64,000 nt of DNA from Rozella allomycis CSF55 (lineage: Eukaryota). Every line of letters starts with the position of its first letter. Within the stretch, counting starts at the first letter, position 1. Under the pieces are notes generated by a model. That model did no database searches. It saw only the letters and a program-made list of their open reading frames with translations, and had not been told where the DNA came from. Shown here one piece after another: positions 1 through 64,000 of the stretch. Made by a program: the position numbers and the translations under genes. The stretch covers positions 248,001 through 312,000 of the forward strand of contig KE561209.1 in assembly GCA_000442015.1 (NCBI GenBank), written 5' to 3'.

Positions 1-172
1 AGTTACAGTTTGGTCAGCACCAAACTATTGTTATCGATGTGGAAATGTAGCCTCTATCCTTAACGTAAAAGAAAATTTATCAGTGGACGAATCATGCTTT
101 AAGATATTCAACGCTGTTCCAGATCAACAACGACAAGCACCTCAGAGACAGATAACTCCTTATTTCATGTAG
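1..172 (+). CDS. SIT4: 3' end of PP6/Sit4-type serine/threonine phosphatase catalytic subunit
   Basis: Frame 2 reads [20 protein letters not shown]...[21 protein letters not shown], the PP2A-family C-terminus, closest to the PPP6C/Sit4 pattern. Not in the ORF track. Confidence 0.85.
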
Positions 173-271
173 TTTAAGCCAACGAATAAATTGACATATT
201 ATTATTACTCACAATGTCGTTTCGAAAGAAGTATAGTTTTTGGTTACCATAGTTTTCACTTTTATTGGTCT

Positions 272-1414
272 ATGAGGAATGAAATAGCGCGTTCCCAAAC
301 AAAATCTGCTGTATTAACTCGTGTGAGTGAAAACCTACGAAGATATTCCAATGCTAATTCTACCATGTCCTCCGCGAAAGTCGAAACGTCGAAAGACGAC
401 GATGAGCTTGAAACTTACTTTAGGTCATTGAATAATTCTGTATCTCAGAAGAAAATAACTGAACCTCCACAGCTTCCAGGTTCGCAAAAGTATATGAAAA
501 CGGCCCCAACAAGAAACAGCAATCAGAGCTCTATTATTGATAGGTCAAAAATTCTATTACAGAAAATCAAAGAAGATCACAAAAGCAAGACATTAAATCA
601 GGAAAACGATTTTGAGGACACTGAAATCGACGGATCTACGAACCACGATTACGATCTCTCGTCGTCTCCTGAACCTTCCTATCGGTACAATGTTGAAAAA
701 ACAGTGGATTCAAAACAAGAGTATGATGATGACTTTGAAAAAGATTCAACATCAACAGAATATGAGTCTGTCATTGGTGATTCTATTTTATCAAATGTTA
801 AAACAATCAAGGATCTGGAGTTTACAGCAAAAGATATAAAGGGATCAGAGGGTAATAGAAATTCAACGTTTAATACATCAAATTCGTTCAACCAAAATGA
901 AAATATTAAAGAAATCGGTTCCTATCCAGATAAAGCAAGAGACAATAATGTTAAATTTGAAAATACTAACTCAAGCATTAAAACGAAAGAACCCGACACT
1001 AATATTGAAAGAAACAAGAAAATTTCAAAAAATATTGGTGATGATGAAAATCAACCCTCTGCCATTATCGTGAATAATGATCACAATAGGGAACGTACCA
1101 TTTCTACTATACATGACGAAATTTTGAATTCAAGGTCTAACGATAAAGGATCTTCCCATGACAAAGATTTTGTGAGTAGAGAAATTCAATGCGATCTCTT
1201 AATGGCAGCACACACTCCTCATACCGCGTCCATCGACGCAATTTTGACTATTTGCCAAAAGAAAATCGAATATAATCTTCAAAGCTCGGATATATTATTG
1301 CTATCCAGGAACATTGGAACAAGAGCATCAGATAACTCTTACAGGATTCACAGAAGCATCTTTTCCAGCCGTCTAAATCAATGGACATCGCAACTTTTAT
1401 CTCAGCGTAAATAA
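272..1414 (+). CDS. Hypothetical, largely disordered S/D/E/N/K-rich protein
   Basis: Long stop-free ORF, first ATG at 272; no family recognised. Confidence 0.6.
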   Translation: MRNEIARSQTKSAVLTRVSENLRRYSNANSTMSSAKVETSKDDDELETYFRSLNNSVSQKKITEPPQLPGSQKYMKTAPTRNSNQSSIIDRSKILLQKIKEDHKSKTLNQENDFEDTEIDGSTNHDYDLSSSPEPSYRYNVEKTVDSKQEYDDDFEKDSTSTEYESVIGDSILSNVKTIKDLEFTAKDIKGSEGNRNSTFNTSNSFNQNENIKEIGSYPDKARDNNVKFENTNSSIKTKEPDTNIERNKKISKNIGDDENQPSAIIVNNDHNRERTISTIHDEILNSRSNDKGSSHDKDFVSREIQCDLLMAAHTPHTASIDAILTICQKKIEYNLQSSDILLLSRNIGTRASDNSYRIHRSIFSSRLNQWTSQLLSQRK

Positions 1415-1485
1415 ATGGGAGCTTTATTTTTAACATTCCGCACGGTTAAATTAATGCTACTGCGCCTCCATGTGGCTCGGCGGAA

Positions 1486-3940
1486 ATGGAACGGTTCCCA
1501 AACTCATTTATTTATGTGTCCACGGCAGCCATTCCATTGTTCTTGTCTTTATTTAGCTGTCTTTTTATACTTGCGAAACCACGTAAATCTGATCAAGAAT
1601 CTCTATATTCTTTGAGCCCTCTAAAAATGGTCTTGCAAGCGGCTATTACAATTCTAGTTACTGCGCTTTCAGCAAATATTTTTGGATTAGTTTTTTCTGT
1701 TTTAAGGTTTGAAGCATGGTATATGACCTGTCATTTTTCTCTTTTCGCATTGGCGTATACATTAAATGCGTCAACCTTCATCTACCACATCAAGAAAGTC
1801 AAATCATTAGGAATTAGTTTTCCAATTATTTGGACTGTGAAGCTTCTAATGATAGTTATGGCAATTGTAATTGATCTGATTAGTGAGCGTGTAAATAGTC
1901 TTTTATTCGGTGCACATGTCTTACACGGTTTTCTATTAGTGATCCTATTCTTATTTTCATTTTGGATTAAACACATTGAAAAATACAGGTACAGATATGA
2001 ATCAGTCAATGGTGATGAAGCACAAGTAAGAAATTTGATTGACAGGCCTGTTGCATCCAAAATGACGTTCAAGGATAAGCTCAAAAAGACATTACCGTTT
2101 GTTTGGCCAAGAAATAGTTTGAAGCTTCAGATCATGGTTTTGATTTCCTTTGGTTGTCTTATTATTGGACGAATAGTTAATGTTTATGTTCCAGTCCAGT
2201 TTAAGAATGTTATAGATTCTTTAACACAATCTGCTAATACTTTTAATGTCCCGTGGATGACAATAATAATTTATGTGGTATTCAGATTTTTCCAAAGTGG
2301 TGTTGGTTTGATTGCAGTTTTGCAAAATTTGCTATGGATCCGTGTTGGACAATATACAACAAAGTCTATTTCCGTGGAAATGTTTTCGCATTTACATTCC
2401 CTGTCTCTACAATTTCATTTGAACCGTAAGACAGGAGAAGTGTTAAGAGTAATGGATCGAGGAACCGCATCTATTGTTAGCTTGCTTAATTCAATACTAT
2501 TTAATATATTTCCAACTTTAGTGGACATTACAGTAGCATTGCTATTCTTTATTATAACATTTGATGGGTGGTTTGGATTGATTGTGTTGCTCACAATGGG
2601 ATCTTACATTTGTATGACAGTTCTGATTACTGAGTGGAGGACAAAGTTTAGAAAAACAATGAACGAACTGGAAAATAAAACATCTCAAAGAGCTGTTGAT
2701 TCTCTCTTAAATTTTGAAACTGTAAAGTATTATGGAGCAGAAAAGTATGAAGTTGAAATGTACAGCAATTCAATTCAAGAATATCAACATGCTGATTGGC
2801 TTTCTCAAGCTTCTCTTCAAGTTTTAAATTCATCCCAAAATTGTGTTATCACACTAGGTTTGTTGGCAGGATCCTTGCTTTGTGCCAACCAGGTGGCTAA
2901 TGGAGAAAGAACTATTGGAGACTTTATTCTGTTCATGACTTATATTACACAATTATATGCACCTTTGAATTTTTTTGGGACATATTACAGAGTCATTCAA
3001 CAAAATTTTATCGACATGGAAAAAATGTTGGCGTTGTTTGAAGAGAAGGCTGAAATTGTTGACAAACCAAATGCCAAACCTTTGAACGTTACAAATGGCC
3101 ATGTTATTTTCGGTAAGATCCTTAATTAATATTTTTCAAGATAATGTTTCCTTTTCTTACGATGGAATTGTTCCTGCCATTCAAAATTTAAACTTTGAAA
3201 TTCCACCAGGCCAAACCGTGGCCCTTGTTGGAACATCAGGAAGTGGAAAGAGCACAATTCTTCGTTTATTATTTCGTTTTTATGATGTTCAAAAAGGATC
3301 AATTACTATTGATGGATGCAATATTAAAGATATTACAGCTCAATCATTGAGACAAAGTATTGGTGTTGTGCCTCAGGATACTGTATTGTTTAATGATACA
3401 ATAAAGTAAGTGGTATTTTAACATTAATAATGAAAGATACAATATAAGATATGGAAGAATATCGGCTACTGACGAAGAAATTGAAAAGGCAGCGGAAGCC
3501 GCTCAAATTCATACAAAGATATTAACTTTTCCTGAAAGTAACTTTTCTTTTTAATTTTATTAGAATATGAGACGCGTGTCGGTGAACGTGGTCTTAGATT
3601 AAGTGGCGGTGAGAAGCAGCGAGTCGCCATTGCAAGAACTATTTTGAAGAATCCATCTATTGTTGTATTGGATGAAGCTACGTCTGCATTAGATACAACA
3701 ACTGAAAGAAGCATTCAGAGTGCTTTGAGAAGGATAACTGAAAATAGGACTACGTTGATAATTGCCCACAGATTGTCAACAATAATTCACGCGGATAAAA
3801 TTATAGTCTTGGAAAAGGGTTCTATTTTAGAACAAGGTTCTCATAAGGATCTCTTGAATAAGAAAGGAATCTATCATGAAATGTGGATGAAACAGATGGA
3901 AGCTTCAAAATCAAATGAATCTATCAATGACAATAATTAA
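1486..3940 (+). CDS. HMT1: ABCB6/HMT1-type half ABC transporter (heavy-metal tolerance)
   Basis: N-terminal extra TM region, [13 protein letters not shown], Walker [27 protein letters not shown]. Introns 3113-3140, 3406-3436 and 3538-3563 restore VIFDNV, DTIKYNIRYG and FPEKYETRVGE. Confidence 0.95.
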
Positions 3941-4084
3941 TTTATATAAAATCTCTTTCATCACATCAATTTCTAACCTTTATCTTTAAAGCTAAAAAGC
4001 ATGAAGTCCGAATACATCTATTTAGATATCAGGATGGTTTATATGGTTTTAATGCAGCTTTATTAACATTGAACATTTTGTAGA

Positions 4085-5011
4085 TTAAGCATCCATTTCC
4101 AACCTTCTGCTGTTAGAAATAACAGGTTCGGCTACTAATTATACCAAATATGTTAATTACCAGCTACACCTTGAGAGAATCCTTTTCCTTCCGTGGCTAA
4201 ATTAAGGAATCCAATGGCTCTTACTCTTTCTTGAAGTTGCCGCTCCACTTTTAACTATTTTCTGAGCCATTGCGGTCAAATTATCAGACAAACAAAATAG
4301 CGCTTGAGTAAATATGTAAATGCAAGAGTCAATCCATGTCAGTGTGCGAACAACGACCTGGTCGGTGCTCAAAAATCCAATCACATTATATACAATAGCT
4401 GAACATAGCAAAATTAGGGGAAACACGAGACTGTTTGCCATGAGATGGAATAGCGACTTTCTTTGGGACATTATATACGCGCTGTACACTTTCTTGGCGA
4501 ATGCCAAATTCGTAACGGAAAGATAGAAAATAAACAACCAGTTGTGAGTATACAATATTGATAGATTGTAAGTGTTGCCGCAAAGCGAACCGGCCGAAAT
4601 CCCGGATGTGGCATAAAGAAGAGTCAGAACAATCGATTGTGTGATGATAACAATTTGAAGAAAGAACAAAAATAGACCTCCTGACTGCATCTTGAACAAG
4701 GAGTCCTTGTAGCTTGGAAGGACGAATGCAGCTTTAACTCGAAACCAGAGAGCTGTTTGGAAAGCAAGTATATGAGCGACATGGAAAAACCCTACAACCG
4801 GCGCACGCTGGGAACATGGAACATTAGTGTTTGTCTGAAAGTAGTTTACAGAAACGTAGGCACACGTAAAGAAGATACTGCACAAGGCATGGAATAAGGC
4901 AATCTTGGATCTATTGTAGACAGCAACGGGAATGCATATTGTTGCGGATGCAAATGCAATGCCCAAGACAAAGCCGCTAACGACAAATACAAAATTTGTG
5001 AAAACTAGCAT
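4085..5011 (-). CDS. Orphan 7-transmembrane GPCR-like protein, paralog A
   Basis: Seven hydrophobic segments, Cys before TM3 and in the putative ECL2; two 3' introns (28 and 26 nt) give C-terminus ...SRRLEMDA*. Confidence 0.7.
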
Positions 5012-5331
5012 CTCTTGACAACGACGGAGTAATTACAGATTGGATCTACAAAGAGTCAAAAGACTGGACTGTGGTCAAAAGCGACAAAATAACAAAATAG
5101 AATGTTACTTTTATTCTTTATTTAATTGCAGCTGGATCGAGAGATATGAAGGTATGAATAGATTTAGAGATCCGAAAACCGAGCCATGCGGACTTTATAA
5201 TCTAAATTCATTTTCCACAGAGCTGGTATAAATCGTTGAATAGTGATTTAGAATAACATGGATACAGTAATGTTAGATGTTACCACTCTGAGAGACTTTA
5301 CAAAGTTTTATTGGCGTAAACATTTTATTGA

Positions 5332-6290
5332 TCAAGACTTTTCCATGTCCAGCTTTCTACTATTAGAATTGGCAGATTCACCTATAATTATCACAAACAT
5401 ACTAATTACCTGCTATTCCTTGAGAGATCCCTTTCGCTTCGGTACCTACATTCACCAATTGAAAAAGAATTACTCTTTCGTGAAGTTGCCGCACCACTTT
5501 TAATTATCTTCTGGGCCATCGCGGTCAAATTATCAGACACACAAAACAGAGCCTGACTAAATATATAAATGGATGCATCAATCCATGTCAATGTGCGAAC
5601 AACAACCTGATCAGTACTCAGCAATCCAACAACATTATATACGATAGCTGAACATAGGACAATAAGGGGAAACACGAGACTATTTGCCATGAGATGGAGT
5701 AGCGACTGTCTTTAGACTTTCCTAGCGAATGCCAAATTGGTAACGAAANTTTGATAAGCAGTGTAGACTTTCCCAGCGAATGCCAAATTGGTAACGAAAA
5801 GATAAAAGATAAAAAGCCAGTTGGAAGTATACAATACTGACAGATTATATGTGTTGCCGCAGAGAGCACTAGCGGCAATCCCTGATGTCGCATAAAGAAC
5901 ACTCAAAACAGTCGCTTGGGTGACAATGACAATTTGAAGAAAGAATAAAAATAGACCTACTGATTGTCGCTTGAATAGAGAGTCCTTGTAGTTTGGAACA
6001 ACGAATGCAGCTTTTACGCGAAACCAGAGCGCGGTTTGAAAAGCAAGTACTTGGGCGACATGAAAGAATCCTACAACCGGCGCACGCTGAAAACATGGGA
6101 CACCAGTGTTGGTTTGAAAGTAGTTTACGGATATGTAGCTGCACGTAAAGAAGATACTGCACAAGGCGTGAAATAGGGCAATTTTGGATCTATTGAAGAC
6201 GGCAACCGCAATACATATTGTTGCAGATGCAAATGCTATACCTAAAACAAAGCCGCTTACGACAAATACAAAGTTTGTGAAAACAAGCAT
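5332..6290 (-). CDS. Orphan 7-transmembrane GPCR-like protein, paralog B (N join at 5749)
   Basis: Highly similar to paralog A, with the same two 3' intron positions. The apparent break is at an N join with duplicated flank. Confidence 0.7.
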
Positions 6291-6357
6291 TACTTGGCAA
6301 CACGGAATATATACATTGAGGAGTTGAACAAAATTCAACTAATGATGTGCCAGTTTN

Positions 6358-6847
6358 TTTTACAACAAGACCAATTTTTGGGCCTTCCTCAGCAATCAGA
6401 TCGAACACATCTTTAACAATATGAGCAGGACCGAGCACTATCAAAGCGGCAAGTGCTTTGGCACCGACGACATTTTGATCTCAGTTTATAAAACCGAAAA
6501 CAGTTTGTACAGAACCATTTTTTAACACTTTCCAGGTGGGATCGAATTGTCAAGGCCGTATCAATGGACAATTGTTCAGAGCATTTTGTCGTACCANACA
6601 GAATTCAAGCGTAGGAATGTTGGAAGAGCAAACAGAATCCAACAAGGCCAAAGCATCCTCCTCCGCGAAAGCAATGGTATTTTCAACATTCTGAGTATTG
6701 GAAATGGCCGCGGGAGACTGAATATGGATTCGGTTGAGCTGTTCGAGCTAAGATTATCATCGAAAGGAAATAGACCTGGAACAAAGTCGTTTATAGAACT
6801 ATCAAAGCGGCAAGTGCTTTGGCACCGACGACATTTTGATCTCAGTT
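6358..6847 (-). mobile_element. Fragments of a CRE/SLACS-like non-LTR retrotransposon
   Basis: Minus strand encodes WFCTNC...CRRC (Cys cluster), ALALLDSVCSSNIPTLEF, and IVLGPAHIVKDVFDLIAEEGPKIGLVVK (resembles the segment after YxDD in CRE-clade RT). 50-bp repeat at 6437-6486 and 6798-6847; bounded by Ns. Confidence 0.6.
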
Positions 6848-6921
6848 NTAAAGCAATATCTAGTAGCTTTTCAAAAGGCAAATCGACTTGTCTACCGCTA
6901 TTTAAAGAATAATTATATCCA

Positions 6922-9900
6922 TTACATGAACTCTTGATGGCATTCCTCGAATTCTTTTGCTATTCTTTCAGCCTCCTCAATTATAGAGATTGGCAGTCCA
7001 GCCATTTTAGCGACGTTCATTCCATGACTCTTTGGACAAACACCAGGAACGAATTTATAAAGAAAAGTAACTTGTTTTCTAATTGATACAAAATCAAATG
7101 AATTACAATAGTTCATCAGTGTGAATAGCCATGTGATAGTTTGTGATTGTAGAGTGAGAAGAAAAGTCTTGTGTTAAAGAATGGTAGTGAGTAGCAAATA
7201 AACCCATACATTTAATGTGATTAGCGAGATAATGTAGAACAGAATAAGCGATAGAGTATCCATCAAAGGTGGATGTGCCTCTGCCAAGTTCATCTAAGAT
7301 GACCATTGATTTAGGGGTAGCTTCTCGTAATATTTTAGACGTTTCAGATAATTCAACCATAAAAGTTGATTGCCCAGCCATAATGTTATCGTGAGCTCCA
7401 ATTCTGGTGAATATTCTATCAACAGGTGATATTGTGCATGATTTAGCGGGAATGTAACAACCAATTTGAGCTAAAATTATTCCTAGACAAGTCTGTTATT
7501 TAATCATTTAAAATAGTTACTTGACGTAGAAGGGTAGATTTCCCACCCATGTTTGCTCCAGTGACAATAATCATTGAAGCATCAACGTTATCTGAGCGTA
7601 TTTTAACAGTGTTGGGGATTATATCTTTATTTATTTTTAGAATTGGATGATACAAATCTTCAAAATCAATAAAAGAAAATTCTTCTTCTTGAATGGTTGG
7701 TCTACAAAATGGAAGACCAAAAGTGTCTCTTGATTTGGCTAATGAACATAAACAATCTAATTGAGAAACTAGATTTGCTATTTTCATAAAAGTTGAATAA
7801 TTTTCATCAAATTTTAGTTGAATTTTAGTGAAATAGGAATCCAAGAATAGAGATTTCTTTTCTAATGTTTCTTGATAATCTTTAACAAGATTTTTTAATG
7901 TTGGATTGTGATATCTCTTAACATTCTTTAATTAACAATGAAGGATTGAAGATTACTTTAGTTTTAGTTAACATTATGTAATCCATTGGAACTTTTGTGT
8001 TAACAGGCACTTCAATTTGAAATAAATCTTTTCCAATATCTTTGTAACGAATATCTGTAGTATTTAATATTTGTTTTTGTTCTTGCAAATGTTTATGCAA
8101 TTTTTGTTTGATTAATTCTACTTCATCACAAATGGAATCATATTCTTTATCTGTTCTTGGATTTGGAATAATCGATCCTTCTTTTAACGCAAGGGTTCTA
8201 TCAAACCCATTAACAAATGGTTCTAGAATGTTCTCAAAATCTTTTGGAAACATCAAAAGCAAAGTATTTATCAATTTCGATTCAAATTCAATCTTTAATA
8301 ATTTTTCATTCAACCATTGATTCAAATATTCCAATGAATCAATCACATTCAAGAATAAATTCAGTTTACAACCGCCACAATGAATTCTACTCAATAAACG
8401 TTCAACATCAGGCAACTTTCCAATTGCACTTTGTATTTCTATTAAAAATACAATATTTTATTACCATTTATTAAATCAAGTTTATAAAGTTCATCAATCG
8501 CATCATATCTTTCATTAATCTCATCGGCCTTTTTCAATGGATAACAAACCCAATTCTTTAACATTCTTTTACCCATAGCCGTTGAACATTTATTTATAAC
8601 ATTAAACAATCCATTCTCTCCAAATATCTCCAAATTTTTCAATGTTGATCCATCCAATATCATACACTTGCCATGATTCAATGGATCATACTCTGTTATT
8701 CTCTTCATTGAAAGCAAATCATCGCCAAGCTTCAATCCATCCAAATATAAATAAAGTCCTCCAAGACATGAAATTGTTAATTCATTCATCATTGATAATT
8801 TATTCATCAATTCATCACTAAAATATTCTTTCCCTTTAATTAAATCTATAAAATCATCTCCAGGAAATTCTCTCTTGGAAATCTGCCACAATGTATTCCC
8901 AGGCAATATCCTCTTCATCAACTTCAATGTTTCCTTTGAAATGCCATTTCTTTCATAAACAATTTCTTTAGGTTGCACTTGCACCATCAATGTTTCAAGC
9001 TTAGTTGACACCTCATCATCCTCAAAATGCGACACATAAAATTGTGCCGTTGATGTATCACAAAACACAACACTATACTCAACTTGCGATTCACTCAACC
9101 TTCTCTCCTTCAAAGCACAGCAATACACAGCCATATCACTAGTCAACAAATCAGAATCAACCAACGTCCCCGCCGTCAACACAGCAGTCAACTCCCTCCT
9201 AATAACCTTGTCCTTTTTCGAATCCTTCTCTCTCAGCGATTTGCCAATAGATGTCTCCAACTGATCCATCCTAGCCACTTTATATCCCCTCGCTATAAAC
9301 TTTGCCGCCCAAAACTCAAATGTCGCCTCGGGAACCCCAACCATCCTCATATTCACCCGTTCAGTCATCTTCAAATCAAACTCCTTTGCTCCTATATCCG
9401 CATCGTTTTCATACAACTCGTAAAACTTTCCCTTTTTGCAAAACACCACGGAATCAAAGTACTGGCATTTCACCTCCCAGTACTGCTTTTCAAATGGCGT
9501 GAATTGCGACCACGCCGATGGCGGTATATACAGAGTTGATGGATTGTACTCTTCGTCACCTAATGGCATCAAATAATTAACATTACCTGGTCCGTTCATA
9601 TCAATATCCCTCACATTCTCAAGCCATTCATATCTATCTTCGTTCTTCTCTTTACTTGGAGTTGGATAATTGCTCTCCAACACCTTTTGCTTTTTCGTCG
9701 GTGTTTTATAATTGTTTGGACTCTGAGGAGATGATGGCACATTCGCATCTGAAAGAATTCTTTTCATGGTGGGTGACTTGAAACTATTCAGTTTATCTTT
9801 TGGAGTAGATTTTGCTTCTTTTTGCGGCGTCAGATTAATGGTCTTGGCCTTTTTCGTCGGTGTTGAAAACGATTCATTCTTCAAATCAATAGTTCGTGTT

Positions 9901-10011
9901 TTCGGTGCAGGCGAGGAATCTATACCGTCATCGTTATCTATATATAAAAATAGAAGATAATTTAATACCTTTCTTCTTGCCAAAGAAATTCAAAAGGGAC
10001 TTTTGCTTCAT
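6922..10011 (-). CDS. MSH6: DNA mismatch repair protein MSH6
   Basis: N-terminal PIP box [57 protein letters not shown]; six tiny introns. Confidence 0.97.
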
Positions 10012-10205
10012 TGCAATTTCAGAAATACNAGCAATTTCAGAAATATCAAAAAACGATCTCAACGGATTTTTTGTTGTAATCAAGAACAGATAAAACCATC
10101 TTTCTTTTATGGTGATTTACAAAACAAAATTGAATAAATTGGGTGTTTAAATCGGCTTACAAGCATATACCAATGTTTTTTCAATAAACAAGATATTTTA
10201 TTCCT

Positions 10206-10601
10206 CTAATAGCCACATCGATCACGCACAAGATTTATAGATCGCTCTCTGTCTATTTCTTCCACAACTAGATCGCTTTTCATCATTGAGATTTGCTTTT
10301 TCAATGTCAGAGAGTCCGAATCACCAGATTTTTCGCGCTCTTCCAATGTCTTTATACAATTGCTAATTCCGATTTCTCTTGCCTTGTATAATTTAGACAA
10401 GGCATCCAAGAACTGATCGCATTGNTTAGACAAGGCATCCAAAAACTGATCGCATTGCGTCCTATTACTAGTATTGATCTTGTTCAACCGGTTTATAATA
10501 GTATCGTCAACTCTTCTCAAGTTTTTTAGCATTTGGTAATAAAATCGCATATTAAAACATGGCCAATCTTCTGGTGCGGGTGGAACTGGTAGACTATCCA
10601 T
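10206..10601 (-). CDS. MIX23: Mix23/Cid2/CCDC58 mitochondrial intermembrane-space protein
   Basis: LRRVDDTIINRLN, conserved Cys spacing, VEEIDRERSINLVRDRC. The internal duplication at N10425 is an assembly artefact. Confidence 0.8.
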   Translation of the reverse strand: MDSLPVPPAPEDWPCFNMRFYYQMLKNLRRVDDTIINRLNKINTSNRTQCDQFLDALSXQCDQFLDALSKLYKAREIGISNCIKTLEEREKSGDSDSLTLKKQISMMKSDLVVEEIDRERSINLVRDRCGY

Positions 10602-10655
10602 TTTGGAAAATTGAGTCGAAATTAAGGCACGATCTTCATTATCAAAAATTTATGT

Positions 10656-11720
10656 TTATTTGGTGGTTGGCAATGGCGGTCTATAGCTTGTTCGCCTTTT
10701 CATCATTTCAGCTCGTTTTTGCGCCTGCGGATTTCTGGCAAATGTGTTTTGGTGTCGGATTTTTTCATTCTCTTTGGCGGTTTTGCAATGCGGTATATGC
10801 CTTTCAGCTGTTTCATATTCGAATTTGCGAAGGCAGTGAGGGCATTGCTTTAAATCGTCATCATCGTCGAGCGAAAATACGGGTTCGTTGACGACAGTCG
10901 GTCGTGGGATCGATGATTTACGTACAAGAACTTTATCTGCACTCTTGGGTAGCTCTTTTGATTTGGAGGTGGGTAGATCTGCTTCTTTGGCACCTCGTAC
11001 CATCTTTAAGAATTTCTCATGCTCTTTTCTCCAGTCTTTCTTCCTTACTTTCTTTTCTGACTCATTGGAATTCTATATATTTGAATTCATTTTAGTGTAC
11101 CGATTGAGGTTTAGCTAGCACGTATTGCTCCAGTTCGGTCCCTTTGACCCGATTCTTTACAATATCGAATTGCTTGCGCTTCTTGTTGGCCACTTTTGAA
11201 CATATTTTGGTATGCCTTTCCATATGTAAGATTTTAACTAGTTTATTACCAAAGCTTCAGGCATGAATGTCCTTCCGCAGCTTTGACATGGCATAAGGAA
11301 CGAAGGGACAGAATACTCGTCTGGCCCATTTTCTGAATTTGCACTAATATCATGTTGAACTTCATGAATGATTGCACTTGGGATAACCTCATCAAATACA
11401 GTTGGCTCAATTTTTGCTTGTTCCAGCTTTTGGATAGAGACGGGTTTTTGTTTCGCGATGGGTGAAAGTAAATTTGGTTTTAAGTTGCTTTGAGGTTTTT
11501 CTGTGTAAGAAACGTTTGGGTGGGAATTATGTGGAAGTTTCGGCAATCGTTGAGCATTTTTCTTCCTGACTTTACATGATTGTATATGTCCCTCTAAACG
11601 GTCTTTGGGTATCTTTTGATGACCTTATTTAAGTAAAATAGACTCCCTACAGTTTGCGCACGCGACCAAAAAATCTCTCAGGTAAGAATTCGCATCTTCC
11701 TGTGATCTCCACAAACATCT
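10656..11720 (-). CDS. C2HC zinc-finger protein of the ZC2HC1/FAM164 family (start approximate)
   Basis: Three C2HC fingers after splicing: CANC..HIQSC, CQSCGRTFMPEALERHTKIC, CPHCLRKFEYETAERHIPHC; also WRKEHEKFLKMVR. Confidence 0.8.
11221..11249 (-). other. Putative non-canonical GT-TG intron, 29 nt
   Basis: gtaataaactagttaaaatcttacatatg; removal gives EAL|ERHTKIC. Nearby AG sites shift the frame. Confidence 0.75.
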
Positions 11721-11906
11721 AATTTACAGTTTAGGCGTGATGATACTTTTGAATGTGTAATGCTAGTTCACTTTTGGGAAATGAAACACCACAAATTGAA
11801 CAAAGTCTTGTTTGAACCTCACCTTTAAGCATGCTTGGTAACCAAATAAAAATAAAAACAAAAGTAAGATTTCAAGCGCGATTTATTTCTGCTCCAGGGT
11901 TTACAT

Positions 11907-12629
11907 TTACTTCTTGATATCTAAGATAACAGGAAATTGATACTTCCATTTTTGCCAGATATCTTCTTTAGTAGCTAAATCACACATGAAGTGAGCAATA
12001 TTCGGTATTGTAGTCTGTATTTTAGCAAATAAACTATGCTTGCGAGTTTCTAGTACTTCATATTCACATAATTCACTCTCGACAAAGTTAGAGGGTCTTA
12101 CTAGGACCCATTCAACCTTCTTATTATCATAACCCACATCTCGATGAAAATATTTCGCACAATCTAGACTATCTTTAAAAGGTGGTAAAACAGAACCAAT
12201 GAATCCTAGTGTCATTCGTTCCCCAATCCCCCGCCCAATATCATTCCCTAGAGGACTATCAACACCTAAAGTGTTCAACATTATGAATTTAAGTGGAAAA
12301 TCTCGTTCCAATGTTGCTGCTGATTTGCAAATAGCTTTTGCAGCATCTGTGACCAGCCGATATGGAGGACCAAAAACTCCTTTGAAGTTAAGCACATGCC
12401 CTAGAGCACATATGGCATGAGTACAATCTTGCAAAAGCTCTCTCCATTGCTGTTCAGGGACATCTAGGACTGACCCTTCAATTATCGTCAGTTTATTATT
12501 CGTGGATAAGGCTGGTGAAAACGAGGATTTAGATCGAACAACAGCCTTAACGGATACTCCTCTCTCTAGTAGCTGGGAAATGACTTGCTTTCCTACCCTT
12601 CCTGTGCCGCCCAAAACTAACACAGACAT
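11907..12629 (-). CDS. NAD(P)-binding Rossmann-fold oxidoreductase (NAD_binding_10/BLVRB-like), intronless
   Basis: GGTGRVG, LGHVLNFKGVFG, WVLVRP, NIAHFM, WQKWKYQFPVI. Confidence 0.85.
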   Translation of the reverse strand: MSVLVLGGTGRVGKQVISQLLERGVSVKAVVRSKSSFSPALSTNNKLTIIEGSVLDVPEQQWRELLQDCTHAICALGHVLNFKGVFGPPYRLVTDAAKAICKSAATLERDFPLKFIMLNTLGVDSPLGNDIGRGIGERMTLGFIGSVLPPFKDSLDCAKYFHRDVGYDNKKVEWVLVRPSNFVESELCEYEVLETRKHSLFAKIQTTIPNIAHFMCDLATKEDIWQKWKYQFPVILDIKK

Positions 12630-13474
12630 GTGCTATTTGTTTAGTAAACAAAATTAATAAGCATTTTATAGCTATAAAATAGACAATAGTAAAAATTATG
12701 AGGCTAACTATATTACAATCACCATCATCGAATGATTCATAAAGTACTAGGTACCAATACTTTCTGAAATTTACAAATAACGAAAATAAATTCGCCAAAA
12801 AAACATTTGCTGTACCCTGGCAACTACTGCCGAGGTCACTTTTGGAAAAGGAACTTGCGTCACTGGGAAGAGGACAACACACAAAAGGAGCAACATTAAA
12901 GACGATTGGACGATAGCAATGAAATAAAACGAAAATATTTACGATAACTACTAGTCGGAAATGAAGCAGAAAATATACGAAAGAATATCGATTCGGAAGG
13001 ACGTGCGTTTGTTGGATGACTTTCTAAGTGGCCGGAAACTAGGCTTGGCAACCAAAGAGAAAGTAAAACAGGATTGAAGGCATGTGTTGAATATATTCTT
13101 ACTATTAGAAGCGAGGCGCTTATGTATCGATTTCATTCTTGAAAGTAGGCTAGATTATTGATAGGCTTGGCAACCACCGGAGAAAGAAAGGATTATATAG
13201 CGGGCTTAAAGTTAAAGATTTTGTGGCAGACAGATAATCTACATTTCTGGAACCACATACCCATGAATAATCGTTTTAATCAGTCATTTTTCTTGTTCCG
13301 TTTCGTTTTAGAGTCTTTTCCCATCTATTGTATACCTTTCCCATTTACTTGGGTTTTAATGGCTACTAGATTTATGATGTAATAATTAATAAAGATTTCT
13401 TTTCCAATACTGGTTTTTAATTTTACCAAGAGTTTCATTTATCCATTCCAGATACCAATGTTCGAAAATTCGGA

Positions 13475-14880
13475 ATGTGTAGCGCTCAGAGCTTTTATAA
13501 CTTACTTGCAAACACACCACATTTTGAAGATTGGGTTTCTTATAATAAACAAGCCATGGCCTTTGAAATGCTCGATAAGATGGAAGGCAATGGTAGAATA
13601 TTCATTTACCAAAATCCGAAGAATGGCAAAAGGAACTTTATAATCGTCGATAAGTACTATATTTGTATAGTTTATTCTATAGCATAAATAGGTTTTGGTT
13701 CAGACTTTACAGGTAGTCAACCGAATTACTTTAAAGTAGTCCTTTGGACCCTCTACAGAGGCATTTCTTTGAACTAATACCTGAAAAATCACCGTGCTAT
13801 CTTTATCTTGATGTTGAATTTGTGCGCAAAAACCAATGTCGCAAAATTGACGAAATTACCATGATGCGGACCCTTAAATCTGTAATAATGAAACCCACAT
13901 AATTTAGGATTTATTGAAATGTCTAATACAATGCTATCCTACACTTGAAGACAAAATATCCAATCACGATATAATAGATCTGTAATTGAAATACATGAAA
14001 TTGAATAGAGATTCCTCAACTAACCAAAAATTCTCGAGACATATAATTTTAAGGAATAATGATGTAATCTTTTTAAACAATCGGCATTTGGGTATATTAT
14101 TTTGGTATGATAGATTTCAAGGATCCTTTGTGAAGTTCATGATTTCAATCGCAAAAAATATCCACCCGTTGCCATCTTGGTTTGTTGATGGAGAGAATGG
14201 TTTGAGCATCCCAGTGATTGATGAAGGTAAAAAGATAGAAACAACGAAATACAGCTGTGTATACGAAAAATAGATGTTTTCGGATGTACCTGTCTTGCAA
14301 ATATGAAAAACAAGCTGTATTTACCTTGTCAGATGAGAATGAGTTTCGTTTTGAGGATCAGTCAACCTTTAACATTTGGAGGCACACCTTAATATGCCCA
14401 GAGAAGGCGGATATCCCAGATGAAGGCAGTCTTTTGAGGGGACCTTTTCATGACGACGACGCTTCAAATTTGACAAAGAAAGCAAAACATGATCCAGAAC
14501 ATGTGTCAAAATCATCTAATGTAGAATCTTTTTTCACTCCCAATTCCAAATCATACAATTCATTGGAAGAGTTTTTGCTGAACTATGTTCGACAAAATTC
14601 TCCAAACGCAACTCTCAGGAGCAAGAAAGAAATAGGTAATGGGAAATTCTTGTCCTATGCGTTCAACAATTATCGCTTTTGTGAATTATCGAATAGAAAT
14701 CATAAATCTAACAACGTTCTTGTTATAGTGAATTTGGATGACCAAACATATTATCAAAAATGCATGGATCCAGTGTGTCGGAATTTCGGTCAAGCACCCA
14801 AGCACGTTCTTCCTGATGGGATCGTGTTTCAAGGAGAGCTTTTGGAAAATTTATTGGATGATGCATTTTGGGAAGATTAA
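13475..14880 (+). CDS. PRIMPOL: PrimPol DNA primase-polymerase (CCDC111)
   Basis: Spliced model gives HFFELI..PCYLYLDVEF (DxE), DSSTNQKFSRH (SxH), IDEAVYTKNRCFR, and the zinc finger RFC..HKSNN..YQKCMDPVC. Confidence 0.93.
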
Positions 14881-15062
14881 TTGCGCCAAAATTGAATTTT
14901 AAGGCAATGTCGGCTGCATTCCCTACCGCTACCTATTTTGAAGTTGAGTCAATAAATAAAAATATCTTTTTGGCAATCCTTTTCTCGTTTAACCAATTGA
15001 TTATAAATTTATCATCTCTTAGAATCTGTTTACTAGAAATCAGAATTTTTGAAAAGATAAAA

Positions 15063-18000
15063 ATGAGAGAAAGTAGACAACGGTTATTTAACACCAGATG
15101 TGCATACTCTTCTCTAAAACTGCTAAAAAAGCTATACAAAGCAGGAAGCGACACTCTAACAGATGAAGCAGCATCGTGTTTAGATATTGCCAAAGATTGT
15201 GAATCCAACGGAGATTTTCTTAATGCATTCCGCTACCGATGGTATTATCACGACATTGTGGGCGATGAAACTAGTGCTCGATACGGGCTAGCTGAGGCTT
15301 ACAGAAAGTAGTTTAGTGTTGGTGAATAAATGTAGGATTGGAATGTTGGATAAGGCTCTGACGATAATTAAAGACTTGATTAAAGATTTGTTAAGAGAAA
15401 GAAACAATTCTACTGTAAGATTAGTTTGTGTGCTTTTTAGGCATATTTGTTTGATGTGTATTTGACTCTAGGAAACATATATTTCCAGAAAACGTAATAA
15501 TGATTGATTTATTGTAAAGGAAGTGGTTTGACGTATTATAGTCCCACGGATTGCAATATGGCAATTGACGCGTATTTAAAAGGACTTGCGCTTGGGCCAA
15601 CGTTGGAGAGGGAATTGATTGATCAGCATGAAGAATTTTTGAAATACTTGGAAACGAGGCGCGATTATTTTATAAATTTAGCGACTCTTGAAATGAATCG
15701 TGAGAGATACAATGAGGCTGCCAAGTATTTAGAAAATGCATTTTCAGTCGCAGACAGATTGATTCAGAAGAGTAGATGTAGTCCCGTTCTAGTTTCTATA
15801 AGATGTGTTATAATTAAAGCCAAGCTACAAATTGCGCAGGGCAAATATATGGAGGCCAAGAGAACATTGATGAATTCTGTGTATATTGAGTATATCAAGA
15901 AGAAATTTGAAAAGGAATACATATTTATAGAATATTTGGAGTTGTTAATTAAAGTTTTGAATTATTTGAGAGAATTTGATAATGCAATGGCTTTTGTTAG
16001 GGTTATGATAGATATTTCTAGAATTGTTTGTGGCGAAGATTCAGCTGATTATGCATCTTCTATAGAATTGGAAGAGAAAATAAAATCTTTAAAGGGATTG
16101 AATATTGATAAGTTAACGACTGAAACTTTGAATAGGCTTGCGTTGGATCCCAATGATCCAGAATTTGAACATCATCTAGAGACTTTAATCGCACCAATAA
16201 AGTAAGTGAATTTATAGTTATTTGTTAAGGGAAATTGGTGCTATTGATAAAGGTATCGTGCTTTGTGAAAAATTGAGAGCATTGCCATTGAATGAAAGAA
16301 ATAAATTCATCGTGTATGATCAAATGGGTAAATGAATTTATAATTGATGAAAGGTGAATTATTTAAATTAAAAAGAGATTATGAAAAGAGTGTAGAATTT
16401 TATACTAAAGCGAGAAGGATTGCGATTGATGATTTAGAAAAGAGTAGTTTAGATCATGATATTTCAGAGATAATGATTAAAATGGGAGATAGAGATAGAG
16501 GAATTTCATTGTTGAAACAAGCGTATCAAATATGCCCAAAAGACAACATTGAAGATCAATACCAAATTTTGTTTTCATTAGCTAAAACTGATGTAGAATA
16601 TGAAAAATCTTTAAATGAATTTCTAAAGCAAATAAATTTCAATGAAGATGTTTCTGCTAGTGTTATCCAATTTGTTGAGAGAATTGAATCTACTAATTAT
16701 TTCAGTGGAAGAAAGCAATCAAACGCTACTTCAAAACTTACAGTGCAGCCAATGACTAAAGCCAAGAAGAAATTTAACAACGCTGAATTAACTTTAAGTG
16801 AAGATTTAGCGCTAGAAGAATCATCTAGTGATGAAGATGATGAAAAGCCAAAAACTAAAAAGAGAAAATCTGTAAACTCAAATAATGAAGAAAATTATGA
16901 AGAAATAAAAGAAAGAATTCCCTTGTTGCAAGACGATGATGTCGATGCAATAGAATCTGATTTGAAATCAAATGATGGCATTTGGTCTTCTGATGAAGAT
17001 GTTCCAATAAATGATATTGACATTCCAACTGATAATAAAGTACAGCAAAGATATTCAAGACAAAACCAAAGACACACTGAAATTGTTATTTCATCAAGCG
17101 ACGATGAAATGTCAACTGATCGTCATATGCATGTTAGAGATGCACCGTTTCTAAATGATTCTCAAAACCACAAGAGCAATTTATATGAAAGAAATAAAAA
17201 TGAAAAATCGCCATCTGATAGAACTAAAAATCACAAGTCACCAACGAATAAACAAAATTTCATCAAACGTACATCTACAAACCAAGAGATGACGGTTGAG
17301 AAATCAAAATCCTCAAATTTATTAGAGAAAGTTAAAAGTGCTTCAAATAATTGTACAGTGGTAATACAAGAGCAAGGGCCATTAGAGCAAATAGAGAAAT
17401 TGAGTCTTTTACAAGAAAAGGCAGTCTCAATCTCAATAATGATTGCAGATTCAAAATATTCATTGTATGTCTCAACTTATGATGACCACATTTCATTTGA
17501 TCACATAAAGTCAAGTTTTTACTCTTCTTTCACTCTCAATCCTTTCCCTGTACTCTTATCCTTGAAACTCAACGATAAATTTATCCCATTTAATTTGGAT
17601 TATTATGAATTCAACAATCAATGTTTTACAGCTGACTATTCCTGGTCATTCTCAAATTTACCCATTACTTACTTTAAATTGTGTTTCGATTCCAAATGTA
17701 AACCATCAATTGAATTTGAAAATCTTTTATGTACTGTTTCTGAAAACAACACACTTGATTTAACAAACATAACAAGAATAACAAATATTGAAACATCCTT
17801 TTTGAAAGAGCATTCCCATGAATTGTCAAAACATATCAAAGAGCTCAAAATCAATCAAAATATGTCTTTTGATTCAGATTTTTGCTATTTCTTGTCAAAT
17901 TTAATTGGATTAGAGTCTATTTCTTTAATGGGTTTGAATGGTGATACGCTAACTAAAATCTCACGTTTCATGCCCCAGAACATAAACGTCATAAATATCT

Positions 18001-19018
18001 CCAATATTCCCGATGACAAGACTCTAAATTCATTTTGTACCGAATACAGCAAGTTTGAAAAAGTATTCTCAGTATCAATATCAGACTCTACTTTTACTTT
18101 GTCACATAAAGAAACCGTCATCAACTTGTACAATCTAATTGTCTTTTGCTCAGATTTCACTTTTCTAAATAATATAAACGTAAATAGCAGTAAATTAGCT
18201 GCTTTGCTATTCCTTTTGTCAAAATCAAAAGTTATGAAAGTATTCCTTTCACGCATTGACATCACTGCAAGTCTTTTGGATTCTATTGAAGCCATTCATC
18301 AGTATTGCAATTATGCTTTTAGTAATCTAGTTTACAAGAGTTAACAATTAAAGATTATAAACTTTTTGAAAATAATTCAAAGTTTGAACTGCTACAAAGG
18401 CGATTTCCACTACTACATGGTATNGATATTTCATCGACTTTTCGACTAATTAATTATGATGAAAATAATGCAGAAGATTTGAAAAGTTTTTCTTTCAATT
18501 GTAAAAACCTGGATGAATTAAGTTTAAAGTGGAATTCCGTAAACAAAAGGTACTTGCCACATCTATTTTTCCATTTGGCAGCGTCCAGAATTCAGTCTCT
18601 TGATATATCAGGTATGCTAGACACCTTTGGTGAATTATCTCATTTGCATAGAATGGCCTTGACAAGATATGATATTCATTGGCAAGAAGCAATTGATCAT
18701 GAACTTTTTTCTAATTTTTCACACAATATAAGAAATGTGATATCATTGAAAATGAAATATTCAAGAATAGGAAACATAGGTATTAAGTCTCTTTCTCAAT
18801 CGGCACATCTAATGAATTTGAAACATCTGGACTTTAGCAATAGTGTAGTTTTTGAAAGCGTGTATGACCACTACATTGATGAAGAGAGTTTTGAATATTT
18901 TGTTGAGCAATTCAAAAATTTGGATTCATTAGATATCAAGTACTCTGGATTAACGCACTTTCCTAATGGATTAAACAAAATGAAGATGACAATGTCAAGA
19001 ACCAAAATCTCCTACTAA
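15063..19018 (+). CDS. TONSL/TONSOKU-like protein: TPR, acidic linker, UBL-like, LRR; no ankyrin repeats
   Basis: EAASC..IA....NGDF.NA and spliced AEAYRKIG resemble the TONSL N-terminus; further TPR-like helices, long acidic linker, C-terminal LRRs (LKHLDFSNS). N join at 18424. Confidence 0.6.
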
Positions 19019-19267
19019 TGAATCTCTATAAAGTATTTTTATATTCATCTTCGTATGTTCTTACTATCTTTAAGTGTTAACACCTTCCTCAGTGCATATT
19101 AACCATATGAAATTGCTGTGATAGCATATTGTTTTCCTAGGCATAAACAGTTACTTAACCACTTTAAGTTGTCAAAAAAATATAGTGTCACTTTATGTCA
19201 GTTTATGTAACTTTATGTCAATTGTCAAATGTCAAAATGATAAATAATCAGGACTTAAACAAGTTTG

Positions 19268-19897
19268 ATGAATAATACCAGATATTGTGTCTGCACCCTG
19301 CCAGTTCCCCAGTTTGATGGCAGTAGTGTATCTAATTTCTTATGGCAGTTCAAAAAGTTTGTCAAGTTAAATCGACGTACAGCAGCGGAGTCAATAGATA
19401 TACTACCATATTGCTGTACACCTGCAATATCCAAGACAGTTCATGCCCTAATTATTAGTCTCAAGGTTAATGATAGCTGCAATGACGATTGGCTGTTTTT
19501 TGAAAAGATTAGCAAAGCGCTAAAAGAAAAGTTTAGAGTACGAGATATTTTCTATACGGTTAACGATTTTATCCAGTTAGGTCAAAGAAAGCTGGATACA
19601 TATACTTATTTATCCGAGTTTAGGTATTTTTATGACAATGTTGATCAATACGACCTACATTTGGTCAATATGGACTTATTGAGACTTCTTTTCTCAGGAC
19701 TATCGGAAGATTTAGTTAATGACATTCTCAAAGATGACAAAAGGTATCCGTTGCGAGAATTAAAGAAAAAGACTTTAGAAGAGTTGATCGATATTATTGA
19801 TGAATACGAGGGAAAATATAGAAATAGAATTTCTTTCTTTAGAAGAATTATAAGAAATACTGATTCGCAATCGCGCAGAGATTTAGTATACGTATGA
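19268..19897 (+). CDS. Stand-alone retrotransposon Gag-like (capsid) ORF
   Basis: VPQFDGSSVSNFLWQF, ALKEKF, YLSEFR and LFSGLSEDL resemble Ty3/gypsy capsid; intronless; no pol or LTR visible. Confidence 0.55.
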   Translation: MNNTRYCVCTLPVPQFDGSSVSNFLWQFKKFVKLNRRTAAESIDILPYCCTPAISKTVHALIISLKVNDSCNDDWLFFEKISKALKEKFRVRDIFYTVNDFIQLGQRKLDTYTYLSEFRYFYDNVDQYDLHLVNMDLLRLLFSGLSEDLVNDILKDDKRYPLRELKKKTLEELIDIIDEYEGKYRNRISFFRRIIRNTDSQSRRDLVYV

Positions 19898-19941
19898 GCA
19901 GAAATGACGAATAATTGTCAAGATCTTTCATAAAAATGCTT

Positions 19942-21183
19942 TTATTCAATATTTTCTTCATTATTTTTCTTCTTTTTCTTCTTTTCCTTTTGTTTTTGTC
20001 GTTTCCTTTTTATAGATTCAGTTTTTTTGATTGCGACTCTCTCTATCCTTTCTATTTCTTTATTTGAAAGATTTAAATGTGAAGTCTCTTCAATAATTTC
20101 ATTTCTCAATGACTCTGTGACGCCACCTGCAATAATTTTAGCCACTTGATTCCGATGCCTGATAACAGAGGGATCCATTGATATTATCAGCGACAACAAG
20201 GACGAAGGTTCCGAGTCTCGACGTAAACGCTTGATTGTGTTTGTTAAAATATTGAAAGCATGTACAAACGATAATTTAACGTTATACATATTGTAAGATG
20301 ATTTCGTAACATCATTTTCTTTTGATTTTAAAACAAAAAGACTTACCAGGGTCCTGAGGATCCTCTATTGATAACAGATAAGGCCGCTTCACACCATCAA
20401 GCACCCTTCCAGCAGTTTTCCTGTTATAATAATTTAAATGCAGCAACGATAAACCAACTTTTTCGTAATTTAACTTTTTTCCATACAATTCTAAAAATTC
20501 TAAAAACAAGACGCCAACATTCTCCTCTTCGTTGATCAATCCCATTTGTAGCATTGGATGAAGCTTTAAAAAATGAACAATCATTAACATAGTAGCATAG
20601 GAACCCAAGCCTCCAGTAAAAACCTCATTCAATTTTCTAATAGATAAAAATTGCTTTAATAATAAAAGAAGAGGTCTCAAGGCAGGGTGCTCTTCCAAGT
20701 AATCTTTAGATATTTTTGCAGAATCTATTCCTGAATCAATATTAAAGCTAATATCAACATCATATTTGAATAAAGCGTCCTTAAATTTTACTAATGGAAT
20801 CCTTGCTTTCTTAATAAGTTTGATATCTTGGTAAAGTGCTATTCCATGTCTTATTAACGATTTCGCTACTTTCTTCAATTCGTTTGACGTTGGGCAAAAT
20901 ACAACAATGTCGATATCACTATCTTAATTAATTAATACACATACCTTGACGGTAGAAATAAACTGGTATCGAAAGATCCAAATACTTTAACTGTGGCATC
21001 TGGCCAAATACTTTTAACTGCCTTCTCCACTCTCTCTACAACGTGCGTTCTTGCTTTAATGTCATATTCATTTGGAGAAATATAATCAACAAATGAAGCG
21101 ACTTCTAAATTTAGTCTATCAGTGGGAAATCTGTCATAAGCGGCCTTTTTATGTTCTTCTGTCCACCAAGGAGAGTCCTTCAA
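19942..21183 (-). CDS. TRF4: Non-canonical poly(A) polymerase Trf4/PAPD5 (5' end possibly cut at N21191)
   Basis: VFGSFDTSLFLPSSDIDI after splicing, ARIPLVKF, LNEVFTGGLGSY, LSIEDPQDPENDVTKSSY. Confidence 0.93.
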
Positions 21184-21291
21184 AAGACTANTCTCGAATA
21201 CACACTCACTTTAAGGTGTGTATATATATGTGTGTGTCTGTATGTAACCATTTTTGCTTCCAATTCTTCCCAAATTTGGTCTATAAACTCC

Positions 21292-21457
21292 GAACACTCG
21301 ATATACCAAGTAATATTTATTTTCAGTCCATATAGTAAAGGTAGCTGTTGAGATATAGGTGGCGGAAGTTTGGAAGGGCCAAGTTGAACACTCGATATAC
21401 CATGTAATATTTTTCAGTCCATATAGTAAAGGTAGCTGTTGAGATATAGGTGGCGGA
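21292..21457. repeat. Two near-identical ~75-bp direct repeats
   Basis: gaacactcgatatacca...ggtagctgttgagatataggtggcgga at 21292-21366 and 21386-21457. Confidence 0.85.
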
Positions 21458-21461
21458 TGTN

Positions 21462-22200
21462 TAGAACTAAAACTATCTAAGGTGGAAGACTACTCTTGGT
21501 GGAAGTTCAAACTTCGCACAAGACTCCAAACACTAAATCTATGGGACGATAAGTCCGACCAACCTACTGAAAGCACTCTTGTCAACGACAGTATAGTGAA
21601 CAGCGTGAGCGACGAGATCATAAGAGGACTTATGGAATGCACATCAACCACTGAAATATGGAATGCCATCACCAAAGAATTCGAATCTCCATCCATCGCA
21701 AGACGACTGCGTGTTTTACGAAATTTTGTCACTTCCAATTTCAAGCTGAACCTACCAAAAATTCTATCAAAGAGGCCTTTAATAATCTTATGGAAATGGA
21801 TAGTACATTAAGCAACTAAAATGACAACATATCTGTTACAGCATTAACCACTTTCATCTCACTAGCCGCTATGCCCAAGCGATTTAATGGACTACGAAGT
21901 ATCTTGGAATAAGAGCTGGAGATAGGCGAAACTGTCACTCTAGAGGACATTAAATTAAAGTTATTGCATGAAGTTGAACGTGGATCGGGACTTAACCAAG
22001 CGACTACTACTACTGCATTACTTACCAAGACCAAGACGAAAAGCAACCAATGTAAACACAACTCTGAATCTTCAACATGTTGGCACTGCAATGTTTTAAC
22101 CAATGGCTGTCAACGATGTATTAAAGCGGGAGAAACACGAGTCAAGCATCGAGAAGGTTCCGCCTCATGCGTGTCGCTCCATGCGCTTATAGTAACCTAA
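21462..22200 (+). mobile_element. Degenerate Ty1/copia gag
   Basis: EDYSWWKFKLRTRL..LNLWD, IVNSVSDEII, TEIWNAITKEF, later Cys/His knuckle-like CKH..CWHC; contains a frameshift and an in-frame stop. Confidence 0.75.
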
Positions 22201-22264
22201 TCCTCGTAAATTAGATAGTAAATCGTAAGATAAAAAGTAAAAACCGAGGTCGATTGAGAATGGN

Positions 22265-22830
22265 AATCAACCTCACTACCCTCATTGTCTTTGTCAGATT
22301 CGTTATTTTGTGCAAGGTCAGAAAAAAGAGGAATCTTTTATGTCTATCATATTTTCCTTTTTTAAAGTAATGCCATGAAGTTTGGCAAGTGGATCAAACG
22401 GAAGAAATAGCCAGTACTTTCAATAGGATTATCACAGAGTATTTCAAAGTCTTTTATGATTCTATTTGGTAAAGTTTCAATGAGCCTAATGACTACCTGT
22501 AAATGTCCGAGAATATTGTATAGACCGTCAAACTCCACTTTTGATGACAATTTGTTCACATGTTTAACAATGCTGGCCAATGGAACTACAAATTGTCTAT
22601 CAATTTCTTGGAGTGTAGTAGAGAGTAGAAAGATATGATGGTGTTTGACAGCAGTGTCTCCGTACATTTCCCGAAGATCGGTGTGGTAGTAACTAGTAAA
22701 CCGATATTTGCTTAGTGAGAAAAGTACCGAAGCTTTGCAATTTAGAGGTGCTTCATGACGTTGATGTCCAGGATTCTTTCTTAAATCTAAAAATGCCAAA
22801 TTTGATTGGAGAATATCAGATTATCTGTCC
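22265..22830 (-). pseudogene. Decayed partial copy of the adjacent WDR55 gene
   Basis: 22265-22500 matches 22955-23240 with deletions (VIRLIETLPNRIIK vs VIRLIEVLPNRIIK). Confidence 0.75.
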
Positions 22831-22915
22831 AAAGCCCCTACTTATTCATCTTTATATATCCTGAGATCAATGAAGAGAAAAAAGAAAACTTTATTTAATA
22901 TTTTTTCGCTTATCA

Positions 22916-24058
22916 TTAATCCTCATCAAAAGAGTCATCAGAATCAGCATTAGAATCAACCTCATTACCCTCATTGTCTTTGTCAGATTCGTTATTTTCT
23001 ACAAGATCAGAAAAAAAGGAAGTCATTTCCACTCTATGTCTATCATATTTGCCTTTTTTAAGTAAGGGCTCGTTTTGTTCTTGTAAATCAATGTCATGAA
23101 ATTTAACAAATGAATCATGTGATATAGTTGCCACAAAAGATGCATCTGAAGAAACAGCCATGCCTTCAATGGGATCATCGCCGTGAATTCCAATGGCCTT
23201 TATGATTCTATTAGGTAAAACTTCAATGAGTCTAATAACACCATCGGCAGCTCCTGTTAATGCTCTTGAATGATCTACAGCTTTCAGACATTGTATAGAA
23301 GGAGGATGATGAGGAAATCGATCAGACATATCTCCCCAATATCCATACGAGTAAATTTGTAATACTCCTTCTTGAGTTCCGCAAACAACTTTCTTGTTAT
23401 TGTGCATTACGGCAAGTGACAATAATTCATCTTCCATATTATCTGACCTTGCTAAAACATCAGGTTTTCTAATATCAAAAACGGATAAATAGCCATCGCC
23501 ACTAATCTTATGAGATGGTGAGATTTACCCTGCTGATATTAAATGCTTTTTGTGTTTAACATATACCAAATCTGATATAAAGTCAGAATGCTCCTCATAG
23601 CGCATTACTTTCTTCTTTGAACGCAGGTCCCAAATTTTAATTATTCCACTATCATCGCCAGTTGCTATAAGGTTTTCACTCAATAAATTTATTTTGTTGA
23701 TCGCATCTCTATTTTTTAAGAGTAAATAATTAATGTACCTGTGTGCCTTTTTAATTGAAAATACTGGAGCATTCTTCTCAAGGTCAAAAAGTTTAATGCC
23801 GCGGTCGACTGAGACAGATATCAATTCTTTTCTGGTGGAAATATTTATATTTACTCTCATCAGATATTTCAAAATCGCGTATCGAGTCTTCGTGTATTTG
23901 ATTTTTCTCAATTCTTTCTAGATTCGCTTTTTGCAGTCTATAACGTGTTAAAAGAAAAGTTACATGGACACATATCCTTCCGCATCTCCCACAAAGACTT
24001 TTTGGTCATCACTGGACAATCTTATACTAGTTGGCTGTGATCCGTTATCAAAACTCAT
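22916..24058 (-). CDS. WDR55: WD40 protein WDR55/Jip5
   Basis: ATGDDSGIIKIWDLR, HSDFISD, RSDNMEDELLS, WGDMSDRFP, acidic tail with FFSDL; four introns. Confidence 0.9.
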
Positions 24059-24582
24059 TCTCAGCAAGCCACAAAAATGTGGTGACTTGTAGTTGTCAAT
24101 TTCTTGGGTTTTGTAACAAATTATGATCTTCAATATTCAATTGCAATTCGTCTAAAAAANAGATAGAAAATCGTAAGATAAAAAGTAAAAACCGAGGTCG
24201 ATTGAACATGGATTATCCTCCGTTCTATTTATTGATATCTCCTTAGAGTTTTATATGNAAATATTCCCAATCACAAATAGTTCATATACTTAGTTTTATT
24301 CACCTAAATAACATCTATGATCTACATAATCATTAATATTAATTTGTGGCAAAGTCTNTAGTACCATTTTTTGTAGTATAAATATGATAATAATGTGCAG
24401 CCAAGCATCATACGGAATAATTACTTGATTGTTATGTGTATGTTGATGTTAGTGGATATAATAATGTGTNTAATATTTCCAATCGCAAATAGTTCATATA
24501 TTTATTCACCTAGATAACATCTATGATCTACATAATCATTAATATTAATTTGTGGCAAAGTCTATCGCTTCGCCTCCAAATT

Positions 24583-27500
24583 ATGTCTTTCTTTTTCCGG
24601 CGAAAGAACAAAGTCAAAGACATTAGTCCACCAGTTGCTTTGGAGACCACCAAAAGCAATTCCTTTATGGGTCATAAATTTTCCAAGGCCTCTAAACAAA
24701 AGCTTAAAGTTGCCTCAACAAATTCCTTGAATAGTTTTGGCACAGGGTCAAAGTTTCAAGCGTCTCCAGTGGAGCCTATGCCTCCCATTGAAGAACTAGA
24801 ATCAGAATTTGGCCAGTTTCTGGTATAATTTTGTATTATTTGATATGAATAGAAGGAACTGGCTTTACCACAAGAAAAATTTGAGGCAATGAGTCAATTT
24901 GACGTGAATAAAAAGTGGATGATTGTTCAACAAGAAAGAGCAAAGAAGAAGATGCAGGTATTGAATTTTAGCGATGCATTATAAAGACTGCAAATGTTAA
25001 GAGTGATATTAGAACACCTGGTCAATTTGTAGATTTATTAAAGTCGTATAGCTTTACTACCGATTTCGCCAAAGATCTTCAAACTTTAGAAGTATTAATG
25101 AGAACTGAAGCTATCAGTTGGGTAAAAGAATTTATAAGCAAAGGCGGTGTCCTTGAATTGTTAAAAGTGGCGGAGGAATTGTGTTCATTGAACTAGTAAG
25201 CAACAATAGAAATTTTAATAGCTATGATATGGTTCAAAGGGAATGTCAGCATCAAATGATTAGAATTCTAAAGGCGTTGATGAATAATTCCAATGGATTG
25301 AATGTAATGATGACAACTAAAAGGGCAGTCAATATTTTATGCCTTTGTCTGGATTGCGATAATTTAAAGATAAAAGCGATTGTTTTACAATTGCTGGCTG
25401 CAGTTTGCTTTGTTCCAAATGGACATGTTAAGGTTCTAGAAGGAATGCATGAATTCAGCCTTATAAAAAAGGAGAAGACAAGATTTATGAATATAGTTAC
25501 CGATATGTGGAGAGATGATATTGAATATCAAGTATGATTTGTGGAAACAAAAGATAGATTGCATGTATGATTTTCATTAATGCGATTGTTAATATCGTTG
25601 AAGATGCCACATTTAGATTAAATTTGAGGCAAGAATTTATATCTTTGGGTTTGAATGATCATTTGGAACGACTTGGAAAACTTAAGGATGAATCGCTTGT
25701 TACACAATTGACGTATTTCATGGATGAAGATATCGAAGACAAAAAAGTCATAGGATTAGAATACAATATTAATGAATTAGACATTTCGACGATTGATAAA
25801 GTTATTAATCTTATTGAAACAAATTTCAAAGAGCCATACCAATTATCACTTGTTCATCAAATATTAATTCAAATATTACTTTTACCTTTTGAAAATAATG
25901 ATAGAACATTTTATTTGACGATAGGTCTTTCATTTTTGAAAGATCTGGTTTATCAAAGCCAGGGTAAAGAAAGCAATGGGGTTCCTTCTTTTCACTTTGA
26001 TACCAATGCGTTGTTGACAGAAATAAAATTAATTGAAAAAAATAAAACTGAACAGGCTCAAGCGAAGAAAGAAAAGAAACAGTTACCCAAAACCCCGTGT
26101 AAAATACAAGTTAAGGGGAGGTTTATTGAAATTCCAAGTGAATTGAATAGTGAAGAAACATTAAATTTCATCAAGCCGTTGGTGGAAAAGATTCTTTCAG
26201 AAGAAGATGCAAAGAATAGTAATAAATCACCACCACAGATTGAAACATCTAGTAAAGATGATCGTCTTTTCACATTCTAGTCACTTTGGACATTCCATTA
26301 CCACCTTTAAACACTCCTTCAATACCACAAGGTAAGTATTTATGATTGTAAAAATATTAGTGCCATCTATTAGCGATTGTAATTAACTGTTGTATTTATA
26401 AGTGTAGCGAATACAAATGTAGCCAGCGAATTAAAGACGATACCTCCTCCACCAGAACCACCAATGTCATCTTCTATACCCCCACCGCCATTAATGCCAT
26501 TGACTCCAGGAGTATCCGTTGTTCCACCAAATGACTCATCAATACCACCGCCTCCCCCACCACCAATGGCCCCAGGAATGCCCCCACCGCCACCTCCAAT
26601 GATGCCAGGAATACCACCACCTCCAATGACTCCAGGAATGCCACCACCTCCAGGAATGCCTTCAATCGGAGTTGCCAGTAACAAAAAATAGTAGTTTTTA
26701 AAAAGAAATGGGATTACCAAATAAAAAGAAAGTTGTGCCTTCCATCAAGATGAAACCCTTGCAATGGAATAAGGTTCCCAATTCCAACGTAGAAAAGACT
26801 ATTTGGAAGTCAATGGATGCGGAAGAGAAGATTAGAAAAATGATTGACTTGAAAGAATTTGAATTATCTTTTGGTGCAACTGTGACATCTCCAGTCTCTC
26901 CTGTTGGTAATGCTGGTAAAGTAGACGAGGTGGAGAAGAAAAAGAGTGTTAGCGTTCTTGAGCCTAAAAGAGCATATAATCTATGTAAAGAATATTTTGA
27001 AATAAAATTAGCGATAATGTTGTCAAGAATAAAGATGACATTCCCTGAAGTTAAGGAAGCCATTTTAAGGGTGGATGAAGAAAAGATTACAGAGCAAATG
27101 ATTAAACAATTTTTGAATTTTATTCCAACACAAGAAGAAACTGGCTTGTTAATGGAATATGAAAATTCATCAGAGCAATTAGAAAAGGCTGATCAATTCT
27201 TTATTCAAGTATTTAATAGATTTAGATTAAATAAAAGATGATAAAAATACCACGCTATGAGCAAAGATTGAATTGCATTTTGTACAAATTTAGATTTCAA
27301 GAAAGATATAAAGAATTGAAGCCAGATCTTGACGCTGTTATTAATGCATCGAATGAAGTGATGAAAAGCAAAATGTTTTCTCAAATTTTGGAGATAATTT
27401 TAACTCTTGGGAATTACATGAATGGAGATTCATTTAGAGGAGGAGCTTATGGGTTTTCTATTGACACTTTAAATAAACTGAATGACACGCGTTCATCAAA

Positions 27501-28270
27501 TGGAAAAGGAACATTTTTGCATTACCTTGTCAATCTATTAGAAACAAAGTTTTCAAACACTTTAGACTTTCCAAAAGAACTTTCAAACGTTGAAGCGGCA
27601 TGTAGAGGTAATGAATGATTGAATTTAAAACAAGTTTCAATTTCTTCTGTAATGCAAGAAGTTTCAGAAATGGTCAAGGGGATGAAGCAAATTGAATCTG
27701 AAATTGAAACATTAAATGAATCTTCAAGTGAAGAAGATTGTTTTCATAAAGTTTTCAAAGTAGAAAAATAAATTTTCATTCATTTAGAATTTTCATCAAA
27801 GCAACGAAAATAAAATTAAAGAATTGGAAAATCTAAAACAAGAAATGGAAAATTCATTTCAAAAATGCGTCGAATATTTCAATGAAGATCCAAAATCTTC
27901 AACCCCCGAAACCTTCTTTCCATTTTTCTGGAATTTCATTCAAAACGTAGATGTAAACTTTAATTATTTTGTTTAACGTTAGAAAACTAGAAAAGAATTG
28001 GCATTAAATGCAAAGAAAGTTGAATTAAAGAAATCTCGTTCTAAATTAAGTGTCAATGGAAATTCAAACACAAATCTAAATGCGTCAATGGAAGAAGACA
28101 GAAGAGGCGTTATGGATGAATTAATATCCTCACTAAGAACCGGTGACGCCTTCAAAGCTAAATCTAAAAGAAGAAGAACCGTCAATTCTAAAGATAATCC
28201 AAATGCTTCAAGCACAGATATGTTGGCTCTAAATGCTACCGAACTATTGGCTACAATACAAAACGATTAA
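24583..28270 (+). CDS. Diaphanous-related formin (GBD/FH3-FH1-FH2-DAD)
   Basis: LKALMNN, poly-Pro FH1, KMKPLQWNKV, LGNYMNG..GFSI, DAD GVMDELISSLRTGDAF; about 13 tiny introns. Confidence 0.95.
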
Positions 28271-28342
28271 TAAACTATCATTCATATCTAACATCTTTTC
28301 CTTCTTTGTTTAACACACGCGGTTTTGTAAACAATAACAAAT

Positions 28343-30935
28343 ATGAGAACAACAATATTATATTTATTAACGTTAAGCTACGGCTTCGCTGTGAACATTA
28401 TTGGCAATCTTAAAATTAACACAAAAATTAACAGTGTGCCTAGAGATGCTACCGAGATTGTTCTCGGTGGTCTCTTTCCAATGACCAGGAACTCAACAAA
28501 CGCTCCTTGGATCAAAGGTATACATAGATTAGAAGCTTTCCGTTGCGCTATAGACAGAATCAACAAAGATAACTCCATTCTACCAAACACCACCTTAATG
28601 TACAACATTCAAGATACCGCAGACAACCCTGTTTCTGCTCTTTACTCTGGACTGCAACTCTGGGAACAAGGCTTAATCTCTGTCATAGGTAATCAATTAT
28701 TTTTCATCAAATAGGTCCTTCCTCTTCAGTAGAAACAGACGCTGTAGCCAAACTTTACTCCAGTTTCAAAATTCCATTGATTTCATACGCTTCAAGTGCA
28801 ACATCCTTGTCCGATGCAAACCAATATCCAACCTTGTTACGCACAGTATCTTCGGATTCTGTTCAAGCAAAAGTTCTAGTTCAAATTGCCCAAAAATTGA
28901 AATGGACACTACTGGCAGCAGTCTTTTCAGACGATATTTACGGGACATCAGGTTATGACGCCATCAAAAAAGCTGCAGATGCAAAAGATATCAAACTAGG
29001 ATGTATCATGTCTGTAAAGGCAGATGGTAGCAGTTCTACAGAGCCAGTAAAATCCTGCATTCTAGAGAGCAAGGCCAAAGTTGTTTTACTCTTCAGTAAA
29101 AGCTTCCATACTTTATAATAGTGAATGAAATAAGTGCCGGAACTATTATCACGTCAATGTCAAGGCGCCCCGAGTTTCAAGATATCACCTTTATAGCAAG
29201 TGACGCATGGGCCGGTTTTGTTTCAGTAGACTCATTCGTAAAGGGAAAATACAGCGTTGATTTTCTCTCGGGTTCTCTAGGAGTTGTTCCCTCTGCTGGT
29301 AACATTGACTTTTTCAGAAATTGTTTTCCCAAGCTGACTCCCCAAAATACCAACTACTCTGCATTTGGGGGACTATGGGAAAATACTTTTAATTGCGTTC
29401 TACAGTCTGATCAAGATCCACCTTTGCCAAAATGCGATCCCAACCTAGATAATAGACAAAAGGGAACGAAAAATTGCATTTGCACAAGAAATGAACAATT
29501 CAATGACCCGCCAGATCCGAAAGTCGCTTATGTGTTTGACGCTGTTTATGGAGTCGCTAATGCCCTTCATTACATTCAGTACCAATGTGACGTCTTGAGA
29601 TCAGCAAATTTTTGCTCGTTAAAGTCAATCACCGGACAAAATTTATTAATGGCTCTTAGAGAGCTTCAGTATTTTGGAAACACAGGAGATATCCAATTTG
29701 ACGGAGTAAATCGAAAAGGTACTAAAGTTATGCAAAAGTCATCAAAGGAAGCTCATACGACATTGTGCAAATTGACATTAACGGTAAATGGCGTGTGGTG
29801 GGTAACTTTGCTGGTGAGAAAGTCTTGATGCAACAAAGTGATCTTATATGGAAAACTGATTCAATTCCTTTGTCTTGTAAAGATTTCTTCATTAATTTTA
29901 TAGATGTCGTTCCAGATAATATCGATTTTAATAATCCCGCTTCAATAGTGATTAATGTGTTTTCATCTCTAGGAATACTAGCGACTGGCTATTTTTCCTA
30001 CTATGTGATCAAGAATCGAAACTCTAAAGTTATTCGAAAAGTTAACTTGCTATTTTGTCAAATGCTATTATTTGGTATCCTACTTGTGTATGTTTCATTG
30101 TTCTTTCAATCCGCTGCTCCAAGTACCATGAATTGCAATGTTAGTGTTTGGCTCCCATTGTTAGGATTCTCCTTCATATGCGGGTAAAATAAAATTTTCC
30201 TCTTAATGAGGCCGATGCTAGGCAAAATGTTCAAGGTGTGGAGAATATTTCATAGCTGCAAGATCAAATCGATTTCTATCACCAATTATGAATTGATAAA
30301 GTTTAGCAGTTCCATAATCCTTTTCGAGGTTATCGCATTATCAATTTGGACTTTAGTTTTGGGTATGAAACTTTAGGAATTTATATAAAGGTCCATCAAC
30401 GCCCATTGTGGTGGAAAGCACCTCGAATAGTCTTTATACATACACAGTTTGTGCGAAAGGAAACAGTTCTCTTGATTTTTATCTTTCTGTTTCTTTAATT
30501 GCATGCAACGGGCTACTTGTTTTAAGCGGTGTTATTCTTTCTTTCTTGACAAGAAATGTTGACTCTGCATACAATGAAACAAGATACATTGGCTATTGCG
30601 TAAAATAGTAACCTTCAATAGAATAGATGTACGATTTTTTAATTTGCTGCGTAATATTGCTCCCAATGTACTTTACATCGGGTGATCAGGAAGGTTCTGT
30701 TTTCAGACGATATTTGATATTATCCTTGGCGAGACTATTTGGTGCAACCTTTACCCTTCTATGCATGTTCGTCCCCAAGGTTATCCATCACAAGGCCTTT
30801 ATTAGGAATCCGCTTGAACACGAATTGCCAAGATTACCAAAAATGGCGGAATTAAGATTATCGATTGATTATGATGGATGCACGGAAACATACGTTCCAT
30901 CTAAGTTTGCATCACCCTTTGCTATTTTAAAATAA
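28343..30935 (+). CDS. Class C GPCR (metabotropic glutamate receptor-like), Venus flytrap plus 7TM
   Basis: Signal peptide, LGGLFP, KGIHRLEA, IGPSSS, ISYAS..LSD..YP..RTV.SD..QA, IASDAW, DAVY, and 7tm_3 motif YNETRYIG. Confidence 0.93.
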
Positions 30936-30994
30936 ATTAACTTTATTTTCCATCAAAGAGTTTACGAATTTTACAATTATTGTAGCGAGCAATA

Positions 30995-33473
30995 ATGATT
31001 GTAGATACGATAGAGGAAGATACTAATGTCTTTAAATTTGAAAAAAGCCTCACGAACAAGTTGAAGTATGACATAGACTCGTATTCTGGCTATACACCAA
31101 ACTTTAATCCAAGAAACGTAATGTTTGATAAGCCTCTTGACCAATCGTCAAGATGGGCGACAAATTCTTCTAGCCAATCCCATTTTATAACATTAAAGTT
31201 AGAAAAAATGGCTCTTGTTCGTAATTAAGTTTTGTTTGCATAATTTAAGAGACAATTTGTTTTGGAAAGTTCCATAAATGTAATCTATAAAAACTATTTA
31301 AAAAAGCCCATGTCTGTAATATGAAAGAGTTTAAAGTATTTGGTGGGATGTCACTTAATGGAATGCATGAAATTCTATTTGGCGGTCTTCATAATGATTC
31401 TGAGGCAGAGACATTTCCATTGAAGTGTGTGAGAAAAGGGACCATGTTTCCATGCAAATATATTAAAATAGTACCGCTGGCATCACATGGTGGCAATTTC
31501 AACACCAGCATTTGGTATATTGAGCTCAGAGGGATTACGAGGGGCGACATTGTTGAAACTGTGAAGTTTAATTTTAATAAAGTAACAAAATATGTAAAAG
31601 ATGAATGCAGTTTAAAGAGCTTCAAGCGATGAAGTTGACCTTGAAACATTTGAGGCAAAAGAATTTCGTGCACGACTTTCATAGCTTGCTGGAGAGTACA
31701 AAGATCCAATTGGAAGATCCAATCATTTCTCGTTTATACAGTTTTATAGTAAAGTCAATTTTTTACTAATTATTTTGGTGTCAGAGGGTAACTTTAATCG
31801 AGCGGAAAATATGGTTATGAATCTTAAAGATGATGTATTTTTGGATTACGTTTCAAACACTCCTTACAAGCCATTTTGGCGTAGATTAGATATTGACCAT
31901 CATCCTGATAAGCGCCCAGGCGTAAGAGGGGGGCATCAAATGTGCATTGATCCACAACGTCAACTGATTTATTTGCTTGGTGGATGGGATGGTGCTAAAG
32001 ATCTTTCAGATTTTTGGTGTTATAGTATTCGAATGAATAGATGGAGTTGTATTTCAATGGATACCAGGGTGTAAATTTGTAAAATTTCATAAACAAGGGA
32101 TGGCGGGCCAAGTCCCCGAAGTTGTCATAAAATTTGTTTTGATCCAAAGAACCAATGTATATTTGTGTTGGGAAGGTACATTGATCCAGATATTAGGCCA
32201 ACTTCAAATTTGGAGTCCGATTTCTTTAAATATGACATCAATACTAGGAAGTGGCACTGCATCACTCCAGACACCAAAGTAAGCACATGGTTTAAACTTT
32301 ATGTAGAAAAATAATGGACCCATGTTAATTTATGACCATCAAGTTTGCATTGATTCTGAAAAACAAAAACTTTATGTTTTTGGCGGCAGAACAGTAAGAA
32401 TAAAAGTGATTATGAACCAAAGATTACCCCTACTAGCGCTGAAATGTCATATTCTGGTTTATACATTTATGACATTGCTCAAAACGACTGGCATCTAGTT
32501 AGAGCCGATAACATTCAGCCGAGACACTCAGTGCAACTAAAATCCAGAATTGGTCATTCAATGTTGTATCATTCGTCAACTGAAAAAATCTACATTTTTG
32601 CAGGACAAAGAAACAAGGATTACTTGGGGTAATTATTTCTTAAATATTTAATAGTGATTTCTATGTTTATGATATTGCTACTGATCAAATTGTTGATATG
32701 ACTTTTGACTCGAGTAAAATTGGCGGGCCCGACGGTAATTGAAATTTGGAAATTTCATATAGCTGGTTTTACACAAAGGGCTGTCATAGACGAAGAATTG
32801 AATGAAATATTTGTTCTTTCTGGATTGATGAGAGAAAAACAAACTAACACTGAAACATTTAAGAATAGGTAATCAATTTCATTTAATGGTAGTTAGTTTT
32901 TGGGTTTACTCTATTAAGAATGATAAATGGTCTAAAATTTATTGTAATGAGAACATGGATCCATCGTATTGGCTTACAATGCAGCTTCAAGAGCCTTGCC
33001 CGCGTTACGCCCATCAATTAGTTTACGATCCAACAACAAAGGTAACAATGTGCTTTATGGTAAATTAGATGCATTATCTTTTTGGTGGAAACCCTGGATT
33101 AGTTTCAGATTCAAAACAACGTCTGGACGATTTCTGGGAATTGTCTTTAAAGAGACCTTCAGTAGAAGAAATAAAATCCAAAATTCAATTTTTATTAAGA
33201 AAACAAAATTTTATAGAAATGGCTACGATAAACCCAGAAAACGCACTGATTTATCTTCAAAAGTCGCTACATGAAATCGTAAAGGAAGAAGAAGCGTTAG
33301 AATTTAAAAAATTGCCATTGCTTTTGTTTCAAAAAGGTATGCGAAATAGTTTCCACTAAATAGATTCTCTATTATCTATTCGCGATCAAAGAGTTGCATT
33401 GATGGAGAGTTTGTTGCAATTTTTTCCAAACCAAATGAAAGAGCCTTCCCAAAGTATTCTTGATTTTGTCTAA
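30995..33473 (+). CDS. MKLN1: Muskelin (discoidin-LisH-CTLH-kelch)
   Basis: PLDQSSRW, FGKFHKSHVCNMKEFKVFGG, RGGHQMCID, GPSPRSCHK, KSRIGHSM, EPCPRYAHQLVYD. Confidence 0.95.
31749..31777 (+). other. Putative non-canonical GT-TG intron, 29 nt
   Basis: gtaaagtcaattttttactaattattttg; removal gives LYSFI|VSEGNF. A 38-nt GT-AG alternative exists. Confidence 0.5.
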
Positions 33474-33555
33474 TAAAATTTTTAATCTTTCATTTAATAT
33501 TTAAACTTGATTTAATCCATTGAAAATTAACAACTTTGTGGCGTTTGTCCAAAAA

Positions 33556-34215
33556 ATGATAGAATTCATAGTTGAGCATATGGAGGAAGAAATGTTTGAC
33601 TGGAGTATCGCAGGTAACATTAATTATACCTTTAAAATCGAATACAACGACGTCCACGAAAATCTACCATCAAACATGTCACTTTTGGTAACTTGTGTTC
33701 CCGATCAAGATCAACAAAAGATCGCCAATATAAAATCCTCCAACCTTCAAGTTGTTGACTATTTAGCACAAAATAATATTCCTATTGACCAAGTATGCCT
33801 CCTCGACAGTGAGGCTACTACTGTTCTTTCACCAGAAGATGCATCCAAATTCTCCTACTTTCTCTTTGGCGGAATTCTCGGCGATGGTATATATTTTGTA
33901 TTTGTAAAACTAGTTGATGAAATGGATTTTGACAAGACTAGTGAACTTCGCCAGTTCAAATTTCCATCCCGCCATCTGGGCAAGAAGCAAATGCCATTGA
34001 ACACTGCTGTTTTGGTGTCTGCTGATATTTTAAAAGGAAAACAATTTGATGAATTAAAGTTTGTGGATGATCCGGAATGGCCTACAGGGAAAAAAGAAAG
34101 TTTAATAATGCCGTTTCGATATCAAGCGGATGAGCAAGGGAAGCCAATAATACCCGAGAAAGTCTTGAAGATATTATTAGAGTCATCCTGTGATTTAGAT
34201 AAACTATTACAATAA
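33556..34215 (+). CDS. SFM1: SPOUT-family protein arginine methyltransferase Sfm1 (DUF431)
   Basis: FIVEHMEE..W...EY, VCLLD.EA...LSPED...FSYFLFGGILGD, RHLGKKQM, MPFRY. Confidence 0.9.
   Translation: MIEFIVEHMEEEMFDWSIAGNINYTFKIEYNDVHENLPSNMSLLVTCVPDQDQQKIANIKSSNLQVVDYLAQNNIPIDQVCLLDSEATTVLSPEDASKFSYFLFGGILGDGIYFVFVKLVDEMDFDKTSELRQFKFPSRHLGKKQMPLNTAVLVSADILKGKQFDELKFVDDPEWPTGKKESLIMPFRYQADEQGKPIIPEKVLKILLESSCDLDKLLQ
33614..33640 (+). other. Putative GT-CG intron, 27 nt, in frame and stop-free
   Basis: gtaacattaattatacctttaaaatcg; removal restores WSIAEY. Confidence 0.65.
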
Positions 34216-34287
34216 ACATTTTACATATAACAAGTATATAGATGTAGAAATAATTAAGAATATGAATTGAGGTTAAATTTTATTGCA

Positions 34288-37200
34288 CTATTTTTGTAGT
34301 GGTGGTTTTGAAAGGATATAAGCAGGTGGCAACAATGTAGCGATTTCTTGCCGTTCATTTTCATTCTCTTCGTTTTCTTCATTAAGATTAGAACCTGATT
34401 TTGATAAACGGATGTTTGGAAGTTGGAGTAATCCAGCCACCAATGGAACAAGAACCCATTTAATTTTAATAAAAGATTGAGGAATTAAATTGAATTTGTA
34501 ACTTTTGCAGCCAGAAAAGACAAATTGTTCAGAAAACTTTGATTGGTCGATGGATATAGACAATGATTCTGTCTTGTTTGAATTGTTGATTATTATTTTT
34601 TCATATATGAATGGATCGTAACAATTGGCACATGATGGGTAATTTGAGATTTGATCGATTGAAGGTCTATTGACCAGGGTTGATGGAAGGGAATAATTGA
34701 AAACTCCCCTTGTTTGAAGATGCGGTCTAGAAAATTCGACTGTTAAATTTGCTTCAAGTATTTTAGATGAATTATCATTAGAAACAACATTAAAAGAACA
34801 ATTGTAAAATGATTCTTTCAAAACCAGGGATTCTAATTTAACAGAGTTTTTGAGGCACTTGAAGTCATCGTTAATGTTTAAGCGTAATGAATGAATGATT
34901 AAATCATCACAAAGTTTATTTTGAAGTAAAAGACAAACTTTGATTGATGGTTTCATTTTCATCAATAAATCTTCACTCAATAAATCAACTCTATTTTCAT
35001 CAGCGAAAGACACCTTTAAAGGCAAAGTTAAGAAACTTGGCGAGATTAGAAACGGATGAACAAATTTTACTGAAATCGACAAAGTTTTTCTCCTTTCATT
35101 TTCTTGACAAATGAATAAAATGTTTGTTTCCAAAGTTTCTTCACTTTTGCAAATCATAGTCAATGAAATTGTCTTTTGTTTCTCAACTTGTCCCACTGAA
35201 ATAAAATCAGTTATTGAATCTTCATAATAAAACTCTATTAAATTTGAATTTGCTAAAATATTTAAATTTGGATTGATTGGATGACTTTCATTATTTATTA
35301 AAGTTATTTTCAATGGAATGTTTTCATTCAATGCGTTTATTTCAGAATGTGAAATTTCCAACTGAATTTTCGGAATTGAATGTTTGACTTGAATTAGATT
35401 AGAAATGATTGTCTTTTGGTTTGATTCAGTTCCAGTTAAAGGAAGTGGATATTTAATAACCAAATTCTTCTCCATCTGAAATTCAACAAACGTTGCAATC
35501 AAAGTGCCAGGTGATTTAGGCTCAAACTCAAAATTTATCACTTGTTTAACACTTTTATCTTTTATTTCAATCATTTTAAAAGTTTCATCGCTAAATAAAA
35601 CTTTTAATTCAGAGATTTCAAACCCCAGTCTATTTTCAATAAGAATTTGACAATTTATTTTCTCATGCAGGAAACACTCACTTTGAAGAAAAGAAAAATT
35701 TAATAAGATTGGAACATTTAATGTTTGAACCATTTGTTGATTATTTAACTTTGAAAGAAAACCTTTGAATCGATCCAATATTTGTGAATTTTCAGAAATA
35801 GATAAAAGATGCAAAAATGAAACACTAGCATTTAAATATTGTTCAAGTTTCATATAACAATCAGACAAAACAAAAAGTTGTTCTTCAAGAATTGAATTCC
35901 ATCCCTCCTTTTTGTAATTCTTTATTACCTTTTCCAGAAACCTCAAATAGAACCTCTAAATGATTTACTTGGAGGCTGTTTCGTAATTTTCACATTCATA
36001 ATGCTCTTTAGCTATCAAAGTTGCAATAAATAAATTAATTCTTTTAGAATTGGAAACAAAGAATTCATAAGCCCTGGTCAATAATTCTATTACAGATTTC
36101 CCGCCCTTTTCAATTTCTATTAAATAGAATGTATTTTTATACTCTTAACTTCAGCGATACATCTCCAACTAGAACTACTAACCTTTTCTAAATCAATTTC
36201 AAAATATCTACTTGCTGCATTGTAAATTCATGATATTTGCAATTTATAACATTCAATGCAGCAGACAAGAAAAAAAAGCCAGGGTGTTGGACTTCAATTT
36301 CAGGCCCAAAATTTACTTTTTGTTTAATTGCAAAATCAACAATGTCGGCAAACTCACGATTTCTTTTTTAGTTTTCAGATATATTTTTACAGTTTGAACA
36401 TCCTGGCTTGATAATTATAACAATTTTTGTTTTCGTTAATCCATTTCTTGTGTCTCTTGAAAAGAGTAAAAATGTCTTTGTTTTCTGCAAATATCAGCAG
36501 ATGGCACAACTGGAAAGATTTAGATGATCAAATTTACTTTGAGAATTATCGCATCAGAAAATGCTTTCTCTTCAAAACTCAATTCTTCCTTTGCTCTTTG
36601 TACTTCAATCAGCCCTGTATATGTTGCATAGTATGACCTCTTAGTTCAAGCCCTAAAATTTTACTTTATTGCAGACTCTTTTTCTCTTCTCATTTCATAA
36701 AACACTGCTATTTTGAACTCATAATGTGCAATCCAATCTGGCAAAGACGCTTTGGCTACTTTGGCTTGCTTCTTCCTAAGTCCCTTAATTTCTTCTTTAT
36801 AGTAGGCCTCTGACGCATCCTTCATTGATGTCTCTATCGTAGAAATAAACTCATTAACGTCAACACCCGTCGTAGGCAAAAGAAACAGAGTGCTGCGATT
36901 TTCTAGACCACAGTTCTTTTTAATTATATTCATTCTTTCTTCTACGCTCAACCTTTCCAAATAATAATGCTCGGTTATTAGCACAATTGCCACTTTTATT
37001 CCTCTTGCTTGAAATTGCTTTCTTACTCTACATATTATGAAATTCATACTTTTTCTCGTTGATATCATCAATTATAATCTGATCTTTTTGTTCGCCCATT
37101 TTTCCGGAAAGCAGATCATAGAAACCCAAAACTACACTTGGTATAAGCTTCGTGTGTTTATAAATCCAATTGGGCTTAACAAGGTAATCCTCTTTTACTC

Positions 37201-37471
37201 CTTTTTGCTTTTCACCCTCAAATTGTCTCTTTCGCATAGGAATATCACTCTATCAATTTTTGATATGAATTAAACACACCTCTAAAAGTATTCTTTGATA
37301 ATGTTGATCAATAGTGTTTGTCATATATTGCAGTATTGCCTCATGACATTGTCCAAAGCCTACTTTGGCAAAAAACACCAAAATACCTTTATTTTTTGTA
37401 TTTAAACCATAGTATCCAAGTATATGAGCTCTGGTATTCAGGAAATCTTTACAAGAATCATTAAAGTACAT
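34288..37471 (-). CDS. TRAPPC11: TRAPP complex subunit 11 (Foie gras/Gryzun)
   Basis: WIYKHTKLIPSVV, HYEFKIAVFYE, QHPGFFFLSAA, YKKEGW, FVFSG, LVPLVAGLLQLP. Confidence 0.9.
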
Positions 37472-37655
37472 TTTTGAAAATTGGGGATTTCGGATGAAGT
37501 CAAAAAAATTATGTTATACAATTAGATAAGTATATAAATGTAGACCACTTGTTAATTGCATAAGGTTTTCATATTTCAGNAATATTCCAGTGCTTACCGG
37601 TATTAGTTTTCAAGAATTTGTTTTCTCAGATTCTCGGACTGGAAATGACAAAGTC

Positions 37656-37694
37656 GAATTTTTTATTAATGTCAATGACATTAATAAAAAATTC
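37656..37694. repeat. Perfect 19-bp inverted repeat with 1-nt spacer
   Basis: gaattttttattaatgtca-a-tgacattaataaaaaattc. Confidence 0.9.
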
Positions 37695-37815
37695 CATATT
37701 AGTGTCTGTGGAATAAATATTCCGCAGTTAGAAAATAACTTCATATACTAAACCCCTCAATATGAGAAATTTCCTACACGTGGTTCCTTAAAGCCGAAGA
37801 AAATTGTACCCTGGT

Positions 37816-40800
37816 ATGGTACACGTGTACATTGTTTGTTGTGCATTGTTTTTGGGATCCCTAGTTTTAGGGGCACCAAACGGTGGATCTGAAGTGACTA
37901 GTAATAGATTTGAGCAAGTTTTTTCATTTTCTCACTATATTGAGACTGACAAGTTTGACGAATTGTACAAGATCTTTCAAGACGAGATCCTCAAAGGACA
38001 AACTATTGATATTGCAAAATACTCACCTTTTATGGAGAGAGGCGGTAATCGTTTTGATCTGTTTGGAAAACTGATTGCTGACAACAAGGTAGCTGAGGTG
38101 AGAAAATTGTTGAAGAATAAGGATACCTATGATTGGATTTTCTCTATGAGTGGAGACGAAAAGCCATATCTTGTTATTGTCGCTGAATTGAATAGGATTG
38201 ATATTTTTAAGTTGTTTGTTGATTTGGTGAAACCAGAGGACCGTTGGGTATTGTTTACAGGAACCAAAGAAGGAAAAGATCTTATTGATATTTGTTTGGA
38301 ACTCAAGCGTCATGACATGTTAAAGTATTTGATCACTAAAAAAGTTATTGAAATTGATGAGATTGAAAATTCCCGGTTTTTCGGGCCTGAAAGAAAGAAA
38401 TATTTGACCGAGTGGAACAAATTTTCAGCCAAGAATTTGCCAAAGAAACAAATAAAGCGTGTTGAATATGTTAACAATAAGCATGCTAATAGACCATGTG
38501 AACAGTGGATGAAAGAATTATGGTCCAATCAAAGAACATTTACCGAATCATTAGCTCAAAAATTGCCTGATGGGAACACAATTTTCGGGCTTTGTGCATT
38601 ATCTTTAGAGGATAATGAGTTTGGAACATTGTTTAACAGAATTGATGAAAAGCACTATCGTTTATTTAGAATAAAGAATGCACGAGGAAAGACGTTGCTT
38701 GAGGAACTGCTTTTGAAATATGAATATGAAAAAGTTACGCTTCTCATCAACAGAAACATGTTTCCTTTAACTTTTAGAATCAATTCCAAATATAACGTTG
38801 CACAAATGTTGTCTATGACTGAGAATCATTCATTGTTGGACGAAGAAAATTTTTCTATGGAAGAAATATTCGTTGCATTGAGCCAAAAGTCGCCATTTCT
38901 TCAAAGTCCTTTGGTCCATTTAATATCTACTTACATCGCAGAAGGGACGGAAACAACCGAATTTATTGAAATAGTATTTGGGACCACTGATGAGCATAAT
39001 TTTCTTTTTCAAAAAAATATTTTTGGTGAAACTTTTATCAATTTCTTTGCCCGCCAACTCAACACAATTGAAGATCAGGGGGGATATAGCGAAAATACAA
39101 AGGCAGCGACTGAATTATTTTTTCAAGGGTCTTTGCTTCATATACTGAGAGATATGGATGAAAAGATGAGCCTTTTTGTCATGGATGAGAATGTCCCCGC
39201 TGAAGATGCATTTGTAGTTACTAAAGCTTGGCATGATGAGAGCGGCGAGCTTATTGTAGATGAAACGGAGATCATTGTTAACGCATTCATTGTGAATAAA
39301 GCTTACAAGGCTCTTTCAGATATTCCCGAAAAAGAAACCAGCAATAGCAATAAGGTTTTAGCGAAAAAGCAAGTTTCTAAAAATAGTAAGAAGAATAAGA
39401 AAAAATCAAAGAATAACTCTAAAGGTAAAATACGAAATAGATTTTCATTCAGTCCATTCTGTTCCTGTCAAAGATGAACCTTTAAATGAATCGGAAGTTG
39501 ACGTGCCAGCCACATCTGATGAAAATGAAGCTTTAAATGAGTCTCCAGTTGATTTAGAAGTCCCATCTGATGAAAATGAAGCTGTACATGAACCTCCAGT
39601 TGACAAAGCAGTCCCATCTAATGACAATGAATATGAACATGATTCACCAGTTGATGCATCTAGTGAAAGAGAAGCTAAAGTATCAAGTCAATCTGATGAA
39701 AAAGAAACCGCAATTAAAGCAGCGAAGACACAAGAATTTGTCAATGAAGATGAAGCTGAAGATGTAGTTGTGACAGAAGCAGCTACTTCAACCGCGATTC
39801 CAGAAATACGATCTTCCCATGAAATTGTGAAGAATCTTGAGCAGATAGAAAACGATAGTGTTTTTAAAGATCATATCAATGAAGTGTTGCGCGACAGCCT
39901 TGAAGCGAGAAGCATCGAAACTGAAATAAAAAAAATTTTGAATGGGGACTTTGGGATAAAAATAGAAGAACTCACTGAAGTTGATCAAAGGGCGGCATCC
40001 GTTCATGAAGCTGATATTGTTGATTACAATAATGAAGTCGAGAGAGTTGAAAAAGTTAACAAGAAAGAAACATTTAAGAATCTATTGATTGATTTGATCA
40101 ACAAAAATAAATCTGACGAAGATTTGGAATTGGATTTGGCCAACTTACTGTCTCAAAGAAGCTCATCATCTTTATCCGTTGATTCTCGCTCAAGCACCGA
40201 AAGTTTCTATCCAAAAAGAAAGCTTTCTACCAGCTCAGCACCTGCCGATATGAGAATAGATTATCATGAAGCAGTCAATCCAACAAAAAAGATTGTTCCA
40301 GTGCAATCTGGTTCAAACTTTCTGGATTATTTAGTTTCTGACCTTTTACCAGACGATATTTTACCTGAAGAATCACGTAGTGGACCTGGTAGTCAAATTG
40401 AAGAAGATGCGGTTATATCTTCATGTGATCAAAACGTAAGTTCAAGTGCAACCGAAAGTGGTAAATCAAGAGAAAGTTTAAATTCATTTAAAACGTCATC
40501 CTCTACAAGACGTGCCATCAATCATTTAGATATTGAAAAATCAAAGCTTTATGTTCCCTTTATTGTCTCAAAAGAAATTTCTAATTTACACATACTCGCT
40601 GATGAAGATTTCAAAGAAAATCAAAATGCTCTCTTTGATTATTTAAATGCGTTAGCTTTTCTTGATAGTCCTATTCAAGTTTCTTTTCTAATTCAACCAT
40701 TAGTCGGGATCCTTGGAAAAAAAATTAAAAGTCTTAAGGAAAGAGAAAGAATAATTGCTTTTCTAAACCATGCGTTTCTAGCTGAAATATTTAACCTTCC

Positions 40801-41062
40801 TGAATGCGAGCACCTTAATTGTCAACAAAGAGCTGAAAATGCAGTGACAGCATTGGGAGTATTTCAACATTTTGGAATTATCAGTGAAAAGGATATTAGA
40901 AAAGTTATTTCTGCCCTTGTTAGAAATCCAATTCAAATAACCGATAACTTTACCCAGGTTCTTTATTATCTCTACATTCGCTTTCGACATTTGTTTCCGT
41001 TCTCTGATGAAATTGCAAGGAAGATAAATCCTATTCTTAGCCAATATGCATTGTTCTATTAG
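37816..41062 (+). CDS. Secreted ~1072-aa protein: signal peptide, ankyrin-like helical repeats, Lys-rich patch, acidic repeats, helical MIF4G-like C-terminal domain
   Basis: MVHVYIVCCALFLGSLVLGA; the 28-nt intron 39425-39452 fuses the two long ORFs in frame. Confidence 0.75.
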
Positions 41063-41585
41063 CATTAATTTAAATAAAAGTTATATATCGTTATTCGTTA
41101 TTATATTATTGAACTTGGAGAAGTAACCAATTTTCTATTACTTTAAGAAACAATCTTAGAATGGCTCCAAAACGGATTGAGATGTAGAATTTTGCCTTTA
41201 ACTTTTCAGTTTCTTAGAATTTCTAGCCCGATGATTTCATGAATATTCGATTTGTCTTTTATAGGTTACAAACCGTTACATAAACGAAAAGTTGGAAAAT
41301 GACATGGTTATAAGCTAGACCCTCCACCCAGAAGTCTTTATGGTGGACATATTGAACTTCAAATTAACATATGAAATGGCAGATCTACAACAGGTAAAGA
41401 ATTTAATAATCCTTTACACTCTCCATACACACTGAATTTAACCTAGAATGTTTGTGTAATGTCACATCTTTGATATTTTCAAGACCGAAGAGTAATAATT
41501 TTGATAATATCTTATCCAGACCGATTGAAGAGAAAATTGATTTAATAACTGGCTAAAAAAACATCTAAAATGAAAAGTTTATTTA

Positions 41586-42727
41586 TTATTCATAGAATAA
41601 AGAATATTGGCCGAGAATTGGATTGATTTTATTCTTGATATCACGAGCCGAATCCAATACTTTGTAAAAACGATTGTACAAAGGATATAGTACATGAGCA
41701 TATCTTTCATCAACTTGAATAGTGTGAGAAAGTAACGCTGAAACAACACTTTTAACATCTTTATCATTGAAAATACCATGTTTATGAAACATGCCAAGAA
41801 TAGTGACTGCATTTTGTGCTCTTTGTAGACAATTAATATTCTCACATTCAGGAAGATACATTATTTCAGCTAGAAAGGCATGTTTGGTAAATGCTAGAAT
41901 TTTTTCTTTTTCTTTATCATATTGGATACCCCCTTTGAGCATAAGTATAAGTAAAGGTCGAATAAGAAATGACACTTGAACAGGAGATTCAAAGAATGCT
42001 ACAGTGTTTAAATAATCAAAGATAGAATTTGCATTTTCGGTTAAATTTTGTACAAGAAGAGTGTGCAGATCATTCATTGGTCNAGATTCAAAGAATGATA
42101 CAGTGTTTAAATAATCAAAGATAGAATTTGGATTTTCGGTTAAATTTTGTACAAGAAGAGTGTGCAGATCATTCATTGGTCTTCCAGAAACAAAATACTC
42201 ATATATTTTCGATTTGTAAATATCAAGATGATTAATGGCGCTTCTTGTAGTGGATGTTGTTCTTAAAGAGCTTAAACTATCTTGAGAGGAACTAACTACT
42301 GAGCCATTGTTTGCTTCTTCATTGTTTGCTTCTTCATTGTTTGTTTCTTCATTGTTTGTTTCTTCATTGTTTGTTTCTTCATTGTTTGCTTCCTCATTGT
42401 TGACTTCCTCATTGTTAGCCTCTTGATTAGTAGTATCATTCTGAACAGCCTCAGCGGTTGCATTTGCGACGACTTCAATGGCAATGCCTTCATTAACTTG
42501 ATTTGTGGTGATGTCTTCATTAACTTGACTGGAAGGCCCACTGCTTGATTCTTCAGGTAAAATATCATCCACAATGTTAGACATCGGATTGTCCAGAAAA
42601 TCTGAACCAGATTGTACTGGAGCAATATTTCTTGTTGGTTGATGATAATTAATTCCNAATTATCCACAAAATCTGATCCAGATTGTACTGGAGCAATATT
42701 TCTTGTTGGTTGATGATAATTAATTCC
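41586..42727 (-). CDS. Paralog of the C-terminal part of the 37816 protein (5' end lost at N joins)
   Basis: Shares PVQSGSxFLD, DDILPEES, AINHLDI, HAFLAEI..LPECE..NC.QRA.NAVT.LG.F, KINPIL.QY.LFY. Confidence 0.8.
42305..42428 (-). repeat. 15-bp coding minisatellite, about 8 copies (NNEEA/T)
   Basis: cattgtttg(c/t)ttctt tandem array. Confidence 0.9.
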
Positions 42728-42785
42728 NATTCGTATATTTTTCGAAACAAAAGTCATATTCAAATTTTAGTTTTTCATATAAATT

Positions 42786-45700
42786 TTATTGAGTTTTATT
42801 GTAAAAGATAAAATCATTCACGATATTGATTATTGTCCGTGAAAAGGAATTAAAATCTTCGTGCATTTGAATGGCGGTACCCTTGGTGAGACCAATTTGA
42901 TAAATCTATTATTATTAATCAAAAGTCTTATTATTACATGGGTTGCAAAATCAGATTGGTTTGTTAGTGCAAGATGAAACAAGGTTTCAAGAATATCATC
43001 ACGAAGAGTATGATGCTTTTTTTCAACTAGACAGTGAAACAAAATATCGACTAATGGAAAGTAAATTTCGCTCTTAAACACAGACTATTTATCTAATTAT
43101 CAGAATTTACTCTGATGAAAAGCTTTTGTCTTTCTTGAAGAGAATTTAGAATCACTAGAATCTGTTTAAAATCTTCAATTTGATTCGTGTCTTTCAAAAG
43201 TGAAATCAATGCCTTTCAGTAACCGAATGAATATATTACAAAACAAAGTTGGATAAATAATTGCTCTTTGGGAGGATTTTCTACCTCGGCGTTTGATTTT
43301 GAAAGATTGGCGATTGACGAAGGGAAAAAGTATCGCCACTTGTTTGAAATGAATTCACCTAGAAATTCTATATATTTTGAATGTATTTTAATATGGATAT
43401 TATTCTAATTAATATATTGTTGAAGTCGTACGAGATTGTTATTTAGCAGTGGATAAATGTTGTTTAATGTATAAGAATGGAATAGCGGGACAAGTGCATC
43501 GAAACTCTTAGAAGGTTCTTTAGTAACTGAAATAAACATCGCAAATAGTCTTTTCACATAAAAGAAGCTGATATTACAAGCAAAGAATTTTCGATTGGCT
43601 TGAATCTTCTCTAGCCAATGAATGTACGAAATGAGAGTCAGTTAAATGTATACGAAGCAACACTAACTCTAGTATTCTTTGAACCGAAGAAACGCCTAGA
43701 AGAGACCCAAAGGTTTGAATAAATTCTAAATACAGTTCAATCTTTAATAGTAACAAATCTATGATATTACAATGAAATATTATACCCTGGTCTATTGGTT
43801 CGTTTTGGTTTAGTAAATCCAATTGGGAGATTATCGGATTTAAAATATCAAACGCAAGTTTTTTATAATTAGATGATTCTCCTTTAATGAACAAAATTAG
43901 GTTTTTTGTAAACTCAATCCCAAATGTCGCGTCTTTATTATTTTGAAATGACATATGAATTAGATTGTTCAAATTCATTGGCCTTTCGTTTAAATAATGA
44001 TAAAAGACGATTTTTGAAACGATCCACCTCGGCTTTGGATTTAAGGCGAGCAAAGAGTTAACTGGATTTTCCAAAATTAAAGAAAATGAATTGAAAAAGT
44101 TAGTTTCCTTGAATGAAGAAATAATGGAAAATGCCAATTGCCCGGCAGCCGATTTTAAATCATCTGAACACTTTTAGAATGGAATTTTAAGTTTTACATT
44201 TGATAAAATAATTTTTGAAGATGTTTCTACAAAGATTGGATTGAAGAGTATGGAGTTTTCTGAAGCCAAATAGACGAACGTGCGAGAGGTATTCAAAACT
44301 CCCAAAAACAATTTTTCATACTCAATTCCCTTTACGAATAAATCATCGCTGATATAATCTATGTAAACATTCAATCTAGATATTATAAATTCTACAATTT
44401 GTCTTCTTTGTTCCTGATTTATTTTAGAACTTGTTGAAATTGAAAAGAGGTCTGAAATTCTATTAAATGCTGAAATAGTAGTTCTTAAGTCTTTTAGAAC
44501 ACAAAATTGGATTCGGTCATCTCCCTGTTTGCTCAAGAAACATTCAGAATAATTTAAGAAATCTTGAATCTAAAAATAGAATGTCTTTAAATTCTTACAA
44601 TAATTTCAATTGCTTTCATCCCAATAGCAGAAACTAATGAATGAATTAAAGCTAAAATTTTATCCTGAAAGTGATCCCATTCTGTCTTATGGTCAACATC
44701 CTTGTTTGAATCATCAAGCAAACACAGCATTTCACTATTATTCATCATTTTTGACTTATTCCAAATTTGTTTAAAAACTTCAATTAATACAATATCGTAC
44801 CTTTAGTTGCAATATTCATCCATTACTTTGCCCAAGATACATTTTCATTCTGAAATTTCTCAATTTGACTTGAAAATGCCTGCCAGATTTCTAAACAACC
44901 CTCAAACATTTCAAGGCTAGTCTATTTTAAAATCTGACTATTTTTTACCTGTTTTTTGGTAATATTCAAAAGTATGCTAAATAGTTCATGAAGCGATACA
45001 TGACCCTCAATTCTCTTAAAGTGATTTAAAATCAACAGTCTGATTGATTCCAGCAGCTTTTCTTCAAATCTTTTAAACACCTAAAATCAATTTACGTTTC
45101 ATCAATGTCGGATCTAGACATTACTTTCTTCACAATCTCAACTAGATTGTCATGGGCGATTATTAGAAAAGTATTTAGATCATGGGGGAGAAAACTTCTG
45201 GATAGAATATCATTTGCTGTTGTTAGCGCGTGAGTCGCGATATTTGTTGTCGCATATTCAGAAAACAAGTATGAATATTTGAAGATTGTAAAATACATTG
45301 AAGCAGAAAGATAGCATGACGCTTCATTCCATTGAAATACTAGAGAGAAAATTTCAAAGCATAATAATATTTCATTTTCAACCTTTAACGTATTTTGAGG
45401 AGTACTCGGTGTTTGTTTTGTTGTTTCAAAAGGATTCAATCCAGGCGATGTTGCAACCGGCTGTACCATTGTTGGTCTATTGATTTGATTAATTTCAACA
45501 AAATATTCATCTAAGTATATTCTTGATAGTTCCAAAATCCTTTGTACTTCTTTTAACAAGTGATTTTTTAATTCACTCTTTCTAGCGTTAGGTAAATCCT
45601 CTTTCAGTGATAAAATTGATTCTATAAACGTCTTCAAAACCAGCAGTCCTGAATATTTTAGTTCTTTATTTTGTGTCATGCTCAATACGCGGTCAACAAA

Positions 45701-46122
45701 CTGCTGATCTACGTCGGGCCATTCATATCTTGCTACATCCACAACAATTTCAACACTTTTATTCATTACAAAACTTTGCATTTTCGAGCCACGCTGTTTC
45801 AAATACTCAAATAGGAATTCCCGGACCCATAGCTTGTCATTCAGACTTTCAGAGTGGTAACTATGTCTTAACCAATGCTATCATTCTTCCATAGACTATT
45901 TACTTGGAAAACAGAAAGGGCAAAGAAATGCGAGACGTTTGAGTTGCTCTCCTGCAATATTTCTGCTGCCATCTTCCAAGAATTACACTGCTGCTTAAAT
46001 TCATAAAACCTTTCCTCTAATATTTTATTTATTCCATTATTACCGATATATCTCTTTTCTTCCTTTTGACAATCAGTCGCATAAAATCTCTCGCATAATC
46101 TTTCGAAGCCTTTGAGATCCAT
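42786..46122 (-). CDS. XPO6: Exportin-6-like karyopherin
   Basis: IBN_N start, DVARYEWP, KEDLPNARKSELK, KWRYFF, KKHHTLRDDI, and spliced end EDFNSFSRTIINIVNDFIFY. Confidence 0.8.
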
Positions 46123-46415
46123 GCGAAAAATTTCCGACAAGCAATTTCAAAGCCTGGAGATGAAAAGATTTGAGAAACATAAAGTCGCAATATTGAATAT
46201 TTATATAGTTAAATAATTTTTTATGAATGAATTTTTCTCGCTTCACGCTTGTTGATGTATGTAAAACTTAGGTTGTCAGCGATTCTGTGCGGGAGAAAAT
46301 AATGCAAACCTTAGTCCTTAAAGCAATTATACAAGCAAAAAATGTGAGCATAACGCAACAATGAAATTATTTTAGTATTTTCATATTCTCAACTCCTCAA
46401 TTTCTTAATTTCCAA

Positions 46416-48683
46416 ATGAAGAATCTTTTGAACTTTAGTTTAACAGCCTCTGAAATTAAAAATCTCTCTCAAACTCTTATATCTAAATCGCGTGCAGTCT
46501 ATGACCAAGTTAGTGCCTTGTCAAGTGACCGTGCGACGTTTAAGAATGCAATCATCCCCATCGCCAAAATTGAAGCTGAATACAGCGTTGCATCGGCTAA
46601 TATTTATTTTCCGCAGTATGTGTCACCAATAAAGGAAGTGCGCGATGCCAGTGTGGAAGCCAACAAGGCGCTTGAGGTAGGAACGATTTGAGTGAAAGAT
46701 ATAGGAATTTAGCATTGAAACAGATATGCGAGCTGATATTTACAAAGTCGTTTTGGCTGTCGCTGAAAAGAATGAAGAATTGGGGCCCGAAGATAAAAGG
46801 TTGCTTGAGAAGATGCTTCTGGATTATAAAAGGAATGGTTTAGGGCTTAATGAAAAGAAACAGGAACTGCTAAAGGAAATCAAAAAGAAGCTTTCTAATT
46901 TGGCCATACAGTTTTCTTCCAATATGAATGAGGATAATACAACTGTTATATTTACTGAAGAAGAGCTTGAGGGTGTGCCGGCGGATTATTTGAAGTCGCT
47001 GAATAAGAGAGTGATCGATCAAAAGGAATATTTTGTTTTGACGATGAAGTATCCTGACGTGTTTGCCGTTTTAAAAAATGCCGTCAATGAAGAAACTAGA
47101 CGACGTATGGATTATTCATACAGCACCAAATGCAAGGCCAATTTGCCAATATTGGAAGAAGTAAAGAATGTAATCTGTGGGTTAATAGGCTGTAAGATTG
47201 AGAAGAGATGCCGCCCAGGTATTGGGATATGAAGATCATGCTACGTTTAGATTAGAAACTAGAATGGCTAAAACCCCTGAAAATGTTTTTAATGTAACAA
47301 TTTAAATTTCAAAAAAGAGTTTCTTGAAGATTTAAAGAATAAATTGACGCCATTAGGTGAAAAGGAATTAGAAAGATTAAGACAGCTTAAAAGGGAACAT
47401 TTGGAATCATTGGGAAAGCAATTCAATGGATCTATTGAAGCCTTTGACTTTCACGTAAAGATCATTTGTGATTTTAATTAGTTTTACCACAAAATGTTAA
47501 TGGAAAAGGACTATCAAATAAATGAAGAAGAAATCAAAGAATATTTTAGCTTAGAATCCGTTACCCAAGGTTTGTTTATATTGTACTTAAAATAAGGGAT
47601 GTTGGATATTTACCAAAAAGTTTTGAATCTGAAATTTACTGAAATTGAAAATAAAAATGTTTGGCATCAGGATGTCCGAACTTTTAATGTAATTGACGCC
47701 ACTTCAGATGAAGTCATTGGTCAATTTTACCTTGATTTGTTTCCACGTGATGGAAAGTATACCCATGCAGCTTGCTTTGGATTACAACCAGGGTATATTG
47801 ATGTTGACACAAATGAACGTTGTTATCCAGTAGCTGCAATGGTTGCAAACTTTAGCAAACCGTAAGAATTGTTTTTATTCTTTACATAGGATGGAAGGGA
47901 AACCTAGTTTGTTGAAACATAACGAAGTTGTTACCTACTTTCATGAGCTTGGGCATGTTATGCATCAAATCTGCTCCAAAACTAAGCATGCAAGATTTCA
48001 TGGAACAAAAGTTGAAAGAGGTACGATGGTATCCTATATATTAATAAGATTTTGTTGAAGCCCCATCTCAAATGTTAGAAAACGTAAGAATACTCGAATA
48101 TAAAAGATAAGTGGTGCTGGGAGCCAACCATTTTGCACAAACTATCAGAGCATTATCAACGAAAAGGTGAAAAATTGCCCTCGGAAACTATTGAAAGAAT
48201 GGTAAAAGCCAAGAATCTTAATGCGGGATTATTAAACCTTAGACAGCTATTTTTTGGCTTTTATGACATGAAACTACACACGGCTAAAGAATCTTTAAGT
48301 GCTACAAAGCTTTGGGATGAATTAAAGGAAAATATTACCCTAATTCCAAATCCGCATAATACTTGGCCTGTAGCTAGCTTCGGTCACATAATGGGCGGAT
48401 GTAAGTTTTTTATATTTGTTTCCATAAAGATGATGCAGGATACTATGGATATTTATGGAGTCAAGTTTTCTCAGCAGACATGTTCTTTTCCAAATTTAAA
48501 AACAACGTTATGAGTGTAGAGAATGGTTTGCAATACCGAAAATTAATTCTCGGACCTGGCGGAAGTAGGTAAATTAGTCTATGTGATCATATACATAGGG
48601 ATGGTGACAATATGTTGAGAGACTTTCTAGGAAGAGATCCCACTGTGGACCCTTTTCTAAAATCGATTGGATACAATAAATAA
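46416..48683 (+). CDS. Thimet oligopeptidase/neurolysin (peptidase M3, Prd1-like)
   Basis: [54 protein letters not shown]. Confidence 0.95.
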
Positions 48684-48839
48684 AATAAAATACATTTGTA
48701 CTTGCTTCAATCAGGCTTACGACTCATTTCACTTTCAGTTCTACGTGACTGCTCATTTCATTTTTAACGAAATATTTATGAACTTTCTTCAAAGTTTAAA
48801 GACCATGCTTACCATTTATCAATTCGAGGGGAGTTTGCN

Positions 48840-50012
48840 CTTCAGCCTCAATTGTTTGCCCATCAGGTGTGACTAGAACACTGGCCATTAAACCTAATGA
48901 TCCAAATCCTTGTGCAATGATATCTGACTGTACATCTCCGTCGTAATTCTTGCAAGCCCATATGAAACCTCCATCTGATTTCAAAGCCTGTGCAACCATA
49001 TCATCAATCAATCTGTGCTCATAAAATATTCCCAATTTTTCAAACGTCGTCTTGAAATCATTCCTATTTTGGCGTTTTAGTAAGGGTACTGATAAATGTC
49101 TTCAAATATATCTTTGAATCTTCCATCATATTCTTTCAAAATTGTATTTTTGGTTGAAAGGTATAAAGGCATTTTCTTATTCACGGCCATTTGGAAACAA
49201 CTTTGAGCGAACCCCTTGATGGAATCGTCAGTGTTAAACATTGCCATTGCAACACCAGGTCCATTAAAAGTATTGACTGTGTGAACAATGGATGGCTGTT
49301 TCATTCCTTTGGGAATAAATCTAATTTCAACTTCACCGGGTCCTGGAACTAAAAATTCTGTTGCTTGGTACTATTGCATTAAACAAATATGCNTTTTTTA
49401 CTCGATCCATTCTATTTTTATAGATTCAAAGGAATCCATGGAGCTTCAACATTAACGCATATTCAATTTACTGTTGTTATGAATAGTGGAACATCAATAG
49501 ACTGGTTAGATTCATGATTTGCAAAAAAACTTCCAGCACCTCAAANGCTTAGTCCAGCCTGGAACAATCTTTGGTAAACTGGGAATAATGATTGGTTCTC
49601 TAAACACTGTCCCATTCAACGACTTTCTAATCGTTCCATTGGGGCTTTTCCACATCCTCTTCAACTTGAATTCCGTATTTAACGAATAAATTGAAAATTT
49701 ACCTTTAACTCTCGCTTCATCTGGTGTTATTGTGGCACATTTGATTCCAACACCAACTTTCTTAATCTCATCCGCTGCATAATGAGTGACGAGATCATTA
49801 GTTTCATCACGATGGGTAATACTTAGGTCGTAGTACTTTGTCTCCAAATCAACGTATGGGAAAATCAGCTTCTCCTTTATCATCTTCCATAAGACTCTGG
49901 CCATTTCATCTCCATCTAGATCCACAATTGGGTTTTTCACTTTTATTTCTAGTCTATCTTAAATTTTCATATTACTATTCATTGTGGAATAAGTTCTAAT
50001 TGAATGAAACAT
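48840..50012 (-). CDS. IDP1: NADP-dependent isocitrate dehydrogenase, fragmented by N joins
   Basis: [55 protein letters not shown]. Parts missing at N49393-49546 and beyond N48839. Confidence 0.93.
49673..49702 (-). other. Putative GT-GG intron, 30 nt, in frame and stop-free
   Basis: gtaaattttcaatttattcgttaaatacgg; removal restores [17 protein letters not shown]. Confidence 0.7.
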
Positions 50013-50253
50013 TTTGGAAATTTCGAGTGTATGAGAAAACGAGTAGAGGAATAAAAAGGTGGCGATTCAAAAGATGTAACACCAAATTTGATGCAAGCCT
50101 ACAATTAAGAGAAACATGTCTTTATTGAAAACAATCAACATCATTTAAAAGTGGAGAGTGCCAGTAAGCTACTATGCCGGATTTGGAATACGTAAAATTA
50201 TATTTTCATGATAATTCGGTTCAGCTTTAACGTTTCGAGATCCAGACCCTTGC

Positions 50254-50979
50254 ATGAATTTTATTCTTTCCTTTTTGGTAGCTCTCTTCTGCAACAAAGT
50301 TGAAAAAACAAGCTTCCCTGTTCTTCCGTGGGAAACAGATGCAAATATTTTTCAATATCTTTCAGGGAAGGAAGTCACAGAACTGATTCAATTTGGTCAC
50401 TATAAAGCCCAATACAAAGAAATTCTTGAAATTTTAGAGAAATGTAATCCATTAATATATGGTTCATCATCTCCATACCACTTTGCATTTAGTGCATCAG
50501 ATACTGATCCAGATTGTTTCAAGGGTCAAAACCCAGAAAGTATTAAATTTTTGATGAAACAGTTCAAATTTGCAGTCCTTTATTTAAAAATCGATGATTA
50601 TTTAGCTAAAGCTAAATTATTCGAAGCATATGGATTCAATGGAAGAAATATATTTGTTTTAGTTCTGAACTCTAGTGAAGACCTTGATAGTTTCGAAAGA
50701 GTTGAAGAGTTTACGAATATAAACATTTTGAAAGTTTACATTACGTCTAATATTGTACTTCACAGAGGAATGGCTCATTTATCAAAAATTATGAAAGATA
50801 ATACATCTATCAAAACGTTGTCATTGAATTCATTATTTAATAGAGGTTATCAAATGGATCTAACAGATAACCTGTTTAAATCATTAAGAAACATTGAATC
50901 ACTTTCGATATTACAAAAGAATGTACCAGTGCTGTTCAAGGTCTTCAAATCTTTGAATGATCATGTTCTGTCATTAGGA
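50254..50979 (+). CDS. Signal-peptide/F-box-like/LRR protein, truncated at N50980
   Basis: MNFILSFLVALFC, then LPWETDANIFQYLS, then IKTLSLN and IESLSI repeats. Confidence 0.55.
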
Positions 50980-51241
50980 NCAATTCGAGAAAAATAATGT
51001 GAACACAATTCATTTTTTTAATGCAAGAGAAGCGAGTACAGCCGCTAGTATGGAAAAGTATGGATGTTTCCATATCAGAATATTAAAGTTGGTGAAAATG
51101 TAAACCTTTTTCTTTTTGGCATGACACATTAACATATAATTATTATCAGGCGTCTTAGGTTTGAATACTAGCAAATACTAAATTATAGGATTTCAGTACC
51201 TAAACCTTGTGCTCCGCCTCAGCCACATAACACATTTGAAA

Positions 51242-52302
51242 ATGCAACATTTCCCGCTTGAAATTTGGCTGGTAATTTTATCGCACTTAAGCCTAAATGA
51301 TATGAAACAAATGATTAGAACATCACCCTACATTCGTCTACTCATCTTGGACTTCATTCTTCATCAAGATCCTGCAGTGACTATTTCTTGGAAATGTCCA
51401 TATGTAATTCAATATCTAATCAAACAATTCTGTGGTATCTGGCTAACCAAAGATATATGTGACGATTTCTTTAGCCACAGCGCGCACAGTAAGAGGTTTG
51501 TGCATTTTTTGAACTTTCTAAAACAAGATGACACTTCTCAAAGNGATGAGTCAATCAATCAAACTGATTTAAATCAAAATTTATTAAATAATTGTAAAAG
51601 TAAATCAACTCATAGCCCTAAAGAAATTAGGATGAAAAAGAATCACTTAATNATTTAGATGACAACGAAAATGATGCGAAACTAATATTGAAAATTCTAG
51701 CTGATAATTTACATAACATTCAGCATTTGCGTCTTCGCTTTCATTACAGTGCATTTTCTTTGTTCAAAAATTTAGACTATTTTTATAATAAACTTTCTTC
51801 GTCTAAAGTGGAGAGTCTTTCCATTCAAAGTAAAGGTGTTAAAATTAGTGATGAAACAATCAAAATACTTGCAAAAAACTATAAAAACCTGAAAAGTTTA
51901 GAATACAGCTTTGATCATAATTTTTTTGATAAAGTCAGATTGTTATTATCAAATTTGAATTCATCTAAAATTGAAAAGCTAAAAATTTCTCTTCCTTTCT
52001 CTTCGCCAGGCCAAATCGATTGGGTCTACTTTGCAGAGAATATAAGAAATGTCAAAGAATTAAGTATCACAGACTGTCACATAACACTGGAAGACCTTGA
52101 AACATTGTTGCAAACACATCCACGTTTGTACCTTCTTGATCTTTCGTCTGCGTTTTTGCATGTTCAGGATTCGGTAAGGTTTGCCGAAGCTATCAATCAG
52201 ACTTCAATCAAACATTTAACGCTTAAGAATAACCAACTTAATGTCAATGAAGTGGAAGAGAGGCTCAAGGGCAAAGTAACACTCACAATAAATAAACAAT
52301 AA
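51242..52302 (+). CDS. F-box/LRR protein(s), interrupted by N joins at 51544 and 51652
   Basis: MQHFPLEIWLVILSHLS F-box; LRRs VESLSI, LKSLEY, IEKLKI, LYLLDLS, IKHLTLKNN. Confidence 0.7.
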
Positions 52303-52478
52303 TCTGCATTAATTTCTATTGTTATTGTCAAATGGATTTTCTTTAGTTTTGAATATTTCATTCCCTACTGACAATTCGTTTGGATTGATGCATGATATCG
52401 TTTTCAAGACGTTCCATTTTCCCGGAGTGTAATCGCATTCAAAAGCGAAAATTCTAACATGCGTACATTTTGAAACCN

Positions 52479-53044
52479 GAGCTGTTAACTATGCGTTCCA
52501 ATTTGCGTGCCAATGTGGGTTATTGCATACAGCTGAAAATTATCTTCAACTTGAACCTTCGGCAGACAAAAACTATGCGATAAGATTAGCGGCAAGAAAT
52601 GGCCACACTGAGATTGGGAAGTACCTTTTAACAAATCCAAGAGTAGACCCAAGTGCAAACTGCAATTTCGCTATTCAGTGGGCTTCAAATTACGGTCATG
52701 CAAATGTTGTTAAACTTTTGCTAGAAGATCCTAGAGTAGACCCAAGTGCAAATGCTAATTTCGCTATAAAGTGGGCTTCATATAATGGTCACGCATATGT
52801 TGTTAAACTTTTGCTTGCAGATTCTAGAGTAGATCCTAGTGCAAATGACAATTTCGCTATAAAGTGGGCTTCATATAATGGTCACGCAGATGTTGTTAAA
52901 CTTTTGCTTGCAGATTCTAGAGTAGATCCTAGTGCAGATGATAATATCGCGATAAAGTCGGCTTCACAATACGGCCACGCAGAAGTTGTTAAACTTTTGC
53001 TTGCAGATTCCAGAGTAGATCGTTACAATAATGCTATTCAGTGA
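52479..53044 (+). CDS. Ankyrin-repeat protein (VDPSANDNFAIKWAS type), 5' truncated
   Basis: Near-identical 102-bp/34-aa repeats with GHADVVKLLLADSRVDPSA. Confidence 0.9.
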
Positions 53045-53586
53045 ATCAGCGGGCTATTTATGGAGATCATGTAAGTGTTCTTAAACTTTTGCTTGAAGAT
53101 AGTTGGCACATGGGCTAATTACAATTTCGCTATTCAGTGTGCTTCCAAATATTGTGTTACAATTTAGATGCGCTTAACGTACAAATTACAATTACAGATG
53201 CACTTCACCTTTCAGATTCCAGATAACAATTAACAATACCAACTTGATTTCTTGCTGGAAAAACTCATGTTTATTTATATTCCCATCCAAATCAATACAT
53301 ATTAATTTGTTCTAAAGTCTACTCAAGTATTTTATCTTTGCGAGAGTGTGAGGCGGAACTAACGAAATCTATTCCTTCTCTTATATGCAGCATCAGAGGG
53401 CATTTTGATATGTATTTAAGCAAGTCCGTTTATTCTTTGGCTGACCCGCCCATTAGCAATACAGTTACATCGCGACATAGAGCAAATAAAAATTCGTGGC
53501 AAATAATTAAACTGACACAAATAATCGAATAATGTGTATTTGATATCTTAATTTTAGAGGGTAACTAAATTTATTAATTGAATACT

Positions 53587-53900
53587 CTAACGTGCAAATA
53601 TTCTTGATCTGATAGATGAAGATATTGATTTTATAGTTGACGCCCTTTTCAGTGATGGCGAGGTGCTAGCCCCACTTTTAGTATTCTCCCGCGCAAACAA
53701 AGCTCTAGCATTCTTTGATTTGACTTCACTTAACATTTTGGAATACTCATCTGCACCCAATTTTTGTTGATACGCCTGTGTATTCTTGCCGAAATTCTGA
53801 TTTGCGGCAACAGCTTTAGAAAAGTATTTCAACGCATCATTCCTCGTCTGGTTGTCTAGGTTCGAATTGTGCAATTTTGAAGTGAGTTTCTTGATAGCAG
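53587..53900 (-). CDS. 3' fragment of a hypothetical protein
   Basis: Open frame from N53901 to the stop at 53587; no family recognised. Confidence 0.45.
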
Positions 53901-53924
53901 NAAAGTCGTATCTAGAGGAATTAA

Positions 53925-54350
53925 ATGGCTACAAACTATTATCTAGTCATCGTAGATGCAAATGACCATCCTGTATATGAAGCAGAATATGGTCCATTAT
54001 CCAGAGGTGAAGTAAAAAAGGAAGATTGGAGACAACTTATACAATTCATAGCATATTCATCACTAGATGTCATTGATGAATCTATAATGAATTCAAATGG
54101 ATTTTATTTTAAAGTTATTGATAAATTTAATGAGTGGTTTGTATCGGCACATATTACTCCAAGTGGAATGAGAATGGTTGTTTTACATGATGCGCGAAAT
54201 GAAGACGCGATTAAAAATTTTCTTTTTGATTGTCATGAACTATATTCAAGAATGCTGCTGAGTCCTTTCTTTGATCCGAATAGTTCGATACAATCTGTAC
54301 ATTTTGATTCCAAAGTTAAAGCTTTAATGAAGAAATACTTTCAAATTTAA
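53925..54350 (+). CDS. TRS20: TRAPP subunit 2 (sedlin/Trs20)
   Basis: YYLVIV..NDHPVYE, QFIAYSSLD, IDKFNEWFVSA, IKNF, LSPFF. Confidence 0.95.
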   Translation: MATNYYLVIVDANDHPVYEAEYGPLSRGEVKKEDWRQLIQFIAYSSLDVIDESIMNSNGFYFKVIDKFNEWFVSAHITPSGMRMVVLHDARNEDAIKNFLFDCHELYSRMLLSPFFDPNSSIQSVHFDSKVKALMKKYFQI

Positions 54351-54406
54351 TTAAGTAAATCAACAATAGAATGTAAATATCATTTAGTTTTATTGAGAAG
54401 GAGCTT

Positions 54407-55632
54407 CTATTTTTTCTTTTTAGTTGTTTTCTTTTTACCCTCATCCGCCTATTTTATAAAACATTTTTCACTTACTTTTCTCTTTGGAGTGCTATTTGCA
54501 GCGACAGGTGCTTTCTTGAAATAAGAATCTAAACGATTTTGGACCTTGGCTTCCTTTGCTTTTAAAAGCTTCTTGACCCCATTCTTCACTCTGTCTTCAC
54601 TGAATCCTTTCTTCTTCACCAAAAATTCTATCAATTCTTCTTCATTTGGAGCTTCCCACTTTAAAACTACGTTGGAGACATCAGGAAGAACTTCTGGTGC
54701 CTTAAACAATTCCCTCGCCTGTTCAAAGGGCCAATCTTCAGGAATCTCATACTTTTTCTTATCTAAAGACTCTAATATCTTTTCAAGGCTTCCATGAGTC
54801 TTCATCAAATTCACCGCTCTGTGAGGCCCAATCCCCTTGATGGAATCACAATAATCACAGCCTAACAAAATACACAAATCAATAAACTAAAAATATTCGA
54901 GTAATAAACTTACCTGATCCATCGTCATTTCAAGCCCATCCAAAACCTTTTCAAGATTGATTTCGCTGATTGGCATTTTCCTTGCCTCACTAAACGTTAA
55001 ATGTCGAGAAAGAATTGGAGATCCAAAAGTTAAAGTATCCATATCCTCGGATCCAGCTGAATAAACTTTTCCTGCTTTGCAAAGTGCCGCACATTGAGCC
55101 TCTGCTTCGCACGGTGCCTTTGCTAACCAAATAAAATGTTTACTTCGATGTAAGGAATTCCCATTAAAGATAATAACTTTTTACAATCTTCATTATGTTG
55201 CTTTGTTACTTTCACAGTTCTCTTAGTGAATTTGTCGACCGTTTCCATATCGCCTTGAAATCTTCAAAATTTATACATACCATCCTCTTGTGCTTTTTCT
55301 GCAGCTTGTTCTGCCTCTTTACGCTTTTCTAATCTTTTCGCCAGCTCCCCGCTCTTCATGGTGGGAGGTTTGCCATCAAACACGTAAACTGGTTTTATAC
55401 CATGCTCAACCATTCGTATGGTCCTCGTAAATAATCCTACAATATGACTAGTCTCTTCCCCGTCGCTATTCATCAAGGCACTTCCTTCGTTTCGGATTGC
55501 GATCAGAAATTGATAGATCGACATACTAGCATCTATTGCAACTTTTCTTCCAAAATATTGCTGAATAGAAAATTCTTTGATAGCATCAGGAGCGTGATCG
55601 GCAATCACTTTTGAAAGTTGGTGAATTCCCAT
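54407..55632 (-). CDS. FEN1: Flap endonuclease 1
   Basis: [49 protein letters not shown] box QNRLDSYF. Confidence 0.98.
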
Positions 55633-55779
55633 TCAAAGAAAAAAGTTGTAAAAATCTAAAACTTGCAACAATGGAAGCACATTAAAATCTTTTCAAAGAC
55701 ATTTCAAACATTTTAAATTTGTTGCTACTTGCTGAAAAAAGTTTAATGTTTAATCTAAAATTCCTGGTGGCTTTTGCAA

Positions 55780-56295
55780 ATGACACGATTGAGAATCAAT
55801 GAAGACAATACATTCAATAACAATGCGAAAGACATTAAAGAAAAGTTGTTAGAAATCCAAGCCGAGGATGATAAAAGCAAAAGAAAATTTACTCTAGTAC
55901 TCGAAAACGTCTTTTGGATAACGGCTGGAATCTTTGTGCTATGGTACTCTGACATTATAAATATTTTGATGTCGAAAAATTCTCATCTGAACTGGTAAAT
56001 CATGGAGGAATCTCTTAATCTCAGGACATTCCTTTATATGTCTATTTTGACAGGCACCGTATTTATTTCAATATTCATTTATACCAATTTCTACCTGTCC
56101 AAAAGGTTAGGAAAAAATTATCTCTTTGAAAATTGGAAGGAAGAAATTCCTATGGCCATCAATTTGGCGACATTATCAGGCATAACATCCATCGTTACTT
56201 TTACAATAGGAATCTATGGCTACTATGGCATATTATCCATTATTTATACTCTAATTTTAACTTTTTCATCAATCACTCTGCTTGGATTGTTTTGA
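55780..56295 (+). CDS. TMEM128-like small membrane protein
   Basis: FWITAGIFVLWY, IFIY, WKEEIP.AI..AT; four TM segments; one 30-nt intron. Confidence 0.6.
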
Positions 56296-56330
56296 ATCAG
56301 TCAAGGTTTAATAAATTTCGAAAGTGATTC

Positions 56331-57343
56331 ATGTGTAGTTTTAGCTTTACTTTTTCGATAGCACTTGCTTTTGTTGTGAGCTTAATAATAGTAATATTTT
56401 TATGTGTCAAATTTGAGTTAAGAATGGTTAGTGTGAAACGCTTTCGAAATATGATTCAGACTGACTGCGCTTTCGAATATCTCGATTTGAAAACAAAGAG
56501 GAAAAAACGGTTCAATAAATTGGAAGATGCCGAAACATGCTACCTGTCAGTTGTAATACCTGCTTACAATGAGTCTGAACGAATCATCAAAATGCTCGAT
56601 GAAACAATTAGCTATTTAACCAAAAATAATTATGATTTTGAAATCATAGTTGTGAATGACGGCAGCAAAGATGACACTGTATCTGTGGTTGAAACCTATC
56701 GATTGGCAAATAATATACATCGATTAAAGGTTTTAAGTTACCAGGATAATCTTGGAAAAGGGGGTGCCGTAACTACAGTACATTGAAATTTGCCTTGTAA
56801 TACTAGGGAATGTTGAATGCTTCCGGAAAGTACATTCTTTTTGCCGATGCAGATGGTGCATCAAATTTTGAAGAGATAAAGAAACTCGAAAATGCTATTA
56901 TACAAGAAAAATTCGATGCAGCGTTTGGTTCTCGAGCTCACATGGTCAATACTGCTGCTGTTGTAAAGGTATAACGTCGCTTCTGTTCGTGTTAGAGATC
57001 AATTTTGAGGAACATTTTGATGAAATGTTTTCATTTCTATTTGTCTATAATGGGCATTCGTGATATCGCTGACACACAATGCGGATTCAAAATGTTCACC
57101 AGGGACAGTGCCAGACAAATCTTTTCAAACATGCATGTGAAGGGTTGGATATTTGATATTGAAGTTATCATTTTGTTGAGATTCTTTAAGAAGAAGATTA
57201 AAGAGATTCCTATTACTTGGCATGAAGTGCCGGGTTCGAAAATGTCGTTAATGTCTGATTCGTTCCAAATGGCTCTTGATTTATTCTTAATACGTTTCAA
57301 CTATTTTACCAAATTTTGGAACATAAAACACCATCAGCAATAA
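56331..57343 (+). CDS. ALG5: Dolichyl-phosphate beta-glucosyltransferase
   Basis: [48 protein letters not shown]. Confidence 0.95.
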
Positions 57344-57400
57344 AAAAGGCTTTGCATTAATCTTTTTCAACGTGATCATATTCAGCCTGAAATTTCGTTA

Positions 57401-58044
57401 ATGTCAGCAGACGTGGAATCTGCCGTGCCTCAAGGAAACATTGGAGCTCCTCCACCACAGCAGCAATCAATTCTTCAACAATCAAGGTAATCTTTAATTT
57501 GTCAATCTGAAAGCCATCCTGTAGCTTTAGTTTTCCATTTATTATTCAGAACATGTGCTCTAGTTTTTTACTTGATACTATCTTATGCAATTAAAAATTT
57601 TATACTCGTGTTTGTTATAACTGTTCTTTTACTATCATTTGATTTTTGGACCGTCAAGAATGTTACAGGAAGGTTGCTTGTGGGCTTAAGATGGTGGAAC
57701 ACAATTAAGCCTGATGGTTCTAATGATTGGGTATTCGAGTCTAAACCAGTAAAAATATTTCAAATTATTATTCGGCACATATAATTGTAAATCCAGTTGA
57801 TTCCAGAGTGTTTTGGTGGAGTTTGTACATTTTTGCTGGAATTTGGTGGTTGCTAGCATTAACAAGTATTCTGACTCTAAGTATATCTTGGCTGATGATT
57901 GTTATGGTTGCCATAATGTTGAATATGGCTAACGTAGCTGGATTTTCCAAATGTGATAAGGAAGCGAAGAAAAGGGCTGCCGGTGCTCTTGGACAAGGAA
58001 TTGTGGGCCAAATACTTTCAAATAGGTTAGGAAATATATTTTAG
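57401..58044 (+). CDS. TVP23: Golgi membrane protein Tvp23/FAM18
   Basis: HPVALVFHL, DFWTVKNVTGRLLVGLRWWN, WVFES..NPVDSRVFW. Confidence 0.95.
57749..57774 (+). other. Putative non-canonical GT-CG intron, 26 nt
   Basis: gtaaaaatatttcaaattattattcg; removal gives WVFESKP|AHIIVNPVDSRVFW. No in-phase AG nearby. Confidence 0.75.
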
Positions 58045-58061
58045 AATGAATAAAAGTTCTG

Positions 58062-59447
58062 TCAATTTATTATTTTTACGTAATTGCCTTGATATTATAC
58101 CTGGGTTGAATTTACTTGGAAAGACACCAGATTCACCTGATTGTAGTTTACCTTCCCACCAAGCATCTCCTTCGGGCTGTTTTACAATTTGTATTCGATC
58201 ATTGGCTTTAAATGATAAATCACCAGGTTGTTGAGCTGTGAAATCGAATAATGCGACAGCAAATGTAATCCGAGGAGGGGTAGGGAGGGGAACCCTCTTT
58301 TTATTGGCAGCTGCAGTGGCAAGACTCCCTGTGGAGTTGTTTGGAGACGGACCTTTCAAAATTGGATATATTCCTTTTTCTTGATTTTCGACCGGGCTTT
58401 TTATAGATGAAGGAGCAGAAGAAGTATCACTTTCGGACTTGCCACCTATCTCAATTAATATCTTGGAATACCTTTCTTTCCCATTTTTAAAAGGGCTAAA
58501 TCATCCACCAATTTAAGGACTTCCTCGCGTTCTTTCTTAATGAGCTCCACAATACCTTGTCCATAGGAATTTGATTTATCTAAAATTTGTAAATAGCTGC
58601 AAGCAGCATCAAAGAAATTCTTCTGAAAACAAAATATGGACTCCAAAATTGGTTTCATGAGCTCTTCACGCAGTTGGAAAAAGACTGGAAGATCAGTCTT
58701 CAGAACATTATTGTATTGATCATATTCACTTTTAGACTCGTCAAGTAATTGTTGTTGCTTTTTATTAGGATATTTCACTTCTTACTTTTGCCAGTTTTCG
58801 CTCATCAACAGGACTTGATGTAGAATTCGACTTCATTTTTTGATACGAAAGTCTATGACGATCATAATCTACTAATTTATGCGATCGTTTCTTCATTTTT
58901 TCTTTGATTGGTTTCATTATTGTCAAAACTTGTGCTAAAACACTTATTACATTTTCTTCTATAAAAGTATTCTAAATTAATTAGTGGAATGTAAGTGTTA
59001 CAACTTGATTTTCAAGACTGCTCTTTAATTCATTGACCTTCCCAATGTACTTAGTGGCCATGTCGCAAGCATCTAATCGTTTCTTTTCATCTATTTCTAC
59101 AGCCATTCCTTCATCAGAGGGAAGAGGTTGAAAAATATCTTTTATCACACTAGCAAATGACGCTTGATGTTCTAATAAACCTACTATTTTGCATAAGACA
59201 GGTTTACTAATTGAGGATTCTTTAAATTTCTTTGCATTCTCTAAAAGCTTAGCAATTGAAGCCTCAACTTCATTAAAATACGTTTCCATCTGTTTATATT
59301 CTTCGTCAACAGTACCTAGACAATTTTAGTTTTTGCTTTATACTTTCAACAGATCCTGCAGCAGACTTAACCATATGTGGCAACCTATTGAATGCTTTTT
59401 GAACGCCCTTCCTATATACAATGCTTCTAACACTATTACCAACTCAT
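58062..59447 (-). CDS. RVS167: BAR-SH3 amphiphysin (Rvs167/Hob1-like)
   Basis: Spliced start MSWKGVQKAFNRLP, KRSHKLVDYDRHR, LKTDLP, SH3 ALFDF..QQPGDLSF..WWEG..GVFPSNYV. Confidence 0.92.
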
Positions 59448-59466
59448 CTTGTTTGAAATTTACAAA

Positions 59467-60557
59467 ATGGTGCAATTTTTTCCTAGTGCTCAAACGACAA
59501 CTTTTGAACAGAAAAGTGAACAAAAATTACCGTTTATTATAAGGGCTATTAAATTTTGTTCTTTTGGAAATGATAAAGCTATTTTGGCTGTCGGTATGTT
59601 TGTTGAAAGATTTCAATCAAGGAACTGACCAAAGCGTTGTTCTTATGGAATATAAAAGAGAGAATGAGAAAATAGAAGTAATCAAGGAGTATCCTTTGGA
59701 TTCTCGATGTACAAGTTTTGATTGGAATCATCAAACTTACGTGTCTGGAGACCAACAATTCTTTTCGTAAATACTATCTTTTTTGAAGAAAGATTTGCGG
59801 TGGCGTGCAGCAATAAATACATAATATGGAAGAATGAAAAAAATAATGATTCGAAAGTTTTAAAGTACACAAGCTATATTAATGATATTTCATTTTGTAC
59901 GGTGCCAGATCAACAACATGGGGATTTGTTAGCGACAGTCTCGGGTACAATTTTAAATGTAATGTAAAAGACAATCATTATTTTTGTATTCATACCTCTA
60001 ACGATCAAGAAATCCCAGTGAAGATTCATTTAGATTCAATTGGACAAAGAGTTGAATGGAGTGACAGGAAAACCGATATTTGTTTAATAGCGCAGCTCAA
60101 TGGAATCGTTAGTATTTTTGATTGGAAAATGAAATCTATTATCACAAACTGCTACATTGAAGTTCCGCCAATTGTCTCGTACACTTTTGACGCCACTTGG
60201 GATAAGAAAAACTTGCAAAAGTAATCAAGTGTTTAAAATTAATATAGAATTGTATGCGTCGGAGGTGATCAATTGTCTATTTTTGATCTGAAGGACGAAG
60301 AAGCACCTATTGTTTTTCCATCTTATAAACATTCTTATTGCGATCAAAAGCCTTTTCTTGTAAGGTTTAGTGATCATTCTCCATACATTTTAAGTGCAAC
60401 AAGAAACAGGCATTTCTTCCTTCACAATTCTGAATATCCTCAATTGCCTCAGAACTGTCGATTGGATTCAAACATTATAGACGCAACCTGGCTTGGAAAG
60501 TCCAACGAATTCATCATTGCGACTTCAAAAGAACTTTTAATATATCGAATTCTCTGA
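59467..60557 (+). CDS. WD40 protein, Nup37-like
   Basis: Spliced AIKFCSFGNDKAILAVG, RCTSFDW, SYINDISF, LLATVSD, CLIAQLNGIVSIFD. Confidence 0.6.
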
Positions 60558-60570
60558 TAATACACTTTAT

Positions 60571-61272
60571 TTATGATTTTCGTAATTGTTCTAATCTTGC
60601 CTGTAATTCTGCATCAGTGTCCATTTCTTTATTTGGTAGAGACGCATTACCCATCTAATATATCGTTGATTAAGTTCAAGTTACTTTTTGTTGCAAATCT
60701 ATACCTATTTCATCCAAAACTTGATTGATTATATTTTCTCCCTCCTCTTCGTCATCCTCTTCATCAAATGCATCGTCTATAGCATCGTTCATCATTTCTT
60801 CTTTCATATCCATCATCTCTCCTTGCTTGTCAAATTCCATCATTATTTTTTGAATCCCAGGCAAGTTTACACGTTTATTCATAGCCCCCATAGCCTTTGT
60901 TACCCCCTTCATAGCTTCTGCCATTTGATGATTAGATTTCATAGTCTATTTATCCATTTCATTTTTATTGTACTTGAATTCTCAGCGATACAGCTTGTAA
61001 TTGCGCCTTCATCTCAAAGAATTTTTGAATGTATCTTCTTGTTCGAACCAAGTCTTTCGCCATAATTTTTAAAGGGCCCTTTTATGTAAAGGAATATTTT
61101 CTACCTGCTGGCCTTCTTTAGCGGCCTTTTTTATGTCTCCGATAAGTTTCTTTTCCTGTTGTTGTAGTTTTCCCCTTTCTCTTTCGAGTTCACGAACAGC
61201 TTTCTGAATCACCCGCTGGTGCTCTCTCATTAATTCCGCGGGTGTTTTTGATCTTCCAAACAATAGCTGCAT
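60571..61272 (-). CDS. VPS2: ESCRT-III subunit Vps2/CHMP2A
   Basis: LFGRSKTP, RELERER, MAEAMKGVTKAM, MDMKEEMMNDAID, LQARLEQLRK. Confidence 0.96.
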
Positions 61273-61349
61273 TTATCGTATATTGTGAAAGGGTTGTGGT
61301 GGCTCAATAATTTCGCCCTTGAATTATACTAAAAATAGATTTGGAAATG

Positions 61350-62505
61350 TCATTTATTAAAAAAAGTCGCTACTGCGTATGCATCCAAAGGGGACTTCCA
61401 TTGAATGTTCAGATCATCACAATAAAAGAAAGGCGTCTTTTTTACAATTTCAGTTGACAATTTATCTTGATTTGTTCCTATTTTTGAACGATGTACAAAA
61501 CCATTTAGTTCCGCAAGCTCATTTTTGTTTAAAAGTCTGCAAATAGATTTAACCCTATCTATGTGACTTATAACTAGCGGACTTTGTTCAGGGGAATCCA
61601 ACGAATGAAAATATGCCTCAGATAAGTAAGTCAAAATATGGCCAATACGTCCACCCAGAATTTTAAATAAATCTTCCACATTGCCATTATTGTCGTTTTT
61701 GTAGAAGGATAACATATATTTCACTTGTTCAAAGGTTAAATCTGGTATGCGTGTTATTTTCCCTTCACTATAAAGCGGGTTATAAATGGAGCTTCTTTGT
61801 ACAAGTATGACGTGTGCAATTTGCGTATGCACACTAACAGTAAGGAAGAAATGACAAAGAAGTTTTGACCACTTCTCTTTTCCTGGCCAAAAATATTCTG
61901 CGTCGTCCATTAGCATTACCAAGTAGTCGTTCCAACCATTTTCTTTAAGTTTTTGAATTGTTGATATAGATTTTCTCATTATTTCATTGGTATCAAAACC
62001 GGAGGGGTCATTTGTTTGGCGGAAAAGTAACGACTATTACTAATGAATGAAAAAATTACTTTCAACCTTTCTTTGGACCAATCTTCATAGATCAATTTTT
62101 TATAAGCTCTTTGCTCTTGACCAATTTCATTAAACAATGAATGAAATCTTTTAAGAATGGCATCATGAATAGCCGTATCTTCTTGTGAATAATCAATGTC
62201 AAAGCTTATTATTTTTACTCTTTTTGATTGATTATTAGCAATTCTTCCAATTAGCCAACTTTTGCCTGAAAGCGGCGGTCCCGAAATATGATGTATGGAA
62301 GGAACGCATTTAATTTCATTCAACATGTAAGATTCTAATTCCAGTCTTGGAAAAGACTTTTTGAAATTAAAAGAAGAAAGAATATCAGGTGCTGTAGGCT
62401 CTGTTACAATTTTGTAATGTTATTACCGCCAACGGTTTTCACAAGAAAAGAAGTTAATCCAACAGCATTGCTGGTATTTAATTTTGAAACAAAGTCTTTC
62501 AGCAT
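61350..62505 (-). CDS. P-loop NTPase of unknown function (archaeal-ATPase/STAND-like)
   Basis: Walker A ISGPPLSGKS, Walker B-like LVMLMDDA, LGGRIG; intron 62034-62059 joins the two ORFs. Confidence 0.65.
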
Positions 62506-62555
62506 TATGAAATTGAATAGTTAAAGTTTATTTGAATATCAAGCCACTGAAAAAT

Positions 62556-63784
62556 ATGACTCAGTTTGTGGCGGATATACTAAAGGTATCAGCTGAGCAG
62601 TCGTGTAATCTTTTGAGAATTAAAATACCTGAGCTGAATGGCACCAATGACAAAAATATTAGATTAGCGAGACTATTGACTAACACATGCCATTTACAGA
62701 TTTGCTTTCAGACCACTGAAAGTGTCCCGTTTGGATATAGAAAGCTGGGTTATTTTTGTATTCCAGAAGAGCACGTAAAAATTATAAAGCAAACCATTCT
62801 GTTTGTGTATCCAGAGGAAATTCATGAAATAAATGGTGTTGGTTTTTATAAGAAAGAAAAACATTTGGAAGTTATTGCCCCACAATACTCTAACAAGGCG
62901 TCAAGCTATTCAAAAAGGTTGATACCCTCAGAAATAACCAACATTTCATGCAAAAATTGCTCGGCACCGCTATTAAAACCTGACTTTTACTCGTTGCTTG
63001 AAACTCCAAACACATATTGGCTAGAATTACTAGATTGTTGGATGTGTCATCATGACATGGAACTTTGCTTTGATAAGAATACCATATCTCCCAGAGGAAG
63101 GAAAATTTTAATAAATACCACTCATATTCTTTTGAGTGAAAATCAAATGGACAATGTAATAAAGACACAAAACAATGTAGCAGCTTGTGGTTCATGTTCT
63201 TGTCCCATTGGCCAGCGAGCCATAAGAGAAAATGATAGTATTGTTATATATTTTGACAAAAGAAATGTTATTTTAAATGTTGTAAAATACACAAGCATTT
63301 TGAAATAGAATCTTGACATTTGTAAAGAAGTTACCTTTGATTCATTTTCTATTGTATTCAACAAGATAATTGAAGAATTAGATGCGAATTCATGCTACCG
63401 TTTAATATTAGAAAGTATCGAGTCCGACAGAAAGTTGATAATTCAAGTAAGAAGTTATTCTCAAACTTATAGTTTTGGATGGTCTCCTTAAACGTGACTA
63501 GATTTATAATAAAAGACAATATCAAAGATGAGATCTCTTTTGAAAATATAAAAGACCTGTGGAATAAAGAAAATTGCTACAAGATAATGTTCAAATCCCA
63601 TGAATGTGAAAGTAATGATATCGAAGAATGGAAGAATGACGAAGCGGTTGAAATTCTTTCCTTTCCAAGAGACATGCTCTCTGAATTTTATGATAACTTG
63701 AAAATAAACATTTGCCCACACGCAGTGGCAATGGAGAAAGGGTTTCAGGTGTCATATTTAAAGCATTACGTGTGCAAACTATAG
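62556..63784 (+). CDS. IPA1: HECT-like protein Ipa1/UBE3D (HECT_2)
   Basis: ISCKNC, PNTYWLELLDCWMCHHD, CGSCSCPIG, C-terminal FQVSYL. Confidence 0.85.
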
Positions 63785-64000
63785 TATATAAATAAAAGGG
63801 AAATTCATTGTATTGCTTCATGCTTCGTGTGGCTTGTTTTCATGAAAAATAATTCAACCCAATCGGAAAAATTTGTATCTAGATATGTCGACAGCAATAA
63901 GAACATTCTTTTGCTCATTTTATCAAATCCCAATGATCTTCATTTGTCGTTTGTCAGATGTAGCGTTTTTTACGAACACAGATTATTTCAAGGGCAAGTT

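Follow-up and report, generated by a model that had tools for sequence, protein, structure and literature searches.

The window analysed here is a stretch of 64,000 nt from Rozella allomycis CSF55 (assembly GCA_000442015.1, KE561209.1, positions 248,001–312,000 of the forward strand), and all positions below follow its numbering. Judging from the window, the genome is gene-dense and fungus-like, with introns of approximately 27 nt. Five genes carry an intron-like segment with a non-AG 3′ end, and these segments are called c1–c5 here. c1 (11221–11249, minus strand, 29 nt, GTAATA..ATG, that is, GT..TG) lies in a gene that encodes several C2HC zinc fingers. c2 (31749–31777, plus strand, 29 nt, GTAAAG..TTG, GT..TG) lies in a muskelin-like gene, c3 (33614–33640, plus strand, 27 nt, GTAACA..TCG, GT..CG) in an SFM1-like methyltransferase gene, and c4 (57749–57774, plus strand, 26 nt, GTAAAA..TCG, GT..CG) in a TVP23 (DUF846) gene. 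c5 (49673–49702, minus strand, 30 nt, GTAAAT..CGG, GT..GG) lies in a gene for NADP-isocitrate dehydrogenase (IDH). The initial annotation had reported these five segments, and reading the sequence confirmed that each is present, starts with GTAA and has a length of 26–30 nt. Unless removed, c1, c2, and c4 break the reading frame; c3 and c5 are multiples of three, stop-free and in frame.

At the donor end, all five segments look like U2-type introns: their GTAA agrees with the genome's own donor consensus. Their AT content of 77–83 % also matches that of the ordinary introns. The acceptor end does not conform. The segments end in TG, TG, CG, CG, and GG, and sliding the boundaries across identical flanking bases yields no AG. 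All five 3′ ends are of the type 'BG' (C, G, or T, followed by G), and no AG is present 20–33 nt from the donor in any of them.

Ordinary GTA..AG introns of 25–31 nt number 109 in the window, with a length mode of 26–28 nt, and several in-frame ones are additionally hidden inside open reading frames (ORFs). Since in-frame, stop-free ordinary introns are present in the same genome, c3 and c5 are not odd in being in frame. The donor consensus of the 109 introns is GTA, with A at position +4 in 64 %. The lengths of the five segments all fall within this ordinary class, and next to roughly 109–115 ordinary introns they make up approximately 4 %, in line with the few percent proposed in the initial annotation. 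The motif YTRAY is found, at varying positions, in 34 of the 109 ordinary introns and in two of the five segments (8 nt from the 3′ end in c2 and 17 nt in c3); there is no recognizable branch motif from which distances could be measured.

An exon-chaining gene model gave 150 introns, of which 143 end in AG and seven do not, and it fused neighboring genes. The seven non-AG introns, which lie at gene ends, beside Ns, or next to atypically long bridging introns, are treated as artefacts; two of them (61349–61373 and 18940–18968) were inspected. Neither a codon-usage score nor this exon-chaining program nor a trinucleotide intron model was strong enough to annotate genes unaided. ORF-based scans of the window yielded no convincing intron whose donor is not GT or whose last base is not G; these scans are insensitive, and of the three segments whose removal the frame requires, the strictest scan detected c4 only. 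Within the reach of such scans, the deviation thus concentrates at position −2. What looked like a non-GT intron at 14875–14903 is a spacer of 27 nt that separates a stop codon from the following ATG. Scans of the window with Rfam and for tRNAs returned no matches.

The boundaries of the five segments come from homology. As the initial annotation had claimed, removal restores a conserved motif in every case: the protein agrees best with its family (zf-C2HC_2 spacing, muskelin, SFM1, TVP23, and NADP-IDH) when exactly the segment is excised. Variants shifted by ±3 nt are worse by only 1.7–12.7 bits, the closest shifts being 1.7–4.4 bits worse for c4, c2, and c3. In c1, residues 110–125 of the upstream exon correspond to positions 2–17 of the 25 in the zf-C2HC_2 profile, and the exon ends at profile position 17. 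The F-x4-[LA]-x2-H-x3-C spacing seen in two other fingers of the same protein is reproduced by the 29-nt removal only. After this removal, the frame stays open through an ordinary intron (11073–11100) into a 138-codon exon with a third finger. Elimination of DNA between TA boundaries, as in ciliates, was considered and rejected, as a TA-to-TA removal in c1, read by hand, fails to restore the frame.

The exons flanking c2 abut without a gap on the muskelin structure 8ttq, with upstream residues 2–45 matching 190–233 and downstream residues 3–97 matching 239–338. A profile of 29 homologues favors the 29-nt model (185.6 bits) over the 26-nt (181.4 bits) and 32-nt (179.3 bits) models and over a 38-nt GTAAAG..GAG intron (172.9 bits). 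TACTAAT, located 8 nt from the 3′ end of c2, is the only clear branch-like motif among the five segments. In the TVP23 gene, the coordinates of DUF846 are contiguous across c4 (upstream exon residues 8–85 match profile positions 1–78, downstream residues 5–60 match 84–139). Compared with 112 homologues, the 26-nt model is again the best at 265.1 bits; read-through combined with a 32-nt GC..AG intron gives 248.8 bits, and a 68-nt GT..AG intron gives 227.8 bits. A homologue search with the downstream TVP23 exon gave no match. Scanning metagenomes with the best TVP23 homologue yielded 80 loci, none of which exceeds 56 % identity to this query, and in the one locus inspected (L011) the gene is intron-free.

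These scores bear on the idea that canonical splice sites lie elsewhere and that the proteins are slightly off their family consensus, with c2 using the 38-nt GTAAAG..GAG intron and c4 being read through up to the 32-nt GC..AG intron. Alternatives of this kind can be found on paper, seven for c2 and four for c4, and at least one likely ordinary intron (61329–61373, 45 nt) is longer than 31 nt. However, their use would cost 12.7 bits of family fit in c2 and 16.3 to 37.3 bits in c4, and the 38-nt form of c2 must bypass a CAG located 2 nt upstream. For c3, no GT/GC..AG alternative was found nearby, and each of the eight found for c1 deletes residues of the zinc finger. We consider this explanation quite improbable. 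That neither c1 nor c4 has a GT/GC..AG alternative that keeps the conserved residues supports genuine introns with NG ends.

The two in-frame segments were assessed by family fit. Scored against a profile of 76 SFM1 homologues, the unspliced protein reaches 189.5 bits and the protein with c3 removed 201.7 bits (+12.2); the 24-nt and 30-nt variants give 197.3 and 189.0 bits, respectively. The Pfam coordinates become contiguous once c3 is removed. The same gene offers an ordinary intron for comparison, 33887–33913 (plus strand, 27 nt, GTA..TAG), which is likewise in frame and stop-free; compared with yeast SFM1, the protein has an 11-residue insert at this place. Taking out this intron alone improves the score by 6.0 bits, and taking out both improves it by 18.2 bits. 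c5 corresponds exactly to a 10-residue gap in the two IDH alignments shown, and in 44 of the 48 PDB rows, 99 residues of the query align with 89 of the chain.

Independent DNA contigs from four runs (X1, X2, X5, and X7) were compared over 42729–62000, a region that covers c4 and c5 only. The base differences are listed as far as 49659, so that at c4 and c5 the contigs of X1, X2, and X5 are informative on gaps and length, and X7, a run of low-depth DNA contigs (share 0.21), on base identity at c4. The genomic bases at the acceptors are supported in part by this comparison. Over 57728–57927, a range that includes c4, the X7 contig and the window do not differ, and X1 and X5 are gap-free there. 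c5 has 30 nt in X2 and X5, both gap-free across it, but 29 nt in X1, which lacks one base at 49698.

Could the genome in fact have AG at these sites, with base errors at −2 in the assembly? The scaffold contains 26 single Ns and is locally unreliable around them; one of them lies in the IDH gene, 130 nt away from c5. The independent contigs disagree with the window at several of the Ns compared: in place of 49393–49546, for example, three runs have 39 different letters. c1–c3 lie outside the region compared. Against such errors stand the contigs described above for c4 and c5, and all five sites are more than 100 nt away from any N. At run depths of 150–450, it is very unlikely that consensus errors would by chance strike five specific sites of equivalent function. 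We therefore give this explanation hardly any weight, slightly less than the use of canonical sites elsewhere.

The contigs of the runs also differ from the window at approximately 0.3–1 % of sites and by indels, which indicates that two haplotypes or strains exist. This leaves room for another reading, in which defective acceptors cause the segments to be spliced poorly or not at all. c3 and c5, being multiples of three without a stop codon, would then be translated as inserts of 9 and 10 residues, and c1, c2, and c4 would mark alleles that are null or leaky, for which a second, intact allele might compensate if the organism is a heterozygous diploid. The list of contig base differences stops short of the c4 and c5 acceptors, where X1, X2, or X5 may carry a substitution. 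However, the five lesions would all have hit the single −2 site, and no others were found at +1, +2, or −1 or in the rest of these genes, a pattern unlike that of random lesions. The frames downstream of the frame-breaking segments are open and conserved for 89 codons after c4, 98 after c2, and 40 after c1, which argues against dead genes. The insert encoded by c5 would fall in a segment that is ungapped among the IDH chains of the PDB. Moreover, read-through is impossible for the 29-nt form of c5; the occurrence of both a 30-nt and a 29-nt form suggests that c5 is not coding, since a coding insert would not tolerate that. Finally, removal of c3 helps the family fit twice as much as removal of the ordinary AG intron of the same gene. 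Defective acceptors thus appear unlikely, although they deserve more consideration than either of the two explanations above.

The reading that we prefer, with modest confidence, is that the five segments are true spliceosomal introns, belong to the tiny class (25–31 nt, GTA donor) of the approximately 110 ordinary ones, and are cut at sites where the −2 base is T, C, or G. The five boundaries were fixed independently by protein families and all end in G, which supports this reading. In the initial annotation, the acceptors were said to be always NG. The part of this claim that stands is that the last base fixed by homology is G in all five and that the deviant base is always the one at −2; for the in-frame c3 and c5, this may partly be a selection effect. 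The accompanying interpretation, a 3′ site set by distance from the donor plus a terminal G, also holds in part. The segments do behave as introns, with lengths inside the narrow ordinary class and no AG in the expected range; that the RNA is cut at the NG sites we infer from these features. The introns do not generally use the first G at a suitable distance, since 39 of the 109 ordinary introns pass over an earlier G at a length of at least 22 nt in favor of AG. AG is thus preferred, and NG would be a fallback.

A mechanism can be proposed for genuine NG introns of this kind. In such tiny introns, the branch site may lie only about 8–10 nt from the 3′ end. A total length of 26–30 nt makes such a short distance likely; c2 is the one segment with a clear motif, at 8 nt. 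With so short a distance, only a very narrow stretch of RNA could reach the active site for exon ligation. If an AG lies inside the reachable stretch, it would be used. If none is in reach, a G able to pair with the first G of the intron might be accepted and the −2 base tolerated. The parts assigned here to distance and to weakened second-step proofreading are both conjectural.

A broader claim can be put forward more tentatively. A wild-type, apparently rozellid-like early-diverging fungus may constitutively splice approximately 4 % of its introns at BG sites. There would then be a single reachable ligation position at which pairing of the terminal G with the first intron G suffices, and the A at −2, recognition of the U2AF1 type and proofreading of the Prp18/Prp22 type would be dispensable. 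Such a state would be a natural counterpart of the yeast prp18 deletion. Among the ORFs of the window, no splicing factor was found in the 20 with a Pfam match of the 30 scanned.

The AG at the 3′ end of introns is among the most invariant signals of eukaryotic gene expression, and the way in which the spliceosome chooses the 3′ AG in the second step remains under study, for the most part in yeast mutants. If our reading is true, the spliceosome of this organism checks little beyond the last G, and its genes provide a natural experiment on the contacts that are truly required for exon ligation. The fidelity of the 3′ site would be tied to the miniaturization of introns. Such introns would also explain why gene finders restricted to GT–AG introns split, truncate or pad gene models in genomes of this kind; those affected here are the IDH, TVP23, muskelin, SFM1, and C2HC zinc-finger genes.

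Compared with the ordinary tiny introns of this genome, the five share the GTA(A) donor, a length of 26–30 nt within the range of 25–31 nt, the AT-richness, the absence of a conserved branch motif, and the occurrence in all three phases. They differ in having T, C, or G instead of A at −2 and in having no AG 20–33 nt from the donor. Comparable systems of tiny introns are found in ciliates and microsporidia. In U12-type introns, the 3′ site is chosen largely by the distance from the branch site, and varied terminal dinucleotides are tolerated; their donor motif is of the RTATCCTT type. A U12-type identity was rejected for the present segments, as their donors (GTAATA, GTAAAG, GTAACA, GTAAAA, and GTAAAT) are not of this type. 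Rozella introns have been described as approximately 30 nt long and without conserved donor and branch motifs (PMC6349667). Our literature search, with supplementary intron tables outside its scope, found no published non-AG acceptors in rozellids.

The closest parallel is in Saccharomyces cerevisiae. Without Prp18, this yeast is reported to use BG (CG, GG, or UG) 3′ splice sites, and both Prp18 and Slu7 are described as dispensable when the distance to the 3′ splice site is short (PMC10711555). A 'ruler plus terminal G' would be consistent with this behavior. In both cases, the G is kept and the A is missing. The yeast BG sites, however, are minor, mutant-dependent alternatives to annotated YAG sites (PMC10711555), whereas in the present genes the BG site would be the only productive one in a wild-type genome. 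In human, TG is reported as a working 3′ splice site of U2-type introns, verified experimentally in 36 genes (PMC2374985). The human TG sites are described in that work as alternative, whereas TG, CG, and GG would here be constitutive and belong to introns shorter than 31 nt.

The five intron-like segments are present exactly as the initial annotation described them (coordinates, strands, GT start, lengths and TG, CG or GG ends), and their boundaries were judged against protein families, not by eye. The segment at 11221–11249 on the minus strand (GT..TG, 29 nt) lies in a gene with C2HC zinc fingers. Its upstream exon stops at position 17 of 25 of the zf-C2HC_2 profile, and the F-x4-[LA]-x2-H-x3-C spacing of two other fingers in the protein is reproduced solely by removal of 29 nt. 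Without the segment, the frame continues via an ordinary intron at 11073–11100 to a 138-codon exon bearing a third finger. The muskelin segment (31749–31777, plus strand; GT..TG, 29 nt) is flanked by exons that align to residues 190–233 and 239–338 of muskelin 8ttq, contiguous when unaligned end residues are included. Against a profile of 29 homologues picked by hand among 150 listed, the 29-nt model scored 185.6 bits, the 26-nt model 181.4 and the 32-nt model 179.3. A TACTAAT motif is present, with its branch A 8 nt upstream of the 3' end.

The SFM1 segment (33614–33640, plus; GT..CG, 27 nt) was scored against a profile of 76 of the 101 homologues found. The unspliced ORF gave 189.5 bits and removal of the segment 201.7 bits; variants shifted to 24 and 30 nt gave 197.3 and 189.0 bits. 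Removal of the ordinary intron at 33887–33913 gave 195.5 bits, and removal of both 207.7. The TVP23 segment (57749–57774, plus; GT..CG, 26 nt) separates two exons across which the DUF846 coordinates run contiguously, and the profile, built from 112 of 120 homologues listed, favored 26 nt (265.1 bits) over 23 nt (263.4) and 29 nt (262.2). The NADP-IDH segment (49673–49702, minus; GT..GG, 30 nt) would encode ten residues, which coincide precisely with a gap in both of the IDH alignments printed, and 99 query residues pair with 89 chain residues in this region in 44 of 48 matched PDB sequences. Family profiles and alignments thus fit every boundary, which bears out the claim that removal restores a conserved motif. 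With the boundaries set in this way, the last base fixed by homology is G in all five segments, as had been proposed.

The search for canonical alternatives took GT/GC..AG pairs whose donor lies no more than 30 nt from the claimed donor and whose acceptor falls between 15 nt upstream and 60 nt downstream. It found none for the SFM1 segment, eight for the zinc-finger segment, seven for muskelin, four for TVP23 and nine for IDH. The zinc-finger alternatives remove zinc-finger residues, and those for IDH delete conserved residues. Two TVP23 alternatives were scored (read-through and then a 32-nt GC..AG intron, 248.8 bits; a 68-nt GT..AG intron, 227.8 bits), with 16–37 bits lost; the other two are distinct solely in using a later acceptor, and so remove five further residues. 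Only muskelin has a mild alternative, a 38-nt GT..GAG intron that removes three residues and scores 172.9 bits, 12.7 bits worse (a 44-nt alternative gave 171.3). To use it, the spliceosome must skip a CAG 2 nt upstream. Length alone does not decide against it, because a probable 45-nt GT..AG intron with an in-frame stop, longer than the 25–31 nt class, lies at 61329–61373 (minus). The contig of sequencing run X7 has 8 additional letters behind 61349, within this intron. A window scan found no well-supported GTA..AG intron of 32–45 nt independent of shorter ordinary introns or the five segments.

The window (34% G+C) has long ORFs under the standard code and a dense packing of ordinary eukaryotic genes: an ABC transporter, a MutS homologue, an NAD-binding protein, a primase-like protein, TTC21/IFT139, an LRR protein, a Cid1-type poly(A) polymerase, WDR55, a formin, muskelin, SFM1, a TRAPP subunit, an exportin, NADP-IDH, ankyrin repeats, TVP23, an SH3 protein and a HECT_2 protein. 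The top TVP23 matches are from early-diverging fungi (65–75% identity). Base composition, gene density and intron size (introns of ~27–30 nt) are consistent with the descriptions of Rozella allomycis in PMC8476143, PMC8042348 and PMC6349667, which makes it the probable source organism. Intergenic spacers are extremely short, as at 14876–14908 (plus), where just 27 nt separate the stop codon at 14876–14878 from the next gene's ATG at 14906. The TTC21/IFT139 (intraflagellar-transport protein) match of the ORF at 16344–18341 (plus) is weak (E 0.00026, under Pfam's own cut-off); if real, it would imply a flagellum or cilium in this organism.

An exon-chaining pass over the whole window yielded 109 ordinary GTA..AG introns of 25–31 nt, most commonly 28 (n=31), 26 (n=27) or 27 nt (n=24); 94 are flanked on each side by 25 or more open codons. 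The acceptors are TAG (57), AAG (39), GAG (7) and CAG (6). No positional branch-site signal was found among the 109, and YTRAY occurs in 34. Frequent AAG, scarce CAG and the absence of a conserved branch-point motif are unusual for fungi. A simple scan added at least six in-frame, stop-free GTA..AG segments of 27–30 nt within long ORFs (33887–33913, 26985–27011, 29877–29903 and 56391–56417, plus; 43759–43785 and 23709–23738, minus), which ORF-based annotation would take as coding. The first, the only one of the six scored, gained 6 bits against the SFM1 profile on removal. Given such segments, it is not unusual that the SFM1 and IDH segments are multiples of three. Counting them brings the total to ~115–120 introns, of which non-AG ends make up ~4%, in line with the few percent first estimated.

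Contigs from four DNA runs, which may include the window's own source data, were compared over 42729–62000, a range that holds the TVP23 and IDH segments. Across 57728–57927, an X7 contig matches the window base for base, and contigs of X1 and X5 (the latter from another study) span the TVP23 segment gap-free, which establishes its length of 26 nt. In X2 and X5, the contigs have no deletion at 49698 and keep the IDH segment at 30 nt (the listed X5 piece is gap-free). In X1, the sole contig over this stretch is one base short at 49698, within the segment, and gives 29 nt. The 29-nt form is unreadable in frame, so IDH can be produced only if at least that form is removed. Base substitutions were listed up to 49659, and the acceptor bases of both segments in X1, X2 and X5 lie beyond that point and may carry substitutions. 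Most indels shown, their coordinates read by hand, sit in spacers or ordinary introns (56984 within the intron 56969–56995; 55702 and 55742 intergenic). Contig depth is ~4000 at 52374–53016 in X1 and X2 versus 200–450 elsewhere; this stretch, which overlaps an ankyrin-repeat ORF (52433–53041), is a multi-copy element or gene family.

The 26 single Ns in the window mark unreliable joins. Seven fall in 48819–52480 (48839, 49393, 49546, 50980, 51544, 51652, 52478), where other contigs link 48819 to 50981, 50979 to 51653 and 51542 to 52479. Between 49393 and 49546, contigs of three runs have 39 other letters instead, which restore the expected IDH sequence on hand translation. The IDH gene as written is therefore partly scrambled. 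No N lies within 100 nt of any of the five segments. Assembly error as the source of the non-AG ends is unlikely: it is excluded for the lengths of the TVP23 and IDH segments and improbable at these depths.

ORF scans looked for introns whose removal the frame requires, whatever their terminal dinucleotide (GTA donor, 24–32 nt, AT ≥70%), and for any donor or acceptor class (25–31 nt, strong coding signal on either side). Besides the zinc-finger and TVP23 segments, their hits were limited to low-complexity sequence, antisense frames and the ends of genes; the scans are insensitive, the strictest catching one of three frame-required cases, and in-frame stop-free introns are undetectable by them. 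A lone apparent non-GT intron was rejected as a 27-nt intergenic spacer. The absence of other non-consensus classes is suggestive, though not proof, of a deviation specific to the penultimate base (−2). Neither random lesions nor null alleles fit, because neither would strike −2 five times while sparing +1, +2, −1 and the downstream frames. With this pattern, and with assembly error unlikely, the simplest reading is that the five segments are spliced at sites with C, G or T before the terminal G. On homology and frame logic, this reading is plausible and mechanistically coherent.

No AG lies 20–33 nt from the donor in any of the five segments, and in four of them no G at 22 nt or further precedes the terminal one. 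An earlier G is skipped in favor of AG in 39 of the 109 ordinary introns; AG is thus preferred, and a bare G appears to be the fallback inside a narrow window. Splicing of the five segments would then take the bare terminal G where that window holds no AG. Alternative TG acceptors are on record in human (PMC2374985). The preference for AG, with bare G as the apparent fallback, agrees with what PMC10711555 describes for yeast lacking Prp18; according to that paper, neither Prp18 nor Slu7 is needed if the distance from branch to 3' site is short.

Follow-up and report, generated by a model that had tools for sequence, protein, structure and literature searches.

TVP23 and its predicted second intron

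The DNA analysed here, a stretch of 64,000 nucleotides referred to as the window, comes from contig C861 in the 11.86-Mb genome of Rozella allomycis, a fungus-like parasite. On the plus strand the window carries TVP23, a Golgi-protein gene. Its first exon (57401..57486) begins with an ATG at 57401 and encodes the N-terminus given by public model P0278, which also has the identical exon join across intron 1 (57487..57513), a canonical GT-AG intron of 27 nt. Exon 2 (57514..57748) covers positions 2-79 of PF05832, and exon 3, which reaches the stop codon (57775..58047), covers positions 80-139. Between these two lies the segment 57749-57774, i.e., 26 nt that read GT..CG with a C at 57773, which we predict to be a phase 0 intron (GTAAAA..TCG). 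In line with the original prediction that TVP23 needs a frame-restoring GT-CG intron here, the upstream frame meets a stop at 57782, the remainder of PF05832 is encoded in another frame, and the proposed splice unites the two. Exons 2 and 3 both score above the PF05832 cut-off, and the whole DUF846 domain is obtained only if the intron is removed. In a Pfam scan, the upstream match ended with residue 77 of 78 on profile position 78, and the downstream match opened with residue 5 on profile position 84; thus, the two halves join exactly. These two exons are the only PF05832 matches in the genome, making TVP23 single-copy, and once spliced as predicted it is an ordinary member of the TVP23/FAM18 family of Golgi membrane proteins.

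The donor of this intron, GTAAAA, fits the genome consensus, being the second commonest donor (143 of 1403 short canonical introns). Since the segment ends in CG (57773-57774) and not AG, we filed it as a variant and not as a canonical member of the U2-type spliceosomal introns. Its candidate branch A lies at 57770, within a TTA at intron position +22, and a T occupies +23, the place where the A usually stands genome-wide. The next AG ends at 57796, i.e., 22 nt beyond the CG and +48 from the donor, and is out of frame.

To delimit the junction, we enumerated the frame-restoring donor and acceptor pairs around 57749-57774. It had been proposed that a 68-nt intron was the only in-phase GT-AG alternative and that it would delete conserved residues. 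The deletion is real, but the 68-nt intron is not the sole canonical option, as GT-AG introns of 56, 77 and 80 nt (from upstream donors) and GC-AG introns of 32 nt (57775-57806) and 41 nt also restore the frame. All of these canonical options delete conserved residues, and those scored, which leave aside the 77-nt one, fell 17-67 bits under the CG model. The scores came from an HMM of TVP23 built from 106 of 120 homologues (14 that lack the downstream motif were dropped) and applied to 14 models of the locus. The CG model ranked first of the 14 with 285.3 bits, ahead of an indel read-through (273.4), the 32-nt GC-AG intron (268.0), the 68-nt GT-AG intron (244.3) and the unspliced reading (180.3). 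Its lead over nearby non-canonical ends was small, with 282.9 bits for a 23-nt GT-AT intron and 282.5 for a 29-nt GT-CA intron. Homology thus fixes the donor and the rough length only, so that the exact end of the intron rests on the rules of the genome.

Two features of the homologues bear on this donor. The spacer between FES and DS, measured in the 94 of 120 homologues that match the pattern, is 10 residues long in 57, 9 in 23, 11 in eight, 12 in five and 21 in one, and splicing at the CG would give the modal 10 residues. In addition, 60 of 68 homologues without the downstream motif have a Val (GTN) exactly at the donor site, compared with 2 of 118 intact ones. This Val is the reading of an unspliced GT, and the donor site is by the same token ancestral. 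A U12-type or AT-AC intron was considered and rejected: the shortest frame-restoring AT-AC intron would be 50 nt, which is not a local length, and what we take to be the U12 donor consensus is absent from intron 2. Of related interest is P0002, a JGI TVP23 protein with 69% identity, whose sequence carries an insert of 9 residues where intron 1 would lie and no break where intron 2 would. The insert is likely a retained 27-nt intron, and the source of P0002 is possibly a relative with tiny introns. A metagenome scan with P0002 returned 80 loci, whose best segments were 33-56% identical to it, and none looked like a close relative.

The two public models of the gene, EPZ31668.1 and RKP19698.1, give the same truncated protein of 126 aa with an out-of-frame end after ESKP. 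They share the donor described above, but use the AG at 57796 (a 48-nt intron), and look like predictions made under a requirement for AG. As both annotations yield the same 126-aa protein, the second assembly presumably also lacks an AG at +26.

The original prediction called for a check of C57773 in genomic reads, and DNA contigs from two studies carry the C. We compared contigs from 4 of 15 listed sequencing runs over 49400-58300; all four behave as DNA, presenting no intron-sized joints. The X1 contig over 57416-58300 (depth 228) has three differences from the window, none at 57773, and by our own reading both of its coding differences in TVP23 are silent. The X8 contig over 57728-57927, from another study and at a depth of 2.8 only, has no differences; one of the X1 and X8 runs may be the assembly's own source. 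Run X4 has seven differences in the TVP23 stretch and one C>A somewhere in 8.9 kb, and is uninformative for 57773, and the X5 piece ends at 57726, short of the site. The DNA contigs show that the genome is heterozygous in this region, and as contigs collapse alleles, a C/A heterozygote at 57773 is unlikely rather than impossible. Upstream of TVP23, three N-flanked stretches (50979-51653, 51542-52480 and 52477-53902) are skipped by X1, X4 and/or X5 contigs and show a repeat-like high depth inside; the interval 50979-53902 probably consists of assembly faults or allele-specific insertions.

Taken together, homology, conservation of the intron position, the length rule of the genome and the DNA support for the C favor the GT-CG intron as the best model. 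We consider it highly probable that 57749-57774 is an old U2-type intron spliced at its CG acceptor, yielding a full protein of 196 aa.

Predicted short introns and non-AG acceptors on three contigs

Introns end almost invariably in AG, which structures explain by the pairing of this dinucleotide with the intron's first G and with the branch A. To establish what is usual in Rozella, we ran a simple self-trained gene model, trained on C861, on 797,675 bases of three contigs. It predicted 1585 canonical introns, of which 1403 were 26-31 nt long, seven were shorter and 132 were at least 60 nt, the last group probably including false calls. An A stood at +23 from the donor in 87, 72, 65, 76 and 65% of introns of 26 (n=331), 27, 28, 29 and 30 nt, respectively; for lengths 27-30 nt this amounts to 680 of 971, as compared with ~35% of 867 exonic GTA..AG controls. 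This A at +23 (+22 in TVP23) may be the branch point. In 1336 of 1347 introns the acceptor was the first AG to end at or beyond +26, with AGs ending at +24 (85 introns) or +25 (32 introns) being skipped.

We then allowed every non-canonical acceptor and donor at an equal penalty and tallied the GTA introns of 26-31 nt. Their acceptors were AG in 1347 cases, TG in 25, GG in 11 and CG in 10, with the other 12 dinucleotides totalling 46. TG, CG and GG (collectively BG) thus make up 46 of 92 non-AG calls, while their share of non-AG dinucleotides inside introns predicts 9%. The scoring favors rarer dinucleotides, which makes the composition-matched set TC, CC and GC the fair control, and this set received 12 calls against 46 (P=8e-5). 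When single sets were run separately, the counts were 50 for BG, 20 for BC and 24 for AH; we quote the head-to-head counts because true BG introns, when displaced by a few bases, may swell the single-set controls. After correction for noise, TG, CG and GG acceptors would account for roughly 2-3% of short introns. Noise in the gene model amounts to ~100 non-canonical donor calls (4-11 per dinucleotide) and the 46 non-G acceptor calls, against which CG and GG alone appear modestly above background and TG clearer. BG introns that keep the frame are under-called (1 of 46, versus 77 of 1347 for AG). Relaxed donors were also considered as a parallel class; these calls fell evenly over 14 dinucleotides and were read as noise.

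An A was present at +23 in 34 of 46 BG calls and in 25 of 46 other non-AG calls (P=0.04), a comparison in which the model's acceptor matrix itself favors a nearby A. Counting from +26 onward, the first AG is at +33 or beyond in 43 of the 46 BG calls, and 37 of these 46 end at the first G at +26 or later. On C861, 23 of 32 BG calls could be scanned on both sides, and seven of these match the same or an adjoining Pfam model in order, namely in PGAP2IP, FHA, CK2 beta, TVP23, HMG-CoA lyase (twice) and tRNA isopentenyltransferase; the remaining 16 of these 23 had no two-sided Pfam match. Among non-G acceptors, two-sided Pfam support was found for 3 of 16 testable calls, one with a TG 3 nt downstream, one with an AG 1 nt downstream, and an unexplained one in Pcc1 (L049:233-207, minus strand), where a GT-CT intron was called with Pfam support on both sides. 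Pairs of BG candidates occur within single genes elsewhere on these contigs. A YEATS-domain gene carries GG and TG candidates (L045:6306-6333 and 6750-6777, i.e., C861:498306 and 498750), the two strongest calls in one scan, and the HMG-CoA lyase gene carries GG and TG candidates on the minus strand (L023:7389-7362 and 7116-7090), each supported by Pfam on both sides.

Within the window, six BG calls were made among 138 short GT introns. Candidates other than that of TVP23 comprise a 29-nt GT-TG intron in a C2HC zinc finger (11221..11249, minus strand), whose upstream exon runs as far as PF13913 position 17 of 25 and whose downstream exon has no match; a 29-nt GT-TG intron in a muskelin-like gene (31749..31777, plus strand); and two 27-nt GT-CG introns on the plus strand, one upstream of an SFM1-like exon (33614..33640) and one at 50192..50218, where the C is present in the X4 contig over 49699-50922 (four differences, all elsewhere). 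A further candidate, a 30-nt GT-GG intron in the isocitrate dehydrogenase gene (49673..49702, minus strand), comes from our own reading; the gene model called a 29-nt CG intron with a frameshift. Contigs from X1, X4 and X8 reveal a 1-nt deletion allele at 49698, inside this candidate. Retention would shift the frame on the deletion allele, which favors a real intron. The same gene is broken up at single N positions (49545 and 48838) by sequence that looks unrelated, probably reflecting local misassembly.

The oddity at TVP23, originally viewed as a single case, belongs to a genome-wide class of TG, CG and GG acceptors. The intron is best read as a CG-ending member of this predicted class, i.e., as a variant of U2-type splicing.

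Competing readings of the TVP23 segment

A recent AG-to-CG mutation, fixed or confined to one haplotype, could have disabled or weakened the intron, leaving retention or the 48-nt splice to 57796 to produce a truncated protein. TVP23 is non-essential in yeast, and this reading would accommodate the 126-aa public models with their out-of-frame ends, the heterozygosity of the region and the missing A at +23. Yet exon 3 is open and conserved up to PF05832 position 139, the gene is single-copy, and 48 nt is beyond the 26-31 nt peak. Moreover, damage at random should affect the A no more often than the G or the donor, whereas the acceptor calls concentrate on TG, CG and GG. We thus regard a recent mutation as unlikely. 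That the intron is real and ends elsewhere, as a 29-nt GT-CA, a 23-nt GT-AT or the 32-nt GC-AG intron at 57775-57806, is in our estimate a slim prospect. All three ends restore the frame, the former two lie within 3 bits of the CG model, and GC-AG introns are predicted in the genome (18 of 1585); against them, canonical introns under 26 nt number only 7 of 1585, and among the 92 non-AG acceptors CA was called once and AT twice. The GC-AG intron would, for its part, lose NPVDS, retain nine intron-like codons, score 17 bits lower and ignore the ancestral donor.

Two readings dispense with the CG intron entirely, and both appear very improbable. The N-flanked faults a few kb upstream lend some weight to an assembly error, in which either position 57773 is truly an A or a base has been dropped and no intron exists. 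This reading is already largely refuted: X1 and X8, from two studies (one possibly the assembly source), have identical letters and are gapless across the site, the second annotation has the same truncated protein, and an indel read-through would create a 19-aa spacer seen in 0 of 94 homologues and score 12 bits lower. Alternatively, the overlap of the two frames by 37 nt (57745-57781) would give room for a -1 ribosomal frameshift producing a full protein without splicing. Here the spacer would be as long as in the indel model, and the segment has all the marks of a local intron and begins at the ancestral donor.

The Prp18 loop and a possibly relaxed acceptor

The major spliceosome is present in Rozella, with Prp18, Slu7, U2AF1, U2AF2, Fyv6 (Fyv6/FAM192A at C861:205676-205948), Prp8, U2 and U6 all found in the genome. 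A cause in the loss of Prp18, Slu7, U2AF1, U2AF2 or Fyv6, or in changed U2 or U6, was rejected, as all were found and looked ordinary except for a loop of Prp18. U2 retains GUAGUA and U6 retains ACAGAGA, which we take to be the consensus, and the alpha-finger segment of Prp8 looks conserved, with a Gln in what is presumably the place it holds in yeast. FAM32A (PF08555) gave no match in the whole genome, a result that does not in itself establish its absence.

The conserved loop of Prp18 (L144:1561-1752 in G000:C1022) is rewritten within an otherwise conserved domain. Compared with its 149 best homologues, a set made up of the best matches to the Rozella protein itself, Rozella Prp18 matches 27 of the 33 columns with a conservation of at least 90%, and of the six columns where it differs, five lie side by side in the loop. 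The loop changes are T to M (T in 141 of 149), V to I, G to N (G in 137), I to L and H to N (H in 148), together with one inserted residue that 147 of the 149 lack. Scored for deviation over six loop columns and the insertion, Rozella has 6, the next worst protein 3 and 122 of 150 none, making it the most deviant of the 150. A shifted alignment could pair the loop His with Rozella H281; the neighboring conserved columns favor the first alignment. Both public Prp18 records show the rewritten loop and differ by three residues just before it. Partly deviant loops occur in other homologues, including those of Gorgonomyces and Anaeramoeba, and the Prp18 of solved structure 9if7 also has an insertion at the loop.

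Structural and genetic work, in the portions available to us, offers a frame for these changes. In the P complex of yeast, the partner of G(-1) is G(+1) and that of A(-2) is the branch A, and positions -3 and -4 are buttressed by the loop of Prp18 (10.1101/212811). Yeast without Prp18 uses BG and HAU sites, deletion of the loop raises the use of an AUG site, and loop mutants activate non-AG sites (PMC10711555). The Prp8 mutation Q1594A makes -3 and -2 less stringent and also improves a UCG reporter (PMC12707134). A 2026 preprint (10.64898/2026.08.05.741260) locates H289 of human Prp18 at the docked 3' site, on its backbone; judging by the H-x-R spacing, H289 would be the His lost in Rozella.

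We propose that the far end of an intron in Rozella is set mainly by position, i.e., by a GTA donor, a branch A ~23 nt in and the first AG to end no earlier than +26. AG would be preferred when in reach, and where no AG lies within ~26-32 nt, a G at the right distance would serve. The last G of the intron would still pair with the first, and the A at -2 would be dispensable. Since the last G follows the putative branch A at a distance of only 3-7 nt, the pair between that A and A(-2) should be strained or impossible, leaving position to do most of the selecting. The relaxation at -2 would then be due to the short distance from branch to acceptor together with the rewritten Prp18 loop. Our tentative overall picture, to which we give somewhat less than even weight, is that of a naturally relaxed spliceosome in Rozella allomycis, in which the branch A is too close for the usual A(-2) pair, the Prp18 loop has been rewritten to fit with loss of a near-invariant His, and a few percent of introns, some of them in conserved housekeeping genes, hence have TG, CG or GG as their sole, constitutive acceptor. 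That the rewritten loop itself causes the relaxed -2 base is a plausible suggestion, though short of a probable one, drawn as the link is from one lineage.

Acceptors of this kind have precedents in part. The BG (UG, CG, GG) sites of prp18-type S. cerevisiae are alike in the relaxed -2, the retained last G and the implication of the Prp18 loop; according to the available text, they are alternatives in mutants that compete with AG and favor poly(U) tracts (PMC10711555). Those of Rozella, in contrast, are apparently the only usable acceptor, lie in 26-31-nt introns of a natural genome, and coincide with a Prp18 that is present but changed. The UCG improved by Prp8 Q1594A is the same triplet as the TVP23 acceptor, whereas the alpha-finger of Rozella Prp8 is conserved-looking and keeps the Gln (PMC12707134, accessible text). 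Human TG-AG tandem sites are likewise U2-type with a non-AG acceptor ending in G, and, in the portion of that report available, the TG site is never the sole acceptor and lies near an AG (PMC2374985). The TVP23 CG falls outside this tandem class, the next AG being out of frame and 22 nt downstream. In myxobolid myxozoans and Dicyema, ultra-short introns are similarly tiny and have a weakly conserved A that lies farther from the AG in longer introns, and U2 and U2AF are retained; the words non-canonical, noncanonical and Prp18 are absent from the available main text (PMC13644364). For Rozella, the accessible text of PMC8476143 reports intron density only. As far as these partly available sources go, non-AG, G-ending acceptors are already known as human alternative sites and yeast mutant errors, and tiny introns with a sliding A are known in myxozoans. 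A literature search covering titles and abstract openings, with subscription papers and supplements mostly outside its scope, found no description of non-AG acceptors or of a Prp18-loop change in Rozella. Our own contribution lies in showing that DNA contigs support the C, in estimating the class against controls over 798 kb, and in pointing to the Prp18 loop as a candidate cause that can be tested.

Public Rozella gene models, which are used for studying early fungal evolution, would be wrong at such introns, as the TVP23 records illustrate. If our reading is true, a wild genome with a few percent of non-AG introns and a natural variant of the loop by which Prp18 guards the acceptor signal would provide a direct test of the residues that enforce the A at -2, and would also allow one to ask whether position can replace it.
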